Shown: piece by piece, positions 1 to 34,557 of the stretch
Layout: the number at the start of each line of letters is the position of its first letter
How positions within the stretch are numbered: the stretch's first letter is position 1
IMG/VR virus record: IMGVR_UViG_3300044615_001608
Span: 1-34,557 of that record
Length of the DNA stretch: 34,557 bases
Direction: 5' to 3' (one strand)
Source of the DNA: a virus
Taxonomy: Duplodnaviria > Caudoviricetes
Program-made: the position numbers and the translations under genes
Notes under the pieces: model-generated
The model's input: only the letters and a program-made list of their open reading frames with translations
The model's database searches: none
What the model was told of the DNA's origin: nothing

Positions 1-855
1 GATGCCCGCTCGGCCAAGGTACGTCCGAATGTCCCGATCCACGTTCCGCCCGTAGATCGACCAGCACAACCGCTCCTCCCCGTCCGGAACCGCGTCGATC
101 GACTCCCGGAGAATCGCCGCGAGCGCGGGTGTGATCGGAACGGTTCGGTACGCCTGCTTGGTGCCCTCGACGAACCCCTCGGGGTAGACCGAGAGGACCC
201 GCTCGACCAAGTCCACGTCCTGCACGCGGAGCCTCAGAGCCTCGCCGCGGCGTAGGCCGGCGAGCCTGCACATTCCGACCAGGGCTCGCCACGCCGCGTC
301 GGGGACGGCGTCCAGGAGCCGACGCAGGTCGTCGTGGCTGATGACCGCCCAGGTCTTCGCCATGTCGGGAGACGCGCCCGACACCCGGTCGAACGGGTTG
401 AGCCGGATGAGGTCTTGATCACGAGCCTCTCGGAAGATGGACTTCGCGTCCCGGATGTACCGGCTGACGGTCGCCGCGGAAAGCTCCTTCCCGAGCATCC
501 ATGTTCGGAACGCCGCGGCGCCCGCGCGGGTGATCCGATCGAGCCGGATGTCGCCAAAGTGATCGAGCAGCTTGGCGAAGGTCTGCATCTTGAGGTTGAC
601 CGTCCCTTCCTTGAGTTCGGAGTGCGACTTGAGGTACGCGGTCCTCCACGCGGAGAGAAGCGGCGCGTTCCCCGCGTCCTCGCTCCCAGGCTCAAGGATG
701 TGGTCGCGGGCGATCTCGCGGCACGCGCGGAGTGCTTCGGCCTTGCTGACCTTCGCCTTGCTGCCGATGGACTTGGCGACCCGCTTGCCGGTGGTGGTCC
801 TCCACTTCGCTTGCCAGTATTCGCCGTTCGAATGAAGCTGTACGCCGATGTTCAT
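1..855 (-). CDS. int: Tyrosine recombinase / phage integrase (3' end beyond window; absent from ORF track)
   Basis: My translation from ATG 855: MNIGVQLHSNGEYWQAKW... It contains SAM-like core-binding motifs (FGDIRLDRIT, LSAATVSRYIRDAKSIF, LIRLNPF), box I LAGLRRGEALRLRVQDVD and the catalytic Lys region GTKQAYRTVPI. The frame is open to base 1, and the start overlaps the upstream stop (ATGA). Confidence 0.92.
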   Translation of the reverse strand, partial: MNIGVQLHSNGEYWQAKWRTTTGKRVAKSIGSKAKVSKAEALRACREIARDHILEPGSEDAGNAPLLSAWRTAYLKSHSELKEGTVNLKMQTFAKLLDHFGDIRLDRITRAGAAAFRTWMLGKELSAATVSRYIRDAKSIFREARDQDLIRLNPFDRVSGASPDMAKTWAVISHDDLRRLLDAVPDAAWRALVGMCRLAGLRRGEALRLRVQDVDLVERVLSVYPEGFVEGTKQAYRTVPITPALAAILRESIDAVPDGEERLCWSIYGRNVDRDIRTYLGRAGI

Positions 856-1580
856 GGCTTCTCCATCATCGCGAGGACTTCGCGGGCGAGGATGTAGGTT
901 GGCGTTCCAACGGGCGTTACGCCAAGCACCCGCCCGCACAGCAGGCTTATCTTCTCCCTGAACGCGGCGTCGTCGGGTTTGGCGGGCTTGCACCTGTCGC
1001 AGCCGGGGCAAGGGTCCTCGATGTCGATTCCCAACATGCCCGAATGGGTTCGCGTCTTACCGCTCCCATCGCACGCCTGCGCGGGGGGCTTAACGGGTGA
1101 CGAGCCAGTAGAGCAGGAGGACGGTGATTCCGAAGATGCCGATGATGTTGACGGTTTCGAGGACTCTGTCGATCCAGAACCAGATTCGTCTGAGCATGGG
1201 GGTTCTCCGGGGATGCGGCTTTCGACCGCGTGAATACGTTGCTCCATAGCCATGAGCGTGCCGAACAGGGCGTCGGTCGCGCCTTGAAGTTGCTGCTTGT
1301 TGGGGTTGAAGCACTGTCGATCAAACTCGGACGCCATCCATCGCAGCTTCTCCATTCGGGCGTGATGGCTCGGCACCTCCGGCCTGTGCGTCTCGACGAC
1401 GCTGGCGGGGGTGGGTCCGAACGGGTGCGTGACGGCATCCGCAGACGGGTACTCGTGCCCGTTCACGCATCGGTCATTGCCATTGGGCCGTCGCTCGCGG
1501 CTGACCCCGACGGATCCGCACTTCGGGCAGAGTCCGTAGGTGGTCGGAATAGCAGGGGTGGGGTTCTTGTCACTTCCCAT
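852..1580 (-). CDS. Hypothetical phage protein with Cys-rich (zinc-ribbon-like) N- and C-terminal segments
   Basis: ATG 1580 with AAGGAG RBS; YGLCPKCG...GNDRCVNGHEYPS and C-terminal CPGCDRC; Ser-rich central linker. Confidence 0.7.
   Translation of the reverse strand: MGSDKNPTPAIPTTYGLCPKCGSVGVSRERRPNGNDRCVNGHEYPSADAVTHPFGPTPASVVETHRPEVPSHHARMEKLRWMASEFDRQCFNPNKQQLQGATDALFGTLMAMEQRIHAVESRIPGEPPCSDESGSGSTESSKPSTSSASSESPSSCSTGSSPVKPPAQACDGSGKTRTHSGMLGIDIEDPCPGCDRCKPAKPDDAAFREKISLLCGRVLGVTPVGTPTYILAREVLAMMEKP
1090..1197 (-). CDS. Nested 35-aa single-pass membrane peptide (alternative frame inside 852-1580)
   Basis: GGAGAA RBS upstream of ATG; MLRRIWFWIDRVLETVNIIGIFGITVLLLYWLVTR; mostly C-ending codons. 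Confidence 0.5.
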   Translation of the reverse strand: MLRRIWFWIDRVLETVNIIGIFGITVLLLYWLVTR

Positions 1581-1890
1581 CGCGGGCTCCTTTCTTCTTG
1601 CGAGGCTTCTTCGGTACAGGCAACGCCACAGCACGATCCCACGCGCCGTCGGTGACGTACTGCCGGAGTTCCGAGTACCCCGTCAACGAGTACCCGATCA
1701 GTTGCGCAAACTGTTGCTGTTCCTCACGGGTGTACTTCCCGTGGAGTTGGGCGTCGATGGCGATGGTGTTCATGTCCATGATCCCCGCCTTTGTAGCGAG
1801 GTCCAGCATGTCCCGCACGATCCGGTTCGCTTTGAATCGAAGCGTGCCGTGATCGTCCCACGCGAGCGGTTGCATTGGGAAAGGCTTCAT
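1570..1890 (-). CDS. Conserved phage hypothetical protein
   Basis: GGAGG RBS before ATG 1890; PMQPL...RFKANRIV...QFAQLIGYS..GYSEL pattern recalled from phage hypotheticals. Confidence 0.75.
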   Translation of the reverse strand: MKPFPMQPLAWDDHGTLRFKANRIVRDMLDLATKAGIMDMNTIAIDAQLHGKYTREEQQQFAQLIGYSLTGYSELRQYVTDGAWDRAVALPVPKKPRKKKGARDGK

Positions 1891-1942
1891 CCCTCCCCTC
1901 CCCTCACGCGTGCGGCTTGGGCGGCGGCGGGGGTGTATTCGC

Positions 1943-2122
1943 TCATCGTTCCTCCCCAATCGCCTGCTGCAACGCGACACGGACGGCGTCACCCACCGAC
2001 ACCCTGACGCCCTTCTCCTTGGCGAGCTTGGCGGCAAACTCTCGCGCCATCTCGACCACCTGATCGGCCTTGCGGACGCTGATTTGCGTGTGCGTCCTGG
2101 GCCTGGACTTGTCGTCTACCAT
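1943..2122 (-). CDS. Small ribbon-helix-helix-like DNA-binding protein (59 aa; absent from ORF track)
   Basis: CAAGGAGAA RBS; MVDDKSRPRTHTQISVRKADQVVEMAREFAAKLAKEKGVRVSVGDAVRVALQQAIGEER, a strand (TQISV)-helix-G-S-helix pattern. Confidence 0.65.
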   Translation of the reverse strand: MVDDKSRPRTHTQISVRKADQVVEMAREFAAKLAKEKGVRVSVGDAVRVALQQAIGEER

Positions 2123-2220
2123 CGAACTTCTCCTTGTGAGGCCGGCGTGCTAGCCGTCGGCTCTTGGGGCGGCAACCCCGAGAATCGCACCCGTCCGGTT
2201 CCCCGGGCGGGTGCGTTGTT
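2123..2220 (-). repeat. Early-gene leader repeat R6 (diverged copy)
   Basis: Minus strand: stop, AACAA, CGCACCCGCCCGG-GGAA-CCGGACGGGTGCG hairpin, second hairpin with TTGCCG loop, CAAGGAGA, ATG. Confidence 0.7.
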
Positions 2221-2385
2221 TCAGGGCTTGCCCTTCTCGGTCGTGAAGATGGACCCCGAGTTCATGCCGGAGTTGATGTTCAGGAACGACCAGTGACGGA
2301 CGCCCCATGCGATGAGGCCAACCGCGGCGAGATTCCCGCACCACTGCCACAGCGAGCAGGCGTAGAGGTAGTCGAAGAGCGTCAA
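2221..2385 (-). CDS. Small putative membrane protein (54 aa)
   Basis: GGAGG RBS and TTG start overlapping the upstream TGA; hydrophobic stretch NLAAVGLIAWGV. Confidence 0.55.
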   Translation of the reverse strand: MTLFDYLYACSLWQWCGNLAAVGLIAWGVRHWSFLNINSGMNSGSIFTTEKGKP

Positions 2386-2555
2386 GATACACCTCCCTTC
2401 GTGGTGCGGTGGCCGCACACTTGGCACTTCACCGCGCCGTGGGAGCACTGAGGCTCGGCGGGAATCGGGCGGGCGTTCTTGATGTCCTCCAAAATGCGGT
2501 CAAGCACCTTGGCCTCCTGCGGGCTGATCTCCTCTGTCTGATTCACGTTCATCAT
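2382..2555 (-). CDS. Small hypothetical protein with C-x-H...C-x2-C motif (57 aa; absent from ORF track)
   Basis: Follows leader R5 (CAAGGAGAT RBS); MMNVNQTEEISPQEAKVLDRILEDIKNARPIPAEPQCSHGAVKCQVCGHRTTKGGVS. Confidence 0.65.
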   Translation of the reverse strand: MMNVNQTEEISPQEAKVLDRILEDIKNARPIPAEPQCSHGAVKCQVCGHRTTKGGVS

Positions 2556-2621
2556 GCAAATCTCCTTGTCCGGGGCATCCGGAAACCTCGCGCGTCTCGT
2601 TTCCGGGACGCGCGGGTGTGT
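2556..2621 (-). repeat. Early-gene leader repeat R5
   Basis: TGA, ACACACC, CGCGCGTCCCG-GAAA-CGAGACGCGCG hairpin, TCCGG-ATGCC-CCGGA hairpin, CAAGGAGAT. Confidence 0.85.
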
Positions 2622-3551
2622 TCAAACGGGCTTGTCGAGCACCACGAGCCGGGTCCGCACGCCAGTCGGGACGAACGCGTCCGGACCATTGAACGCGTCG
2701 GCAAGCTCCTGGACGTACTTGCCGTGGTCCAACAGCAGCAGCCTGAACGCGTGCGCCTTCTGGTCGTTCCGATAGAACAACCCCTCTGACACAATTGCCA
2801 CCAACCGACCACCCGGGCGCAGGGATCTGAACGCGTGCGCGACGTGCTCGGCATCCTGCCCGTTCTCGAAAGGCGGGTTCATGAGCACGACGTCGATGCT
2901 CGCTTCCTCCACCCCGCACGCGAGAAAATCCTCGTTCTCGAAGGTGTGATCTTTGAGCCGGAGAACCTCGCAAAGCTGTGCGTTCCGCTCGATGCAAAGC
3001 ACGTTCGGAATCTCGGGGTGTCGCTCTCGCAGTCGATCCACGATCGACCCGATCCCTGCCGACGGTTCCAGCACGTTCCGGACGTCCGGCCCGATGTCCG
3101 CGCAGTCGATCATGAGGTCAACGAGCTTGGGCGGGGTGGGGAAGAATCCGGGGATGTTCCGTGCCCCGCCGCGGATCGTGCGGAGCAAGTCGGCAAGCTC
3201 GATTTCCCTGCTGTCCTCGGGCGGGCGCTCGGTCTTGAGCATCTCGCGGGCCTTCTCCGCCTGGTCCGGCTCAAGGTCGCCGTGCCATCCGCGCACGATC
3301 TCGCGGAGTTGTCGCCCCGATCGGATAGAACCGAGCGGGAAGGGCACGGGCGGGCGTTGCCAGAGGTCCGCGAGCTTCTCGGCGGCTCGGGAGGCATCAA
3401 GCAGGGCGAGCCCGTCTGAGGCCATCGACGCCGCGATAGAGGCGCGGCGCCTCGTGTGTCGCATTCGGCCGATCGGGCTGTTCATCTTCGCGTGAGCCTG
3501 CTTCCCCAGACTCTCCGCGATGCCGCGCCAGCGGGCGGATTGTGGGGTCAT
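2622..3551 (-). CDS. N6-adenine-type DNA methyltransferase with N-terminal extension
   Basis: FFPTP, motif I VLEPSAGIG, motif IV VLMNPPF, LRPGGRLVAI. Confidence 0.9.
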   Translation of the reverse strand: MTPQSARWRGIAESLGKQAHAKMNSPIGRMRHTRRRASIAASMASDGLALLDASRAAEKLADLWQRPPVPFPLGSIRSGRQLREIVRGWHGDLEPDQAEKAREMLKTERPPEDSREIELADLLRTIRGGARNIPGFFPTPPKLVDLMIDCADIGPDVRNVLEPSAGIGSIVDRLRERHPEIPNVLCIERNAQLCEVLRLKDHTFENEDFLACGVEEASIDVVLMNPPFENGQDAEHVAHAFRSLRPGGRLVAIVSEGLFYRNDQKAHAFRLLLLDHGKYVQELADAFNGPDAFVPTGVRTRLVVLDKPV

Positions 3552-3775
3552 TCGCCAGCCTCCTCAGCCTCAGCAACCTCGGCGTCAAAGTGGGATTTGG
3601 CGATGCGGGCGCACTCGTTGAAATCGTGGTTGTTTGCCTTGGCCCAATGCATGAGGTCGGCAAGGATGTCCGTGAGGGCACCTTCGTCGTCGTTTCGCCA
3701 CCGCGACCCGTGTTGATTGGCGTCGATCGCGTCTTCTGCTGATTGGATCCTGTCCGCGTTGGTTCGTTCGCTCAC
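3548..3775 (-). CDS. Hypothetical all-alpha protein (possibly MazG-like fold)
   Basis: LTDILADLMHW...DF...A..H...E pattern; overlapping start/stop with both neighbours; GGAGG RBS. Confidence 0.7.
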   Translation of the reverse strand: MSERTNADRIQSAEDAIDANQHGSRWRNDDEGALTDILADLMHWAKANNHDFNECARIAKSHFDAEVAEAEEAGE

Positions 3776-4062
3776 GATTCCACCTCCTCGGCGTTCTTGT
3801 CAAGCTCGGTTCCCGCGTAGCTGACCCACACCCAAGCGGCGACATATGTGCCGTTGTCGTCGCCTTCGGACAAGGCAGCGTCGTCGTCGATCTCAACCTC
3901 GCCGTCTTCCTGGTGGAGTTCCTTGGCCCACTTGCGGACCATTTCGGCGTGCGGCGGGTCCTTGAACCGTTCGAGAAGCTCGTCTGCCAATTGTTCCAGC
4001 CGATCAAACTCGGTGTTTCCTGCGGCGACAGTGTCCAAAAAATCTTTGATATCGGGGTGCAT
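3772..4062 (-). CDS. Acidic conserved phage hypothetical protein
   Basis: Start reassigned to ATG 4062 after CCAGGAGAA RBS; DGEVEIDDDA...GTYVAAWVWV. Confidence 0.75.
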   Translation of the reverse strand: MHPDIKDFLDTVAAGNTEFDRLEQLADELLERFKDPPHAEMVRKWAKELHQEDGEVEIDDDAALSEGDDNGTYVAAWVWVSYAGTELDKNAEEVES

Positions 4063-4132
4063 GGTGTTCTCCTGGTGGGCCGGGCATCGGCCAAGCTCGC
4101 CCGAGCCGTTTCCGGCGCGGGCGGGTGTGTTC
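4063..4132 (-). repeat. Early-gene leader repeat R4
   Basis: TAA, GAACACACC, CGCCCGCGCCG-GAAA-CGGCTCGGGCG hairpin, GGCCG-ATGCC-CGGCC hairpin, CACCAGGAGA. Confidence 0.85.
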
Positions 4133-4411
4133 TTACTCGTCGTTCTCGTCGGGCTCGTCGTTCTCGTCGCGCCACAGGGCCTCGATGCGGTCGGATTCCT
4201 CGAGCGCCTCCAAAGCCTCGTCATCGTCTTCGCCGAACCCGCTGTTCCCATACTCGCCGTCCGTCTCGGTGATAAGTCGAACGTCGCCGACAAGTGTCTC
4301 TCCTCGGCGAACCTTTGCCTTCGCCTCCTCGAACGTTTCCGCCTCGATGGTGTGCTCGAAGTAGGCAATACGGGTCACGGTCTGCGCTTCGCGAACGATG
4401 AACTTTGCCAT
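4133..4411 (-). CDS. Highly acidic hypothetical protein (92 aa)
   Basis: ATG 4411 after CAAGGAGAT RBS; IEAETFEEAKAKV motif; D/E-rich C-terminal half. Confidence 0.75.
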   Translation of the reverse strand: MAKFIVREAQTVTRIAYFEHTIEAETFEEAKAKVRRGETLVGDVRLITETDGEYGNSGFGEDDDEALEALEESDRIEALWRDENDEPDENDE

Positions 4412-4479
4412 GTGGATCTCCTTGCGCCCGGGCATCGGGCAAGCCTCGCCGCGCCGGTTTCCCGGGGCGGCGGGTGTGT
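4412..4479 (-). repeat. Early-gene leader repeat R3
   Basis: TGA, ACACACC, CGCCGCCCCGG-GAAA-CCGGCGCGGCG hairpin, GCCCG-ATGCC-CGGGC hairpin, CAAGGAGATCCAC, ATG. Confidence 0.9.
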
Positions 4480-5370
4480 TCAAACGGCGGTCGCTGCGCC
4501 GATCAGCGGGCGGAGCGAGTCGAGCGACGTGTAGAGCCCGACGATCGCGTCTAGTCCAAGCTCCTCGGCCATGTTGGGCCGGTCTCTATGCCTGACCGGT
4601 TGCGAGTACTGACCGGCGTCAAAAATGTCGGTCACGAGACAGACGATTCGGGCGAACAGCGGGGAGCTAACCGCGCCGATGCGTTCCAAGTCGACGGGGT
4701 CGGATGCGTGCTTGAGCGTGCACGCGTGTACGTAGTGCGTGCCTCTCCGGTCGCTGTTCTCTGTCTCGATGAGGGTGATTTCAACCGATCGCCCCTGCCG
4801 CTCGATGGTTTCCGCGATGGCTGCAAGCAAGCCCCCAACCCGCGCAAACTGCCCACCCTCCCATGCTCCGAGCGCGGTCGAATCAAGCCCGAGCCGGATA
4901 ACCTGGGACATTCGACCCGCAACCGAGCGGCGGAAGGGGCGTTCGTGCCCAACAAGCACCCGGTCAACGTTTGCTTCGTCGCCATCATCGCCCCACACGA
5001 GCCGGCGGCGGCGGCTTTCCGCCCAACCATTCGCCTCGATGGTTTCGACGAACGTCCCCCGATAGCTGTCTAGCTGGGCAAGGAACGTCGACGGCGCTCG
5101 CCCCTCTTCCATGGCGTTCCAAGCGTCTTCGAACGTTGGGAATTCTGGGTGACTGGTCCAAGGGCCATACCGATCCTGCGGCTTCGTCCCGCACTGCCCG
5201 AGCCACCATTCCGCGTGAAAACACCATTCCGCCAAGTCGTCGTAGTACCGGACAGCGAGCGGGATCGGGTTGGATGTCTCCGGGCGGTGGATCTGGGTCG
5301 CGTCGAAATGCCGCTCCCCTCTGATCTGGATTCTCCGTCTGCTGCCCCTGGTTGCGTTCGCTTTCATCAT
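4480..5370 (-). CDS. VWA-like (CobT-type) partner of the adjacent AAA+ ATPase
   Basis: Immediately downstream of the AAA gene; GDEANVDRVLVG, AIAETIERQGRSVEI, LKHASDPVD...SPLFAR motifs resemble phage AAA-partner proteins. Start reassigned after CCAAGGAGAT RBS. Confidence 0.65.
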   Translation of the reverse strand: MMKANATRGSRRRIQIRGERHFDATQIHRPETSNPIPLAVRYYDDLAEWCFHAEWWLGQCGTKPQDRYGPWTSHPEFPTFEDAWNAMEEGRAPSTFLAQLDSYRGTFVETIEANGWAESRRRRLVWGDDGDEANVDRVLVGHERPFRRSVAGRMSQVIRLGLDSTALGAWEGGQFARVGGLLAAIAETIERQGRSVEITLIETENSDRRGTHYVHACTLKHASDPVDLERIGAVSSPLFARIVCLVTDIFDAGQYSQPVRHRDRPNMAEELGLDAIVGLYTSLDSLRPLIGAATAV

Positions 5371-5427
5371 GGGTGGATCTCCTTGGTGAATCCGCGCCGC
5401 GCCGGTTTCCCGGGGCGGCGGGTGTGT
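5371..5427 (-). repeat. Early-gene leader repeat R2 (first hairpin only)
   Basis: 33 bp (5395-5427) identical to R3 (4447-4479), followed by CACCAAGGAGATCCAC; lacks the ATGCC hairpin. Confidence 0.9.
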
Positions 5428-6527
5428 CATTCTGCGAGCGCCTTAGCCTTCTCCTCGTCCGACCATCCGACCGTGAGACGGTCCAGAATCTCGGCGGTTG
5501 GCTTCCCTGCGGCGACCATGCGAGCGGCGGCTATGACCGAGCGGGTGCCCACAATCTGCCGGATCTTGTGACGTCCGATGTTCTCCCGGATCTTGCGAAT
5601 CCGCGCGAGGATCATCGAATCTGAGAGGATCGATTCCTCCAGCCTCGCGTCATATCCGACGTAGAACCGAGCGCCAGCGAATCGATCAAGCGTGGCAGCA
5701 TCGATGGGCGAGCGCCCGATATACTGAGCAGTCCCGCCCGTGCCCCATGTGTTGGCTGCGGCCACGATCACGGTATCGGCGTGGCGATTGATGATGCGGC
5801 GGGCGGGGTCATGGTGACGGGGAAGGAACAAGCGACCATTCGCAAGCGCGGCGTTCACCTGGACGAGAATCTCGGCGGGTGCCGAATCGATCTCGTCGAG
5901 CAGGTAGACCCCGCCCGCTTCGTAGGCCTGAACGAAAGCGGTCTCCTGATACTTTCCCTCGGCATTAATCCCGCCGACCAGCTGAGCGGCGGTCATGTCT
6001 GCGGCGAACGATTGCGCACCGAACGAGCGGCCGAGCGCCTTCGCGAGCGTTTCGGCTAGGGTCGTCTTGCCCGATCCGGCGGGACCGGAAAGCCAAAGGT
6101 TCTGGAACCCCATGGCAACGGCTTCTGCCAATTGTGCCAACTCGGGCCGGGCGTTTCGGATCTCGGGGCCCGTGGGCATGTCCCCGATCTGGAATCGGAT
6201 CGTCTGGGTCGGGCTGCTCTTGATCGATTCGACCAAGGTCCGCAAGCCGCAAACGTCCTTGGCAACGAGGTCGACGCATTCGCCAAGGGTTTCAACCTTG
6301 GCCGAAAGGGCTTCAACCTCGGCGGGCTTGACTGATCCAGCCAGACCCCGGATAGCTGCCGCAAGCGTCGCGGCATGGTCGTCGGTTTCGGCGGGCGTGT
6401 TCGTCCGCACGGGTGCGGCTTCTCGCACGGTGCGAGTGAACGGGATTGACCCTTGGGGCGTGTTGGATGGCGCATCCCCTAGGGGCATGCGTCGGGAAAG
6501 GCCTGGAGGTAGGGTGGCTGCTGACAC
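5427..6527 (-). CDS. AAA+ ATPase, MoxR/CbbQ/CobS-like
   Basis: Walker A GPAGSGKTT, Walker B YLLDEID, sensor AAANTWG, YIGR.PIDAATLDRF. GTG start at 6527 after CCAAGGAGAT RBS. Confidence 0.9.
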   Translation of the reverse strand: MSAATLPPGLSRRMPLGDAPSNTPQGSIPFTRTVREAAPVRTNTPAETDDHAATLAAAIRGLAGSVKPAEVEALSAKVETLGECVDLVAKDVCGLRTLVESIKSSPTQTIRFQIGDMPTGPEIRNARPELAQLAEAVAMGFQNLWLSGPAGSGKTTLAETLAKALGRSFGAQSFAADMTAAQLVGGINAEGKYQETAFVQAYEAGGVYLLDEIDSAPAEILVQVNAALANGRLFLPRHHDPARRIINRHADTVIVAAANTWGTGGTAQYIGRSPIDAATLDRFAGARFYVGYDARLEESILSDSMILARIRKIRENIGRHKIRQIVGTRSVIAAARMVAAGKPTAEILDRLTVGWSDEEKAKALAE

Positions 6528-6607
6528 GATTGAATCTCCTTGGTGCATGGCTTGGGGCATCCAAGCCGAATCGACCGAGCCCGGTTTCCCGGGGCCGGTC
6601 GGGTGGT
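6528..6607 (-). repeat. Early-gene leader repeat R1
   Basis: TGA, ACCACC, CGACCGGCCCCGG-GAAA-CCGGGCTCGGTCG hairpin, GGCTTGG-ATGCC-CCAAGCC hairpin, CACCAAGGAGAT. Confidence 0.9.
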
Positions 6608-6904
6608 TCATGAGATCACGAGTTCAGAGACGGGGACCGATCCGTGAATGGTGCGGGCATCGCACCCTTTCACGGGCCGACGGCGACCTCGGTTGTGCCC
6701 CCCGGTGTGGTACCAACCATCGGGGCGACCATCATGGGCACGGGAGAAGCGGAACCCGGATTCCTTCAAGCTGTCGCGAGTCTGCGCGTCCGGCTTGGAA
6801 GTGAAGAAAACCCAGACCCACCGACCGACCAATTCGGCCGGGAGGTTCTTGGCCTGGCACCACTGCACCACTGCGGCCGCGCTGCTGTCCTTGTGAATCG
6901 TCAT
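6608..6904 (-). CDS. First early gene, hypothetical protein
   Basis: CACCAAGGAGA RBS; ELVGRWVWV...LKESGFRFS...WY pattern recalled from phage/plasmid early proteins. Confidence 0.75.
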   Translation of the reverse strand: MTIHKDSSAAAVVQWCQAKNLPAELVGRWVWVFFTSKPDAQTRDSLKESGFRFSRAHDGRPDGWYHTGGHNRGRRRPVKGCDARTIHGSVPVSELVIS

Positions 6905-6954
6905 GCGTGTCTCCTTGGTGTGCTCCAGCATGCGGCATGCATGCCAGATAGCAC

Positions 6955-6983
6955 AAGATATCCGATCTATTTCGGCGTGTCAA
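6955..6983 (-). promoter_or_regulatory. Sigma70-type early promoter
   Basis: TTGACA (6983-6978), 17 bp spacer, TATCTT (6960-6955), AT-rich upstream tract; sits in front of the first early gene. Confidence 0.85.
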
Positions 6984-7250
6984 CCAGATATCTTGAATTT
7001 CGCAAGATTTTTCTGAGATGCATTCGGGTTGGAGACCTCCCCCTCTTTGTCTCCCCCTCCTTCCTTCTCGCGTACGGGTGCTCACCCTGGGCACCACAAG
7101 CACCACAAGCCCCAGAGCGGAACAGACGGGAGAGAGAGACAAGGACAAGCGGTCCCGGTCCCGGTCTTCTGCTTCTGCTGCGGCTGGATTGCAACGGATC
7201 GCAACGGATAGCGGGTGCAGGTGAAAAAGGCAGAGCGGAGAGGGAGACTT

Positions 7251-7270
7251 GAGACTGAGAATCATTCTCA
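7251..7270. promoter_or_regulatory. Fur-box-like site
   Basis: GAGACTGAGAATCATTCTC matches GATAATGATAATCATTATC at 15/19; contains the perfect 7-1-7 palindrome TGAGAAT-C-ATTCTCA. Confidence 0.55.
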
Positions 7271-7316
7271 ATAAGCCCGCATCCTGCCCGATTCTGCATG
7301 CGAGCGGGTCGGGCAC

Positions 7317-7331
7317 TGACACAATGTGTCA
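7317..7331. promoter_or_regulatory. Perfect palindrome TGACACA-A-TGTGTCA (15-bp form of the dispersed motif)
   Basis: Seen directly; related 15-mers at 21447-21461 and 31268-31282. Confidence 0.7.
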
Positions 7332-7418
7332 CCCAAACAGCCTCACAAGCTGCCTCTAAGTGTCGGGATTCCCTGCACTTACGTGAGGATTGTGCCAGCA
7401 TTTGTGCCACGATTCGAC

Positions 7419-7457
7419 GATCGGTCGGGATCGGTGCCGATCGGGGGCCGGGATCGG
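7419..7457 (+). repeat. GATCGG x4 with 10/10/13-bp spacing
   Basis: Copies start at 7419, 7429, 7439 and 7452 in the non-coding block. Confidence 0.6.
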
Positions 7458-7649
7458 TCGGCCTCTCGTGTGTGTCTGGGCGTGCAGGCCGGCGGGGGCC
7501 TTGGGGGGTGCGAGCGCGTGCGGTTTCTCTCACTCCCTCACCCAAATCTCGAACCAGTTTTTTCCGGGCCGTTCTGCCACTGCTCCGTGAGTGTGCTTCT
7601 GGCGGACTGCCATCGCACTTTTTTGGCGGAGTTGGCGGTTTTCGAGGTG

Positions 7650-8321
7650 TTATCCGGACGTTGGGAGACTTCCCCACTGCTCGGCCATTGCTTGTGCGAC
7701 GCCGGGGTATGTGTTGCTTCGAAGTTCTTGGCGGAGCGGGCTTGGCCCGAGCTTGTTCTGTCCGCTGTTAGTCTGGTTGCCCCATCGCGGCTTGGGCTTG
7801 TTTTCTCCGTTGCAATTGGGGCAGCCGTACTTGTCCGTGTTGGGAACTACGAGCCCGCAGCAAACAAGCCGCGGCAAGACGGGGTTGGTCGCCACGAGCT
7901 TTGGCAGGTTCTCAAGCCACAGGCATGTGGCTTTGCTGGCGTCGTCTCCGAACTGCCATGGCTGGATGATTTGGTCGGGCCGGCGGTATCGCGTGCTGAG
8001 GCAGCCGATCGGGTTCTCCATGGCTTTGCGGCGAAACGGGAGGTCCATCATGGCGATGGCAAATGTGGCAGCGGCGTCGGTCTTGGCTTGGCGTTCGGGC
8101 CTTCGCTTGTTCCAGTGCAGGCCGGAGCACGCGAGGTAGGTGCAATCGGGATGCATGATGCCGAGATCGAAGCCGGTCCAGTCCACGGCCATGTAATCGC
8201 CTTGGATGTGCGGGCCGGGGCGGCGGGATGGTTTGAGGTCACAGGACACGGCGTCGTGCCCGCGGGCGATGAACGCGTCACGGATGATCCCGGAGCATTC
8301 GCCAAGGATGGCAACTTTCAT
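7650..8321 (-). CDS. Phage-type DNA cytosine-C5 methyltransferase
   Basis: GECSGIIRDAF..RGHDAVSCD, motif IV-like HPDCTYL, motif VI ENPIG, IIQPWQFG, KATCLWL, RSNTYPGVAQAMAEQW. Confidence 0.85.
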   Translation of the reverse strand: MKVAILGECSGIIRDAFIARGHDAVSCDLKPSRRPGPHIQGDYMAVDWTGFDLGIMHPDCTYLACSGLHWNKRRPERQAKTDAAATFAIAMMDLPFRRKAMENPIGCLSTRYRRPDQIIQPWQFGDDASKATCLWLENLPKLVATNPVLPRLVCCGLVVPNTDKYGCPNCNGENKPKPRWGNQTNSGQNKLGPSPLRQELRSNTYPGVAQAMAEQWGSLPTSG

Positions 8322-8584
8322 GGCTTGAACGAATCTCCGGACGTTGGGAGCAGCCCGCCGAAGTTTGCCTTGTTGAATCGACGGACTGCTTCGAGGAAGG
8401 TGATGGAACCTTCCTGGAGCTGCTGGGCGATTCTTTCGGTGTCGGGGTGGAAGTTGCGTGGTATTTCTGCGTGGTCGAGTGCTTCGGCGAGGGCTTTGAG
8501 GTCGTCTCGGAAGTTTGGCGTGTCGGCCGCGGGCTTTGTGGCTTGTCCCGCCGTCGCGGCGAGCTTGATGATGTCGTCGTTCAT
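8318..8584 (-). CDS. Hypothetical protein (88 aa)
   Basis: ATG 8584 overlaps the terL stop (ATGA); its stop overlaps the MTase start. Confidence 0.65.
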   Translation of the reverse strand: MNDDIIKLAATAGQATKPAADTPNFRDDLKALAEALDHAEIPRNFHPDTERIAQQLQEGSITFLEAVRRFNKANFGGLLPTSGDSFKP

Positions 8585-10320
8585 GTGCGAAAGAAGTCTC
8601 CGTGCTCGATGGTGGTCGCGTCCTGCTGGCGGAAGAAGATCCCGATGGCTTCGTCGATCTCGGCCTGGATGCGGGAGTCTCGTTCGTCCGCGGCCGCGGC
8701 GGTCGGGTCGATGCGGAGCATCTCGTTCAGGTCCGCGATGGCGGCGGCGACCACTTCGATCTCGTCGTCGTGGTCGAGCGAGTCGCGGTCGCGGGTGATG
8801 CGGGTAAGCTGGTGCTGCAGGTCCTCGTTGCGTGCGGCGGACGGGTCGATGACGACGCGGTGGGCGAGGAGGGCCGGCTCGAGGGCTCCGATGATGCGGA
8901 GTTCCTTCTGACCGCTTGAGGGCTTGTCGTCGACAACGCATCCCCAGCCTTGCGGGTACGCGGCGTTCTCGCCGGGTCGGAGGGCGAGTCGGTTGAAGTC
9001 GGTTTGGAAGAGGTAGCCGTAGGCGTCGCCGCCGAAGTTGCCTTCGACCGTGGCGGTGTTGACGCCGAGCGAGCGGGCGATCTGGGCGACACGGGCGCGG
9101 GTGGTGTCGGTGGCGCCGCCGGCGTAGGCGGAGACGTGCTTGATGAAGAAGACGCCGTGGAGGTGGCCGACGATGCCGATAGAGAGCTTGTCTTTGCCGC
9201 GGCCCGCGGGGTCGATCCGCATGTGGGTGTGCGTGTACGGGAGGAGCTTGTCGGAGACGTGGATCGGCCGGTAGAACCGATCGGTGTCCCAGCCGAGCGA
9301 GGGGATGTCGGTGGCAGAAGTGTCACCCTTGGAGTTCTGTTGGCCCCAGACGATCTCGGTCGGCGCGAGGTGCGGGTGGCACGGGTGGAGGATGAAGTCG
9401 GCCAGGCGGAGCGGGTAGCGGTCCTCGTCGGCGATCTGGGCGATGAGCTTGTACTGCTGGGCGTAGTAGACCTTGCCTTCGGCCTTGCGGTCGTTGATGT
9501 AGGACCGGCCGAACCGGTGCGGCATGGTCGGGTCGCCGACCTGGACTTCGCCGCGGGCGAGCTTGTCGGCGAGCATCGGGGCGTAGCCGAGCGTGAGTTT
9601 CTGCTCTTCGGGATCCAGGTGCTCGAGCGACCATGTCCGGAACGTGTACCCGCGCTTTGAGAGCTTGATGTAAACCGATTCCTCGTGGTGGAAGGTGCCG
9701 ACGTCGACGATTCGACCGCCCGATCCCCGGCCCCTGGTGTCGAACGACGCGACGGCCTTCAGCTCCTTGATTCGCTCATCGAGCAGTGTGCGGGCCTCGA
9801 GCGTGCGGGTGTTCGTCTTGGTTTCGATGTCGTCGGCGTAGACGACGTGGGCACGGCCGCCAGTGATTTGCGATTCGATGCCCTGGGCGTGGAGCGAATA
9901 GTCGCGAGCGTTCTCACTGCACGGCCCGGTGTGGAACCACCGCTCCGAGTCCTTCTGCCATGTGTTCTTCTGGGGAACGAGGTGCCGGAGAAACGGCACC
10001 GTGCTGAGCCACCGCCGAACAAGCTGGACGGTCTTCTTGGCTTCGCCGTCCGTCTTCGAGAGGATCTTGACCTTCCACTGCGGATCAAGGAAAAGGTCAC
10101 ACGCGGTGCTCGCCGCGGTCACGACGTGCGTTTTGCCGGTGCTTCGCGGAGCGAGCACGCCGCAATACTGAGGCCCGGTGCGGACCCAATCAAAGATGTC
10201 AAGCTCGACGTCGCCGAGTGGGGCTTTGTTCAGCGGATCGGTGAACTTCCACAGCTCGCGAAGGAAGAAGATGTGGTCCTTCTCCAGCCGCGCGAGGTAT
10301 CGGTACGTGACGTCGCTCAT
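8581..10320 (-). CDS. terL: Terminase large subunit (T7 gp19-like)
   Basis: Walker A APRSTGKT, QITGGRAHVVYADDIE Walker B, nuclease IDPAGRGKD, VEGNFGG, QKELRIIGALEP, LDHDDEIE. Confidence 0.95.
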   Translation of the reverse strand: MSDVTYRYLARLEKDHIFFLRELWKFTDPLNKAPLGDVELDIFDWVRTGPQYCGVLAPRSTGKTHVVTAASTACDLFLDPQWKVKILSKTDGEAKKTVQLVRRWLSTVPFLRHLVPQKNTWQKDSERWFHTGPCSENARDYSLHAQGIESQITGGRAHVVYADDIETKTNTRTLEARTLLDERIKELKAVASFDTRGRGSGGRIVDVGTFHHEESVYIKLSKRGYTFRTWSLEHLDPEEQKLTLGYAPMLADKLARGEVQVGDPTMPHRFGRSYINDRKAEGKVYYAQQYKLIAQIADEDRYPLRLADFILHPCHPHLAPTEIVWGQQNSKGDTSATDIPSLGWDTDRFYRPIHVSDKLLPYTHTHMRIDPAGRGKDKLSIGIVGHLHGVFFIKHVSAYAGGATDTTRARVAQIARSLGVNTATVEGNFGGDAYGYLFQTDFNRLALRPGENAAYPQGWGCVVDDKPSSGQKELRIIGALEPALLAHRVVIDPSAARNEDLQHQLTRITRDRDSLDHDDEIEVVAAAIADLNEMLRIDPTAAAADERDSRIQAEIDEAIGIFFRQQDATTIEHGDFFRT

Positions 10321-10967
10321 GCGGAAAGCTGCTCGCCGAACTGCCTGAGAATCTCGGTGGCTTGAAGCAAGATTTGGCTACAACGCTGGCGGCTGCACCC
10401 CATGACTACGCCGATCTGCCCGAGCGTGAGGCCCTTCATGCGGAGCCGAATCGCCTCGGCCTGCTGCTTGGTGAGGATGTGGGACGCCTCGTCGATGATG
10501 TCGATCGCGTCCAGGCTGTCGCCAACGTCCGGTCCTTGCGGCGCCTCGAAAGGCATCACGCTGTCGTTCCGGCCATGGCGCTCGATCGACCTCGGGAACG
10601 AAGCGTTGCAAGTGAGCTGCTTGGTTTTCTCGGACGACCGGTACAGCGTTCGGTACGGCGTGCGGCGACACACTCCACCTTCTTCCCAGATCGAGCCGCG
10701 AATCAGAGAGGGCATGTGTGCACCGATGTACGTCGAGAACGCAACCCCGCGGGCCGGGTCGAATCGTTCAACGAATCGCAGGCACAGAAGGAACGCCCGC
10801 CCAAGGTGCTCGTACGGATCCGAGTTCGGCACGGCACGCGAAATGTGCAGGATGAGCATGCCTTGCCACCGCATGATCAGCTCGTTCCGCGCGGCAACGT
10901 TGCCAGCCTGAGCCTCGCGGATCAGCGGCAAATCACGCTCAAATGTCGATGCGAAAGCTGCTGTCAC
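10317..10967 (-). CDS. Sigma-70-family RNA polymerase sigma factor (regions 2 and 4)
   Basis: AQAGNVAARNELI, FDPARGVAFSTY, region 4 HTH LTKQQAEAIRLRMKGLTLGQIGVVMGCSRQRCSQI. Confidence 0.88.
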   Translation of the reverse strand: MTAAFASTFERDLPLIREAQAGNVAARNELIMRWQGMLILHISRAVPNSDPYEHLGRAFLLCLRFVERFDPARGVAFSTYIGAHMPSLIRGSIWEEGGVCRRTPYRTLYRSSEKTKQLTCNASFPRSIERHGRNDSVMPFEAPQGPDVGDSLDAIDIIDEASHILTKQQAEAIRLRMKGLTLGQIGVVMGCSRQRCSQILLQATEILRQFGEQLSA

Positions 10968-11275
10968 GCGACGTCCTCCTCGGTGATCGGCGGCAGTTTC
11001 CCGCCGCCGGCGAGTTTGAGTTCGCCCGAATCCATCGCTTTGCGGATCTCCTCCGCGGCGCCGCCGGCGACCGGGAGCTTCTGACCACTCGCGGCCAATC
11101 GCTTGAGCGCTTGCCCGAAGTCGGCCGCGGTCGGCTGTTTCCGAAGCGGCTTGCCCTCGTGATCGCAGATGGGGATTCCATCCTTGTCCGTGACGATTCT
11201 GCCGTTTTTCATGAGGTCAAGAAGCTGCGCGTCGGTCGCCGCAGCCAGTTGTTCCTCGAACGTCTTGCGTGCCAT
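10964..11275 (-). CDS. terS: Terminase small subunit (T7 gp18-like)
   Basis: Start reassigned to ATG 11275 after GGAGG; PTAADFGQALKRLAASG resembles the gp18-family motif; size and position upstream of terL fit. Confidence 0.65.
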   Translation of the reverse strand: MARKTFEEQLAAATDAQLLDLMKNGRIVTDKDGIPICDHEGKPLRKQPTAADFGQALKRLAASGQKLPVAGGAAEEIRKAMDSGELKLAGGGKLPPITEEDVA

Positions 11276-11607
11276 CGTTCCCTCCGTACCCTGCATGCCC
11301 TGACCTGAGCGAAAGACCCGAGGCAGTGGCACCCTCCGCGTGGAGGATGCGACAACTCTGACCCTCGCGATGAGCCCGTCGTTGTGGTCGCGTCGTTGAA
11401 CCATTCCGGCCGTCAGCTCGGCCCACTGCCCGACGCGAGTGGAGTGCGCTGGCAAATGTGTCACCCCGGAGGGACTCACATTCTGTCAACGGCTGGAAGT
11501 AGGTGCTGTCTTCCAGGCTTGAAAAAGAGGCTGATGCAAGCGTCAAAGCTGCTTGCTGAGCACCGACCATGCACGCATGCGGATGGTGGCCGGACCACGA
11601 ATTGATT

Positions 11608-11645
11608 GAAAACGCCGCGACCACCCTTGCGAATCGTCGCGGCGT
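11608..11645 (-). terminator. Intrinsic terminator after the tRNA
   Basis: ACGCCGCGAC-gattc-GCAA-gggtg-GTCGCGGCGT followed by TTTC. Confidence 0.7.
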
Positions 11646-11659
11646 GCGACTGACTCAAA

Positions 11660-11733
11660 TAGCGGGAGGCAGACTTGAACTGCCGACCTGTGGATTATGA
11701 GTCCACCGCTCTTGCCAACTGAGCTATCCCGCA
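11660..11733 (-). tRNA. tRNA with CAU anticodon (probably elongator Met; Ile2 not excluded), CCA not encoded
   Basis: Minus strand TGCGGGA TA GCTC-AGTTGGCAA-GAGC G GTGGA-CTCATAA-TCCAC AGGTC GGCAG-TTCAAGT-CTGCC TCCCGCT A forms a full cloverleaf. Confidence 0.93.
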
Positions 11734-11798
11734 AACGTTCGTGCCCACTTGCATGAGCACGAACGCACCTGGAGAGGAGATCCAGCGAAGACGATAGC

Positions 11799-11826
11799 AA
11801 TATACCACACTCCGCGCGTTTATCAG
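11799..11826 (-). promoter_or_regulatory. Putative extended -10 promoter for the tRNA
   Basis: TG-G-TATATT with weak -35 CTGATA; AT-rich palindrome GATGAAA-N5-TTTCATC at 11833-11851 just upstream. Confidence 0.55.
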
Positions 11827-11849
11827 GGTCGAGATGAAAATTTATTTCA

Positions 11850-14800
11850 TCAATCCTCATATGACGTGTCGGGAAGCCCTTCGGCCCACCGGTCGAGAGC
11901 GTTCTTGAGCCCGACGATGTTCGGCACAAGCGTGCCCTGGATCGCACGAAGGTCCTGCCGCGAGAAGTCGTAGTGTGGGATGCCCGGCGCGAGCATCGCG
12001 CGGGGCACGCGAAGAGGGTCCTTCGGGAACCCCATCCTGTCGAACCAGTCGATCGTCGGGTTCCCAAGCAGGAACCCGCCTTGCAAGCCCGTCGTGCGGG
12101 AGAAGCTGAACACCGGCTCTTGGCGACCAATGTCGGACACGAGCGTGTCGATCGCCGTGGGCACGAACGCCGAGTACAGCGAACGCGAGAACGCCGCTCG
12201 GAGCACCATGTCAAGCTCGAGACGTTCCTCCAAGAACGCCTTGCGGTCACGCCGGCCGGCGGATTGCAGAAGGGTGTTCGCGATGTAGATAAGGGCGCCG
12301 CCGGCCGCGGACGCCGCGAGCGTGCGGATCATCTGGCCGTCGCGGGCGTACAGCTCCGGCCCGATCGTCGCCTGGGCGGCGACCGCCATGCGCCGGAACT
12401 GGAAGAACACCTTGCCGACCGGGGAGTTTGCCACCATCGGCATCGCGGAGTCCGGCACACTGAGGATCGACCTGGACGCGTTCCGCCGGAGCGAGTCTTG
12501 GAACGCGATCCGAACATCGTGCGGCCACTTCTCCCAGACGTACCGATCAAGCAACCCGCCCGGCTTGTCGACCCACGCCGCGCGGCCCGGCTTGCGAATC
12601 TCGGCGACGATCTTCGCGGCCATTTCTGGCGACAGTGTGTCGATCGCCAGACGCCTCGTGCTCGGCAGGTGCCCGGAGTATGCCCACCCCGCCCACTGCT
12701 GCTGCTTGGTCCGCATCACGGCCAAGCGAGATGCGTCGGTGAGGAACGAGATGCCGGCAACGTCAAACGCCGCGCGAGCGCCGCGGCGGAGGTTCCACTC
12801 CGCGGCCGACTTACCGACTGGCTGCCCAAGGCTTTCGCCGGCCCGCCGCGGGATGCGCGACGCCGCGCGGTCGACCGCGATGCCCATCTGCGCGATCTCG
12901 CGGGCCTGCTGGCTGGACATCTTTCCGGTCCTCGCGAGCGTGATCACCTCTCGAATGGCGGGGAAGAGGTTGGTGATGACCCGCGGTCCAAGCTCGCCTG
13001 TGCGGGCGATGACTTCGCCGACCTGCAGAAGACCGGTGCCCAAGTTTGCCATGAGCCGGAAGCTCTGGAACGAACGCACCGCGTCGACCATTCGCGTGAA
13101 CCCGGTTTCAGTCCTGGAGGGCAGGCCGGCGATGAGGTGCAGGGCTTCGCGGACGCGGTCCAGGTCCTCCGAATACTCCGCCGCGGTGAGCCCAACGCTC
13201 ATGGCGTCCTCGCGGATTTTCGTGAGGATGCTGTCGATCCCATTGACGCGGTCGGTGCCAAGGTCCGGCGCCGCGGAGAAGAGCCGCGACGCCTCCGCGA
13301 GCGCGGCCGACCCGTGTGCCGCGCGGTTGTAGTTCTTGAACAGCGTGTAGAGGTTGGACTCGATCAGGTCCTCGATCCCCATCTCGGACCCGTCCGCGAG
13401 CTTCCATCGGTACGTCTCATCCAGGTCGATTCGCTCTTTCAGGCGGGAGGTGTACCCCGTCGTGATGCCGTCGTCGCCGTCGTAGCTGTCGGTGTGGCCC
13501 GCGTGGTCGATGATTGTCTGGGCCAGCCGGATAGCCTCGTCGCGGTCGGTGATCGTCCCCTTGGCGAGAATGGCGTCAGCGAACCGCTCGCGGAGCTGCG
13601 CGTACCCCGCGGCACGGTCGCCGTCAGCGAACGTCTGGGGATCCTTGCCGGCGCGGCCCATGCGGAGAGCGGCGTCGTCCATCGCGGGCCGGATCCACAT
13701 GCGGTTGAGGTAATTGTCCAGGAGCCCGACGTCAAGCCCGTGGTCCTTGAGCATCTGCCCAAGGTCGTCGTACATCTTGCGAACCGCCGACCGAACCGAT
13801 CGGATGTTCGGATCCGTGGGATCCTCCCCGCGGCGGAATGCCTTGCCGGCGGCGATCTCAAACTCCTCGCGGTTCATCGGCTTGGTGCCCGCCCTCTTGG
13901 CCTCCTCGCGGTGGGCAAGCCAAGCAGGCTTGACAGCCTCCTCGTACGCGTACTCGTTCGCCGCGACGTTGTGCCCGACCGATTCGTGGAGCCCCACCAC
14001 CGACGGCGAACCGTCCTTGGAAGGCATGAAGTCAAACGCCAGGACTTTGCCAGCCATGCGCATGAGCGGCGACTTGCTCTTCCCAAGCATGCCCGCGATG
14101 TCGAACCGCCACCAACTGACCCGGCGATTCTTGCCAAGGATCTTGATCTCGGCCGTCTGATTGATCGATTCGGGCACGCCCGACGCGAACATGGACCGGT
14201 GCGCGTCCAGGTTGTACGTGCGGGTGGCTGGCACATTTGCCACCGCGTCGGTCGCCCCCGACTCCTTCGCCGGCTCCATTGTTGAGAATGCGTTCTCAAC
14301 TTGCTTGGCAAACAGGGCCTCGTCGTACTGGCCGGCGTCATTGGTGGAGGCTTTGAGGATCTCCATCGCACGGGCTTCGACCTCGGGGTTGTCGGCCCCA
14401 AGCAGCTCGCGGACCATCACGCGGATCTGCTCCACCGCGCGCACGCCCGCCTTGAACGCTTGGGCGGCGACGATCATGGCGTTATCGACGATGCTCGGGG
14501 TGAACTCGTCGATGCCAAGCCGCTGCCCCGGCTTGGCTTTCTTCTTCGCCTCGGCGATGTCCTTGGCCCGCTGTGCTTTGTTGGCCTTGGCCTTGGCGAT
14601 GACCTTGTCCGCGGCGCCGATCAGCTTCTTGGCGGTGGACGGCTTGGGCACTTTGCCCCCTCGGCGAGCAATCTCCGCCTCGATCGCCAAGACCTCTTTG
14701 GCCTGCCAGCCGCCGGGATTCTTGCCCGCCATGGTCTTGAGCTGCTCAAAGGGGCCAGTGTTGCCCGCGAGAATGTTGTCGACCTGCTTTCCGATGTCGT

Positions 14801-17678
14801 CTGCCTCACCCTCAACAAGCCCTTCGTCAAGCATGCGATCGAGCCTGCTTGCCTCATCGCTTGCGGGCGGATCGTCAACCATGTCGCCTGTTTCGCCGGC
14901 CTCGTCACGAACTTGCTCGGAGAGCCACTTTTTGTGGGCAGCATCTTCCGCCGAAGGCACCCGCGGCGAGCCCGCTTCGATCTCGGCCAGAACGCGTCGG
15001 GCTTCGACGGGATCAACCAGGGCGACGAACTCGGCGCTGCCGTACACGCCCTCGAGCTTGGTGGCCTCGGCCGCACTGAGCGGGGAGATGTCCGGAACGT
15101 CGGCAAACGGGTTGTCGCTGATCTGCGTCGGCCGCAGCGATCCGCGGTCGTACGGGATGAGCGCAAGCGCGGACGCTTCCACGGGCTCAAAGCCCGGCCC
15201 GTCGACGATGAGCTTGGCGCCGTCCTCGTCCTCGATGACGCGGTAGAGGGTGTCGCTGATCTTGAACTCGTGCCCCGGCTGGATGTCGTCCGCTGCCGCG
15301 AATGCGACGTTCTTGTCGAAGACCTTGGCCTTGGACTCCGAGAGGTTGTCGAGAATCTGGGCGATGAACAGGGCCTCGGGGTTGCCGTGGACTTTGTCCT
15401 TAGCCCACGCCATCAAATCCCTGCGGAAATCAGCGTCCCACCGATTCACCTCCGCGCCGTACCGATCGTTGATGAGCCGGACAAAGCCCTCTGGGCCGGC
15501 ACTAAACATGAACTCTTCGCCGCCCGCGACCTCTCCGGGCTTGGCAACGCGGAAATGCTTGTAGAACGGTGTCCCCTCAAACATCTGCCGAACTTCTTCC
15601 GGCAACCGGCCATCTTTGCCGGCCTTCCACACAAACGGGCTTCCGCTCGCCTTGGTGATCGAGTTGCTTCGGTCGCCACCCTTGATGTTCTCCTCGCTGC
15701 CACCACTGAACGCCAAGTCTGCCAGAACCTCGGCGTCCTTGTTCTGAGGGCTTTCGGCTCGCAATTCAGCAAGCCGATCAAAGAGCCCGTTCCGCGTGAA
15801 GCGGTACGCGCGGAACGTGGACTCGGGCTGAGGGATCGGCGGATCGGCCGGCTTCTCGACCGCCGCGGGCTTGGGCGTGGTGGATCCGACAGCCTCAAGG
15901 GCCGCAGACACGCGGCTTTCGACCTTGGCATCGTCCACAGACTCGGCGTGCCTGATCTTCTCCGCAGGCGTCAGCTCTCGCCCCTCGGCCGCGGCAGCCT
16001 CAACGACGGCATCGCCGACCATCGCGCGGCCCGCGTTGTCAAACGTCGCGGCAATAGCCTTGGTCGCAGCCTCCTTCTCGATCGCCTTGACCAACCGATC
16101 AACGCCGCCGGGCTTCGCCGCCGCCGCGGCAACGGTCGCCTTCGCGAGTCGCTTGCGGCGCTCTGGCTTCATCTTCTGAATCGCCGCGGGAGTGATCGGG
16201 TCGGTCGTGAAGCGGCCTTCGAGCAAGCCGGAAAGCAAGGCGGCGCCATCGGGGTTCTGTGGAGGCGAGGTGAGGATGTCGTCAAGGGTCTGGATCTGCG
16301 GGGCGTCCCGGCCAGGATTGGTCGGCGGCACCATTGCCGTGCTCTTGTCCAGCTCGATCAAGTCCTGAACATCCTGCCTTGCCAAAAGGATCTGCAGATC
16401 CGTGAACTCCTCTGATCGCAAAGCGTTCTGGAGTGCGGTGAGCGGATCCGCCGCAGCACGCGCCAATCCGGCCGCGGTTTCGGCGTCTGCGCGTGACTCT
16501 CCGGCGAGGTCTGGAAGACGACTAAGTGCGACACTGAGCCTTTCGGACAGGTCGCTTGCCCAAGACTCTCTTGCCGCTTTGCTTGGCAACGGCGGCGATT
16601 TGGCGACAGGGCGCGAGAGTAGTTGGTCGAGATCGGAAATGACCGGAGCGGCAAGGATGTCGTCGAGAGTCTGGATCTGCGGAGTGTCGCGGCCAGGATT
16701 GGTCGGCGGCACCATTGCCGTGCTCTTGTCGATCGACAAGCCAAGCCGAGACAAGTCTTCTTTGTGAAGCAGCCGATCAAGCTCTGACATCCCGGTGTAC
16801 GGGTCGTACGGCGGCTTGGTCGGCGCGGGGCTGTCGGGCACGACAGGTGCGTCGGGCGGCAGCTCCGCCACCTTCATCGCGGCGGAGGAATGGAGCGAGT
16901 TGAACACCCCGCCGAAGATGAGATTGGTTCCAAGCTCGAGCATCGCGTCAGGAAGCGGCGTCCCGGTCGCGTAGTCGATCGCCGCCGGACCCGCGGCCTG
17001 TCCCGCGGCGCCGGCGAGGAACCGCGTCCCGCGGCCAAGCGTGGCGGTCCCGACGGAGACGCCACCGAACATCGCACCGCCGATGAAAGACTTGGCGACC
17101 TCTTTGCCGCTGATCGACGGGTCTGCCGAACTCTGGAACGCCGTGAGAGCACCTTGGGGAACGCCGCCGGCCGCGGCGCCAACACCAATCCGCATTGCCG
17201 ACGCCGCCACGCCGGTGCCGCGGATGTACCCGGCAAGCCCGCCAGTGGCAGCGCCCGCGGCGAGCATGCCGGGATCAAGCAGTCCCGCGGCAAGCTGGCC
17301 GCCGAACCCACGGATGCCGTTCTCGGCGAGCGTTCGCCGCTTGTCCATCACGGCTTGATTCCGGCCGTAGATGTAGAGCAGGTGCTTGTAGCTCTTGGCG
17401 TCGTCGTAGAACTGCCACAAGTCCGGGTCAATCCCGTCCGTGACGCCCTTGAGATCGACGTCCGTCAGCTCCCAGTTGGGGTCGACCGCGTAGAGCGAGC
17501 TGGCGATGTTGCGGCCAAGCTCCATCGTGGTAAAGCCGCTCATGCCCGCCCCGAACGAAGTCCGGTTCGCCTCCCAGATGCTCTGGTCTTGGGCGAACGC
17601 CTCTGCGCGTTGGTCTGCGTCGACAAGGTCCGCGGCACCGATCGGCAGAAGCGGGCTGGTGCGTGTGAGTCTGCTCAT
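11850..17678 (-). CDS. Large internal virion/ejectosome protein (T7 gp16-like), 1942 aa
   Basis: Last and largest of three genes after the tail tube; C-terminal GKVFFQFRRMAVAA and NYLNRMW motifs typical of podophage internal virion proteins; Gly/Ala-rich hydrophobic N-terminal helices. Confidence 0.8.
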   Translation of the reverse strand: MSRLTRTSPLLPIGAADLVDADQRAEAFAQDQSIWEANRTSFGAGMSGFTTMELGRNIASSLYAVDPNWELTDVDLKGVTDGIDPDLWQFYDDAKSYKHLLYIYGRNQAVMDKRRTLAENGIRGFGGQLAAGLLDPGMLAAGAATGGLAGYIRGTGVAASAMRIGVGAAAGGVPQGALTAFQSSADPSISGKEVAKSFIGGAMFGGVSVGTATLGRGTRFLAGAAGQAAGPAAIDYATGTPLPDAMLELGTNLIFGGVFNSLHSSAAMKVAELPPDAPVVPDSPAPTKPPYDPYTGMSELDRLLHKEDLSRLGLSIDKSTAMVPPTNPGRDTPQIQTLDDILAAPVISDLDQLLSRPVAKSPPLPSKAARESWASDLSERLSVALSRLPDLAGESRADAETAAGLARAAADPLTALQNALRSEEFTDLQILLARQDVQDLIELDKSTAMVPPTNPGRDAPQIQTLDDILTSPPQNPDGAALLSGLLEGRFTTDPITPAAIQKMKPERRKRLAKATVAAAAAKPGGVDRLVKAIEKEAATKAIAATFDNAGRAMVGDAVVEAAAAEGRELTPAEKIRHAESVDDAKVESRVSAALEAVGSTTPKPAAVEKPADPPIPQPESTFRAYRFTRNGLFDRLAELRAESPQNKDAEVLADLAFSGGSEENIKGGDRSNSITKASGSPFVWKAGKDGRLPEEVRQMFEGTPFYKHFRVAKPGEVAGGEEFMFSAGPEGFVRLINDRYGAEVNRWDADFRRDLMAWAKDKVHGNPEALFIAQILDNLSESKAKVFDKNVAFAAADDIQPGHEFKISDTLYRVIEDEDGAKLIVDGPGFEPVEASALALIPYDRGSLRPTQISDNPFADVPDISPLSAAEATKLEGVYGSAEFVALVDPVEARRVLAEIEAGSPRVPSAEDAAHKKWLSEQVRDEAGETGDMVDDPPASDEASRLDRMLDEGLVEGEADDIGKQVDNILAGNTGPFEQLKTMAGKNPGGWQAKEVLAIEAEIARRGGKVPKPSTAKKLIGAADKVIAKAKANKAQRAKDIAEAKKKAKPGQRLGIDEFTPSIVDNAMIVAAQAFKAGVRAVEQIRVMVRELLGADNPEVEARAMEILKASTNDAGQYDEALFAKQVENAFSTMEPAKESGATDAVANVPATRTYNLDAHRSMFASGVPESINQTAEIKILGKNRRVSWWRFDIAGMLGKSKSPLMRMAGKVLAFDFMPSKDGSPSVVGLHESVGHNVAANEYAYEEAVKPAWLAHREEAKRAGTKPMNREEFEIAAGKAFRRGEDPTDPNIRSVRSAVRKMYDDLGQMLKDHGLDVGLLDNYLNRMWIRPAMDDAALRMGRAGKDPQTFADGDRAAGYAQLRERFADAILAKGTITDRDEAIRLAQTIIDHAGHTDSYDGDDGITTGYTSRLKERIDLDETYRWKLADGSEMGIEDLIESNLYTLFKNYNRAAHGSAALAEASRLFSAAPDLGTDRVNGIDSILTKIREDAMSVGLTAAEYSEDLDRVREALHLIAGLPSRTETGFTRMVDAVRSFQSFRLMANLGTGLLQVGEVIARTGELGPRVITNLFPAIREVITLARTGKMSSQQAREIAQMGIAVDRAASRIPRRAGESLGQPVGKSAAEWNLRRGARAAFDVAGISFLTDASRLAVMRTKQQQWAGWAYSGHLPSTRRLAIDTLSPEMAAKIVAEIRKPGRAAWVDKPGGLLDRYVWEKWPHDVRIAFQDSLRRNASRSILSVPDSAMPMVANSPVGKVFFQFRRMAVAAQATIGPELYARDGQMIRTLAASAAGGALIYIANTLLQSAGRRDRKAFLEERLELDMVLRAAFSRSLYSAFVPTAIDTLVSDIGRQEPVFSFSRTTGLQGGFLLGNPTIDWFDRMGFPKDPLRVPRAMLAPGIPHYDFSRQDLRAIQGTLVPNIVGLKNALDRWAEGLPDTSYED
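16273..16730. repeat. 77-bp in-frame direct repeat (16273-16349 and 16654-16730)
   Basis: 72/77 identical, 381 bp apart; encodes DKSTAMVPPTNPGRD(T/A)PQIQTLDDIL twice. Confidence 0.95.
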
Positions 17679-17691
17679 GGGGTTCCTTCGT

Positions 17692-20118
17692 TCATCGCGG
17701 CATCACCGCGCCGGGGCTCGTGAATGTCGGGTTGAGGGGCACGCGGATGCGGGTTCCGACCGCGTTCATGATGCCCCGCTTGATCAAGTCGCGTCCCTTG
17801 GCGTCAAGCTCTTGGGCGGAGAACTGGATGGCCCTGGCGTCTCCGGGCTCCGTGGATCGTGCGTACGCCCCGGTCGCCTTCTCGGTGATGTAGAAGAAGC
17901 CGGTCGCCTCGCTGGCGGTGATCGTGAGGTCGTCAACGTCGTACCCCTGCTTCGCGCCCTTGGTCCTGACGTAGTCCTCGATGATCTCTCGGCTGAGCGT
18001 GGGCATCCACGTTCGAACAGACTGCGGAATGCCTCGCATCCCAAGCGGGACCATGACGCCGTTCGCCTCGACGTGAGAAGCCTTGAAGTCCTCGATGGCC
18101 GATTTGATTGCTGCGGTCGGGTCGCCACTGAACATCGCTTTGGTGGCAGCGGTGAATTGGATCGTGCCGATGATCTGCCCGAGGTTTGACGGCGTGCCAA
18201 TCGTGGATGAGGTGATCAATTGGCGAACCTCTTTCTCTCGAATGGACCCCGCCGCACTGCCCTTGATCGCGTCGAAATTGTCGTTGTCCATCAACTCCCG
18301 AACGCGAAGCATGGCGTTCACGACGTCGTCCTGAGCGCCCTGGTCGCCCGCGATCGTCCGAGACTCGCCGAGTCGGGCATCGACCATCGACCAAAACTCA
18401 CGGGCCTCGGCCGGCATCGACGCAGCGAGCACCGAGCGGTTCGTCGCCTTCATCGCGCGGTACAGCGTCATGGCTCGCATCGCGGCACCGCGACCTGTCG
18501 GGCTTGCCAACTCTTCCGCGGTCATCGACGCCCCCACCTTGAACGTCTGCGGCCACTCTGGGACGTCGACCCCGTGCCGCGCGGTCCACTGGATCATGTC
18601 GGGAAGGGCCTCGATCGTTGCTCGCTGGATCATCTCGCCGGTCGGCTCAACTCCCTGGGGGAGCCGCTCGCGAACGAAGCCCTCGAACGCCGATTGTCGC
18701 TTGGCGTCGATTATGGTGTCTCGTTCAAGATCAAAGAATGAACCATCTACGAGCGAGAACCGCTGATTCTTCGGGATGGCGATCGACAGAGCCAGCCCGC
18801 CGTCCATGCCGGCCCTGCTGATCTCCTCGGCGCGGTCCATTTGCTGCTGAACGATCAGCCCCTTCTGTGCCTCCGCCTGCTGCCGCGTCGCCCTTGCCGC
18901 GACGGTGTCCATCGTGCTCAACAGCGATGCCGCCTGCTGCGGATCAAGCACCCGCGGCTCGCCCGGCCGGCCTGCGGCGTCCCGGAGAATGGTGGACCGA
19001 AGCCTTTCGTCGGGCGCGCCGGACTGCATGATCTCGCCGAGGTAGAAGTCGTACAGCGAAGAAGACCGGCGGGCCTGCACGTTCGACACAAGAGACGCGT
19101 GTGTCGTGCCGTCGATCTGCCCGTTCCTCAGCGCGGTGTCCGCGTGGTCAATCGCCACGTCAAAGTCGCGGCCGAGCGCGAGCTGGTTCACGAAGTCGAC
19201 GACGCCCTTCTCGGCCTGTGCGCGGGCCTGTGCCTCTCGCTGGCCCACGGCGCCGCGGAGCGTCAGTGCCCGCTGCTGGCTGAGACGCCCGGTCTTCACC
19301 ATTTCGTCGATCGACGCGGTGATCGCTTCGGCCGGCTGGCCGGCGTTCACCATCGCAATGATCGATTCTTGGCTCGCGTCCCACGCATTGCTTTGGGCTT
19401 CCGAGCTGGTCCTGCTCATCGCGACCGCGGCCTTCCGCTGCTCGGCGGCGTACCGCGGCCCAAGCCACTTCCGCACCATCTCGAACTGAGCCTCGCCCCC
19501 TGGCGTGATCGCCGCGGCATTGAGCGCGGCAAGCCCGACCCCCTGGGCAGCCATCTCCGGCGTCGCGCCCGGGATCTTCATGTACGCGTCATACGCGGCG
19601 GTGAGCGATGCTTCGTCCTTGGCGACAACCGCGGCATCACTGATCGTCTGCGCGAGCGCGGCGTTGTTCTCTCCGGACGCCGTTCGCTTCTTCGAGAACA
19701 GCGCCTCGGCGACCGCGGGCTTGAGGGAGTCGACGAACGCCTGCGTGTACTCCGGATTCTCCACGCCCGACCGGGAGCGAGCGATGTTCTCCGCAAGCGA
19801 CGTGATCGCCGAGTCGTCGCTCTCGATGAGAAACGCGTTGTCGCCGTGTTGGCCCGAGTCGATCTCTTGGCGAATCTGCGGAAGCAGCCCGGCCGCGGCC
19901 TTGGCCGCGGTGCCGCGAAGGGCAACCCGCTCCTGCTCATCCGCTGCCACTATCTGTGTCGTCGCCCTCTCCGCCATACCGAGTGACGCCGCGAGTGAGT
20001 CAGCCAGACGTGCCGCCTCGCCCACTTCCGGAAGGACCACAGCCCGGCCCGGCGTCTCAAGCCCCACGCGACCCAGCTCAGGAATCGCCGCAACGGTGTT
20101 CCTTTCGAATCGGCTCAT
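17692..20118 (-). CDS. Internal virion protein (T7 gp15 position), 808 aa
   Basis: Ala-rich helical protein between the gp14-like and gp16-like genes. Confidence 0.7.
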   Translation of the reverse strand: MSRFERNTVAAIPELGRVGLETPGRAVVLPEVGEAARLADSLAASLGMAERATTQIVAADEQERVALRGTAAKAAAGLLPQIRQEIDSGQHGDNAFLIESDDSAITSLAENIARSRSGVENPEYTQAFVDSLKPAVAEALFSKKRTASGENNAALAQTISDAAVVAKDEASLTAAYDAYMKIPGATPEMAAQGVGLAALNAAAITPGGEAQFEMVRKWLGPRYAAEQRKAAVAMSRTSSEAQSNAWDASQESIIAMVNAGQPAEAITASIDEMVKTGRLSQQRALTLRGAVGQREAQARAQAEKGVVDFVNQLALGRDFDVAIDHADTALRNGQIDGTTHASLVSNVQARRSSSLYDFYLGEIMQSGAPDERLRSTILRDAAGRPGEPRVLDPQQAASLLSTMDTVAARATRQQAEAQKGLIVQQQMDRAEEISRAGMDGGLALSIAIPKNQRFSLVDGSFFDLERDTIIDAKRQSAFEGFVRERLPQGVEPTGEMIQRATIEALPDMIQWTARHGVDVPEWPQTFKVGASMTAEELASPTGRGAAMRAMTLYRAMKATNRSVLAASMPAEAREFWSMVDARLGESRTIAGDQGAQDDVVNAMLRVRELMDNDNFDAIKGSAAGSIREKEVRQLITSSTIGTPSNLGQIIGTIQFTAATKAMFSGDPTAAIKSAIEDFKASHVEANGVMVPLGMRGIPQSVRTWMPTLSREIIEDYVRTKGAKQGYDVDDLTITASEATGFFYITEKATGAYARSTEPGDARAIQFSAQELDAKGRDLIKRGIMNAVGTRIRVPLNPTFTSPGAVMPR

Positions 20119-20673
20119 TTATGGCACCCCTGTCAGGAATTGTGCGGCGGCTTCGCCCGCGAGCAAGGCCGAGGACTTCTCCGCGGCGGTCAGAGCGGGA
20201 CCGAACGCACCGAGCGAAGTCAACCCGGAACCCAGAGAAAGCCCGGTCGACAAGCCCTCCAGCCCGCCAAGCAGGCCGGCGACAAGCGGGTTCGATCGCT
20301 GCGAGCGGAGTCGAGCCACCGCCGCGTCTCGCTCGCTGATCACCCTGGCACGGTTGTTGGACAGGTTCGTGTTGATCGTGGCAACGTTCGTCGCCGCGTC
20401 GATCATCGTCTGCCGCTCTTGGGACTCGAGGGTGTTCCCCGATTCGCTCCGAGCCACGCGGATTCGGCCAAGGATCTTCTCCGCGTCGGAAACCTGCCGG
20501 CGCCGCTCGAGGGCCGCGCTCGACGCGAGCTGCGAAAGCGAGGCATTCGCCGAATCGTTCGCGCTGGCGATGCCGCCCGCGACGGCACTGTTCCCGGACA
20601 TTGACGAGAATGCCCCGCTCGCGGTGCCCGCAACCGTCGTGGCCGCAGCCAGAGTGAACGGATCAAAGCTCAT
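20119..20673 (-). CDS. Internal virion protein (T7 gp14-like)
   Basis: MSFDPFTLAAA start; Ala/Gly/Ser-rich; GRIRVARSESG; 184 aa directly after tail tubular B. Confidence 0.75.
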   Translation of the reverse strand: MSFDPFTLAAATTVAGTASGAFSSMSGNSAVAGGIASANDSANASLSQLASSAALERRRQVSDAEKILGRIRVARSESGNTLESQERQTMIDAATNVATINTNLSNNRARVISERDAAVARLRSQRSNPLVAGLLGGLEGLSTGLSLGSGLTSLGAFGPALTAAEKSSALLAGEAAAQFLTGVP

Positions 20674-21275
20674 TGCCCGCCCTCCTGGCTGCTATGGTCA
20701 AGCTCCCAATCGAGTGACACAATTGTCATCGGAAACGGCGTTTCATTCTCGATCCGAATGACACATTTGTCAGCTCGCCCCGTGTGGCGGGCGGTCAAAT
20801 GGTTCGGCATCGCTCGGTCCGTGAGGCCGGCCGTCTCGCTGTAAACCGCGGTCCCAAGGAACGATTTCGTCCGGGACGCGCGAAGCGGCGGCGCGTGCGG
20901 CGTCGTCCGGATCGTGTACGCGTTCGTGCGTTCGTGGCTCACGCGAAGGCTCATGATGGTCGTGTGTCCCCGAACCATCGCGGACCCTTGGCGGTCGCGT
21001 GCGAACGGTCGCGTCGGCGTCAGATACGCCTGGAACCGCCTGCCGATCAGCACAAGGCCCGCGGTCCAGTCGCCGGTGAGCCGAACCTCGCTCCCGAGAG
21101 ACGCGGTCGGAATGAACACCTTGCCCGCATCCTCGCCGAACGCGTCGGACAGCACGATCGTGTCCAGCGAAGGATCAAAGGACGGAAGGGTCCACCGAGT
21201 CGAGCCGTCGTGGTAGGTTCCGGCAAGCAGTACCCGCCGATCCAGACGCGGGATGAACGGGAATGTGGTGCTCAT
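20670..21275 (-). CDS. C-terminal portion of tail tubular protein B encoded as a separate gene
   Basis: VLIGRRFQAYLTPTRPF..., IRIENETPFPMTIVSLDWE resemble the gp12 C-terminus; ATG is 1 nt after the upstream TGA. Confidence 0.7.
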   Translation of the reverse strand: MSTTFPFIPRLDRRVLLAGTYHDGSTRWTLPSFDPSLDTIVLSDAFGEDAGKVFIPTASLGSEVRLTGDWTAGLVLIGRRFQAYLTPTRPFARDRQGSAMVRGHTTIMSLRVSHERTNAYTIRTTPHAPPLRASRTKSFLGTAVYSETAGLTDRAMPNHLTARHTGRADKCVIRIENETPFPMTIVSLDWELDHSSQEGGQ

Positions 21276-21276
21276 G

Positions 21277-23712
21277 TCATGGGACCGCGATGATCGTTGA
21301 GAAGTACCCGCCGGGTCCGGCCGGGACAACCGCGCCCGAAGGATTCGTGACCGTGACGTCGCCCGTGGCGCCCGTGGAGCAGCTTGCGACAAGCTCCAGG
21401 AAGATGCTCGAGACGCCGTCGATCGTGATTTCGACGTCTGCCGCGGTGCCACATTGTGCCACGTCCTCAATGTAATTTTCGTCCAGCGGAGATGCGTCTG
21501 CGATGGCCGGACCAACCCCAAACACGTCGATCGCCCACCCTCGGTGTGCGTCGTACACGAGAAGATAACAGTTGCTCCCAATCATTGCAATGTCGGAGAT
21601 CGCCGCGTCCTCGAATCCGATGCGGGTCCAAGCGGACTGGATCCTCGCGTCCCGCTCTTCGTCGCGGGTTGACTGGTAGAGCTTCAACTCGCTCCCGGAG
21701 AAGTTCCCCTCATCCGGAAGGGCGATGATCACGCCGTCGTTGGGGCTGGTGACGATGCGGCGCAAGCTGTCTGGGATCAGCCGGGGGACGTGCGGAGTGA
21801 TCGACACGGCAAGGTTGGAAGCCTGAGCGTCGTAGTACCGGTACTCGTAAATCTCGGTGACGTCGTCTTTCTTTCCGGGGAAGATGATCGAATCGCCGGC
21901 CGCGGCGGGCCGCACGCGGCTCAGCGTGTAGTAGTTCGTGCTCGCGGTGACGGCCGCGGTCGTCGGCGTGAACAGGTCCGGAGAATTGATCTCGAACTGC
22001 TGGCCCGCTTTGGTGAAGACCACCACGGTCTTTCGGAACGGGACCAAGAAATCAACCTCGGTCACGCGGTCGCCGGACATGCTCAGGTGAATCGGGTCGG
22101 ATTCCGCCGTCTCCGCCGCGTTGTCCATGAACAGGTTGAACAGGTCCTCGGCCTGCGAAGTGTCAACATCCTCGCCGGCCCCGAACATCAATCGCCCGCG
22201 GGCTCGCGTCAGATCGGCGATCGGCCGCTCCTCGGCGATGAAGTCCGGAATCGGGTTGCTCAGCTCATCTCCGCTCGGCCGCGAAGTCCAGTCGCAAGTG
22301 CTCACGTCGAAGACAGCCGGCGTGCGGCGGTCGCCCACGGACGTTCGAACCATCTGCACCGGCATCTTGGTCGGGTCGGGACGTGCTTCGGGCTGGTTCG
22401 GCGCGGTCTGCCTCGTCCACCGGTCCTCGATGTCGAGCGTGTCCTCTGTCGGCGACCCGGCCCCCGCGGTGATCACGTACTGCCCCGCGGTCGCGGAGAA
22501 GGGCGCGGTCGACGCGGTGTAGTTGTAGTCGCCGGCCACCGAAAGGTTCCGGGCGGGGAAGCACGTCGCGGCGGATCCGCGGTACGGGCTGATGATCGTG
22601 AAGTACCCGCCGGCGCCCGCGGGCGTCCACTTCACGATGGCGTTTCGGACCTCGCCGCCGGAAGATCGCAGACCGGCCTGGATGTTGAGCGCGACGTCGA
22701 GCATGTCTTCCGCGCCAAGGCCGGGACGCTCAATCGTGACAACGCCGAGCACGCCGATCGCGTCGGTAGAGGTGTTGCTGTTGTTGCTGACGGACAGGCC
22801 GGTCGTCGCTTCAACGAGCACGATCTCGTCGCCGTTTGTCTTGCTCGCGATGGAGTACCACATCGGAGTGTGGCCGGTCCCGCCCGTGATGAAGATTTGG
22901 TCGCCGTCGCGGTGCGTGTACGCCGAGAACGCCCCGGCTTTGGTCAGTGTTCGGTTGGTGGCATCCCACGCCCCGCCCGTGATGTCCATGTTGAGGCGCT
23001 GAAAGCCGATGCCAATTGTGCCACGGAGCGGGAGGCCGGCACCGTACGTCTCGTCGTCCCAATACCCGTTGCTGCCCGCCCACCACTCGCTGTTCGAACC
23101 GGCCCCGTTCTGGAAGAATCGGATCTCGGCAAAGGTGCCGTCGCCGCCTTCCGACAGGTCGTAGAGGAAGTACCCCGCGGCTTCTCCGGTGACGTCTTCC
23201 CTGGTGCGGTGGTACGTACCGCTTGCCGGCGAGTCCGCGAGCATGACGAAGTAGTCGCGGTAGGTGTTGTCCACCAAGTATGTTGGTGACGCGAGCGAGC
23301 CGGTCGGCTTCTTGTTGTTGAGAATGAAGGTCGTGTCGCCGATCGTCACGAACTGGAGGTTGTCGGCGTCGGCATCAAGGGCGTCAAGATACGCCTGGGC
23401 ATCGCCCGAGACGTTGACCGTGGCCTCGAGCCCGTCGATCTGGAAGACCCTGAGAACCCCGTCGCCGTAGACCACGAGGTACTGCTCGTCTTGGTCGCGC
23501 TCGATCGGGTGAAGCCGAAGGTTCGCGTTGGCCGGGGCGCCGGGCACGGACGCCACGAACCACGAGCCGTATCGCTCAACACACCCTTCCCTCGCGGAGA
23601 ACAGGACGTTCCAAGCGTCCTCAACCTGCCCTGACCGCCGCACTTCTGCCGGCTGCTGCGAGATGCCTTGGAAGACCAAAGGCACGCGGTCAGACTGATT
23701 CAGGGTCAGCAC
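21277..23712 (-). CDS. Tail tubular protein B / nozzle (T7 gp12-like), N-terminal and central part
   Basis: GISQQP..R..GQVEDAWN, TIGDTTFILN, MPVQMVR, WTSRPSGDELSNPIPDF, SDPI, ITPHVPRLIP, IQSAWTR. Confidence 0.92.
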   Translation of the reverse strand: MLTLNQSDRVPLVFQGISQQPAEVRRSGQVEDAWNVLFSAREGCVERYGSWFVASVPGAPANANLRLHPIERDQDEQYLVVYGDGVLRVFQIDGLEATVNVSGDAQAYLDALDADADNLQFVTIGDTTFILNNKKPTGSLASPTYLVDNTYRDYFVMLADSPASGTYHRTREDVTGEAAGYFLYDLSEGGDGTFAEIRFFQNGAGSNSEWWAGSNGYWDDETYGAGLPLRGTIGIGFQRLNMDITGGAWDATNRTLTKAGAFSAYTHRDGDQIFITGGTGHTPMWYSIASKTNGDEIVLVEATTGLSVSNNSNTSTDAIGVLGVVTIERPGLGAEDMLDVALNIQAGLRSSGGEVRNAIVKWTPAGAGGYFTIISPYRGSAATCFPARNLSVAGDYNYTASTAPFSATAGQYVITAGAGSPTEDTLDIEDRWTRQTAPNQPEARPDPTKMPVQMVRTSVGDRRTPAVFDVSTCDWTSRPSGDELSNPIPDFIAEERPIADLTRARGRLMFGAGEDVDTSQAEDLFNLFMDNAAETAESDPIHLSMSGDRVTEVDFLVPFRKTVVVFTKAGQQFEINSPDLFTPTTAAVTASTNYYTLSRVRPAAAGDSIIFPGKKDDVTEIYEYRYYDAQASNLAVSITPHVPRLIPDSLRRIVTSPNDGVIIALPDEGNFSGSELKLYQSTRDEERDARIQSAWTRIGFEDAAISDIAMIGSNCYLLVYDAHRGWAIDVFGVGPAIADASPLDENYIEDVAQCGTAADVEITIDGVSSIFLELVASCSTGATGDVTVTNPSGAVVPAGPGGYFSTIIAVP

Positions 23713-24167
23713 TCCTTGAGTTCGAGCGAACAGTCGAGCTGGAGCGTCGATCCGGCGGTGAGCGTCCTCGTGACCACAAGGTCAAAGAACGCGAACACCT
23801 CGCGGGAGCCGAGCGTTCCGTTTGCGTCGGTGAGCACGGCCCATCGCGGGCCGCTGCCGCTGAACGGGATCCCGGTTCCGGACGCGGTCCAAATTGCCGC
23901 CAGGGCCTCGGCGATGGCGGAGTCGTTCGTGTCGTCCTCTGTGAGCGTCGGCCAGCCCACGGCGCTCTGTGCGACGGCGATGCCGCCCGACGTGTACCCG
24001 TTGCCGGCGGCGACCTCGGTAAGCTCAGAGAGCGTGTTTGTGTCGACCGTCGGCGTGTTCGCTGATGTGCACAGGACCAAGCGAAACGCCGAGCCAGAGA
24101 TTGCCGTCCCGCGAAGGAACGCGGCGAGTGCTGCTTTCTTGCCGCGATTTGTCCAAAGTCCTGCCAT
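23706..24167 (-). CDS. Putative minor tail/virion protein
   Basis: FRLVLCTS...TEVAAGNGYTSGG pattern recalled from small tail proteins; lies between tail tubular A and B. Confidence 0.6.
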   Translation of the reverse strand: MAGLWTNRGKKAALAAFLRGTAISGSAFRLVLCTSANTPTVDTNTLSELTEVAAGNGYTSGGIAVAQSAVGWPTLTEDDTNDSAIAEALAAIWTASGTGIPFSGSGPRWAVLTDANGTLGSREVFAFFDLVVTRTLTAGSTLQLDCSLELKEC

Positions 24168-24176
24168 GGTTTTTCC

Positions 24177-24977
24177 TTACGCGTAGTTTGGGTCGCCCTC
24201 GTAGAGCGAGCGGCCTCGCCCTCCTCGGACGTCCCTGGATTGCTGGGTTGTGAGCACGTTCGTTTGCAGGAGATCTGTGTCTTCCTGCTCCGCATCGATG
24301 CGAGCCTCTTGGATGGCCTGTTGCAACAGTGCCTCATCGAACTGGCCGCGCCGCTTGTACCGCTGGAACGTCGCGGACGCTTCCGCGATCACGTACCGCG
24401 CGAGCGCGTGCGTCAGGCTGTCGAAGTCCAGCATCACGGCGATCAGTGCGGTGACGTCGGCGGAAAGCTCGAAGGTGGACAGGATTGGGTCGTAGAGGAA
24501 CCCGTCGCGGGTCACGAACGCGATCGGCTCTTTTGCCGCCGGCATGATGCTCAGCCAGTCGCTCGAAACGGGAATCTTGGCCTGGACGACGTCGGTGTAC
24601 GCGACCACGGTGCGAAGAACGCCGCCGGACGCCGAGATTGTGCCAGACCCGGTGAAAGTCCCAGACACCGGGCGAAGGTAGACATAGCCACCCTCCTCGT
24701 ACGCGAACATCCCCGTGGCGCCGCCGCTGTGTGTCACAATCTGGTCGAGCGTGAACGTTCCGGTCGACACCGTCACCTGCAAGCGGACGGTCGGAAGCGT
24801 GACCAAGAGCTGAATCTCGCGGTTGCAGGCCCACCCGCGGCGAAGGATCTTCTTCCTTGCCCGGTCAAGGTGCGTTTCCGCCTCCGCGACGTCGGACGTC
24901 CCGCCGGTGTCAAGCTCCAGCGACGGTTGCTCGCCGACAGACTCCAGCACCTCGTTGACCGCTTCAAGCGTTGTCAT
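24177..24977 (-). CDS. Tail tubular protein A / adaptor (T7 gp11-like) with internal insertion
   Basis: TTLEAVNEVLESVGEQP, ILRRGWACNRE, RDGFLYD, DFDSL...ARYVI. Confidence 0.9.
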   Translation of the reverse strand: MTTLEAVNEVLESVGEQPSLELDTGGTSDVAEAETHLDRARKKILRRGWACNREIQLLVTLPTVRLQVTVSTGTFTLDQIVTHSGGATGMFAYEEGGYVYLRPVSGTFTGSGTISASGGVLRTVVAYTDVVQAKIPVSSDWLSIMPAAKEPIAFVTRDGFLYDPILSTFELSADVTALIAVMLDFDSLTHALARYVIAEASATFQRYKRRGQFDEALLQQAIQEARIDAEQEDTDLLQTNVLTTQQSRDVRGGRGRSLYEGDPNYA

Positions 24978-25008
24978 GGGCTCCCCTTCACATTGTGCAC
25001 AAACCTGC

Positions 25009-25683
25009 CTAGTACGTCGGGACTTCGGCCCATTCGATGTTGACGCTGGCGGTCCACGTTCCGGTCGCGGGAACAGCCACCGAGCGGATCACGATTCCTT
25101 CGTTGGCCGCGAGAACGAGCGGGTGGCCACCGCTCGGGATGTCCGCGTCAAAGAACACCGTGCCGGGCGGGATGATCTGCCCGTTCAAGGATGCGGTGAT
25201 CGGGCCGGGCGCGAGGATGCTGGAAATGGCTACGCTTTCCAGCGTCTTTGTTCCCACGCCAAGGGCCGCAGTGGTTGAGATTCTCATGTCGCCGTTGCCG
25301 AGTACCGAGTTCGCCATTGACGCGCGACGCTTGAGCAGGGCCGCGGGGTTTGGTGCCGTGCCCCCCGTGCCTGCACTAGACCAACCCGCCGCCTTGAGCA
25401 TGTCGATCTGCACAGGAACGCCAGCCGCAAAGAACGTCGTCGAAACGGACGCCGAAAGCGTGATCCGCTTGATGGCACACAGGAACGCACTGCTCACCCA
25501 TCGGAACTGAAAAATCTCGGAGTTGGCCGCAAGCGCCGCCGGCAGAATGCCCGTGAATCCGCCGTAGGAATAGTGACCGCCCGTGCTGTGATCAAGCGGT
25601 CGAAGCGAAACCCTCGCAGCTTTGTGCGTGCCGTCCACGCCCTGCATGTTGGCTGGAGTGTTTGGGTCTTGAATCGTTGCCAT
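25009..25683 (-). CDS. Putative virion structural protein (beta-rich)
   Basis: GGAG RBS; HPLVLAANEGIVIR...SVNIEWAEV ending; Gly/Ala/Thr-rich. Confidence 0.6.
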   Translation of the reverse strand: MATIQDPNTPANMQGVDGTHKAARVSLRPLDHSTGGHYSYGGFTGILPAALAANSEIFQFRWVSSAFLCAIKRITLSASVSTTFFAAGVPVQIDMLKAAGWSSAGTGGTAPNPAALLKRRASMANSVLGNGDMRISTTAALGVGTKTLESVAISSILAPGPITASLNGQIIPPGTVFFDADIPSGGHPLVLAANEGIVIRSVAVPATGTWTASVNIEWAEVPTY

Positions 25684-25691
25684 GCGTTCTC

Positions 25692-26150
25692 CTACGTCGA
25701 CACTGCGTAACCGAGAGCGACGTAACCGGCCACAGGACCGGTTGAACGCCAGTGAACACGGATCGTGCTGCTGTCGAGGACGTACCCGGACGCGATTACC
25801 GCGTCCATCTCGATCTCGTCTCGAAGGTCGCCTTTGCCCGTCGCGGCCACCGCGAGATGCTGGATCAGAACGTTCGCCCCTGGCGTGAGCCCGGAGAGCC
25901 CGGTGATGTCAAACGTGCCGCCGGTTGACGCCACGGATCCGAGATTGGCCTGATACGTCGTGAGCGAAAGCCCGCCACCGCCCGCCGCCGCAGGAGCCCA
26001 AGCGGTTCCGTTCCAGGCGAGTGCTTGGCCGGTCGTGGCGCCGTCCTGTGCGACCCGCGTCAAGGGAACCTTGCCAACCGTGAGCACGTTCCCGTTGGCA
26101 GCCAGGATCGTCGTGCCGTCGTACTTGACGGTTCCCGCGATGGATGGCAC
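25692..26150 (-). CDS. Putative tail-fibre-related protein
   Basis: GATTGQALAWNGTAWAPAAAGGGG is a common fibre segment. Confidence 0.6.
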   Translation of the reverse strand: MPSIAGTVKYDGTTILAANGNVLTVGKVPLTRVAQDGATTGQALAWNGTAWAPAAAGGGGLSLTTYQANLGSVASTGGTFDITGLSGLTPGANVLIQHLAVAATGKGDLRDEIEMDAVIASGYVLDSSTIRVHWRSTGPVAGYVALGYAVST

Positions 26151-26725
26151 TAGACGCCCCCGGCGGCGATGGCTTTGAGCACGTCGATGATGCCAGGGCC
26201 GACCGCTTCCACGATCTTGCCCAAAGCCTCATTGTCGCTCAAAAGCGTCTTGGCAGATTCGGCGTCGCGCGCGATCATCACGGGTCCGAGCCGATCCCAG
26301 ACCTCATTCTGCGCCTTGACCACCGGCGAGGCGAGTGTCGAGAAGGTGAACCCCTCGAGTTTCGTGCCGTCCGGCATCGTCGCTTTGTCGACCGAAAACG
26401 TGACGTCCGTGTCGCTGGCGATCTTGGCTTCACGCCCAAAGAACGGGAAGAGCATCACGCGCGAGGTCGGCCCGAGTGACTCGACCACCGCCCCGTTGTC
26501 GTCGAACATGCGGATGTACTTGCCGGGGACGCTGGTCTCGCTGTCCCATGTTTCCCCGTCTTTCGACAGGCTCACGCGGTTTGGGCTGGCGTTGCGGGAA
26601 GCGACGGCGCCGTCGGGCTTCTTGTCCCACGACGATCCAATCTGCGACCCCGAGCACCCAGCCAGGACCATTCCGAGAATCGCCGCACCAAGCACCGAGA
26701 CCGCACTGCGTTTGAGAAAGCTCAT
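26150..26725 (-). CDS. Lipoprotein (possible spanin)
   Basis: Basic N-terminus, hydrophobic core and lipobox LAGC; amphipathic C-terminal helix. Confidence 0.75.
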   Translation of the reverse strand: MSFLKRSAVSVLGAAILGMVLAGCSGSQIGSSWDKKPDGAVASRNASPNRVSLSKDGETWDSETSVPGKYIRMFDDNGAVVESLGPTSRVMLFPFFGREAKIASDTDVTFSVDKATMPDGTKLEGFTFSTLASPVVKAQNEVWDRLGPVMIARDAESAKTLLSDNEALGKIVEAVGPGIIDVLKAIAAGGV

Positions 26726-27417
26726 GGGATTCCCTTGATGTCCTTCGCAAGATCGATCGCCCGAAGAACCGCTTCGTCGACCCGCTCGCGAGCTGTGGGC
26801 GTGTTAGCACCCGCAAAGATGATGATGTCGTTGCTGCCCGCAGCCTTGATCTGCATGGCAATTGTGTCACGGTCATGGATCACGACGTCGTTGCCGTACG
26901 GCTCGTCAACTCCCATTTGTGCCTGTACTTCGACGCAGAAAGCGGAGCGGGTCTTGGAGGCGCGGCCGACCTCTTCCAGCCGGGCGGAGCGGTATTTGGC
27001 CCACGGCAGGTAGTTCCGCGGCGATTCGTAGCCGGGCCGCGGGTACCCGTCGAGCGAGAAGCTCGCGTACTGGATTGGCTCGCCGGGCCGCGTCGGCCGG
27101 CGAAGTGCCATGACAAGCCGGTTGAGCGGGTGGTCGTACTGGCGGAGTCCGCAGTCGATCCCGTACGCGAACACGCGCCCGGTCGAAGGCCAACCAGACT
27201 TGAAGATCGACGGCCAGTGCTGGAGCGGCGTGGGCACGATGTTGTCCGGCTCGAAGTTGAGAAGACGCCCGTTCGGCCTAGCTGTCTGCGCCGACACGCT
27301 GGGACGCCTTGGCGTGCCCGCTCGCCCGCAGTCCGCGTGCTCGATCGAGAGAATGCCGGCGGGTAGCTGCAAGGCCGGAGCCTGCAACGGGAAGGTGTAG
27401 CAGACGCCGATGGTCAC
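26722..27417 (-). CDS. Hypothetical protein between holin-like gene and lipoprotein
   Basis: 231-aa ORF overlapping both neighbours by 4 nt; no motif recognised. Confidence 0.65.
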   Translation of the reverse strand: MTIGVCYTFPLQAPALQLPAGILSIEHADCGRAGTPRRPSVSAQTARPNGRLLNFEPDNIVPTPLQHWPSIFKSGWPSTGRVFAYGIDCGLRQYDHPLNRLVMALRRPTRPGEPIQYASFSLDGYPRPGYESPRNYLPWAKYRSARLEEVGRASKTRSAFCVEVQAQMGVDEPYGNDVVIHDRDTIAMQIKAAGSNDIIIFAGANTPTARERVDEAVLRAIDLAKDIKGIP

Positions 27418-27653
27418 TGCTTGGCCCCGGCCTGCTCGCTGCTGACCTTGTTGTCACGCGCGACAATCAAGCCGCCGCCGGTGACGATCGACACCGCCGA
27501 CACGAGCTTGACCGCCATCTCGGGAGAGATTCCCAGGTCGTCGGCAAAGAGGAGAACGAGCGATAGGACGATCGTTACCAGACCGGCGAGCTTCGTGCGC
27601 CACGAAGGCCCGAACCACTCGGCGATCTTGGCGGGGACGGTTCCGGTGCTCAT
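27414..27653 (-). CDS. Holin-like protein (2 TM, 79 aa)
   Basis: Start reassigned to ATG 27653; SWRTKLAG, two TM segments, GLIVARDNKVSSEQAGAK ending typical of small phage holin-like proteins. Confidence 0.7.
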   Translation of the reverse strand: MSTGTVPAKIAEWFGPSWRTKLAGLVTIVLSLVLLFADDLGISPEMAVKLVSAVSIVTGGGLIVARDNKVSSEQAGAKQ

Positions 27654-27907
27654 GGGGTCCTCCGAATCAGCGTTTTGACGTCGTTGCGGATCTCGTTGAC
27701 CGTTTCTCTGAGGTCGCTGATTCGCTCCTTGAGGTTGGCGATCTCCGCGTCCTGTCGCTGGTTGGCGTACTCGACGTCGTTCTTCGCCTTGATCGCGACC
27801 CCGCCGGCGCCAAGAAGACACACGCACGCGCTCAAGCCCATGCCGAGCGTCATCGAGAAGCGGGTGTTCTTGCTGAGAGAGCCTGGAACTGGTTTAGAGT
27901 CGGACAT
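27650..27907 (-). CDS. Small membrane protein with C-terminal coiled coil
   Basis: One TM (LGMGLSACVCLLGAGGVAI) followed by IANLKERISDLRETVNEIRNDVKTLI. Confidence 0.65.
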   Translation of the reverse strand: MSDSKPVPGSLSKNTRFSMTLGMGLSACVCLLGAGGVAIKAKNDVEYANQRQDAEIANLKERISDLRETVNEIRNDVKTLIRRTP

Positions 27908-30137
27908 TGCCCCTTCCCTTCTTCTTGCGAATCACCCGACGCGGACGCCCGCGAAGCCCGCCGCGGCGGCGTGGCGATCCTTCGCCTTCGGTGTAATACT
28001 CCACGGCTCGCTGATGGAAGATCCGGTACGCAGCCGCAGTGTGGTGGATCAGATCGGTCGTCGAAGCGCCGTAGTCCTTTGCCACGATTTCAGCCGCGGT
28101 CCACATGCGGGACATATCCAACACCACGAAGCCGGGCAAGGAGCCAAGCCGGCCCGAAATCTCGGTGGCGAACTCGCGGAGCCTTCCCTCGCGAGCGGCG
28201 TCGCCCGCAAGGGCGGCCGAGAACTGGTCGCTGTACGTCGGCGAGTCGGACGTCGGCATGGGCCGGATCCACACATACCCGAACGTCTCGATGCTGCCGC
28301 CGGCGTCGATCCAGCGATCCCGCTCCCACAGGTAGTCGAAGAGGACTTCGGATGCGAACCCGAGAGGGTGCGTCGTCGGGTAGCCCTGGTACACCACGTC
28401 GCTCGCGACCAAGTCCGCGGGCGTCGATCCAAACACGCCCCAGACGCAATCTTGGAGCTGCGTGCCAGTTCGCGTCCGGTACCAGATGTACTGACCCTCT
28501 ACGTAGATCATCCCCTGCGTGGCAAGGTTCGCGGCGTTGAGCACGTCGATCGTGGTGTCGCCCTTGGTGTGCGGGCCGTCAATCAGTGTGGAGACTCCAG
28601 GTCGCTCGGTCCACGGATACTCGGGGATGTACGGACCGCCGTAGCCGCCGTCGCCGGTTTCGTTGTGGCCGAACACGCAAACGTGAAGAAGGGCGATGTT
28701 GTTGTTGCCGCCGACGTCCGTGTCGTCGAACATGCGGATCATCTTGTTCTGCTCAATCACGCCGACGGCAAACTCGTTGACCGAGTGCGCGGCCGAGTAG
28801 ACATTCAGCTCGCGGTGAAGGTCGTTGAGCGTCTTGCCGCCCTCGCTGAGCGGAGGCATCTGCACGACGCCGGTCGCGCGGGATCCAGAGAAGCCGCCAA
28901 CGCCCATCACGGCAGCCGGACCCCAAGGCCCGTCCTGGCCGAAGGTGTCGCGGGCAGTGCTCACGTTGAGCGTGACGCCGCCGCGATCAGCCGTCGCCTG
29001 CGCCACGGTCTGCACGACCTTGTTGAGCGTGCCAACGGCGGTCCCGGTCATGTTCGTGACGGTGCCCGCGCCGATGCTGGTGTAGGACGTGTCGGTGTTC
29101 GCGGGGCTGCCCTGGGTGTACGCCTCGGTCTGGATCGTCGCTTCGGTGATGACGGACGCCGACAGGCTCTTGTAGAACGCCGCGATCCGCAGTTCGGAGT
29201 TGACGCCGAGGGGGTGCTCGGGACGCACCAATCCAGAGATCGGGCTCTCGAACCCCTGAACGACGCGGGTACCCGGGCTCTGTGCCGGCTGAGCACCGCC
29301 GCCGACCGCCCGCGTGATTGTCCCGCTCAAGATGTTGCCAGTGCGGGTCGACGCATTGATCTGCTCGGTGCCGATCCGGATGCGGATGTTCGTCTTGGGG
29401 AGGAAGGATGCGTCGGTAAGCTCGATGGTCGCCGGCGTGGTGTTGAGTGCAAGCGAAGAAACGAGCGTCGTCTCGCCGAGATACGTCGAAACCGGCCCGC
29501 TCCACACCTGCACGCGGCTAACCGTCGCGCCGCTGGCATGGTTGGTGGCGATTGAGTTGACGCCCCGCACCACACCGCCGTTGACAAGTGTTCCGGTCGC
29601 ATTGTTGTACGAGATGATCTCGTTGCCGATCTTGAGGTATGCGGTGAACCCGCTGTTGGGATCCAAGATCGCGGTGCCGTCTGCAACGGTCAGAGAAGTG
29701 TCGCCCGCGACGATGGCGCCGTTGAGCGTGGTGGTCTGCGGAGACTCGAAACCGATGACCGGAACCGTGAACCCCAACGCCTTCGCCGAAGTCGGGTAGC
29801 CGGGCAAGCTCCACTCCGTCGACCACATCGCACCTTCGACGAAGCTCAGGTTCCAACGACGGCGCATGAACGCATAGCCGTTGGTTTCAGCCGTGCCGCC
29901 CGAGATGTTGGGCGGGCTCCAAACGCCGCGAGCGCCAGCCTTGGTGAGCAGTGCTCCCGCGAAGCCGGCCGAATGCCCCTGTCCCGCGTAGGCACCGGTT
30001 GAGTCGCCCTTTGCTTTGATAGCCAGCGTGCCGGTGTTCTCGGCGTAATCCACCCAGTAGTCCAAGGTGTTGCGCTGCGCGAGCGCGGGAGAAGTAAACG
30101 CCAGGACAAGCAGAAGCAGAAGGCGAAAGCGAAGCAT
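27894..30137 (-). CDS. Signal-peptide protein with split SGNH/GDSL-like motifs and three ~70-aa beta repeats
   Basis: MLRFRLLLLLVLAFTSPALA|Q; GDS, FGHNE, DLIH; three T-L...T.I.V.D...I.I..E.I.Y...G.....RG modules. Confidence 0.65.
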   Translation of the reverse strand: MLRFRLLLLLVLAFTSPALAQRNTLDYWVDYAENTGTLAIKAKGDSTGAYAGQGHSAGFAGALLTKAGARGVWSPPNISGGTAETNGYAFMRRRWNLSFVEGAMWSTEWSLPGYPTSAKALGFTVPVIGFESPQTTTLNGAIVAGDTSLTVADGTAILDPNSGFTAYLKIGNEIISYNNATGTLVNGGVVRGVNSIATNHASGATVSRVQVWSGPVSTYLGETTLVSSLALNTTPATIELTDASFLPKTNIRIRIGTEQINASTRTGNILSGTITRAVGGGAQPAQSPGTRVVQGFESPISGLVRPEHPLGVNSELRIAAFYKSLSASVITEATIQTEAYTQGSPANTDTSYTSIGAGTVTNMTGTAVGTLNKVVQTVAQATADRGGVTLNVSTARDTFGQDGPWGPAAVMGVGGFSGSRATGVVQMPPLSEGGKTLNDLHRELNVYSAAHSVNEFAVGVIEQNKMIRMFDDTDVGGNNNIALLHVCVFGHNETGDGGYGGPYIPEYPWTERPGVSTLIDGPHTKGDTTIDVLNAANLATQGMIYVEGQYIWYRTRTGTQLQDCVWGVFGSTPADLVASDVVYQGYPTTHPLGFASEVLFDYLWERDRWIDAGGSIETFGYVWIRPMPTSDSPTYSDQFSAALAGDAAREGRLREFATEISGRLGSLPGFVVLDMSRMWTAAEIVAKDYGASTTDLIHHTAAAYRIFHQRAVEYYTEGEGSPRRRGGLRGRPRRVIRKKKGRGNVRL

Positions 30138-30166
30138 CGAGTTTGCTCCAAAGGTGGCGAGAGTGA

Positions 30167-30781
30167 TCAGACGCCGAAGCGGTACAGGTACTTCGCCGCG
30201 GAGGCGCCCGTGCGGTCCGTCTCAAGCACGAACCCATGCACGTTGCCCGTCTCGGGGACGAACAGTGTGGCTCCGGCAGACCCCGTGAACACCAACGGGG
30301 CCACTCCACCAAAGGCGTTGGTGATCGCGGTTCCGTAGGCAGCAGTCGTCACGCTGAGAGTGTCACAGAGCTTGTCGGCCGACGTCACGCCGTAGACTGC
30401 AACGCCGGCGGTCGAGCTGAGGGTTGCCGTACCCGAACAGAAGAGCTGGAGGCAGTAGTCGTCGATCCCGCCCGTGTCGTTGTATGTCACGGTCACTGCC
30501 CACAGCTTGTAGTCGAACGTCGTCGCCGCGGATCCCTCGCCATACGGGAGGAACTCGAGAAACCGCGGCTTGTTGCTGTCGGTGCCGAGCACGATCATCC
30601 CGGTCGGCTTGGTCGCGGTGCGGCCGGCGGAAAGCGTGAACGCGTCCTGTGTCGCGTACGTGGTCGGCCCGCGGAAGTAGCCGTCGGACCGCAGCGGCTC
30701 CATGGCCGGGCGGAGCGCCAGCATCGAGGCTGTCGTCGCCAGCCCTGCCACAATTGCCAAAAGTGCCACTTTGGTTCGCAT
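30167..30781 (-). CDS. Hypothetical beta-rich protein with N-terminal signal/anchor
   Basis: Start reassigned to ATG 30781 after GGGAG RBS and the terminator; MRTKVALLAIVAGLATTASMLA. Confidence 0.7.
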   Translation of the reverse strand: MRTKVALLAIVAGLATTASMLALRPAMEPLRSDGYFRGPTTYATQDAFTLSAGRTATKPTGMIVLGTDSNKPRFLEFLPYGEGSAATTFDYKLWAVTVTYNDTGGIDDYCLQLFCSGTATLSSTAGVAVYGVTSADKLCDTLSVTTAAYGTAITNAFGGVAPLVFTGSAGATLFVPETGNVHGFVLETDRTGASAAKYLYRFGV

Positions 30782-30795
30782 CGTCGTTCTCCCTG

Positions 30796-30829
30796 AAACA
30801 AAGAAGGAGGCTTGGTTTCCCAAGCCTCC
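30796..30829 (-). terminator. Intrinsic terminator downstream of the capsid genes (T-phi-like position)
   Basis: GGAGGCTTGG-GAAA-CCAAGCCTCC-TTCTTTGTTT. Confidence 0.85.
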
Positions 30830-30855
30830 AACCACCAGAAACACGGTTGTTGCCG

Positions 30856-31248
30856 TTAGGTCTGCGTTCCGACCACCGCCCATGCGGAGCCGGTGTTGAT
30901 GTAGAGCTTGTGCGTGCCGGAGACGTTCACGACCGCCAGCGCGCCGGAGTATTCGGCCGCGTGAGTCGGAAGATTGGCCGCCGCCGCAAAGATTCCAAGG
31001 TACAGCACCGACTTGCCCTTGCCGGTGAGTTCGAGGTGGACGTTCGTAGCGGTGGAAGCCGCGTTGTCGTTGTCCGCCTTGATCGTCACCTTGCGGTCGG
31101 TGGCGTTGAGCGCCGCCCCGTTGGCGGTGATCTCGATATGGTCGCTCTTGTCCAGATCCTCCGCCCCCGTGGTCGTGAGGTTCTTGTTGGTTTCGGAGTC
31201 GACCGTTCGCACGATGCCCTGGGGGCAGAGCGTGTTGTTCTTCGGCAT
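30856..31248 (-). CDS. Putative capsid accessory/decoration protein
   Basis: Lies between the capsid gene and the terminator; KLYINTGSAWAVVGTQT ending recalled from small virion proteins. Confidence 0.6.
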   Translation of the reverse strand: MPKNNTLCPQGIVRTVDSETNKNLTTTGAEDLDKSDHIEITANGAALNATDRKVTIKADNDNAASTATNVHLELTGKGKSVLYLGIFAAAANLPTHAAEYSGALAVVNVSGTHKLYINTGSAWAVVGTQT

Positions 31249-31320
31249 CTGATTCTCACTTTCTGGGTGTCACAATGTGTCACCCTCTGACTGCTCTTGA
31301 AACTGCTGGACGACGCTGGT

Positions 31321-32328
31321 TTAGCTGGTGGAGACGTAGACCTCGCCAGCCTGCCAGACTTCGTACTTGCCCATGCCGCACATGATCTTGGACTTCGCCA
31401 TCCAGACGTCGCGGTTCTCGTCCCAGACGACGCGATTGATCATGCCGCCCGTGTGGACCGCACCGATGGGACCGCCGGCCTCGCCCTTGTACATGCACAA
31501 CGCGGCCGGCTGACCGGTCGCACCGCCTACCGACCAGTCGCCGTTGTACTTCGACAGGTCGTTGGTGATGTTGGTGCTCGGGAGGTGGTTGGTGAGGATG
31601 AGCTGGAACCCTTCGACCATGCCGATCGCGCGGTCATGGATCGTGTTCATGCCCGGCGGCACGTAGTCGCGGTTCGTGAACCGGTTCGACCGCGTGCACA
31701 CCTGGTTCATGTACGGGCTGATGAACGCGTAGCGGCTGGTGCGCGGCACGTTCGCATCGTCCATCGACCGGGCGATGTACGACAAGTCCTCGGCGAAGTT
31801 GTCGGCGCCGGTGGAGCTGATCGGGTAAGCCGCGGCAAGCGAAGCCGCCACGCGCTCACGCGTGTGTCCGCCGCCGTGAACGCCGGAAACCGCCCCGGTG
31901 CGAGCCGCGAGCGAAAGCAGCCGGAACCCGCGACGGTCCAGCTTCTCCGAGTTGATCCGCACACACTCGGCCATGTCCTTCTCGGCGATCTGCCACTTCG
32001 AGAGCTGCTGATCAGCCCACGGAATGCGGAGAGCCTTGATGAGAGGATCGTCGACGCCGATGTCGACGTAGTCCTGCGTGGTCGTGCCGCCCTCGATGAA
32101 CTGGCCGGCGACGTGATGCTCAGCATCCTCGGACGACCCGCCGTAGATGTAGAACCGCTCGGAAGCGGCGCCCATGGCGAGGGCCTTCTTGTCGATGAAC
32201 CCGCCGGACCAAAGGATGTTCTTGTCCCGGAAGACCTCGGACATTCTCGCGTCAAGCTCGACGAAGGTCAGCGCACGCGCGTCCGACCCAACCTGGAGCC
32301 CGCGAGCAACGGTGACGTTGCTGCTCAT
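31321..32328 (-). CDS. Major capsid protein (T7 gp10-like)
   Basis: 335 aa after the scaffold; IGVDDPLI, MDDANVP...RYAFISP, FTNRDY, IGMVEGFQLILTNHLP. Confidence 0.93.
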   Translation of the reverse strand: MSSNVTVARGLQVGSDARALTFVELDARMSEVFRDKNILWSGGFIDKKALAMGAASERFYIYGGSSEDAEHHVAGQFIEGGTTTQDYVDIGVDDPLIKALRIPWADQQLSKWQIAEKDMAECVRINSEKLDRRGFRLLSLAARTGAVSGVHGGGHTRERVAASLAAAYPISSTGADNFAEDLSYIARSMDDANVPRTSRYAFISPYMNQVCTRSNRFTNRDYVPPGMNTIHDRAIGMVEGFQLILTNHLPSTNITNDLSKYNGDWSVGGATGQPAALCMYKGEAGGPIGAVHTGGMINRVVWDENRDVWMAKSKIMCGMGKYEVWQAGEVYVSTS

Positions 32329-32500
32329 GTGATTTTCCTTGCAAATTGCGAATGAAGTGGGAACGCGCCGCGGCGTTCAAGGTGTCCGCGATCGGGCTCG
32401 GGCCGCGTGTGCGGGTGTCCGGCGATCAACGGGCTTGGTTGCTGCGGAATCACGCTGTGGCGACGGCGACGAATACACGACGCGTTTGTGCCTTGGCGTG

Positions 32501-32533
32501 AAAAACAAAGCGGCCTCCCGTCAAGGAGGCCGC
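32501..32533 (-). terminator. Intrinsic terminator upstream of the capsid leader
   Basis: GCGGCCTCC-TTGACG-GGAGGCCGC-TTTGTTTTT. Confidence 0.8.
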
Positions 32534-32540
32534 GTGTGGA

Positions 32541-32948
32541 TTACTTCTGGGTGTTCTTCTTGTCGCCGGCGGGAGGATCCTTCGGCTTCTCGTCCTCGGT
32601 GCTCTTTTCGACCTGCTTCTTCGCGGTGCTCATCTCCGCGGCACTCTTCTCCAGCGACTTGACGCGAGCCTCAAGCTCGTGCGTGCGGGAGACGAGCGAG
32701 CCGACCTGCTCCTCGAGCATCTCGATCGGCGACTTGGGCGGTGCGGCCTCGGGGTTCTTCTTGTCGAACTCGGCCATGGCTTTCGCCAGGGCGTTGTCGT
32801 TGGTGTCGGCTTCCCCGGTGCACACCTTCTTGCCGGTGGTCTTGTCGGTCACGACGGCCTTGACGGTGTTCGACGTCGTGCCAACGAACCGCACTTCGCA
32901 CCGGGCTTTCTCAAGCCGCTTCAATGACAGGGACATGGTCTGATTCAT
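32541..32948 (-). CDS. Hypothetical protein with coiled-coil C-terminus
   Basis: AAGGA RBS; lies between scaffold and capsid genes. Confidence 0.7.
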   Translation of the reverse strand: MNQTMSLSLKRLEKARCEVRFVGTTSNTVKAVVTDKTTGKKVCTGEADTNDNALAKAMAEFDKKNPEAAPPKSPIEMLEEQVGSLVSRTHELEARVKSLEKSAAEMSTAKKQVEKSTEDEKPKDPPAGDKKNTQK

Positions 32949-32982
32949 CGTCGTCGGTCCTTTCCTTGTTGAGAATCACTTC

Positions 32983-33723
32983 TCAGATGGCGTTGATGAT
33001 TTCGGGCGACGTCTTGGCGAGACGCGCCATGAACACTTGGTCGTTCCGCCAGTGCCCGCTTTCCTTGGTGGCCTTTCGCTGCGCCGCGGCAAACTCGCCG
33101 TGGTTCGTGAAGCCGCCGGGCGACGACGCCGACGCGCCGGCGTAGACCTGCTCCGGGTTGGGCTTGCCGTGCTCGGCCTCGTACGCGGCCTTGAGCGCGG
33201 TCACGGTCTGCTTGTACGTGCCGAAGCTCTTGAGCCCCGCCTCGACCTCGGCACGCTTCTCGTCGGGAAGGGCCTTGGCGAACGCCAGGAGCGAGTTGAA
33301 CTGCTCCTCGCCGCCGGCGATGCCGACCGCCGTCTCGAAGGCCAGGGCCTCGGCGGTGGTCACGGCGGCGAGATTCTGCTCCACCATCTTGCGGGAGATG
33401 CCCGGATTGACCTCACGCAGCGCCTTGTACTGCGCGTCGCTGATCTTGCCGTTGGTCGTGAACTCCTTGCGAAGATCAGCCTCGGTGAGCTTGGCAGCGG
33501 CGAGCACCGTTTCGATCGTCGCGTCGTCCGCGATCTCGATGGTCGGCCGCTTGGAGGACAACGCGGCCTGAGCCTCGGTGTATCCCTTCTCCAGCTCCTC
33601 CACCGACCTGTACTTGCCGGCGTAGAGCTTGCCCTCTCCCGCGGGCGCGGCCGCGGGGGTGACGGGCTGGGACGTGATCGGGTCGGTCTTTGGTGCGGCC
33701 GGTGCGGTTTCCGTGGTGCTCAT
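32983..33723 (-). CDS. Capsid assembly scaffolding protein (T7 gp9-like)
   Basis: LYAGKYRSVEELEKGY and AGGEEQFNSLLAFA hallmark motifs; directly after the portal. Confidence 0.9.
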   Translation of the reverse strand: MSTTETAPAAPKTDPITSQPVTPAAAPAGEGKLYAGKYRSVEELEKGYTEAQAALSSKRPTIEIADDATIETVLAAAKLTEADLRKEFTTNGKISDAQYKALREVNPGISRKMVEQNLAAVTTAEALAFETAVGIAGGEEQFNSLLAFAKALPDEKRAEVEAGLKSFGTYKQTVTALKAAYEAEHGKPNPEQVYAGASASSPGGFTNHGEFAAAQRKATKESGHWRNDQVFMARLAKTSPEIINAI

Positions 33724-34557
33724 CGTGTTCCTTGCATAGCAGTGGTGGCTGCTGTCTCAACGATTCCGCCCACCGTTTGGGCGGCTTGTTTGTTCGCGTC
33801 CATCATGGCCTGTGCGTCGATCGCGGCCTTGCGTTCCTTGGCGACCTGCTCCTCGCTCTTGACCAAGCGGGGCTCGTAGATGCTGCTGTAGCGGGCCAAG
33901 AGGGAAAGCATGACGCCGTCGTCGATCCTCGCCGCGGCGTTGGGTCCGAGCTTCTGCGCGACCTCGGCGAGCGTGAGCATCTTCCGGACGGTCTTCTGCC
34001 GCTCGATGGCGGCAAGCCCGGTGGACACCGTGTACTGAACAGTGTCCTTCTCGAACGCCGGCATGAGCCCGTCGCGGACCATCTGGTACATCGTGCGTTC
34101 GAGCAATGGAACCTGCTGCTCCGTCTCGATCGCGGCGTAGAAGCCACCGAACGCCCCGTCGATCTCCTCAGCAATCTGGTCCCAACCCGCGCGGGATCGG
34201 CCGGCCTCGCCCTGGGGACCGCTCTCGCTCTTGAGAAGCATCGCGCGGCCCAAGTCCTGCTTGAGCTTCTCCGCAGTCTCGAAGACGACGCGGAAGTCGC
34301 TCAGCTTCTCGGCCCGCAGCATGCCGATGTCTTGGGGCATGCCGCCTTCCATTCGCACGCCACGGATCACGCGGCCCGCTCGACCCTGGAGCTGCTTGTC
34401 GGCCACGCGAGAACCAACGCCGACGCACCACGCCATGTCGGACGCGATCGCGGCAAAGTCCAAGAGACGCATGCAAAGCTCGTTGTAGCTCCGAAGGTTC
34501 CCGTGGTTCAGCTCAACCCAGCCGCGGCCGTAGATGGCGCCGGGGGCAAGCTCGAAC
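33720..34557 (-). CDS. Portal / head-tail connector (T7 gp8-like), 5' part beyond window
   Basis: Frame open to the window end (FELAPGAIYGRGWVE...); AEEIDGAFGGFYAAIETEQQVPLL, STGLAAIER, LVKSEEQV. Confidence 0.92.
   Translation of the reverse strand, partial: FELAPGAIYGRGWVELNHGNLRSYNELCMRLLDFAAIASDMAWCVGVGSRVADKQLQGRAGRVIRGVRMEGGMPQDIGMLRAEKLSDFRVVFETAEKLKQDLGRAMLLKSESGPQGEAGRSRAGWDQIAEEIDGAFGGFYAAIETEQQVPLLERTMYQMVRDGLMPAFEKDTVQYTVSTGLAAIERQKTVRKMLTLAEVAQKLGPNAAARIDDGVMLSLLARYSSIYEPRLVKSEEQVAKERKAAIDAQAMMDANKQAAQTVGGIVETAATTAMQGTR

Follow-up and report, generated by a model that had tools for sequence, protein, structure and literature searches.

A repeated two-hairpin cassette in the early operon of a T7-like lake phage resembles the junction before 5S rRNA in its likely host class and may mark RNA cleavage points

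The early operon and its hairpin cassettes

The window, by which we mean the whole stretch of 34,557 nucleotides analysed, belongs to an uncultured, temperate T7-like lake phage whose full contig encodes a T7-type RNA polymerase. An early operon lies on its minus strand, downstream of a sigma-70-type promoter that is the sole promoter-like site in positions 1-8500 and from which the transcript is predicted to start (+1) near 6949. ORF98 is the first gene, and an AAA ATPase gene and a DUF7192 gene are among those that follow; we take the DUF7192 product to be a likely vWA-type partner of the ATPase, as in MoxR/vWA pairs. The operon contains repeated copies of a cassette of about 55 nt, made up of a first hairpin (H1), a short UU linker, a second hairpin (H2) and a ribosome-binding site, in that order; the copy called S6 precedes the last small genes and the integrase. 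The features, from the promoter onward, are as follows.

6955..6983, minus strand: sigma-70-type promoter, TTGACA-17-TATCTT, 10/12 consensus matches
6924..6948, minus strand: S0, H2-type hairpin of 10 bp including two G-U pairs, loop AUGCC (6934-6938), where the primary transcript is predicted to begin
6608..6904, minus strand: ORF98, the first gene of the early operon, encoding an alpha/beta protein of 98 aa from an unannotated family
6642..6675, minus strand: in-gene H2 hairpin (within ORF98), stem of 6 bp extended by a further 7 bp, loop AUGCC at 6656-6660
6549..6601, minus strand: S5 cassette, H1 at 6572-6601 (13 positions, C-C mismatch, GAAA loop), linker AUUC, H2 at 6549-6567 (AUGCC)
5427..6524, minus strand: AAA ATPase, MoxR/CobS-like, early gene
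5392..5422, minus strand: S4, an H1 with AUU after it and lacking H2, upstream of the DUF7192 gene
4480..5370, minus strand: DUF7192 gene
4426..4474, minus strand: S3 cassette, H1 (13 positions), linker CUU, H2 at 4426-4440 (AUGCC)
4078..4124, minus strand: S2 cassette, H1 (12 positions), linker CUU, H2 at 4078-4092 (AUGCC)
2569..2617, minus strand: S1 cassette, H1 (14 positions), linker UU, H2 at 2569-2583 (AUGCC)
2141..2215, minus strand: S6 cassette, H1 at 2186-2215 (GGAA loop), AUU, variant H2 at 2161-2182 (UUGCCG), third hairpin at 2141-2161

An earlier note on this DNA had described such a layout in six minus-strand spacers (2123-2220, 2556-2621, 4063-4132, 4412-4479, 5371-5427 and 6528-6607), and we found H1 hairpins, A/C-rich tracts and (A)AGGAGA sites in these places, with the second hairpin missing at 5371-5427, where S4 has H1 alone. 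The ATGCC loops that it had placed at 2574, 4083, 4431, 6556 and 6934 were present together with their stems, as was the TTGCCG variant near 2170 (at 2170-2175). The hairpin that it had assigned to the predicted 5' end of the early transcript (6925-6947) is S0. It had overlooked a sixth ATGCC loop, the one inside the first ORF, which has no UU linker and is remote from any ribosome-binding site.

Occurrence, folding and covariation

The H1 and AUGCC hairpins were confined to the sense strand of this one sigma-70 early operon. A descriptor of H1 gave exactly six matches in the window, every one in the early operon, and no match in a 14-kb stretch that includes the 11 kb by which the complete phage contig extends beyond the window. 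ATGCC pentaloops with at least five Watson-Crick pairs numbered six in the window, where 200 dinucleotide shuffles averaged 0.1 and never exceeded 1, and the H2 covariation score was reached by none of 500 shuffles, figures that overstate the significance because the copies are paralogues picked for their hairpin. In the alignment of the copies, both sides had changed in all five H2 pairs and 30/30 cells were paired, which bears out the earlier claim of stems that differ in sequence yet always pair. For H1, covariation was seen in 7 of 10 pairs, with 96.7% paired.

The folding z-scores of the cassettes were -3.1 to -3.6, and that of the S0 hairpin alone was -1.1. Folding energy does not choose the strand, because the antisense strand folded equally well or better in four of the seven elements. 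The listing of 13 public runs included no RNA holder, and four DNA runs yielded no variant letters.

Related phages and database searches

Related phages share the H1-(N)UU-H2 cassette, with the loops AAUGCC, AUUCC, AAUUCC or UUUCC. The fixed loop proposed earlier thus holds within this phage, where AUGCC is constant apart from the UUGCCG variant, and does not hold between phages. We compared 13 cassettes that span about four lineages with differing stem sequences. Counting the mismatch, H1 had 13 helix positions in nine of them and 12-15 in 12 of them, and the first U of the UU sat 14-16 nt past the H1 loop in all 13. H1 acts as a ruler, with a near-constant helix length and distance to the UU; the constant helix length may be partly inherited. 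When 12 early genes were tested, the AAA ATPase was the sole gene with a homologue in every cassette-bearing phage. At the AAA locus of the cultured phage phiM5, post-stop hairpins were present and the H2-type loop was absent, and no cassette was found within 1.5 kb of the sister AAA gene in eleven Phycisphaerae genomes.

Searches of the whole window with Rfam 15 returned a tRNA as the sole match, although the 224-motif set of PMC5737381 may hold motifs absent from Rfam. Within 2000-7100, at E<=10, there was one opposite-strand P15 match, at 20 bits against a cut-off of 70. The earlier statement that this is not a recognised named motif agrees with these searches, which gave no family at the gathering score and no credible sub-threshold match for the cassette. 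An exact-pattern scan of viral contigs yielded 110 stretches with no new true copy among them, and blastn with one cassette as the query found nothing in 50,697 phage records. Model R1, which contains the H1 pairs only since the automatic alignment misplaced H2, had no matches in 46 other phage records, that of L357 included. Our literature search for a phage AUGCC-loop hairpin found no paper on the motif among those listed.

Shared geometry ahead of some 5S rRNA genes in the probable host class

To judge from homologues, the host is likely a member of the Phycisphaerae (planctomycetes). A model trained on the phage cassettes gave eight matches in 151 Phycisphaerae genomes, two of them in the 23S-5S spacer. 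The other six were hairpins outside rRNA operons, mostly right after stop codons and some with longer U runs, so that H1 may double as a weak terminator. We then looked for GNNA hairpins with 11 or more positions and a loop ending 15-19 nt ahead of the 5S start. This geometry was present at 10 of 30 further Phycisphaerae 5S loci (seven with exactly 13 positions), three of the ten being near-identical and the remaining 20 loci lacking it, and at 85 of 74,281 control positions (0.11%). It was also present in 9 of 11 phage cassettes. UU stood right before the 5S start in 25 of the 30 loci. RNase E/G was encoded by 30 of 31 genomes from the probable host class and RNase Y likewise by 30 of 31, and neither RNase M5 nor RNase J scored over the cut-off in any of 21 Phycisphaerae genomes.

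A proposed role in cleavage of the early transcript

The reading that we favour, and to which we give an even chance, is that a host single-strand endonuclease would cut the UU linker of the early transcript and leave hairpins at both new ends. The cassette would mark the cut point in the long transcript, with a geometry that imitates the junction before the 5S rRNA of the likely host class. H1 would be the positioning signal and would remain on the upstream message as a 3' shield, and H2 would form the new 5' terminus of the piece downstream, a place that it also takes at the start of the predicted primary transcript. The enzyme would most likely be RNase E/G, or else RNase Y, and a protein probably contacts the AUGCC loop and so adjusts the stability or translation of the cut pieces. 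The earlier proposal of a structure-recognised element for RNA processing or stabilisation is supported by the homologues in related phages and by the shared pre-5S geometry.

In the accounts of E. coli RNase E in PMC6202311 and PMC8522691, the enzyme cuts the 9S precursor of 5S, requires 5' secondary structure and favours an upstream stem-loop, cutting between two stem-loops. The phage layout is similar in having an upstream stem-loop, a short U-containing single strand and then a helix. UU follows H1 in 13/13 cassettes, which gives the 9S-type arrangement of a stem-loop upstream of a U-containing single strand. Unlike the 9S junction described there, the phage layout recurs between protein genes and has a fixed-loop hairpin as its downstream helix, and its cut is predicted. 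RNase E is described as preferring a U two bases beyond the cut, and RNase Y as cutting after G (PMC10503654). What counts against cleavage is that the linker is merely 3-6 nt long and lies between strong helices. In addition, the cleavage model does not explain the fixed loop or the in-gene copy without a UU linker.

Other operons offer partial parallels. GC stems serve as cut-signals in the cip-cel operon of Ruminiclostridium, with cuts 3' of the stem (PMC10311766), and a cggR-gapA product in Bacillus is stabilised by a downstream hairpin (PMC11780869); as proposed for the phage cassettes, these are GC-rich intergenic stems acting as cut-signals, with hairpins that shield both ends and set gene ratios. 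As these reports describe them, they are host operons without a repeated family or a fixed loop. The PeSL cassettes of T4-type phages (PMC2839356) also combine a repeated intergenic stem-loop with a Shine-Dalgarno sequence and are exchange points too. However, each PeSL as described has a sigma-70 promoter and terminates, whereas the phage cassettes are promoterless and carry a covarying fixed-loop hairpin. ANTAR targets (PMC3369931) share two tandem hairpins with conserved loop sequence, but in that account they have two hexaloops in which A1 and G4 are needed, as compared to a GNRA tetraloop and a pentaloop here. We rejected an ANTAR target for the window, whose loops are of the GNRA and AUGCC types; the one fit came from the AAUGCC loop of L002, as a single loop. 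A c4/c4-2 antisense RNA was also rejected, since the folds have no closing basal stem for the three-way junction that is described for it and there was no C4 or c4-2 match at E<=10. The GUCCY-hairpin, as presented in PMC2864571, is a different motif.

If the cleavage reading is true, a 13-step GNNA hairpin followed by UU would be a compact (about 55 nt) targeting rule for RNase E/G or Y and would open a way into the RNA processing of Phycisphaerae, and the fixed loop would hint at an RNA-binding protein yet to be found.

Alternative explanations

A possible, if unlikely, alternative is that H1 and the few U after it work as a weak terminator or pause site, with the AUGCC hairpins as nut/boxB-like sites that load a phage protein on RNA polymerase for read-through of the next H1. 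Loading sites would be expected where AUGCC hairpins do occur, namely where the transcript starts and some 50 nt ahead of the first H1, and ORF98 has an Arg-rich stretch. Post-stop hairpins with a full U tract occur at several ORF98-family loci of other groups, and some of the host H1-like matches have U-rich tails. However, the phage tails have just 2-3 U, and a terminator scan flagged no cassette on the sense strand; it flagged the H1 of S6 on the antisense strand only. Moreover, 5S rRNA is preceded by the same geometry, and a terminator cannot stand in that position. With a lambda-type nut site, a cognate phage protein binds the loop and accompanies the site from phage to phage. Three cassette phages (82%, 26% and 30% complete) gave no match to ORF98, and 0/180 other loci of its family have a cassette. 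An antisense terminator was rejected, as its tail would be A-rich in the near-identical phages G004 and G005.

We consider it rather doubtful that the AUGCC hairpin is a translational operator, through which one protein switches the early genes jointly, with H1 a mere 3' stabiliser. H2 ends 1-11 nt ahead of the Shine-Dalgarno sequence at five places, and within the phage the loop stays the same. The in-gene hairpin encodes D-A-R where homologues have D-P-R, at the cost of a proline kept in 97/106 of them. This loss hints that the loop is under selection, with ORF98 autoregulation as one conceivable reason. This explanation leaves the H1 ruler and the UU linker unaccounted for, and in three relatives a hairpin with a CCGACA loop lies between H2 and the Shine-Dalgarno sequence. 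The loop also varies between phages, one copy is in coding sequence, and no loop binder was identified. In a more speculative idea, which we regard as unlikely, phages would copy the host pre-5S cut signal to divide their early transcript and add a phage-specific hairpin loop as the target of a phage protein (in this lineage, ORF98), to give an N/boxB-like switch that acts on RNA processing and stability and not on transcription.

It is quite improbable that the cassettes serve chiefly at the DNA level, as joints for shuffling genes or as DNA hairpins, with incidental RNA features. Consistent with such joints, the H1 cores of S3 and S4 are identical and flank one gene, H1 variants have been traded between positions in G004 and G005, and the folding is strand-neutral. 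On the other hand, compensatory stem changes destroy homology, the sense strand carries the GNRA loops, no promoter lies within a cassette and the geometry is that of a known RNA-processing junction. ATGCC was rejected as half of a DNA palindrome, as only S0 forms one and the repeated palindrome of the phage has a different sequence.

The early message of T7 is punctuated by RNase III sites, and our phage is T7-like, with a single early transcript from a host promoter and intergenic hairpins. The cassette clade seems to reach the same end, a punctuated early message, by a signal that matches a host rRNA-maturation junction. The link to T7 and RNase III drawn in the earlier note suits the phage, which encodes a T7-type polymerase, and suits H1 poorly: H1 is short and GC-rich with inhibitory pairs, and the second hairpin has no known counterpart in T7. 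That H1 is a minimal RNase III site is the least probable of these explanations and, to our mind, very improbable, even though the enzyme is encoded in 31/31 genomes of the inferred host class and the 12-15 helix positions in 12/13 cassettes (mismatch counted) span at least 11 bp from cut to loop, eleven pairs plus two matching the minimal substrate size given in PMC1540722, which describes an R1.1-derived substrate. The H1 stem has a mismatch and no lower stem, and at the inferred proximal box, G-C or C-G pairs occupy position 2 in 13/13 cassettes and position 4 in 11/12. Such pairs inhibit E. coli RNase III and lower the reactivity of the Aquifex enzyme 10-fold; the determinants of the Phycisphaerae enzyme may differ.

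ORF98 and its family

The structure model of ORF98 was confident (pLDDT 89) and had no Foldseek match at E<=0.001, the best Z being 4.3. Tblastn of ORF98 against 50,697 phage records gave no match. Two of the clade's five cassette phages have it, as does one relative that lacks the cassette; on its distribution, not found in the three incomplete cassette phages and with no cassette at the other family loci, we rejected it as a universal loop binder. Both its leader and its coding sequence carry an AUGCC loop. In another element, L008, a hammerhead ribozyme core occupies the slot after the stop codon of the ORF98-family gene, which speaks for the cleavage reading; a hammerhead descriptor found no match in the window.

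Hairpin cassettes in the early operon

Early genes of the window are preceded by a cassette in which one hairpin (H1) is joined through a short UU linker to a second hairpin (H2, loop AUGCC) and a ribosome-binding site. The loops, covarying stems, TTGCCG variant, H1 hairpins, upstream tracts and ribosome-binding sites claimed in an earlier note were all present. Because the copies are paralogues that had been chosen as hairpins, the shuffle and pair-count controls were lenient: six ATGCC pentaloops with at least 5 Watson-Crick pairs were found, whereas 200 shuffles averaged 0.1, and all five H2 pairs and 7 of the 10 H1 pairs showed changes on both sides. All six pentaloops lie on the sense strand, in the range 2574-6938. 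The sixth (6656-6660, 6+7 pairs) is inside ORF98, the first early gene, where it encodes D-A-R; 97 of 106 homologues have Pro at that place, and Ala was found only in this ORF98 and its closest relative. H1 occurs six times, confined to the early operon.

The source contig (G001) is a complete phage of 45,709 bp that has direct terminal repeats; the window covers 34.6 kb of it, including T7-like head, tail and terminase genes and an integrase. The remainder encodes a T7-type RNA polymerase, ERF, a DUF3799 nuclease, a helicase and a ParB-like gene. The sole sigma-70-like promoter within 1-8500 precedes a single minus-strand operon that holds all cassettes, in the order ORF98, AAA ATPase, DUF7192, small genes, methyltransferase, further small genes and integrase. 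This phage, with its T7-type polymerase, also carries a sigma-factor-like gene adjoining the terminase gene (10320-10967) and a tRNA-Met(CAT) (11659-11734).

Related phages

In a distant phage, G002 (ORF98 43%, ATPase 42%), we found two cassettes with loop AAUGCC, one after the ORF98 homologue and one after the gene following the ATPase. In G003-G005 (ATPase 53-57%), a UUU linker joins H1 to an H2 whose loop is AUUCC, AAUUCC or UUUCC, and a third hairpin, loop CCGACA, stands ahead of the Shine-Dalgarno sequence. G002 and G003 encode a T7-type polymerase; G004 and G005 are fragments.

A cassette descriptor returned 28 rows over 3.06 Mb. In 11 of them the upstream hairpin reached -19 kcal/mol, a cut-off picked post hoc after the list was viewed, and all of these were in ATPase-family phage loci. 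At this cut-off, 49 more distant ATPase loci gave two matches (L357, where the slot is again that following the second gene, and L358), 108 control loci and 180 ORF98-family loci gave none, and shuffled genomes gave at most 0.025 per genome. An H1 covariance model retrieved the untrained window copies S6 (E 9e-5) and S4 (E 1e-3), and nothing in 46 other phage records. Together, these searches indicate that the core family comprises about four lineages forming a small clade, with loop consensus (A/U)1-2-U-(G/U)-C-C. By eye, L316, a distant ATPase-bearing phage, has two successive hairpins after a stop codon (11633-11700), the second with loop AUUCC, but no UU linker.

Likeness to the pre-5S junction of the probable host class

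On contig L225 of a Phycisphaerales metagenome-assembled genome, ORF98, DUF7192, the ATPase (66% over 244 aa), the integrase and the methyltransferase all have homologues, and that genome also has a T7-type polymerase. The nearest ORF98 matches among genomes were mostly from Planctomycetota. From these observations, we infer a phycisphaeran planctomycete host. The best-matching public sequencing runs were DNA from lake water. L225 itself has a 370-nt spacer (2512-2878) in which ACCCGCG/CGCGGGUUU stems close each of three units and paired hairpins lie between units, and a second structured spacer (5396-5543), neither with an Rfam match at E<=0.5.

The H1 model matched 8 of 151 Phycisphaerae genomes. 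Six matches were intergenic hairpins, mostly right after host stop codons as judged by eye, and two were in the 23S-5S spacer, where a 13-position helix with one C-U or C-A mismatch carries a loop of GACA or GAAA and is followed by UUU and then the 5S start. After a looser hairpin picker had given noisy output, we adopted a fixed geometric test (GNNA hairpin, at least 11 positions, loop end 15-19 nt before the 5S start) on the 30 top scorers among 47 5S loci, which came from 61 genomes; the two model-matched spacers are not among the 30. Ten of the 30 passed, versus 85 of 74,281 control positions, and 20 failed; among those passing, seven had exactly 13 positions, nine had UU and three were near-identical. 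UU stood immediately ahead of the 5S start in 25 of 30 loci. With H2 standing in for 5S, 9 of 11 phage cassettes passed.

Proposed processing and alternatives

The H1 helix has 13 positions in 9 of 13 cassettes (12, 14, 15 and 9 in the remainder); a GNNA loop and one pyrimidine-led mismatch are each found in 12 of 13, and UU starts 14-16 nt beyond the H1 loop in all 13. RNase E/G and RNase Y were each detected in 30 of 31 Phycisphaerae genomes and RNase III in 31 of 31; RNase M5 and RNase J were over cut-off in none of 21. Passages in PMC6202311 and PMC8522691 describe E. coli RNase E as converting 9S to pre-5S with a required 5' structure, binding duplex independently of sequence, and cutting between two stem-loops. 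In an excerpt of a review (PMC10503654), RNase E favours a U located two bases beyond its cut and RNase Y cuts after G.

We infer that RNase E/G or RNase Y would cut in the UU linker. H1 would position the endonuclease and shield the 3' end of the upstream piece, and H2 would cap the downstream piece, as on the predicted primary transcript. S4 lacks H2, which would leave the DUF7192 mRNA less stable than that of the ATPase and would fit an unequal partner ratio. Counting against cutting and protection are the strand-neutral folding of the cassette, the shortness of the linker and the terminator-like look of some host H1-like hairpins.

Alternatively, H1 could be an RNase III site, as it has the size of the minimal hairpin described in section 10 of PMC1540722. 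However, the E. coli and Aquifex enzymes are inhibited by G-C pairs at positions 2 and 4 of the proximal box, and H1 has such pairs, by the inferred placement of that box, in 13 of 13 and 11 of 12 cassettes, respectively. Its tail of 2-3 U is no terminator tract.

Judged from sequence, the cassette is a real, undescribed motif family of the intercistronic processing/stabilising-signal kind, for which the cip-cel and cggR-gapA operons, as excerpted accounts present them, are precedents. Its distinctive features are the fixed loop and the likeness to the pre-5S junction of the putative host class. No Rfam family matched it, and no description was found in the literature searched, one large motif supplement lying outside that search. 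The cassette lacks defining features of PeSL, ANTAR-target and c4 motifs.

ORF98 and the loop

The AUGCC loop does not vary within the phage, and ORF98 has given up a proline to it; both points argue for the loop as a protein contact. In G001 and G002, ORF98 itself is the most evident candidate binder; no homologue was found in G003-G005, of which G004 and G005 are fragments. The ORF98 family is large (870 representatives), and no cassette was found in the 180 other loci of it that were searched. A confident structure model of ORF98 gave no clear match to a known fold, with no Foldseek hit at E<=0.001.

Other elements adjoin ORF98-family genes and a sister AAA gene. A canonical hammerhead core, below the Rfam gathering score, lies immediately 3' of the stop codon in L008 (8222-8276), and by eye a possible U3-A8 hammerhead variant follows that in L209 (about 7247-7300). 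In L185, L194, L198 and L296, the stop codons are followed by terminator-like hairpins whose loop is GUGACAG and whose stems differ. GAUAAGG-loop hairpins, which we take to be CsrA-like, cover the Shine-Dalgarno before and after the homologue in L154 and L239 (6945 and 7351). A sub-threshold c4-2 match (31.7 bits, E 0.011) stands just ahead of the homologue in L256 (6904-6977). Upstream of a sister AAA gene, two Phycisphaerae genomes (L451, L454) share a conserved structured leader (about 1300-1380) with no Rfam match at gathering score.

Genome-wide palindromes

Each clade phage has its own genome-wide palindrome of 14-15 bp. The TGNCACA-W-TGTGNCA type occurs three times in the window (7317-7331, 21447-21461, 31268-31282) and twice more in G001 (shuffle mean 0.4, maximum 3), TGTCAACGTTGACA five times in G002, and the TGTCGGA-W-TCCGACA type 11 times in G003 (L362+L363), about 2-5 kb apart and partly inside genes. 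Given the ParB-like protein of G001, the palindromes may be parS/KorB-like sites. In L310 (7808, 8583, 11946, 12251) and L312 (7444, 8597), hairpins with covarying stems stand where transcripts are predicted to start and ahead of Shine-Dalgarno sequences; their loop, CCGACA, equals the half-site of the same phage's DNA palindrome.

Follow-up and report, generated by a model that had tools for sequence, protein, structure and literature searches.

A word flanking the attachment core of a temperate T7-like phage recurs as dyads along its genome and may be read by its integrase

The DNA analysed here (the window) is a stretch of 34,557 nucleotides that forms part of G001, a complete 45.6-kb (45,585 bp) temperate T7-like phage. 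Most of a tyrosine integrase gene opens the window; the remainder of that gene is found immediately outside, at G001:14795-15013, together with the attachment core and the arm repeats. A T7-type RNA polymerase gene, whose best match is that of Pseudomonas LUZ100 (30%), stands directly before the virion genes. LUZ100 is likewise a temperate T7-like phage that combines a T7-type polymerase and virion module with a tyrosine integrase; both a MarR-like regulator and a polymerase promoter motif have been described for it; in contrast to the phage studied here, a dispersed dyad is absent from the part of that description consulted (PMC10134795). Cultured phages gave no DNA match to positions 1-25000 of the window and no match to the integrase. 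The nearest protein homologues stand at 85% (P0024) and 66% (P0025) for the integrase, 70% (P0127) for RHH2 and 62% (P0002) for the capsid protein. Since the attachment core lies in a tRNA-Gly gene, the host is predicted to belong to the Phycisphaerae. Sequencing runs listed as containing phage DNA comprise 11 lake-water DNA runs and no RNA runs; no site variants were seen over two stretches in four low-share runs, where cover is too low to judge conservation.

Scattered through the phage are 18 strict copies of a 14/15-base motif, 13 of them inside genes, two at gene junctions and three intergenic. A reading made from the sequence only had described ten exact 14-mers of the form TGNCA-WWTG-TGNCA and three 15-mers of the form TGNCACA-W-TGTGNCA, and all were found where it had placed them (Table 1). 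The motif is real, although its true consensus is tighter than was written, namely a fixed half-site, TGVCACAWT, followed by TGBCA in the 14-mer or GTGNCA in the 15-mer. Among TGNCA pairs with spacers of 0-14 bases, N4 accounts for 13, N5 for three, and every other length for at most one. Two of the proposed near-matches (3985 and 30755) differ by a single mismatch, that at 9312 is a weak copy with two, and that at 3840 falls outside two mismatches and should be dropped; the tandem half-site pair at 7388-7409 is an addition. The claim that nine of the ten 14-mers are coding holds if gene 30167-30781 is given an earlier start that takes in its signal peptide, the copy at 11450 being the intergenic one. 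An even spacing is not supported (mostly 2-4 kb had been noted), the 18 sites being spread no more evenly than at random (Greenwood P = 0.12).

Table 1. Motif copies and genes for candidate binding proteins, in window coordinates
Feature	Position	Strand	Context
14-mer TGACACAATTGCCA	2787..2800	+	in DNA methyltransferase gene 2622-3551
One-mismatch copy	3985..3998	-	in small gene 3772-4062
14-mer TGGCACAATTGGCA	6126..6139	-	in AAA ATPase gene
15-mer palindrome	7317..7331	.	non-coding block after terminase region
Half-site tandem pair, period 12, arm-like	7388..7409	-	non-coding block shared with 7317 15-mer
14-mer	8057..8070	-	in second methyltransferase gene 7650-8321
Two-mismatch copy, weak	9312..9325	-	in large terminase gene
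14-mer	11450..11463	-	intergenic, between tRNA-Met and likely small terminase gene
14-mer	14229..14242	+	in 1942-aa internal virion protein gene
14-mer	20715..20728	+	in nozzle C-part gene 20670-21275
14-mer	20759..20772	+	in nozzle C-part gene, 44 bp from 20715 site
15-mer	21447..21461	.	in nozzle gene 21277-23712
14-mer	23010..23023	-	in nozzle gene
14-mer	26856..26869	-	in unannotated gene ending at 26722
14-mer	30746..30759	+	in signal-peptide codons of gene 30167-30781; one-mismatch copy 30755-30768 overlaps
15-mer	31268..31282	.	spacer after major capsid gene
Tyrosine integrase, first 285 of 359 codons, candidate binder	1..855	-
RHH2, 59-aa likely ribbon-helix-helix protein, rival candidate binder	1943..2122	-

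The automatically modelled genes (30,885 bp) contain eight 14-mers and one 15-mer. When these genes were resampled synonymously 2000 times, 14-mers numbered 0.004 on average and never more than 1, and 15-mers did not appear; 2000 codon-order shuffles gave 0.0005. The excess thus survives codon-preserving shuffling. The Markov expectation for the window is 0.003-0.006, the earlier estimate having been well under 0.1 14-mers. An origin by chance, or as a by-product of protein sequence, is vanishingly improbable and is refuted by this excess with amino acids fixed, together with the occurrence of sites in different reading phases and in both orientations. As had been noted, the sites are AT-rich within GC-rich genes: third codon positions are A or T in 30 of 50 cases inside sites versus 18% over all genes, indicating that the sites come at a cost in codon preference. 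The two orientations are used without bias (8:6, P = 0.79), and on this ground an RNA signal and a phage-polymerase promoter were both rejected; a sigma-54 promoter was rejected on spacing. The non-coding copies had been offered as support for a regulatory role. Three intergenic sites among 18, however, is about what a coding fraction of 89% would predict, so these copies alone do not demonstrate a promoter function.

The motif does not appear to derive from the host chromosome, as a matS-type origin would have it. Across 401 Phycisphaerae genomes, 96 contain any copy and none contains more than five, such that an abundant chromosomal motif of the matS or uptake-sequence type was rejected for this class. 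Among 40 of the 14-mer copies in these genomes, none lies near an integrase homologue and two lie near a tRNA or T-arm, which argues that the dyad is not a general feature of attachment sites; the copies look like chance matches. The motif survives codon-preserving shuffles, occurs in both orientations and is not a host motif, which gives good support to its being a phage DNA motif bound by a protein; the earlier interpretation, that a phage or host protein binds along the genome, is supported in part. A phage is often bound by host factors at its attachment sites as well as at its switch promoters and packaging sites, as with IHF in lambda, and a protein of an unsampled Phycisphaerae lineage, or another phage protein, could conceivably read the motif. 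This is improbable given the low copy numbers above and given G004, a host genome that carries the remnant of a close phage: it has no copy of the motif, and the 9-base half-site occurs once in 400 kb versus 1.4-2.1 expected, and is not enriched.

The main clue comes from the attachment site, which lay outside the window and hence outside the sequence-only reading. The attachment core comprises 45 bases of tRNA-Gly(TCC) immediately 3' of the integrase stop codon, an arrangement that lets the integrase gene keep its link to the upstream operon after integration. Around the core runs a direct repeat that is the half-site TGVCACAWT itself, with three tandem copies at one flank and a single copy at the opposite flank, all in the same orientation (four words versus 0.31 in shuffles, in a region picked after the words had been seen). 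The third, core-proximal copy is a perfect 14-mer, and the remaining 17 of the 18 strict sites lie away from the attachment site. The repeat that flanks the attachment core is therefore the fixed half of the dispersed dyad, and this identity is new here.

Among lambda-family tyrosine integrases, those of P2 and 186 use arm-type sites at the attachment site (PMC3448106), and the KplE1 integrase IntS represses its own gene through arm sites at its promoter (PMC2951348). The present repeats resemble such arm sites in being direct repeats that flank a tRNA core on both sides; the P2 type has at least two arm copies a side, here there are three and one. Three other elements carry the word around the core. 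A G006 island of 12 kb (integrase 30% identical) has it at either end, and it flanks the core in G003 (integrase 45% identical) and in a 717-bp remnant in G004, which has two copies on the far side; it is also present at the related locus L170. Among 13 integrases that host genomes encode and that are more distant homologues, the majority show no evident word next to the core, and at L155, L159 and L162, which also have more distant integrases, different repeated words, judged by eye, adjoin the cores. It is very probable that the flanking repeat is the arm site of the integrase. It counts against an integrase-based reading of the dyads, however, that the orthologous arm of the G004 remnant has no second half: recombination does not require the dyad, and within the 14-mer that half makes a poor arm word.

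The 359-residue integrase retains its catalytic residues (R202, K233, H293, R296, H318 and Y327). Its structural model aligns with full-length lambda integrase over residues 5-340 (Z 18.8) and shows, at residues 6-54, the three-strand-plus-helix arrangement of lambda-family integrases. This N-terminal region is likely an arm-binding domain; taken alone, its top match is 3jtz, the arm-binding domain of the HPI integrase (Z 5.7, rmsd 1.4, 49 aligned). That Z score is middling, with unrelated folds scoring within 1 of it. No second arm-binding-type domain was found in the genome. Since the dispersed sites contain the direct repeat found around the phage's own attachment core, the integrase is a likely reader, and the varied arrangements of the word (tandem at 10-12, inverted at 14-15) would suit a small tethered domain. 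Whether the integrase, rather than another protein, reads the dispersed copies, with two arm domains on each dyad, we consider evenly balanced.

It is tempting to suggest that integrase bound through its arm-binding domain to the 18 sites, two domains per dyad, would form orientation-independent roadblocks along the genome, dampening stray transcription and keeping the prophage silent. Such damping would matter with a T7-type polymerase directly before the virion genes, and there is a parallel in the capacity of IntS to repress transcription from arm sites. Roadblocks, on the other hand, do little to stop T7-type polymerases. The lysis/lysogeny (repressor/cro) promoter region of G003, a related phage, is 151 bp long and holds the word seven times against a shuffle mean of 0.55; the G003 promoter after terminase holds it three times. 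These clusters tie the word to transcription control, although the counts are inflated by the overlap of TGACA with the -35 hexamer, and the P values are optimistic because the regions were picked after the words were seen. The switch region of the present phage holds a single word (P = 0.21, likewise optimistic), and none of three sigma-70 promoters predicted in the two regions scanned bears a dyad, both of which speak against the integrase as silencer. Taken as a whole, that the integrase both reads the sites and dampens stray transcription is a tentative proposal.

The same promoters bear on two other readings. A ribbon-helix-helix protein, be it RHH2, whose gene lies upstream of the integrase, or the switch pair RHH1/RHH3, which is divergent, could bind as a dimer of dimers to a pair of TGNCA boxes set roughly one turn of the helix apart, acting as a repressor and a recombination helper, much as Cox and Apl combine these roles in P2-like phages (PMC3448106). 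Three RHH-like genes are present (Atlas scores 0.90-0.94, to be taken as leads only), TGNCA is two-fold symmetric by itself, and RHH2 shares an ISVR strand with the RHH protein in the cro position of G003, whose promoter holds the seven words. RHH2 is also as lineage-restricted as the dispersal, with one protein-database homologue (70%) and, in IMG/VR, none besides this phage, although such restriction says little, as small RHH proteins are easily missed. We nevertheless find this reading somewhat unlikely: copies of the word flank the core in the manner of arm sites, there is no symmetry in the conserved CAWT spacer, the divergent RHH1/RHH3 promoters lack the dyad, and an RHH profile (RHH3 included) found nothing in the G006 island, which has the word at its ends. 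Alternatively, the integrase may bind the sites as a sink or scaffold, with decoys that soak up integrase during replication, preventing re-integration and making the excision switch sharper, or anchors by which phage DNA is looped and compacted. Indifference to orientation and gene position, predicted promoters without sites, and an integrase gene still joined to its upstream operon once integrated would all fit. An array in non-coding DNA would, however, be cheaper than many substitutions in genes, the G003 clusters indicate transcription control, and no literature report of decoy sites for an integrase was found, making this reading unlikely.

The dispersed form itself has been seen in a single genome. 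Conservation in relatives, which the sequence-only reading had put forward as a test, was not borne out: the dispersed form occurs in none of 63 related loci (22-58% amino-acid identity), all distant and mostly fragments, which argues against its generality. Since five of these records carry integrase homologues, dispersal cannot be predicted from the integrase family by itself, a further point against the integrase as silencer. An exact-word scan of IMG/VR (25 of 64 parts; about 330 loci expected) found at least 120 loci with TGACACAATTGCCA, 40 of them short, and a second site in none; another word, 15 bases long, was present at 108 IMG/VR loci, and of these this phage alone has more than one. 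De novo searches of 17 loci gave no dispersed 14-mer family above background (4-5 bins) except in this phage (7). The words AACCACCA and CACCTACC in L170 and L172 are unrelated and sit before start codons.

Relatives also bear on the earlier parS-like suggestion, which remains as a minor rival. In plasmid RK2, KorB acts at a distance from palindromic OB sites, as ParB does from parS (PMC11790492), and a ParB-like protein, with a ParB N-domain and a helix-turn-helix, might load at the present sites, slide like KorB, and silence or organise the genome. As in those systems, the phage encodes such a protein (304 aa; PF02195, E 7e-8; HTH match weak, E 0.046), and site length and near-symmetry would fit a dimeric HTH. 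The dyad is, however, imperfect and tied to the attachment-site repeat, an identity that ParB leaves unexplained. Moreover, full-length homologues in two related phages (L194, 31%; L170/L195, 25%) are not accompanied by a dispersed 14-mer family, although L194 and L195 are distant and partial (22 and 15 kb) and the recognition helices of the homologues differ. We consider this reading quite unlikely.

The earlier analogy with the stoperators of mycobacteriophage L5 fares less well. Those of Cluster A are asymmetric 13-mers oriented with transcription, placed at promoters and in short intergenic gaps and read by a monomer with two HTHs (PMC9283540). About twenty sites over a temperate phage genome is a shared feature (18 here), and an elongation block has been proposed for stoperators, but the present sites are near-dyads in mixed orientation (8 versus 6) and mostly coding, so the analogy fails on asymmetry, orientation and location. 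General PHROG/Pfam scans of 48 and 16-17 ORFs gave no match to an HTH-stoperator repressor. Another parallel is MrpR (YopR/SroF) of Bacillus phage SPbeta, an integrase-fold master repressor that acts on SPBRE elements across the prophage (PMC10516654). Both cases would pair an integrase-fold protein with a repeated element spread over a prophage, the integrase being a candidate for that role here. MrpR, however, has lost recombinase activity, whereas the present integrase keeps all catalytic residues and an adjoining attachment site; the MrpR alignment begins no earlier than residue 66 of the present integrase, thus without the arm domain, and MrpR binds promoter regions, whereas the present sites are mostly intragenic. 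Finally, known lambda-family arm sites are restricted to the attachment region, unlike dyads that recur every few kb genome-wide (13/18 inside genes). A literature search covering mainly freely available papers found neither a description of arm-type sites scattered along a phage genome nor any mention of this word.

Possibly, then, a catalytically intact integrase has been recruited to coat the phage DNA genome-wide, with its arm site rewritten as dyads within genes and one protein both recombining and silencing. If the integrase does read these sites, this would be a new silencing route for temperate T7-like phages with a self-amplifying polymerase cascade. It would also mark a stage in how repressors evolved out of recombinases, supplying a missing intermediate on the way to dead integrase-fold master repressors such as MrpR, via the arm-binding rather than the core-binding domain, and would offer a directly testable pair in a 62-residue domain and a 14-base site. 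The finding suggests a simple screen for attachment-site arm words dispersed in other prophages, and opens a nearly unstudied group of Planctomycetota phages.

The ten 14-mers (TGVCACAWT followed by TGBCA) and three 15-mers (TGVCACAWT followed by GTGNCA) of the sequence-only reading were all recovered in place, while its near-match at 3840 was too weak a match to keep. Their excess over chance also withstood a codon-preserving check, with eight 14-mers in modelled genes against a mean of 0.004 in 2000 synonymous resamplings with amino acids fixed. TGNCA pairs peak sharply at spacers of 4 and 5, the reading phase varies from site to site, and the sites force rare codons upon their genes (A or T fills 30 of 50 third positions, versus 18% overall). 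The whole phage genome holds 14 14-mers and four 15-mers: 13 within genes, two at stop/start junctions and three intergenic. Site orientation is 8:6, and spacing is no more even than random (P = 0.12). The sites were written into genes singly, with no regard to orientation or to place within a gene, a pattern suggesting that selection acts on cover along the DNA.

The window covers 34.6 kb of a phage whose portal, capsid, nozzle, ejection proteins and terminase are of T7 type, and it also encodes two methyltransferases, an AAA/VWA pair and a sigma-70-like protein. The complete record, IMGVR_UViG_3300043803_001976 (45,709 bp; 124 bp terminal repeat), matches it at 99.99-100% and may derive from the same sample. 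The 11 kb outside the window contributes a tyrosine integrase end, two divergent ribbon-helix-helix (RHH)-like genes, an exonuclease, ERF, a ParB-like protein, a helicase, an HTH_17 protein and, directly upstream of the portal, a T7-type RNA polymerase. Temperate T7-like phages are already known (PMC10134795).

Features of the phage and of related loci
Feature	Location	Observation
Sigma-70-like gene	window 10317-10967	Between terminase genes; same phage also has the T7-type polymerase
Nozzle protein	window 20670-21275, 21277-23712	Two ORFs; in related phage G003, several genes separate the parts
39-base GC-rich hairpin element	window 2583-2621, 4092-4130, 4441-4479, 5389-5427	Four copies, one orientation, each where small accessory genes adjoin; may serve for processing, as promoters or as cassette joints
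tRNA-Met and tRNA-Gln genes	window 11659-11734; L003:4393-4467	Phage-encoded
CCTAAC	L003:832-837, 967-972	Both sides of att core, between core and arms; also in L016, L160 and L162; possible helper-protein site; no enrichment in 400 kb of host genome G004 at higher Markov order
Remnant (G004)	L016:3001-3789	Between two tRNA-Gly cores; apart from the att arms, only an RHH1 repressor-candidate homologue and a small membrane protein; resembles an immunity cassette retained by the host after prophage loss
Metal-efflux island (G006)	L284:3293-15525	Integrated, 12 kb; 45-bp att repeats, same arm word
Related phage	L170:1590-1700	Integrase homologue and tandem arm word; AT-rich, dif-like site in place of a tRNA core
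Integrase homologue (30%)	L182:650-2810	Several word copies at own promoter and just downstream; tRNA core not found here

After the integrase stop sits the reverse of the tRNA-Gly(TCC) 3' half, and GTDB genomes hold 12 exact matches to this 45-mer core, 11 of them in lineages labelled Phycisphaerae and one in Planctomycetota, which points to a Phycisphaerae host. Three tandem half-sites (TGVCACAWT) lie upstream of the core, within the integrase's last codons, and one lies downstream in unchanged orientation, the same layout as described for arm-type sites of P2-like phages (PMC3448106); of the four, the one closest to the core forms a complete 14-mer. Cores in G003, in the remnant of G004 (Tepidisphaera sp.) and in the G006 island are flanked by this word too, and L170 carries it in tandem downstream of an integrase homologue; counts, in regions picked post hoc, are 2-4 versus shuffle means of 0.25-0.8. 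The G004 remnant, at one of the 12 exact core matches, spans 717 bp between two cores, has near-identical att flanks and encodes a protein 56% identical to the RHH1 of the phage. Against an integrase reader, the second half of the dyad is missing from the orthologous G004 arm, the word is not seen with most of 13 host integrases of greater divergence, and none of 40 host 14-mer copies examined lies at an att site. Close relatives are known as proteins only; one of them, P0025, a 66% integrase homologue, ends in Q-L-P-T, the peptide encoded by the att dyad, which is at most a hint.

Reading of the sites by a host or unknown factor is very unlikely. The 14-mer is absent from four core-bearing genomes, 96 of 401 Phycisphaerae genomes (G400, with one copy, included) hold any copy, with a maximum of five, and half-sites show no enrichment over 400 kb of G004; therefore the motif belongs to the phage and not the host, as judged on available genomes of the predicted host's class.

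In G003, seven copies of the word lie between cI-like and cro-like genes and three at the promoter downstream of terminase, so in its family a single protein probably reads both att flanks and promoters. In the phage itself, none of three promoters predicted in two scanned regions bears a dyad, which counts against the integrase reading. So does the outcome on conservation of the dispersed sites, to which the sequence-only reading had looked: none were found in 63 related loci (recovered through homologous polymerases, capsids or integrases, some of them redundant and most partial), in all 38.7 kb of G003 or in further IMG/VR loci that share a single exact word. As proposed, the system would work like the dispersed repressor networks of PMC9283540 (L5 stoperators, the comparison first drawn), PMC10516654 (SPbeta MrpR) and PMC11790492 (KorB), but it departs from them in defining traits, be it how the sites are oriented, where they lie or whether catalysis has been lost. 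The phage's ParB-like protein is a very unlikely reader.

The N-domain of the modelled integrase (pLDDT 92) is lambda-like; compared by itself, it comes closest to the arm domain of the HPI integrase and to an AP2 domain, with middling Z. No other gene of the phage has such a domain. All catalytic residues of the integrase are present. An RHH protein is an unlikely reader of the dyads, and use of the sites as an integrase sink or scaffold is distinctly unlikely.

Integrase self-repression through arm sites is already known at one promoter (PMC2951348), and a literature search, supplements aside, found no report of arm words spread genome-wide. The significance of the dispersed sites is bounded by one genome, in which the integrase is the putative binder. 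That the integrase reads the dispersed dyads is roughly an even proposition, and that it both reads them and silences the prophage is a more doubtful one. In this reading, the one we favour, integrase dimers would dock at each dyad by two arm domains and damp stray transcription of the prophage.
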